Shown here: positions 1 to 19,622 of the stretch, piece after piece
Position numbering within the stretch: position 1 is the stretch's first letter
How the letters are laid out: the number at the start of each line of letters is the position of its first letter
From: Elusimicrobiales bacterium
Lineage (GTDB): Bacteria; Elusimicrobiota; Elusimicrobia; Elusimicrobiales; UBA9959
DNA length: 19,622 bases
Reading direction: 5' to 3'
NCBI GenBank assembly: GCA_049972095.1
Contig: JBMFKQ010000024.1
Span: 7,652 to 27,273, forward strand
Translations under genes and position numbers: made by a program
Notes under the pieces: generated by a model
Database searches by the model: none
The model's input: the letters and a program-made list of their open reading frames with translations, nothing else
Told to the model about the DNA's origin: nothing

Positions 1-1340
1 TTACCATTATCCCATATAAGAATTAACCCTTTATCTTTATCAACCTTGGATGTGATTATTATTTTTTTGTTTTGTTTTGAGTTGAATTTTACTGAGTTTG
101 ATATAATCTCTTTAAACAAAATCCTCATCATATTAGCATCAGCTTTAAATGAAAAACCTTCTATTATATCCTTTTCAAACTCAACATCTCTGTAAATGTC
201 TTTAAACTCAGATATAATCTCCTCTATAATAGCTGTTGAATCAATTAGTGAAAAATTAAGTTCAGATGTATTTTTGTTCTCAATATCTGAATAAAAAAGC
301 ATCCTTTCAACCATACCATTGAGTTCAATCCCGCATGAAAAAATAGCCTCAACAGCCCTTTTTGTTTTCTCATCCCCAGTCTCTGCCCTTTTTAAAATCT
401 GTGAAAAGCCAACTATGCTTGTCAGTGGGGTCTTAAGCTTATGAGATATAAGCGAAAGAAACTCTCTTGATATCCTTGTCTCAATCACCTCTTTCGTAAC
501 ATCGTTAAATATCCAAATAAACTCCTCCTCTTCTTCCATATCATAATTCTTAAAAACCTTGGGGATAAAATTACATCTCAAAATGAGTCTTTTAGGATGA
601 GTTCGCTCAAGCAGAAACTCCTTCTGTTTTTTTTCTATAAACAAATCCTCAAACTCAGTTTCACTTTTAAAACCTCTCAGAAAATCTCTTATATTAAGAG
701 CATTAAAATCTGTAATCCCAAAATAATTTAGACTTGCTTTATTAGCCATCTTTATTCTCCCTGAAGAATCACTTACAATAACACTTTCATTTATCATCTC
801 AAAAATAGTCTCAAGCTTTGATTTTTCATACCTCACGCTATTGAAAAGCCTTGAGTTTTCTATAGCAATTGCTGCCTGAGAAGCAAAGGCTTCAAAGTTA
901 TTCCTGTCAATCTCATCAAATTCCCCATCTATCTTGTTTATAGCCTGAACAACCCCTATAACCCTTCCCTTTATTATCATGGGACAGGTTAGAAGGGATC
1001 TTGTAATATAACCACTTTTTTCATCAACCTTCTTACTATGTCTTGAGTCAGCCTCAGGTGAATTTGATATTATTGACCTTCCCTCAAGGGCACATATCCC
1101 TGCTATACCCTCACCTAATTTGAGTCTTATTTTTTTAACATCCTCCTCCAAATCAAGAGCTACATGAAAATAAAGCTCTTTATTTTTCTCATCAAGAAGA
1201 TAGAGAGAGGCTCTTTCAGAATTAACAACCCTTGTAGCAACCCTCATTATTGTGTGAAGGAGATCTGAGATATCAAGCTTTGATGAAAGTAGACGAGCAA
1301 CTGTAATAAGCATCTCAAGATTTTGATTATCCCCTCTCAT
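1..1340 (-). CDS. GAF-PAS sensor histidine kinase (3' end runs off the window)
   Basis: Not in the ORF track because it has no stop inside the window. Key segments were translated by hand from ATG 1340 and are in one frame: MRGDNQNLEMLITVARLLSSKLD, GAF (LKLGEGIAG, TRSLLTCPMIIKGRVIGVVQAINK), PAS start (LETIFEMINESVIVSDSSGRIKMAN), H-box (FLSLISHKLKTPLTSIVGFSQ), N-box (FKEIISNSVKFN) and G1 (IWDNG) at the edge. Confidence 0.92.
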   Translation of the reverse strand, partial: MRGDNQNLEMLITVARLLSSKLDISDLLHTIMRVATRVVNSERASLYLLDEKNKELYFHVALDLEEDVKKIRLKLGEGIAGICALEGRSIISNSPEADSRHSKKVDEKSGYITRSLLTCPMIIKGRVIGVVQAINKIDGEFDEIDRNNFEAFASQAAIAIENSRLFNSVRYEKSKLETIFEMINESVIVSDSSGRIKMANKASLNYFGITDFNALNIRDFLRGFKSETEFEDLFIEKKQKEFLLERTHPKRLILRCNFIPKVFKNYDMEEEEEFIWIFNDVTKEVIETRISREFLSLISHKLKTPLTSIVGFSQILKRAETGDEKTKRAVEAIFSCGIELNGMVERMLFYSDIENKNTSELNFSLIDSTAIIEEIISEFKDIYRDVEFEKDIIEGFSFKADANMMRILFKEIISNSVKFNSKQNKKIIITSKVDKDKGLILIWDNG

Positions 1341-1343
1341 ATC

Positions 1344-2132
1344 TCAAAAACTCCCACCAACAGATATCTTCCATATCTTTTCATTTGAGATCGATTTATG
1401 ATCAGCAAAATTAAACGATACATCAGCATAGTAATTCTGACTATCATCAAGATATGTTTTAAGCCCAAGGATATAAGAGTTTATATTACTTTTTGAATTT
1501 ATTCTGTCAAACCAGATATAAAGATAGCTATTAAAATCAGGTTTAAAACTTCTCACAAAACTAAAACCAAGCACACTGTAAGGAAGTATGTTGATAAAGC
1601 CTAAAAAAGATGAGTCAAAAAGAATATTTTTATTAAAAAATCCTGCTTTACCCTCCCCTTCTACCCCAATGCCTGAATGAAGCATTATGAAAAACTCATC
1701 ATAATAGTTTCTCTCAAATGAAAAACCAAGAAAAATTGTTTTATCTATAAATGAATTCTTTTCATTTCCATAAGATGAATAGAATGAGTATGTTGAAACA
1801 GTCTCATCCCCATAACGAATGATATCAAAAGAGGCTTTTGCACCATAAAAATTAAAACCATCTTTTGGAAAAAAATAAAAAGGAGATAAAGAAAGACTGA
1901 AACCCTTTGAAAAATAGCTGAATAAAAGTCTTGATAATGATGAGACATCTTTATCGCCATATCTAATGTAGGCTATCCCAACAGCTGTTTTGGTTGAAAG
2001 AATTCTCATGTATGAAAGAGAATAGTTGGAAAAATCCTGTGATGAGTTAGTATACGATGCATCAAAATAGTTCTGTGAAAAGAGTGAAAGTGGGATAAAA
2101 GAAACAATCGAAAGACACAAAATCCTTCTCAT
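1344..2132 (-). CDS. Putative outer-membrane beta-barrel protein of unknown function
   Basis: The better start is ATG 2132 (MRRILCLSIVSFIPLSLFSQ, a signal peptide), just after the upstream stop at 2140. The protein is rich in Ser, Gly and aromatic residues in alternating strands and ends WKISVGGSF, a BAM-type terminal Phe. Confidence 0.7.
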   Translation of the reverse strand: MRRILCLSIVSFIPLSLFSQNYFDASYTNSSQDFSNYSLSYMRILSTKTAVGIAYIRYGDKDVSSLSRLLFSYFSKGFSLSLSPFYFFPKDGFNFYGAKASFDIIRYGDETVSTYSFYSSYGNEKNSFIDKTIFLGFSFERNYYDEFFIMLHSGIGVEGEGKAGFFNKNILFDSSFLGFINILPYSVLGFSFVRSFKPDFNSYLYIWFDRINSKSNINSYILGLKTYLDDSQNYYADVSFNFADHKSISNEKIWKISVGGSF

Positions 2133-2139
2133 AAAAACA

Positions 2140-3429
2140 TCACTTTTCGCCACCTGATACAATCTGCTCAATCCTTTTAAGTGCAGCATCTATATCGGCA
2201 TTTGTAGGATCAAGTTTTTTTGCAATAGTAAGTGATTCCTTTGCCTTCTGATAATCACCACTCTGAAGGTATTTTATACCCTCAAGGTAGTGCTGTTGGG
2301 CAGCCATTCTGTTTTGCTCTGTTACTATATCCTTTTTCTGAACTTCTTGAGCCTGATCATCGGATTGGGAGGTTTGTTGAACCTGCTGTTTTTTCTCCTC
2401 TTCTTTTCTCTTTTTCATCTCTTCCTTTTTCCTTCTCTCCTCTTCCTTCCTCTTCTTAATCTCCGCTTCCTTCTTCATCGCTGCCTTAACCTGCGATATC
2501 ATCTTATCTATCTTTGATGGATTGTCAGAGTATTTCATAGCAAGAGTATATGATTTAATAGCCAGCTGATAATTCTTCTTTTTAAAATAGCTGTTACCAC
2601 TTCGTATGTAGTTGGTCTCTATCTCATTCTTAAGCTCTCCAAAAAGCTTGTTTACCCTCTCATCTGCAGGGTTTATGGTTATGGCTTCTTTGAGAATCGT
2701 ATAAGACTCATCGAGCTTGCCTTGGGAGTATGCCTCAAGAGCAGTTTTGAGCTTCTGATTGACCATATCCTGCCTTATCTCACCCTCTATCTGAGCTATC
2801 TTTAATAGTATATCTTCATCTTTAGCTGCATATTTAACAGCATTATAATACATTACAAGGGCATTTTTTTTATCTCCCGAAGAGTAATAGTTTTCTGCCT
2901 CTGAAACATAGTAGTCCTTAAGATCTCCCTCAATCTTTTTGTACCAATATCTCGCCTTAACATTTTTAGGTGAAAGCCTTGTAAGAACTGCCATTCTCTT
3001 ATAAGCATCAAGTATCTCCCCCTTCTGATAAAGCGAAAGAGCCTCTTCCATCTGTTCATCAAAAGACATACTTCTTGAAACAGATAGTGATGAGCCTTCA
3101 GTTTTAGAGCTTGCTTGAAGAATTATTCTCGCCTCCTCATAAGAAGGATCTATTGAAAGAACCTTTTTTGCCACGGTTGCCGCCCCATCATAATCACCTT
3201 TTTGATAAAGTTCATATGCATTGTCAAGGATCCTTCTAAGAACATAATCCTGAACCTTCTCTTTCTCCTTATAAACAGCTTCAAGAAACATCTTTTTCTC
3301 CTCAACATCATTCAGTTTTTCAAGCCCCACATTGCCAAGCTGCAGAAATGCAGCTGAATCATCCTTAACCTTCTGTGAACAAAGATTTATGTTTGACATA
3401 ATAAATACAGCCACTACTATTAACTTCAT
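2140..3429 (-). CDS. Exported TPR-repeat protein (possible TadD-like/assembly factor)
   Basis: N-terminal signal peptide and multiple TPR motifs (AYELYQKGDYDGAATVAKKVLSIDPSYEEA; GIKYLQSGDYQKAKESLTIAKKLDPTNADI). SD AAGGGGAG upstream. Lies directly after tadC. Confidence 0.85.
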   Translation of the reverse strand: MKLIVVAVFIMSNINLCSQKVKDDSAAFLQLGNVGLEKLNDVEEKKMFLEAVYKEKEKVQDYVLRRILDNAYELYQKGDYDGAATVAKKVLSIDPSYEEARIILQASSKTEGSSLSVSRSMSFDEQMEEALSLYQKGEILDAYKRMAVLTRLSPKNVKARYWYKKIEGDLKDYYVSEAENYYSSGDKKNALVMYYNAVKYAAKDEDILLKIAQIEGEIRQDMVNQKLKTALEAYSQGKLDESYTILKEAITINPADERVNKLFGELKNEIETNYIRSGNSYFKKKNYQLAIKSYTLAMKYSDNPSKIDKMISQVKAAMKKEAEIKKRKEEERRKKEEMKKRKEEEKKQQVQQTSQSDDQAQEVQKKDIVTEQNRMAAQQHYLEGIKYLQSGDYQKAKESLTIAKKLDPTNADIDAALKRIEQIVSGGEK

Positions 3430-3441
3430 ATGCTCCCCTTA

Positions 3442-4338
3442 TCAAAAAGGCATTCCGCCCCTAAGAAGATCAGCCACAACCGGTGCAAGCATTAAGATAA
3501 AAACAACAGGGAATATGAATATAAAAAGAGGTATAAGCATTTTTGTTGATGCCTGAGCTGCAAGCTTTTCGGCTCTTGTAAGCCTTCTAAACCTCATATC
3601 CGCGCTAAAGTTCCTCAACAGATCAACAAGGCTTGTTCCAAGCTCATCACTCTGTATAACAAGTCCAACAAATGATCTAACCTCTTGAAGTCCACTTCTG
3701 TCTGCAAACCTTCTAAGTGCATCCCTTCTCATATATCCGAACTGTATCTCATGAACAAGTCTTTCTATCTCCTTTTCAAGCTCGCTTTTAACAGGAGAGA
3801 TCTTTGCTATCTTATCAAAAGCAGTTATATAATCAAGCCCTGATTCTATCATAAGAGCTGCAAGATCCACAAACTGAGGAAAGTTTTTCAGTATCTCATC
3901 CTGCCTTTTTCGTATTTTTGACATATATATAACATCAGGAATTATAAAACCTAAGGGTGCCATAATAAGAGCCATTAGAGGTGAGCCAAGAATCAAAAAT
4001 ATAAAAACAGGAACAAAGAAGGCAAATCCCTCTTTCATATGAAGTATCTTCAAGGGATCGAGATCTTGGGGGGTTCCAAGAAGTGTGTGCATCCTTTCTA
4101 TCTTTGCTGCAAGCCCAAACCTTTTAGCAAGAAGATAATCTATCTTATCTATAAAACTTCTTGAAGGATCTATTCTATCAAAAGGAGATATCTCTTTTTG
4201 AGCTAAATCCCCTGTTGAAGCTATCAGTGATTTCTCAATCTTTGCAGGAGAAAAAAATCTCTGTGTAAAAACAAAAGTTGCCAGTGAACCAATAACTCCT
4301 AATATTATCAGAACTATATCATAAAGGTTCATAATCAC
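3442..4338 (-). CDS. tadC: Tad pilus inner-membrane platform protein TadC (T2SSF family)
   Basis: Motifs FPQFVDLAALMIESGLD, ELGTSLVDLL and AEKLAAQASTKMLIPLFIFIFP. The GTG start overlaps the tadB stop (GTGA); ATG 4332 is an alternative start. Confidence 0.93.
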   Translation of the reverse strand: MIMNLYDIVLIILGVIGSLATFVFTQRFFSPAKIEKSLIASTGDLAQKEISPFDRIDPSRSFIDKIDYLLAKRFGLAAKIERMHTLLGTPQDLDPLKILHMKEGFAFFVPVFIFLILGSPLMALIMAPLGFIIPDVIYMSKIRKRQDEILKNFPQFVDLAALMIESGLDYITAFDKIAKISPVKSELEKEIERLVHEIQFGYMRRDALRRFADRSGLQEVRSFVGLVIQSDELGTSLVDLLRNFSADMRFRRLTRAEKLAAQASTKMLIPLFIFIFPVVFILMLAPVVADLLRGGMPF

Positions 4339-5873
4339 ACCTTTATCTTACCAAGAGAGGCAACAACCTTTATACCAATACTCATCCATATAAGACAGAA
4401 TACAGCAACTGCAACACCAAAAGGTGTTCCATAAAATTTTATCATCATATCAGGTTGAAAGACAAACATAACAGAAACCATTATCCATGGCATTATAGCA
4501 ACAACTATTGACTGAATTCTTTGCTGTGCTGTTAAAGCCTTTGTCTTTTCCTCAAGCTTTGATTCCTCCCTTATATCGATAACAATCCTCTCAAAAACCT
4601 TTGTAAGATTCCCACCAATCTGTCTTTGAAGCACTATTGCCCTTATCATATAAGAAAGCATTTTACTCTCAATTCTTTCCTCCATCATCGCCAATGCCTT
4701 TTCAAATGGCATACCAAGCTGATAGTTTTTTATAACAAGACCAAATTCATCTGATATTGGTGGAAGCAAATCCTTTGAGACCATCTCAAAGCCCTGTACT
4801 ATATCAAGGCCAGATTTAAGGGAGTTTGACATAAGTATTATTGCATCCATAAGCTGAGCATCAATCTTTTTGCCTCTTATAACCTTAAGTGTATTAAAAA
4901 CAAATCTTGGAAGTCTTAATCCTATGAAAAGACCAACAAGAAGGAAAAGAAAAAACAAAAATACATTCATCGTTAAAATACCAAGAAGTCCAAAAAGTAT
5001 AACAGGAATACCAACAAGATAGTTTATATTGACCTCAAGGAACTGTCTTGAAAACTCCTCCTTCCACTTCTCAACCTTCTTTTGATAATCATCAATCAAT
5101 CTCTTTGTTTTTTCTTCATTTAGAACAAAAAAAAGCATTACACTAACAAAGACAATAACTGCTGAAAGAAGACCAAAAATCCTCCACAGAAGTATCTTCA
5201 TCTTATTAGTAGGAGGTGCAGGCTGATAAACCCTTGATGACTTGAATATAAGGCTGAAAGCATCCTGTGAAAACACACTTATTGCAACAACTGCTGTATT
5301 ATATTTTTTAGGATCGGATGTTGCTATGGACTCAAGTATTGCCTCCATCTCCTTTAGTATAAGATTAAAAACAGCAAGAATTGTTCTCCCCCTTCCATCA
5401 AAGGAATTAAAAAGCTTTGCCCTATAAAGCCTGTCAAGCGACATCTGAAATCTTATCTTTACATCGGCATACTCCTTAACAAGAAGTGCTGGTGGTATGC
5501 CAGGCCCACCCTCTTCAGGTGGGAATGTCTTTTTTGTAACCTCAAGAAATTCATAGATTATTGAAACTGATGTCCTCCATAGATCTGCCTCAGATACCTC
5601 TCCCTCCTCAGGATCCCTCCAAACCTTTTTTGCAATCATCTGCGAAAGGGTTGAATCAATCCAGCCCGGCATTACATATCTAACATCCCTTCCTTTGCAG
5701 TTGAATTTGAAATCATTTATCTCTGGGCTTCTGTCAGGCTTTAGATAAAAATAAAAGAGCTGCATCTTGGTTGATGCACACTTTATCTCCTGAATCTGAG
5801 ATTTTGAAAAAATAGCAGCCTCGGCATCTAAAAAACACAAAAAAACAACAAAGACTGAAAATAAAACTCTCAT
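4335..5873 (-). CDS. tadB: TadB (T2SSF family) with an extra N-terminal exported domain of about 205 aa
   Basis: C-terminal TadB motifs QLMDAIILMSNSLKSGLD, PPISDEF, QRQIGGNL and KALTAQQR. N-terminal signal peptide (AEA|A) plus a soluble domain before the TM at about aa 227-251. Confidence 0.9.
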   Translation of the reverse strand: MRVLFSVFVVFLCFLDAEAAIFSKSQIQEIKCASTKMQLFYFYLKPDRSPEINDFKFNCKGRDVRYVMPGWIDSTLSQMIAKKVWRDPEEGEVSEADLWRTSVSIIYEFLEVTKKTFPPEEGGPGIPPALLVKEYADVKIRFQMSLDRLYRAKLFNSFDGRGRTILAVFNLILKEMEAILESIATSDPKKYNTAVVAISVFSQDAFSLIFKSSRVYQPAPPTNKMKILLWRIFGLLSAVIVFVSVMLFFVLNEEKTKRLIDDYQKKVEKWKEEFSRQFLEVNINYLVGIPVILFGLLGILTMNVFLFFLFLLVGLFIGLRLPRFVFNTLKVIRGKKIDAQLMDAIILMSNSLKSGLDIVQGFEMVSKDLLPPISDEFGLVIKNYQLGMPFEKALAMMEERIESKMLSYMIRAIVLQRQIGGNLTKVFERIVIDIREESKLEEKTKALTAQQRIQSIVVAIMPWIMVSVMFVFQPDMMIKFYGTPFGVAVAVFCLIWMSIGIKVVASLGKIKV

Positions 5874-5875
5874 AG

Positions 5876-8074
5876 TCAGCTTCTTAATCTTTGTTTCTTT
5901 TGCTCCTCAGTCCAGAATATCTCAACAGGAAGATCTATACCATGAGTCTTAAAATCATGGAAAAACTTTGGAGGCTCACCTGTCGCTGTAAAATAGCCTA
6001 AGATCTTTCCATTTTCATCTATACCTGTTTGAACAAATTTGAAAATCTCATGAGTAAGTATCTGATTTTCTTCTCTTCCTGTTATCTCAACTATTGATGT
6101 AACCTTCCTTGAGCCATCTGAAAAACGAGTGAGCTGAACTATTATATGAACCGCGCTTGCTATCATTTCTCTTAATGCCCATATAGGCAGATCAGCACCA
6201 GCCATTAAACACATAGCCTCAAGCCTTGTTAAAGCATCCCTTGGCGAGTTTGCGTGAATCGTTGCAAGAGAGCCCTCATGGCCTGTGTTCATAGCCTGTA
6301 ACATATCAAGAGCCTCTGCACCCCTAACCTCACCAACCACTATCCTGTCTGGCCTCATTCTCAGGCAGTTTCTCACAAGGTCCCTTATTGTAACCTCACC
6401 TTTACCCTCAATGTTAGGTGGGCGTGATTCAAGCCTCACCCAGTGCTCCTGCTGAAGTTTGAGCTCTGCAGTATCTTCAACAGTTATTATTCTCTCATCC
6501 TCAGGTATGTATGATGAGCACATATTTAAAAATGTAGTTTTACCTGTACCTGTACCACCAGATATTATTATATCTTTTCTTAGCCTAACACAGGCTTTAA
6601 TAAACTCAACCATCTCAGGTGAGACACTCCCCTTGGCAATAAGATCCTTATCAGTAAAGGGTTTTTGTGAAAATCTTCTAATTGTAAGCGTTGGCCCGCT
6701 GACAGCAAGGGGGGGGATTATACCATTTACTCTCGAACCATCCTTAAGTCTTGCGTCAACCAAAGGGACTGATTCATCTATCCTTCTTCCAAGAGGAGCA
6801 ACTATTCTTTTTATAACCTGAATTATCTGATCCTCATCCCTAAATCTGTATTTTGTCTTTATAAGCTTACCATTCCTCTCTATATATATTTTGTCAGGAG
6901 CATTAACCATAATCTCAGTAATGCTTGGATCCCTCATAAGCTCCTCTATTGGTCCTAAGCCAAGAATCTCATCAAGAAGCTCTGATATAAATTTTGTTCT
7001 CTGCTCTCTTGTTAAGGGGTATTGAGTCTCTTTTTGAAGAAGTGAGTTTATTACGCTGTCAACCTTTTTTCTGAGCTCCTGATTCTGTGAAGGGTCATCA
7101 CTTATCTTTATCCTTTCAGTTTCAAGCACTCTGACAACATCACCATGAATCTTCATCTTAAGATCCTCCCACCATGGTGGGAGCTCTATTTGTGATTGCT
7201 GTTTTATCTGAAAGGAGTCTGAGGTCGATGAAAACTCTAAAGTTCTGTCAACAGGCTTCCACAGAAGATCGCTCCCATGAGAAAACTCAACCTGACTTAT
7301 TACACTACTCCATGTTTTTTCGCTTGCCTCAACCTCTATAATCCTTGCTATGATGCTCTTTAGTATTTTTATCCATTGACAGTTTGGATCCTCAACCACA
7401 AGGAGTTTATTCTGATTCAAAAATGCTCCAAGTTCATCCTCCCAAGGCAGAAATGCAAAAACCTCCTTTCCAATCTGCTTAAAAAATTTCTCAACATCCT
7501 TTGGAGAAAGAGAGCCTGGAAGATCGTAAAGATTTACAACAACCTCGAACCTTGATAGAGGGAAATGCATCTCATTGATATCTTTAAATATATTTGCTGT
7601 TGCACTTAAAGCAGATGTCATAGAGTTTGTAATCCAGAATACAAGATCAGATATATCAAATGAAAAAAATTGCATTGGATAGTATGGATCCACATCTATG
7701 AATATATCAAAATACTGTGATAGTTTTGAAAGAAGACCACTCAATATATCAGGAGAAAGCTTTAAAAAATCCTGCCTCTTCTTAGCAAGAGGAAGAACCC
7801 CAACCCCCCATGATGATATCGGTATCTTCCCCTTTATAAGCATAGCAGTACTTGTTATAGACTCTCTTCCAACAACTTTTAACAGATCAACAACAGAAGG
7901 GGTATTTGCCACCCCAATAAGTTTGTCATGTTCATATCTTCCCATATGGTCCATTGGTATTATAAGCACATTTCTGTTTTCAAGATGAGCATATGCAACA
8001 GCGCTGTTTACAGCAATAGATGTCTTCCCAACCCCTTCTTTTGGTCCTGTGAATGTTATTACCTTGTTTGCCAT
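5876..8074 (-). CDS. tadA: Fused CpaE/TadZ (MinD/ParA-like) and TadA/CpaF pilus ATPase
   Basis: N-terminal deviant Walker [11 protein letters not shown]. The C-terminal part has [20 protein letters not shown], Walker [16 protein letters not shown], Walker [13 protein letters not shown] and the His box [13 protein letters not shown]. Confidence 0.95.
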
Positions 8075-8075
8075 C

Positions 8076-8792
8076 TTACTTTATTATCTCAAAAGTTAGA
8101 AAAAGAAAAAGTGAACTTTGATCCTCTAATACATCTTTTGATCTAAAAAGAGCACCTATAAGAGGTATGCTTCCAAGTATAGGGACTTTGTTTATAGACA
8201 TATTCCTTGTACTTTTTTTAAGACCACCAATAACAACTGTCTCTCCACTTTTTATCTCAACCTCTGTATGTATCTGTCTTGTTATCATTGATGGAATTGT
8301 GGTATTTTGAACAACGACAGGTTTTGAATAATCTGGATTTGAAACCTCAAGAGCTATTTGAACATCAACAGTTTCTTTTTTATTAGGAACCAATGTTGGA
8401 AGAACCTGAAGGATCACTCCAAATTTCTTAAACTCAGCACCTACCCCCTGGTTGTTCGAATATGGTATTGGTATCTCACCACCAACAGTGAAGTCCGCTT
8501 GCTGCCCGTTTTTAACAACAACCTTTGGATTTGACAGAAGCTGGGCTTTACCCTCCGTCTCAAGAATCTTGAGTGAGGTTTGAAGCTGTGTTTTCCTCTC
8601 AAAATCACCAATGGTCAAGATACCAGGTATGCTTTTCTCTATAAAATCAAACATCTGGTTCCATCCAAAACCCACGGTTTTCTGAACAGACCCACTTATC
8701 TCAACTATATCAGCACTTACAGCTATCATCACATCCTGAGCACTAAGCTGTGTTGAAAAAGAGATAAAAGCTATAAGAAAAATCTTTTTCAT
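8076..8792 (-). CDS. cpaC: Minimal secretin (RcpA/CpaC-type; secretin domain only)
   Basis: Secretin motifs LETEGKAQLLSNPKVVVKNGQQADFTVGGEIPI, FGVILQVLP, SGETVVIGGL and KVPILGSIPLIGALFRS. Signal peptide present; SD AAGGGAG. Confidence 0.9.
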   Translation of the reverse strand: MKKIFLIAFISFSTQLSAQDVMIAVSADIVEISGSVQKTVGFGWNQMFDFIEKSIPGILTIGDFERKTQLQTSLKILETEGKAQLLSNPKVVVKNGQQADFTVGGEIPIPYSNNQGVGAEFKKFGVILQVLPTLVPNKKETVDVQIALEVSNPDYSKPVVVQNTTIPSMITRQIHTEVEIKSGETVVIGGLKKSTRNMSINKVPILGSIPLIGALFRSKDVLEDQSSLFLFLTFEIIK

Positions 8793-8804
8793 AATATCTC
8801 CCTT

Positions 8805-9560
8805 TTATGACTTGATGAGTTTTCTGAAGCTTGCTATCTCCATAAAATGAACCTCAACATCACCAAGCGCCCTAACCACAACACTTACATTTCCAATCTT
8901 TTGCGAAAGTGCAAGGTACTGAGCCTCAAGAGGATTTAGAGCAAGGCTCAAAACTCCTTTTTCACTGAAAGACTGCATGGCAGCCTCACTAGCAGATTGT
9001 TTTTTGGCAAGCTCATCTGTTATCCCCTGGCCAAGATTTGAACCCACACCAAGCACAAGGACATTCTGAAGGATTGTTGCAGTAACCTGCTCCTTTTTAT
9101 CACCAACTATTGCCTCAAATGTCACAAGTATATCTACCCTGTCACCTGGCTTTATTAGCCTTAGAAGCTCGTTGTCAACCTGAAGGGTTGCACCCCTATA
9201 TCCAGGAGGAACCTTAACGCTCAATCCTGCCTCAGGGGTAAGAGTAAGAAGTGCAGACTGAGTTATCTGATTTCCCTTAGGTATTCTTATCGCTGTAACA
9301 AGATTTGTAACAAGTTTTATATCACTTGGATTTCTAACCTCATAAGCATCTTTTTGCACGAACTTTCTTGGTATTTCAACAATCTCAACAAAATCAGCTT
9401 TTAAAATTGTCCTTGCAGGAAGATCATATTTCGCAACAAGGACCTGTGCAGGCTCATAAGCCCTTGAAAGCTCTCTTTCCTTGCTTGAAAGAATCCACCA
9501 ATAGAGTGAAGCAGCAATGAGAGCAAGAAGCAGAGGAACAAGTGTTTTTCTCCCTTCCAT
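8805..9560 (-). CDS. cpaB: Flp pilus assembly protein CpaB/RcpC (SAF domain)
   Basis: N-terminal TM, VLVAKYDLPARTIL (SAF), VPPGYRGATL, LIKPGDRVDIL and ILQNVLVLGVG. SD AGGAG. Confidence 0.93.
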   Translation of the reverse strand: MEGRKTLVPLLLALIAASLYWWILSSKERELSRAYEPAQVLVAKYDLPARTILKADFVEIVEIPRKFVQKDAYEVRNPSDIKLVTNLVTAIRIPKGNQITQSALLTLTPEAGLSVKVPPGYRGATLQVDNELLRLIKPGDRVDILVTFEAIVGDKKEQVTATILQNVLVLGVGSNLGQGITDELAKKQSASEAAMQSFSEKGVLSLALNPLEAQYLALSQKIGNVSVVVRALGDVEVHFMEIASFRKLIKS

Positions 9561-9580
9561 ATCATCTCCTTTTTAAAAAA

Positions 9581-10066
9581 TTAAAAACTTGATGTTTGAA
9601 ACAACGGTTTTTCTATCGGCATTCTAACAGTCACAGTTATTCTTTTTATATGTCTATTTTTTGGAGGATCAGCAAGAAAATAATTTGGACCCGGCAGAAT
9701 CAAATGAACAGGATAATTCAGTGTTACAACAAAATCCTCAGTCTGATGCTGTGTTCCAACCTGCGGATCATAACCGGTGGTCTCTATATTCGTTGTCATA
9801 ATAACCTCACCACAGGATGCTCCAAATATCTCACACTTAACAGATTCAAGCTTTGATTGATTGATCTGAGACTGAGTACTACTACTCCCCCCAGGCGGGC
9901 CCGCAAGAAGAGAACCTATCCTTGCCAGCTCATAGGCTGCATGATTTACAACTATCACCTTGTGAGCAAGAAGTCCGAGCTCCATTATAAAAAAAAGCAT
10001 CAGAAAAAATATAGGCAACACCAACAAAACCTCCACAACAACCTGTGCTATTCTTCTTTGCATCAC
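9581..10066 (-). CDS. tadE: TadE-family pseudopilin
   Basis: RRIA|QVVVEVLLVLPIFFLMLFFIMELG followed by AAYELARIG, the TadE-type AAxExAR motif. Start is GTG 10066 or ATG 10063. Confidence 0.88.
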   Translation of the reverse strand: MMQRRIAQVVVEVLLVLPIFFLMLFFIMELGLLAHKVIVVNHAAYELARIGSLLAGPPGGSSSTQSQINQSKLESVKCEIFGASCGEVIMTTNIETTGYDPQVGTQHQTEDFVVTLNYPVHLILPGPNYFLADPPKNRHIKRITVTVRMPIEKPLFQTSSF

Positions 10067-10072
10067 AAAAAA

Positions 10073-10264
10073 TTACTGGTTTCCCCCACCTGCCCCAAGG
10101 CTTGATGCAGCACCACTTATCATCTGTTGTATTTGAGCAAAAAGAGAGGGCATATACTTTTTTATAAGCATTCCAACTATGAGAACAACCCCTACAACAA
10201 CAGCAAGCATAAGAAGATACTCTACGGTGTTTTGAGCCCTTCTCATCTTTAAAAACCCTTTCAT
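10073..10264 (-). CDS. flp: Flp-type major pilin candidate (class III signal peptide)
   Basis: 63 aa: MKGFLKMRRA|QNTVEYLLMLAVVVGVVLIVG, with E+5/Y+6. Strong SD AAGGAGG and its own promoter. Confidence 0.85.
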   Translation of the reverse strand: MKGFLKMRRAQNTVEYLLMLAVVVGVVLIVGMLIKKYMPSLFAQIQQMISGAASSLGAGGGNQ

Positions 10265-10268
10265 TCCA

Positions 10269-10275
10269 CCTCCTT
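10269..10275 (-). promoter_or_regulatory. Shine-Dalgarno site of flp
   Basis: AAGGAGG, 4 nt before ATG 10264. Confidence 0.8.
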
Positions 10276-10289
10276 TTATTTATATTTAC

Positions 10290-10317
10290 ATTATAGCACA
10301 ATTATATAAAATTTCAA
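10290..10317 (-). promoter_or_regulatory. Sigma70-type promoter upstream of flp
   Basis: TTGAAA (10317-10312), a 16-nt spacer ending TGTGC, then TATAAT (10295-10290). This is a perfect extended -10 (TGnTATAAT). Confidence 0.75.
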
Positions 10318-10318
10318 C

Positions 10319-10480
10319 TCAATAGTTCTCTTTATACATTCTGAGTATCATCACACCACCGCGTTCAAACTGCCTTGCCACGGCCCATTGAAGTGCTTTG
10401 TGCATTATAACAAAGACTACAACAAGAACAAGTGTTATAAGTATATACTCCACCGTTGTCTGAGCATTTCTTTTATACAT
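10319..10480 (-). CDS. Second Flp-like pilin (53 aa; absent from the ORF track)
   Basis: Hand translation: MYKRNA|QTTVEYILITLVLVVVFVIMHKALQWAVARQFERGGVMILRMYKENY*. It has a basic leader, E+5/Y+6 and a hydrophobic helix. The ATG is 1 nt after the stop of the PorV-like gene. Confidence 0.85.
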   Translation of the reverse strand: MYKRNAQTTVEYILITLVLVVVFVIMHKALQWAVARQFERGGVMILRMYKENY

Positions 10481-10481
10481 A

Positions 10482-11432
10482 TTAGAACTGCATCCTTAGC
10501 GTAAGCTGCGAAGTCTTTCCAAGCTCCCCATATGGGGTAAAAGAGTACTCTATCCCGTAAGCCTTTCCAAGAATTTGCGATGAATAAACCCCAACACCAA
10601 AAGACCAACCACTTATATCATCAAGACCAAGCTTTTTTAAAAAAGAATCATCGTAGTTCTTTCCATAATTAGGTGATTTATTATAACCTGTTCTTAAAAC
10701 AAATCTGCCATACTGAAGCATCTCCTCAGGTATTACAAACTCAGCACCAAAACCAATTTTTTTATCAGAATCAGAAAAACTGATTGAATCAAGGCTCAAA
10801 ACAAGATGATCACCAAGGGAAATTGATCCACCCCAGCGTCTGATCTCAACTATTTTTTTATTATCAGATGATATATTCTGTCTTGAAACTCCCAATCTAA
10901 TTCTTCTTCCAAGTTTTAAAACAGCACCAACATCATAAGCAACACCACTATCCTTTTTCAGATATCTATCCTCATAAACATATCTTGCTGCTGCACCTAT
11001 TGAAAATCTCTCCATAAAAAACGATTTTGCAACAGAAAAAGAAGCACACATATTTTTAAACTTAACATCATCAGCGTTTATATTCACCCCACTGGAATCC
11101 CTTATCTCAAAACCATCTGTTGAAAAATAACCAACATCAATTCCTAAAACACTTGTGCCATAAGGTTTCACATAGGATATATATTTCCCATCAAAATCCT
11201 CAATCCAGTTTATCACCGAAAACTCAATCTCCCTCATCTGAGAAAAACCAATCCCTGCAGGGTTTATCCTCATTGCATCTGTCCCTTCAAGAAGCGCAAT
11301 ACCATTACCTCCAAGCCCCTGCATCCTGGATGAACCAAATGGCAGTTTAAGAAATGCAAAGCCACTTGTGCTATCAGCATATACAAGTCTCAAAGAAAAG
11401 AAAAGCGCTATTATTAAAGATAATCTCTTCAT
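10482..11432 (-). CDS. PorV/PorQ-like (UPF0164/FadL-superfamily) outer-membrane beta-barrel
   Basis: Signal peptide, then the plug motif GFAFLKLPFGSSRMQGLGG...DAMRINPAGIG. Ends YSFTPYGELGKTSQLTLRMQF. Likely start ATG 11432, with GAGGTG upstream. Confidence 0.8.
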   Translation of the reverse strand: MKRLSLIIALFFSLRLVYADSTSGFAFLKLPFGSSRMQGLGGNGIALLEGTDAMRINPAGIGFSQMREIEFSVINWIEDFDGKYISYVKPYGTSVLGIDVGYFSTDGFEIRDSSGVNINADDVKFKNMCASFSVAKSFFMERFSIGAAARYVYEDRYLKKDSGVAYDVGAVLKLGRRIRLGVSRQNISSDNKKIVEIRRWGGSISLGDHLVLSLDSISFSDSDKKIGFGAEFVIPEEMLQYGRFVLRTGYNKSPNYGKNYDDSFLKKLGLDDISGWSFGVGVYSSQILGKAYGIEYSFTPYGELGKTSQLTLRMQF

Positions 11433-11441
11433 AACCACCTC

Positions 11442-14400
11442 TTAAGGTATAAGAATCTTTTTCCTAAACTGACATCTTTCTTTAGTTCCATCAGCACTAA
11501 GCATCTTAAACACTGCATAGTATACTCCCGGTGCAAGTTTAGCAGCATCTCTATTTTTTGAAAAAACAAGCCTTACATCCTCCATACATCCATTTGTATC
11601 CTGAGTTGATGTTTTTCCTGAAAGGCAATCACCCCTTGTTCTGTCTCGTGGACCTATTCCGCTTGGGTAATAATCCTTTGAGTTATAAGAATAAACCTTC
11701 TCGCCAGCAAGGTTATATATCCTCACCTCATAATGTCCTATTGCAGGAAGCCCTAACTTAAAAAAACCATTGTCCATAGTCATTGGATTTGGCGCAAAGT
11801 ATGAGTTCTTTTTAAAATAATCACAGACATCATCTATATACCCTTGAGTGACAGGTATATAATAAAGACTTGTGCTGTCACCACTATATCTAAGAACATC
11901 ACAGCTATTTGTTCCATCAACACAATCACCTGTTATATCATCTATCAGAGTTGAGTCAGTTGAGGCAATGATCTTAAATACATATAGTCCAGATTTTACA
12001 TTTGAGTTTGTAATATCAACATTCCCATACCAGGACTCATTTATAAGTGTTCTTCCAGGTCTTGTTCCTATGATCTTGTCTACAAGGCAGGACTCCTCAC
12101 CTGTCCCGCCACTACAGATAGGCTCTGTTCCAATAAATGATGTTCCAGGTTTGTATATCTTTATTGAAACCTTCATCGTCTCAGAAATCTGGTAGCTTAT
12201 CTGTGCAGGGGCATCTGGGATAAGAGGTGCTATTGCAAGATCATAAAGCCTAAAGGGATAGTTTTCAACAGTTATGGTAACTGTCGTTATCTGAAGGGGC
12301 TTGTTTGGATTTGCATAGAGATCCCTGGCATAGATGTTTATATTGTAAAGTGGCTCAGCTCCACTTCCTCCTATCATCCACTCACCGTTTTTACATGTAG
12401 TTGGGCTATCCGGCTGGAAACACCTTCCATCCCAGTAATCCTTATAAGAGATAAATGGATCTCTTACGGCATTATCAGTAATCTTTGCAACAACCTTTCC
12501 ATTATAGAAATCAGTAACCTTTATACTAACAGCAGCATATCTTGAGACAGAATATTCTATCTGATGGGGAGGCAGTTTGACAACCTCGCTTGAGTTATGA
12601 AGTGTTGCTATGTCAGGTGTTACATTAAAACTTAAGAAAACTATCTTTCCCTTTGAAACATCAATATAGCCATATGCCTTATCCTGAGCATATATCTTCG
12701 TAGTTCCAGTAGTGTATGCAACAATTGTAAAGGGATATCTTCCATCATCAACAACATATCCATTCTCATCCCTTCCATCCCAGTACTCAGTAACCTTGTA
12801 TCTTCCAGGCCTCATACCAGATACTGAATATATGATGTTATTAGGCAATATATAACCTCCACTCTCCCACGGCCAGTCGTTTGGATTTATCTCAAAATCC
12901 TGTTTGTATATCTTGAGGTCAACCCACATACTCTGTGAAAGCTGATAGCTTACAGCAGCCAACGTTGAAAAACCTATGATATGCTGAGGGACTACATCAA
13001 CTATTCTAAAAAGATTAACATTGAAATCAGCTTTGTGTGTAAAAAGATTATTGGTAGCACAAGCATATGGATCTCTTATGGTTAAATTCGCCATATATGT
13101 TCCAGCTGAAGCCCAGCTTCCATCATTTGTTTTCCCATCCCAGGTTAGATTATGATCTATTCCACTTGACATCGGCTCATCTTGAGCAATGGTTCTTATA
13201 GTATTTCCGTTCATATCCTTTATAATAAGGGTAGCAGATGATGGCCTTTGAAGGCGGAATTTGAAAAAGAAAGGGTTTAGCCCAGCAGCTGTAGGAGAAG
13301 ATCCTATAACAGTAGTCGAAGGGGTTAAAAATCCAAGAGGGTCTCCCTTTGCTATTGCAACATTGCCAACAGAAAGCCTCTGTGTCCATATACTTCCACC
13401 CTCACCAGGCATCTCAGCTGAAAGAGCAAAAACATAGTTTCCATCGCATAGATAATTTCCATTTGAGTCCTTACCATCCCAGTAAAAACTCACAGTCTGC
13501 CTTCTTGATTTGATGTCAGAATAGCTTCTAAGAGGTGGGTTTGAAGGATTGCATGATGGTGATGTTGATCTTGCAGCGCAGTTTATATTGTCAAAAGTTG
13601 TATTCGGTGGGTATATATCAAGATAAACTGTCGCATCCTCAGTAAGCATAAAGCTTATTATTGCAACATCAGTTGCAAGAGGTCCAAGATCCTTTACAGA
13701 TACATCGGTTATCTGAAGTGGCTCTATACTTATATTGTCTGTATACTCCTGTGCATTATCCCAGCCATAACTATCTCGGGCAGATGCTTTTATTCTGTAA
13801 AAATATGTCTTTGGTTGAACAAACTGCCCACTATTATTTCTACCATCCCAGAAGTCGCCATTTGTAAGGGTTCCATCTGGCTTAATCTCACCAAACCTTG
13901 GAGCAGAGTTCTGTATTGTTCTTATTACATTTCGAGGTGGATCCTCTATTGTTATTGTCACTGTTGCATCCTTTGAAAGTCTATAGAGTATATTATATGG
14001 TGCTGCACCAACACCAGTGATCTTTCCAACAACCGTTGGTGTGGCTTTAACAACATGTATATTTGTTACATCAACAGTTATTGGGTTTTGATTTTGACCA
14101 GGAAATGCTGATGTCTGCTGTATATTTATGTTCCCTGCGGTTGGAGATACCTCATTTGTTCTAACCGTAACCCTAAATCCAAACTGACCATTAGTCTTTC
14201 CCCAAAAACCATCAACATTGTAGGAGCCATCCCATGCAGTGCAGTAAGGACCCGTTGTTATTTCAGCAGCAGTGCTTAAATTAAATGAAAAAACATTGTG
14301 CATTGAAATTGTTCTGATTGGAGGGGTTGATGATGGGTCAAGTGGATTTGCCCCAGCCTTAAACTTAAATATCTCAAATGTAAGATCATCAACACCCATT

Positions 14401-14678
14401 GTTGTATCAGCGGTTGTTTCTACAACAGCAGTAATCCATGCACAAAGAGCAACGCAGCTTCCAGGATAGCCTGCAGTCACCCTATCAAACTCTATTCTTG
14501 CTCCAGTAGAATTTGAAACAACTGATCTATCTATAGGATTATCTCCTACCCTATAATCATCACAGTAATTTGAACCTCCTTCTTTTGGTCCTGCAACCAC
14601 TATGCTAGATACATAAAGCTGCTGTGAATAAAGAGAAGTTTTAACTAAAAACAAAAATATAGCTAAATACTTTATCAT
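11442..14678 (-). CDS. Large secreted FlgD-Ig-like repeat protein with a T9SS-CTD-like C-terminal domain
   Basis: Signal peptide and seven repeats carrying W(D/Y)G. C-terminus FAPNP...VRIYNLAGEKV...LAPGVYY...KKILIP. Many closely spaced Cys pairs. Confidence 0.8.
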   Translation of the reverse strand: MIKYLAIFLFLVKTSLYSQQLYVSSIVVAGPKEGGSNYCDDYRVGDNPIDRSVVSNSTGARIEFDRVTAGYPGSCVALCAWITAVVETTADTTMGVDDLTFEIFKFKAGANPLDPSSTPPIRTISMHNVFSFNLSTAAEITTGPYCTAWDGSYNVDGFWGKTNGQFGFRVTVRTNEVSPTAGNINIQQTSAFPGQNQNPITVDVTNIHVVKATPTVVGKITGVGAAPYNILYRLSKDATVTITIEDPPRNVIRTIQNSAPRFGEIKPDGTLTNGDFWDGRNNSGQFVQPKTYFYRIKASARDSYGWDNAQEYTDNISIEPLQITDVSVKDLGPLATDVAIISFMLTEDATVYLDIYPPNTTFDNINCAARSTSPSCNPSNPPLRSYSDIKSRRQTVSFYWDGKDSNGNYLCDGNYVFALSAEMPGEGGSIWTQRLSVGNVAIAKGDPLGFLTPSTTVIGSSPTAAGLNPFFFKFRLQRPSSATLIIKDMNGNTIRTIAQDEPMSSGIDHNLTWDGKTNDGSWASAGTYMANLTIRDPYACATNNLFTHKADFNVNLFRIVDVVPQHIIGFSTLAAVSYQLSQSMWVDLKIYKQDFEINPNDWPWESGGYILPNNIIYSVSGMRPGRYKVTEYWDGRDENGYVVDDGRYPFTIVAYTTGTTKIYAQDKAYGYIDVSKGKIVFLSFNVTPDIATLHNSSEVVKLPPHQIEYSVSRYAAVSIKVTDFYNGKVVAKITDNAVRDPFISYKDYWDGRCFQPDSPTTCKNGEWMIGGSGAEPLYNINIYARDLYANPNKPLQITTVTITVENYPFRLYDLAIAPLIPDAPAQISYQISETMKVSIKIYKPGTSFIGTEPICSGGTGEESCLVDKIIGTRPGRTLINESWYGNVDITNSNVKSGLYVFKIIASTDSTLIDDITGDCVDGTNSCDVLRYSGDSTSLYYIPVTQGYIDDVCDYFKKNSYFAPNPMTMDNGFFKLGLPAIGHYEVRIYNLAGEKVYSYNSKDYYPSGIGPRDRTRGDCLSGKTSTQDTNGCMEDVRLVFSKNRDAAKLAPGVYYAVFKMLSADGTKERCQFRKKILIP

Positions 14679-16336
14679 AATCTCTCCCTGTTTTTAATCT
14701 TATAAACCTCAATCCTTTTAGATGAGACCATATCTTTAAGAACATAAAGTTCATCATTATATAAATAACAATATACAAAATTTTTTACCTTTTGAACTGA
14801 CTTTTTTACAAACCTATCATTGTCAAACTTAAATCTGTAAAGCCTTGAGTGAGAAAGAACAATAAGATTATCATTCATCCAGAAAATCCCATCAACACTT
14901 TTTATACCGTCAAGCTCATATGTTTTAACAGCTTTGATCTCTGAATTGATCTCATATCTTTGAAGGACCTTGCCTATCCCATCAAAACACCAAAGAAAGT
15001 TTCCATCAGATGAAAGCCCACCAGGTGCATATGTAAGAGATCTTACAGATGTTATCATAGATCGAGTTTCAGGATCAAACTTGATAAATCTAACTGAGGA
15101 CAGATCAAAAAACCATAGATAATCCCCTTCACGAGAGATAACTGCTGGTTTTATTCTCTGAGATGATATTTCTGATATAAGATCGATGTTTTTAAGATTC
15201 TCATCCTTGACAACTATTCCCTTTGATGGATCTGTGAAAAAATAAAAACCTTCATTCTTAACAAAAGATGTGTATGAGTTGCTTTCAAGGGTTGATGAGG
15301 AGATCATAGAAAGATGAATCTTTCTTGAGTAATCATAAGATATGTATCCAATACCTGTAAGCAGAAAAACACCAAGAAGACTAAATGCAAATATTCTTTT
15401 CATTCTGCTTTCCACCTTTTTCTTTACACCATCAAGCGATGTTAGAATATGAGGCAGAACTATCTCTTTGTTTGCATAGAGTTTTAAAAGCTCACCTACC
15501 TTATATGACCACTTTGAGGACTCCTCAAGAACCTCAGCAAGTTTTCTGACATTTTCAACACCCTTTGACTCCTCATCTTTAAGAATTTTAAGCCATGCCT
15601 CCCTTTCATTTCTAAGCCTCTCCTCCCAAACAGCAAACTCCATTCTGTGTGACTCCCACATTGATCTTTCTCTCTCCCACATCTCCTTCCACTGCTGTCT
15701 TTCGCTATCCCATGCTGATTTTATTGACTCTATCTGTTTTTTTAGCTCCTCGTTTTCTTTAATAGACTCATTAAGTCTTGCTGAAATATCATTAACCTTC
15801 TTTCTTTCAGCAAAAAGTTCAGAAACTGTATTTTCAACTGCTTTTTTTGCATCTGAAAGCTGGCTTTCTATCATGGAAAGCTTAGATTCAAGGGCTTGTT
15901 TTTCCACAGCAAGTCTTGAGTTTTGCTGTTTAAGTAGCTTTCTTTCCTCTTTTAGCTGTGAGATCTCTTTTGAAAGCTCATCTATATCCCGTTTGGTTCT
16001 TTCAAATATACCCTTCAAAAGATTTATCTCTTTCTGGTGTTTGTCTTTTTGCTTTATAAGGATGTTTTTTGACTCCTCTATCTCTACAACAAGCTTTCTA
16101 TTTTGGGAAAGGATCTCATCTTGAGATCTTGACTGCTCAGCCTTAAGCTCTTCAATAAATCTCTCAAGCTCTATAATTCTCTCATTGAGTTTTTTAATAG
16201 TCTCATCCTTCTGTCTCAAAGCTGCTTCATATTCAAGGGATTTCTCCCTCATCCTCTTTTCAAGATAATCTATTACCTCGAAGGATGGGAGCTCTCTTTC
16301 TGGAAGTCCAAACCCATATATATCTATATCACTCAT
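14675..16336 (-). CDS. Membrane protein: cytoplasmic coiled coil, single TM, C-terminal beta-propeller-like domain
   Basis: About 280 aa of E/K-rich heptads, a TM segment (IFAFSLLGVFLLTGIGYISY), then blade-like repeats (EGDYLWFFD, PGGLSSDGNFLWCFD, DGIFWMNDNLIV). ATGA overlap with the downstream gene. Confidence 0.75.
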   Translation of the reverse strand: MSDIDIYGFGLPERELPSFEVIDYLEKRMREKSLEYEAALRQKDETIKKLNERIIELERFIEELKAEQSRSQDEILSQNRKLVVEIEESKNILIKQKDKHQKEINLLKGIFERTKRDIDELSKEISQLKEERKLLKQQNSRLAVEKQALESKLSMIESQLSDAKKAVENTVSELFAERKKVNDISARLNESIKENEELKKQIESIKSAWDSERQQWKEMWERERSMWESHRMEFAVWEERLRNEREAWLKILKDEESKGVENVRKLAEVLEESSKWSYKVGELLKLYANKEIVLPHILTSLDGVKKKVESRMKRIFAFSLLGVFLLTGIGYISYDYSRKIHLSMISSSTLESNSYTSFVKNEGFYFFTDPSKGIVVKDENLKNIDLISEISSQRIKPAVISREGDYLWFFDLSSVRFIKFDPETRSMITSVRSLTYAPGGLSSDGNFLWCFDGIGKVLQRYEINSEIKAVKTYELDGIKSVDGIFWMNDNLIVLSHSRLYRFKFDNDRFVKKSVQKVKNFVYCYLYNDELYVLKDMVSSKRIEVYKIKNRERL

Positions 16337-16398
16337 ATCAGTTGAAAGTTTAACAAACCATAATTAAATTAGAATTAAAACCATATTAATTTTTTGTT

Positions 16399-17715
16399 TC
16401 AATCTTTTGTCAATAATAAAAGCTCAAAACTTGCCTCGCTTATATCTATACCGCTGTTCTGGTATGTTGATATCACTTTTTTGAGATAGTTTATCAAGGC
16501 TGTTTTTGATGTATTTTCCATTTTAAGTTTTCTATATATCTCCATCTCTCTATCAAACTCCCTTTTTATAAGTTCAAGCTTCTGCTGCTGTCTTTTTCTC
16601 TCAAGATTTTCAAGATCCTCTTTTTCTTTTTTTTGTCTTTCAACAATACTGTTTAGAGTATTTAAAACTCTCTGGTTTTCCTTTACTAAATTTTCTTTAT
16701 CCGCTTTTTCTTTTTTGAGTTCTTTTTCTATCATCTCTATCTTGTATCTAAGTTCATCAGTTTGAGAAGAAAGCTCTGATATGTTTTTTTTGAGTTTTTC
16801 CTCCCTTTTCGCTGCCTGTGAAAGCTCATCAAGAAGATCCTTTCTATATTTTATCTCCCTTCTTATTATCTTTTCATACTCACTTTCTACATCCTGTCTT
16901 CCCCAGTAAAGGGTTATACCAAAAGAGCTGTTTATATAGCTTGGTTTATTAAGCATTGCTGAAAGCGAAAAAGAAAACTCCCATACCTCCCTGTTATAGA
17001 AAACACCAAAAGAAAGCCAATTAATGATAGAAGAAAAAGACATGGATGTGGAAAGCCTGAAATAACCATAGCGATAGGTTCTTATTATCTGGGATGCTGA
17101 AAACGAGCTAACAAAAGAACTCTTATCCTCAAAGCTGCTTTTGGAAATTGTCAAGCCCACTAAATAATCAGATATAAACCTTGAGACTGAAAATGAAATG
17201 CTTTCTGGTATTCCATATTTATATCCTCCAACACCAGCGTTCAAATTCTCAAATGAAAAACTTCCAACATAATCCTTTTTTCTCACAATAAACCCTCCAT
17301 CATAGCTGTTTTTTGATTCAAAACCATCTGCTTTTGAGATTCTTTTAAGAGAAAAACCTATATCCATATAACTATCCTCCATATCAAAAGCATGATAACT
17401 AGCAAAGCCTATTCTCTTAACCTCAGAGCTGAAATCTCTAAACCTCATCCTTTCATAGCCTATCATATATGTAAGATTTTTCCCTTTAAAAACCGATGGA
17501 TAAAAAAATGCAAAAGAGCTTGAACGATACTTCCTTTCAAAACCTTTTTCGTGTTTTATATCAGCATATGAGGCTGATGTTGTTATGTTTCTTATATCAC
17601 CAAATGTTGTAGGATTTGACATAATAGGAAAATAACTTACACAAAGTCCATAACCTTCTGAATAAGGATCTAATGAGTAGAGAAAAGAAAAGATAAACAT
17701 AATCACTTTAAACAT
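16399..17715 (-). CDS. Putative outer-membrane beta-barrel fused to a C-terminal coiled coil
   Basis: Short signal-like N-terminus, about 260 aa of Ser/Phe/Gly-rich alternating strands ending SFGITLYWG, then about 165 aa of E/K-rich helix. Confidence 0.6.
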   Translation of the reverse strand: MFKVIMFIFSFLYSLDPYSEGYGLCVSYFPIMSNPTTFGDIRNITTSASYADIKHEKGFERKYRSSSFAFFYPSVFKGKNLTYMIGYERMRFRDFSSEVKRIGFASYHAFDMEDSYMDIGFSLKRISKADGFESKNSYDGGFIVRKKDYVGSFSFENLNAGVGGYKYGIPESISFSVSRFISDYLVGLTISKSSFEDKSSFVSSFSASQIIRTYRYGYFRLSTSMSFSSIINWLSFGVFYNREVWEFSFSLSAMLNKPSYINSSFGITLYWGRQDVESEYEKIIRREIKYRKDLLDELSQAAKREEKLKKNISELSSQTDELRYKIEMIEKELKKEKADKENLVKENQRVLNTLNSIVERQKKEKEDLENLERKRQQQKLELIKREFDREMEIYRKLKMENTSKTALINYLKKVISTYQNSGIDISEASFELLLLTKD

Positions 17716-18083
17716 ATATCACTATTTTACAAACTTCAATTTTAAAGTTTTATTTATTTTTTGTTAAAAATAATTTAATGAAAAGATTTTGATGGCTGGT
17801 TTTTTAACACAACTCCTTTTTGGAGTTTGAGGGTAGAATAGATGTAATGAATACAAATAACACACTCAAAGCCCGCTTTTTTCATAAAAACACCTTATCC
17901 TACTATATATAGATAATGACTAAAAACAAGGGCACAAACTCAGGCTTAAGATTAAGAAAAAAGTCTCTACCAAAATGTTAGAATAAAATGAGAAGGTTAA
18001 GTATATTGGTAATCTCATAGTCTTAGGTTTTATGTATTAAGAGATACAAAAGACCTTCTAATGAAAAAAACTTCTCATAACTA

Positions 18084-19301
18084 ATGGAAGAGATAAAGAT
18101 TGTATATAAGGTAAGCGAGCTAAACAGTGAGATAAAAGAGATTTTAACTCATAGCTTTGAAAATATATGGGTTGAGGGTGAGATATCAGGTTTTAAGGTG
18201 TCTTCGCTTGATCACTTTTACTTTGATCTAAAAGATGAAAGTTCATTGATCTCCTGCGTTGTTTTCAAGTGGAATACTAAAAACATTGACTTTGAAATAA
18301 AAAATGGGCTGTTAGTAAGGGTGCTTGCAGATCTTACTACATTTGATAAACAGAGTAAATATCAGCTTATTGTCAAAAAAATAATACCTATCAATCTTGG
18401 TAAGCTATTTATAGAATTTGAAAAGCTTAAGAAAAAACTTCAGGATGAAGGGCTTTTTGATGAAAAAAGAAAGAAAACAATTCCTTTCTTCCCACAGACA
18501 GTTGGTGTTGTAACATCCCTTCACGGTGCAGCTATAAGAGATATAGTATCAGTTATAAGGAGAAGAGCACCATATATAAATATAATTATAAATCCTGTTA
18601 AGGTTCAGGGGGAAGGTGCAAAAGAAGAGATATCAAAAGCAATAGAAGATTTCAATAAATATCTTGGATATGTTGATGTTATTCTTGTTGGAAGGGGGGG
18701 AGGTTCAATGGAGGATCTTTGGGCTTTCAATGAAGAGATTGTTGCAAGGGCAATTGCATCCTCAAAAATTCCAATAATCTCATGTGTTGGACATCAAACA
18801 GATTTTACAATAGCAGACTTTGTTGCCGATTTAAGAGCACCAACACCATCAGCAGCAGCAGAGATTGTTTCGAAGAACGCCATAGATGTTATAAATCATA
18901 TAAAACAGATTGAAAAAAGATTGATATCCACCCTTCGTATTATCTATCATAGAATACTTTCGAAATTCTTTATATTTATAAACTCAACAGCATACCGAAA
19001 TCCTTATTCCCTCATAGAAAAAAAAGCAATGATGCTTGATGAGTTTTTAGAAAGGATGATATCATCAGTTGAAAAAAAATTTAAGGATGCATATATAAAA
19101 ACAGAAAATCTAAAGCTTAGAATTAAAAGCTCAGATCCAATTATGCCAATGAAGAGAGGATTTGCATCAGTAAGAAAAGGCTCAAAGATGGTAAAATCAG
19201 TATTTGACATTGAAAAAGATGATCTTATAAGCATCCATTTTATAGATGGGAAGGCAGAAACCCAAGTAAAAAATATAAACATTAAAGAGGAGGGGGAATG
19301 A
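18084..19301 (+). CDS. xseA: Exodeoxyribonuclease VII large subunit
   Basis: Motifs WVEGEISGF, HFYFDLKD, GAAIRDI, VGRGGGSMEDLWAFNEE and VGHQTDFTIADFVADLRAPTPSAAAE. Confidence 0.98.
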   Translation: MEEIKIVYKVSELNSEIKEILTHSFENIWVEGEISGFKVSSLDHFYFDLKDESSLISCVVFKWNTKNIDFEIKNGLLVRVLADLTTFDKQSKYQLIVKKIIPINLGKLFIEFEKLKKKLQDEGLFDEKRKKTIPFFPQTVGVVTSLHGAAIRDIVSVIRRRAPYINIIINPVKVQGEGAKEEISKAIEDFNKYLGYVDVILVGRGGGSMEDLWAFNEEIVARAIASSKIPIISCVGHQTDFTIADFVADLRAPTPSAAAEIVSKNAIDVINHIKQIEKRLISTLRIIYHRILSKFFIFINSTAYRNPYSLIEKKAMMLDEFLERMISSVEKKFKDAYIKTENLKLRIKSSDPIMPMKRGFASVRKGSKMVKSVFDIEKDDLISIHFIDGKAETQVKNINIKEEGE

Positions 19302-19522
19302 AAAAGAGTGATTTTGAATTTAAACTAAAAAGACTTGAGGAGATTGTCTTGAAACTTGAAAATGAAGAAACACCTCTTGAACAGGCTATAGAGCTCTTTG
19401 AGGAGGGTGTGAATATATCAAAAGAGCTAAATGAAAAACTTATAGAGATAAAAGGAAAGATTGAGGTAATAAAAAAAGACGCTGAGGGTAAGATAAAACT
19501 TGAGGAGTTAGAGGATCTATAA
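19298..19522 (+). CDS. xseB: Exodeoxyribonuclease VII small subunit
   Basis: FEFKLKRLEEIVLKLENEETPLEQAIELFEEG. ATGA overlap with xseA; SD GAGGGG. Confidence 0.96.
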   Translation: MKKSDFEFKLKRLEEIVLKLENEETPLEQAIELFEEGVNISKELNEKLIEIKGKIEVIKKDAEGKIKLEELEDL

Positions 19523-19539
19523 AATAAAACGCTTATCCA

Positions 19540-19622
19540 TTAAAACCACTTTATAAACTCATCCCATTTTGAGTCAGCTGCCCATTTAAGCTCATTAACC
19601 ATGATTCCAAACTATTAAAACA
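19540..19622 (-). pseudogene. Probable 3' remnant of a clostripain-family (peptidase C11) gene with an internal deletion
   Basis: One frame reads VLIVWNHG* (C11-like catalytic His motif). The adjacent frame continues NELKWAADSKWDEFIKWF*, which resembles C11-like C-termini. Only 83 nt are visible. Confidence 0.45.

Follow-up and report, generated by a model that had tools for sequence, protein, structure and literature searches.

An Ig-repeat cargo gene and a PorV-like barrel gene at the head of a Tad pilus cluster in Elusimicrobia, a likely type-IX-exported accessory

This study examined a window of 19,622 nucleotides (the whole stretch of DNA analyzed) from an Elusimicrobiales genome and compared it with relatives of the source genome within Elusimicrobiota. 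The ORF listing gave 15 consecutive ORFs, all on the minus strand, covering positions 3-17715 of the window, in agreement with the unbroken run described in the sequence-only reading. The inter-gene gaps, from the top gene onward, were 62, -4, 3, 1, 54, 6, 20, 12, 1, 2, -4, 12, -50, and 3 nt, and these measurements reproduce the 1-nt porV-pilin gap and the widest gaps of 54 and 62 nt given there. The features are as follows.

17739..17767, minus strand: promoter-like site 24 nt upstream of g01 (consensus match only, 10/12)
16399..17715, minus strand: g01, divergent PorV-like barrel with a C-terminal coiled coil (hhalign and coiled-coil family matches)
14675..16336, minus strand: g02, coiled coil, one TM helix, and a C-terminal beta-propeller
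11442..14678, minus strand: g03, 1078-aa Ig-repeat cargo with a CTD (family and profile matches)
10482..11438, minus strand: g04, PorV-family barrel (NF033709, PorV profile)
10319..10480, minus strand: g05, Flp-like pilin 1, 1 nt after porV (PF04021 below cut-off)
10290..10317, minus strand: sigma-70-like promoter site, the best one in the region (consensus match only, 11/12 plus TG)
10073..10264, minus strand: g06, Flp pilin 2 (PF04021 above cut-off)
9581..10066, minus strand: g07, TadE-like minor pilin (PF07811, E 7e-10)
8805..9560, minus strand: g08, RcpC/CpaB (TIGR03177)
8076..8792, minus strand: g09, 238-aa secretin (PF00263)
5876..8074, minus strand: g10, TadZ-TadA fusion ATPase, 732 aa (CbiA/ParA and T2SSE)
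4335..5873, minus strand: g11, TadB with an extra N-terminal domain (T2SSF)
3442..4338, minus strand: g12, TadC (T2SSF)
2140..3429, minus strand: g13, TPR protein in the tadD position (TPR)
1344..2189, minus strand: g14, 281-aa protein outside known families
3..1340, minus strand: g15, GAF-PAS-HisKA kinase, cut off by the window edge

Concerning the upstream block, the identities first proposed for its four genes (a barrel with a coiled coil, a coiled coil with a propeller, a FlgD/CTD repeat protein, and a PorV-like protein) were confirmed by hhalign, a structural model, and family matches. The N-terminal part of g01 (about residues 30-250) is PorV-like (hhalign 97.9% and 99.1% to PorV profiles), and g02 has a single TM segment at 315-333, followed by a C-terminal propeller predicted in an Atlas model, which resembles propellers at a TM of ~0.7. 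The start of g03 resembles a signal peptide; then come seven WDG/WYG FlgD-type Ig motifs (FlgD_ig, E 1e-26) and a C-terminal T9SS-type CTD, which scored above the cut-offs of CHU_C (PF13585, 31.3 bits versus 27) and TIGR04183 (23.9 bits versus 23) and whose profile matched PDB entries 6za2, 5m11, 8glk_D, and 8glj_D (PorU, PorZ, and SprA-bound CTDs). Poly-FlgD proteins were also seen in a Gram-positive bacterium (Acetivibrio); therefore, the FlgD repeat itself is not specific to type IX. The cargo gene adjoins its own barrel gene, g04, which reached 89.2 bits against the NF033709 cut-off of 90. A PDB search with the single g04 sequence gave no match, whereas the profile search matched PorV (6h3i_F, E 2e-13), and at E 0.1 the family search with g04 gave PorV/PorQ models and none of the PorP/SprF family. 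The g04 barrel is likely the carrier and anchor of this cargo.

Among the pilus genes, g06 was classed as an Flp pilin with a class III signal on its PF04021 match (25.2 bits versus a cut-off of 23.7), and it is likely the major pilin; g05 scored 18.7 bits in the same family (E 0.0016), below the cut-off, and is conserved in relatives. The g08 protein exceeded the TIGR03177 cut-off (102.6 versus 71) and, as seen when the tails were compared, ends just past domain D2. The g09 product matched PF00263 (E 7e-43) and is a secretin core only, without an N domain or an S domain, with a mature form of ~220 residues; in the aligned class members, the core begins directly behind the signal peptide and stops at the last strand. 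Its predicted model (pLDDT 75) matches RcpA and other secretins (8odn_A, E 5.7e-15). In g10, PF01656 lies in the N-terminal part and is accompanied by PF00437 (E 2e-66), and g11 and g12 are two PF00482 proteins (TadB/TadC platform). The N-domain-less secretin, the long TadB, and the TadZ-TadA fusion pointed out in the sequence-only reading are real and conserved in relatives. The fusion is known from Bdellovibrio, and secretins lacking the N domain are also seen where the cargo is missing.

The extra N-terminal domain of g11 comprises 205 residues in a helical bundle, predicted to be periplasmic, and in three stand-alone paralogues the TadB N-domain is fused to RcpC-D2. No Atlas match and no Foldseek match at E 0.001 were obtained for this domain. 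In VIA, designed bundles scored best (Z 9.8), and McpS reached 8.9 (rmsd 3.3, 111 aligned); neither value clears the threshold applied to helical bundles, and we therefore make no claim of a sensor role. The predicted complex of RcpC with the TadB N-domain scored 0.16 against a mark of 0.32, which counts neither way. The TPR gene g13 occupies the TadD place and shows no clear lipobox by eye, nor does its counterpart in one relative. Both the TadV peptidase and tadG are absent from the locus, and the one A24 peptidase scoring over the cut-off is an ORF of PilD length (258 aa) on contig C22.

The strongest promoter-like site of the region lies between the two pilins and splits pilin 2 from the upstream block, and a similar between-pilin site occurs in 4/26 relatives. 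Judging from this consensus match, transcription of the pilus half may start separately; promoter-like sites overall numbered 69 versus 56.8 expected by chance (sd 8.3), which is not above chance.

The core of the locus, defined as the CTD cargo, the PorV-like barrel, two pilins, tadE, rcpC, the 238-aa secretin, tadZ-tadA, the long tadB, tadC, and the TPR gene, was intact in 32/33 informative class-level loci. The linkage of the cargo-PorV pair to the pilins holds in relatives, the pair being directly upstream in 32/33 informative loci, and the distance from the porV end to rcpC was 829-1549 nt across class loci, while the genes on both flanks vary. Among the 67 long-TadB genomes, all 50 that have both genes on one contig carry the cargo on the same strand as tadB, less than 13 kb upstream of it. 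This class-wide gene order is one inherited event. The claim that the four upstream genes form a unit stood for the cargo/PorV pair, which is constant, but not for g01, present at the locus in part of the class only (11 distinct loci), or for g02, found in 0/50 genomes of family f2 and absent from six loci having enough flank.

Outside that clade, 10/13 homologous cargo-barrel loci were at most 8 kb from a secretin gene (Tad-type or PilQ), eight of them at most 5 kb. Three layouts were observed, namely behind pilMNOPQ, beside a short secretin with tadA, and inside a tad locus; the cargo pair lay 0.03-2 kb from the secretin gene at seven loci, and four cargo copies were behind full-length PilQ. 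In four control genomes, chosen for holding such loci, a secretin was found within 6 kb of 5/5 cargo-paired PorV genes versus 0/65 other PorV-like genes. Inversely, the cargo was absent at 8/8 other short-secretin loci and 9/9 other PilQ loci examined, and it occurred in 0/49 genomes of family f12, although TadB-like genes are present in 39 of these, a secretin in 42, and SprA in 34. Two weaker cargo relatives (L187, L188) had no secretin within the stretch compared, and the G004 cargo copy had none in 9.8 kb upstream.

The source genome holds eleven PorV-like genes and six adjacent cargo-PorV pairs. In a FastTree analysis of 89/104 barrel sequences (15 class-level copies thinned out), the paired barrels fell into three supported clades (0.957, 0.976, and 0.989), with g04 in the 0.957 clade; a single clade of all secretin-linked barrels was not recovered, and the three stayed apart. 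An apparent cargo-PorV fusion at L017 is without the last CTD strand and keeps the PorV signal peptide, and was therefore attributed to a small deletion or a misassembly.

The genome search for type IX parts detected a SprA-like pore, which is encoded away from the locus; a single such gene was present in 145/161 genomes. This protein is distant and shorter (TIGR04189, E 6.5e-39, 133 bits, under the cut-off of 200); its single sequence gave no PDB match, whereas its profile matched SprA (6h3i_A, E 1.2e-37). No PorU enzyme was found: 6/161 genomes matched, only at model positions 861-1094 (the CTD end) and none over the cut-off. GldM was matched in 0/161 genomes, with sensitivity unproven because the control genomes gave none either, and G000 showed neither GldN nor a C25 peptidase in searches whose controls were also silent. 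In the near-complete small genomes G064 (one contig) and G068 (two contigs), no CTD protein other than this cargo was found; in G040 (98% complete), the tail of the cargo is retained, but SprA gave no match. The idea that SprA replaces the secretin was rejected because secretins occur in 152/161 genomes.

Compared with the Tad/Flp (type IVc) pilus of Pseudomonas aeruginosa and Caulobacter, the locus shares Flp pilins, TadE, RcpC, secretin, TadZ, TadA, TadB, TadC, and the canonical order. According to the accessible text on Pseudomonas RcpA, the N domain binds RcpC and the S domain binds TadD (PMC10499894, 10.1101/2024.10.29.620805; RcpA-TadD 8ODN), whereas the Elusimicrobia secretin is without either of these domains; further, its RcpC is without the long C-terminal tail, its TadB has an extra domain, tadV and tadG are missing from the locus, and the cargo and barrel stand in front. 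Bdellovibrio bacteriovorus also has the TadZA fusion ATPase and tad loci without TadV, but its genes are scattered, and the available part of that report describes no cargo-PorV pair or core-only secretin (10.64898/2026.07.08.737194). The Bacteroidota T9SS, as covered by the available text (6H3I, 8GL6-8GLN; PMC10994853), shares the SprA-like pore, the PorV-family barrel, and a type-A-like CTD. It differs in that the Elusimicrobia pore has 1750 aa versus 2403 aa, the searches found no GldM or GldN (controls silent for both) and no PorU enzyme, the host lies outside the FCB group, and many PorV paralogues each stand behind a cargo instead of one shared PorV. Within the accessible portions of PMC9143113 and PMC12618676, the type B CTD with PorP/SprF (SprB-SprF) resembles our locus in having one cargo gene with one adjacent dedicated barrel and in lasting surface anchorage without a sortase, which is presumed for our locus; in Elusimicrobia, however, the barrel is of the PorV family, not PorP, and the partner system is a pilus, not a gliding track.

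What was observed comprises the genes and their order, their matches to families, the SprA-like gene, and the recurrent position of the cargo family next to secretin genes. Our preferred reading, to which we give roughly even chances, is a class-wide Tad (Flp) pilus cluster (core-only secretin, TadZ-TadA, long TadB) with the genes of an Ig-repeat cargo and a PorV-like barrel at its head; both proteins are likely exported through the SprA-like pore of the genome and likely remain at the surface beside the channel of the pilus, as an accessory for attachment that is optional. The locus is likely a variant Tad system to which a type-IX-exported accessory may be added, rather than one hybrid machine; the single composite adhesion or surface apparatus originally proposed is not supported as stated: only two of the four upstream genes are constant, and the pilus genes possibly have a separate start.

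By analogy with Bacteroidota, the cargo would cross the inner membrane by Sec, and the loops of its dedicated barrel would capture its CTD within SprA. As there is no PorU to cut it, the cargo would stay bound to that barrel, uncleaved, and form a rod with at least seven Ig domains. As in other Tad systems, TadZA acting on TadB/TadC would build Flp pili from pilins processed by the PilD-type peptidase encoded on another contig, and the pili would pass through the RcpC ring and then the secretin. The domain fusions suggest that the extra TadB domain may brace the RcpC ring, replacing the lost contact between the RcpC hairpin and the secretin N domain, and gene order hints that rod and pilus might act at one site, where a retracting pilus would bring a surface or cell to the rod. 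A bolder version, possible though doubtful, is that a motor-less type IX pore plants the PorV-held poly-Ig rod at the outer mouth of the pilus secretin as a collar or co-adhesin, that a reduced lineage keeps the entire SprA pathway for one pilus part, and that the minimal secretin is tied to the inner membrane by the TadB-RcpC brace in place of secretin N domains.

The placement of the cargo may also be explained by regulation: an ordinary SprA-exported adhesin, co-regulated but physically separate, could sit in pilus operons for simultaneous production and never touch the secretin or pilus. We consider this rather unlikely, yet deserving serious weight, since the pair accompanies different secretin types, as would be expected from common regulation no less than from a common binding site, and many secretin loci are without the pair. 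Against it, the pair stands directly against the secretin gene at the seven out-of-clade loci, not at operon heads generally, and the cargo is retained in G064 and G068, where other CTD cargo is lost. The rod and barrel could instead be an outside-in assembly factor or collar that stabilizes secretins and compensates for the absent N and S domains and lipoprotein pilotin. The loss of both domains reported, in the text available, to bind RcpC and TadD in Pseudomonas and the secretin gene being the common neighbor of the cargo family agree with such a role, but equally short secretins in f12 and others do without the cargo and four cargo copies follow full-length PilQ, making this role improbable.

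Hitch-hiking appears quite improbable; under this reading, the ancestor of the class would have acquired a single cassette, among many of the cargo-PorV kind, in front of tad, and the order would merely have been inherited. The eleven PorV-like genes of the source genome would suit it, as would a HAMP-domain gene that likewise follows the locus across the class, where kin are not independent; however, the porV-pilin junction holds while flanking genes are lost or moved, and the secretin linkage is repeated in other classes with other layouts, with none of the 65 control barrels linked. A true hybrid machine, in which the Tad ATPase and its pseudopilus drive the cargo out via the secretin, or pull the cargo-barrel complex from SprA in place of GldLM, is very improbable. 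It draws on the missing GldM matches (controls also silent), on the energy that release from SprA needs in Flavobacterium according to the available part of PMC10994853, and on sprA lying ~2 kb upstream of the tad genes in three small genomes (L074-L076). Yet SprA is present with the secretin present too, it also occurs in families without a TadB match (f3 3/3, f21 7/7), and the closeness in L074-L076 looks like the loss of intervening genes (~17 kb in G085).

In the accessible text of reviews, the T9SS is placed in the FCB group with the GldLM motor as its energy source (PMC11205867, PMC10994853), and a Tad-like region has been noted in Endomicrobium and Elusimicrobium minutum (PMC8809381, available portion). 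The literature searched, with most subscription papers outside reach, contained no report of T9SS components in Elusimicrobiota or of any PorV-Tad link; the main text of 10.1101/765248 is without the words secretion, pili, and tad, although its supplements could hold gene tables, and the available parts of PMC12204202, PMC8542988, and PMC9324843 contain nothing on either subject. The pairing of a Tad pilus cluster with a probably type-IX-exported rod was likewise absent from the papers searched; the TadZ-TadA fusion was already known (Bdellovibrio). If true, a phylum-wide SprA-PorV-CTD set without a recognizable motor would be a simpler form of the type IX pathway, and a pilus accessory served by it would link two export machines. 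The small genomes with this cargo as their only CTD protein found would offer a one-substrate system for cargo release from SprA without GldLM, and the 220-residue mature secretin, as a natural minimal pore, would test the need for the N and S domains.

Concerning the genes behind the locus, g14 had no match to Pfam, NCBIfam, or PorV profiles, and g15 is 512 aa at full length in the genome. The kinase had been taken as the end of the cluster, which comparison does not bear out: g14 and g15 follow the locus in only two distinct relatives, the nearest ones. A HAMP-domain gene is also found behind the locus across the class.

This study provided evidence that the locus is a Tad family member whose secretin, RcpC and TadB are variants, and that the cargo-barrel pair before its pilins, namely a CTD cargo with FlgD-type Ig repeats (g03) and a PorV-like barrel (g04, porV), is an optional accessory to the Tad pilus. 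No description of this locus type was found in the searchable literature. The sequence-only reading had proposed a composite Tad/type IX (T9SS) apparatus, a hybrid machine that is not proven. Its 15 minus-strand ORFs were confirmed from 17715 down to the window start, with gaps as reported there, and family scans agreed with its identities for the cargo, PorV-like barrel, two pilins, TadE, RcpC, secretin, TadZ-TadA, TadB, TadC, TPR protein and kinase. Ordinary genes come after this run, as identified by family scans:

18084-19522, plus strand, xseA and xseB (exonuclease VII)

The window lies at C24:7652-27273 of a 1.44 Mb genome (completeness 96.5%). In it, g01 (16399-17715, outer-membrane barrel with coiled-coil tail) adjoins g02 (14675-16336, inner-membrane coiled coil/propeller), and together they could act as a trans-envelope tether; the genome has a similar pair at C30:15011-17447. 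An ATPase-based search returned 23 loci, titled Elusimicrobia or Elusimicrobium (17), "bacterium" (2), Micrarchaeota (1), and Omnitrophota or Planctomycetia (3). The Micrarchaeota-titled contig, 89% identical in that search and with tad locus proteins at 73-90% identity, is probably misbinned.

Twenty class-level loci from that search and 20 from a second one gave 38 distinct loci after two duplicates were dropped, and 33 were informative, as five stop before the pilins. The cargo and then the barrel directly precede the pilins in 32 of these 33, as two genes in 31 (porV ending 829-1549 nt before rcpC) and as a single run-together ORF in one; the odd locus is a tad locus of another kind. Across 161 genomes sampled from the phylum, searches detected the long TadB in 67 and the cargo in 64, all within those 67. 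Coordinates were listed for 63 genomes with both genes: the cargo lies less than 13 kb upstream of the long TadB on the same strand in all 50 with both on one contig, and one of the 13 contig-split genomes turned out to be linked once its sequence was fetched. As all loci form one clade, this class-wide order counts as one long-kept junction. The locus edges shift among relatives: g01 occurs in 11 loci, and g02 in 20 but not in six with sufficient flank, nor in any of 50 genomes of family f2. Of the four upstream genes proposed to be tied to tad, only the cargo and barrel are constant. Nor is the kinase a conserved part, g14 and the kinase occurring in only two loci; in most relatives the TPR gene is succeeded by a HAMP gene, whose counterpart in the source genome sits on a different contig. 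The cargo is enlarged by repeat expansion to a 4044-aa frame in G054:C12 and tandemly duplicated in G006:C4 and G014:C4.

A profile of the cargo repeat unit matched 73 of 161 genomes, including 13 loci in 11 genomes outside the long-TadB clade, among them:

L103, L105, L110, L111: cargo behind pilMNOPQ
L104, L106, L109: cargo adjoining a short secretin and tadA
L034, L050: cargo within tad loci
L114: cargo 6.4 kb from a 409-aa secretin

A secretin gene lies within 5 kb in 8 and within 8 kb in 10 of the 13; two sit on contigs of just 1.7 and 4.7 kb, and another lacks a secretin in 9.8 kb upstream, its contig ending within porV. In four control genomes, a secretin was within 6 kb of 5/5 cargo-paired barrels versus 0/65 other PorV-like genes, only the zero being unbiased since the genomes were picked for containing cargo-secretin loci. 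In a tree, the paired barrels make up three separate clades, all of them supported. Because this placement beside secretin genes recurs, the pair likely has a pilus-related job. An obligate role is argued against by 17 of 17 further secretin loci without cargo, two weaker cargo relatives with no secretin nearby, and the absence of repeat-unit matches from all 49 genomes of family f12. Besides this locus, the source genome has two secretin/pilus loci, and it encodes a 529-aa CTD protein beside a PilB-like ATPase and the prepilin peptidase (C22:22583-29062, C8:44660-48999 and C2:35817-44721); none of these regions carries a g03-family gene.

That the pair and the pilus act at the same site is, in our estimate, an evenly balanced proposition, while a link through shared regulation only appears rather unlikely. 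Bearing on transcription, a sequence scan saw no terminator-like site between porV and the pilins, and the best promoter-like site in the 18.2 kb scanned, by consensus match, lies between pilin 1 and pilin 2. A similar site occurs in 4 of 26 relatives, and a site scoring at least 9.5 stands at the porV-pilin 1 junction in 6 of 16 relatives scored without a shuffle control. Transcription probably reads through from porV, and the major pilin probably has an internal start as well. This pattern weakens the claim of one operon but keeps pilin 1 together with porV in the source genome.

Concerning type IX parts, the SprA search proposed in the earlier reading yielded a 1750-aa protein on contig C28 (TIGR04189 E 6.5e-39, under the cut-off; profile versus 6h3i_A E 1.2e-37), and related proteins were found in 145 of 161 genomes. 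The source genome has nine CTD proteins; its 12 PorV-family matches fall in 11 genes, of which six come immediately after a CTD cargo. A profile of 33 paired barrels matched PorV (6h3i_F, E 2e-13), and one of 16 CTDs matched PorU, PorZ and SprA-bound CTDs, and also FlgD. GldM had no match across the 161 genomes, nor GldN or C25 peptidase in the source genome, the control genomes being equally silent; PorU model matches were restricted to its CTD end. The pair resembles a T9SS cargo with its own carrier, but the features tested do not amount to a full T9SS. The Tad-linked cargo is the sole protein found with a FlgD_ig or CTD profile match in G064 and G068, and the best of three PorV-family matches in G064 is at that locus. 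Of three further small genomes searched, G011 encodes another CTD protein, none was found in G048, and G040 has the cargo tail without a SprA match. In Flavobacterium, the CTD is reported to be held by carrier loops inside SprA, with energy required for release (PMC10994853), and type B cargo are described as remaining on dedicated barrels (PMC9143113, PMC12618676); from these findings, we infer that the cargo may be exported and anchored by a SprA/barrel route.

Going by gene labels assigned by eye, the SprA-like gene (L064:3633-8885) and an lptF/lptG-like pair point away from each other in most of the retrieved loci, and a ComF-like gene often comes after the SprA-like gene. Three small f12 genomes (L074-L076) carry tadE-pilin-rcpC-tadZA-tadB-tadC about 2 kb downstream of sprA on the same strand, and the distance is about 17 kb in G085. 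The f12 tad loci L044, L063, L076 and L078 have a different, approximately 430-aa barrel-like gene (PorV/TraF-like) after tadC, and C23:11613-21187 (L068) of the source genome is a single run of CTD protein, PorV-TPR barrel, kinase and MotA/MotB-like genes.

The claimed lack of a secretin N domain was borne out, as the aligned class members have the core directly adjoining the signal peptide; the best 120 database matches span 228-260 aa, and secretins of other classes have at most a short segment there. The model (pLDDT 75) matched RcpA and other secretins structurally. The N domain of Pseudomonas RcpA is reported to bind the RcpC C-terminal hairpin region and its S domain TadD, whereas the locus secretin has neither domain and its RcpC ends just past D2; in the Omnitrophota/Planctomycetia loci, by contrast, the secretins measure 526-563 aa and RcpC carries a tail of about 50 residues.

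The TadZ-TadA fusion is not new, since it is phylum-wide and described from Bdellovibrio. The extra TadB domain has a confident predicted fold (pLDDT 93), a four-helix bundle extended at its N terminus, and structure comparison of the model gave no specific match. It is fused to RcpC-D2 in three stand-alone, secreted gene products (TadB part E 7e-61 to 4e-28), which suggests that the two domains may touch:

L094:5166-6783, TadB-N/RcpC-D2 fusion
L095:4996-7131, TadB-N/RcpC-D2 fusion
L096:5692-7038, TadB-N/RcpC-D2 fusion

Two of these three genes are preceded by an ECF-sigma-like gene and by another gene encoding RcpC-D2.
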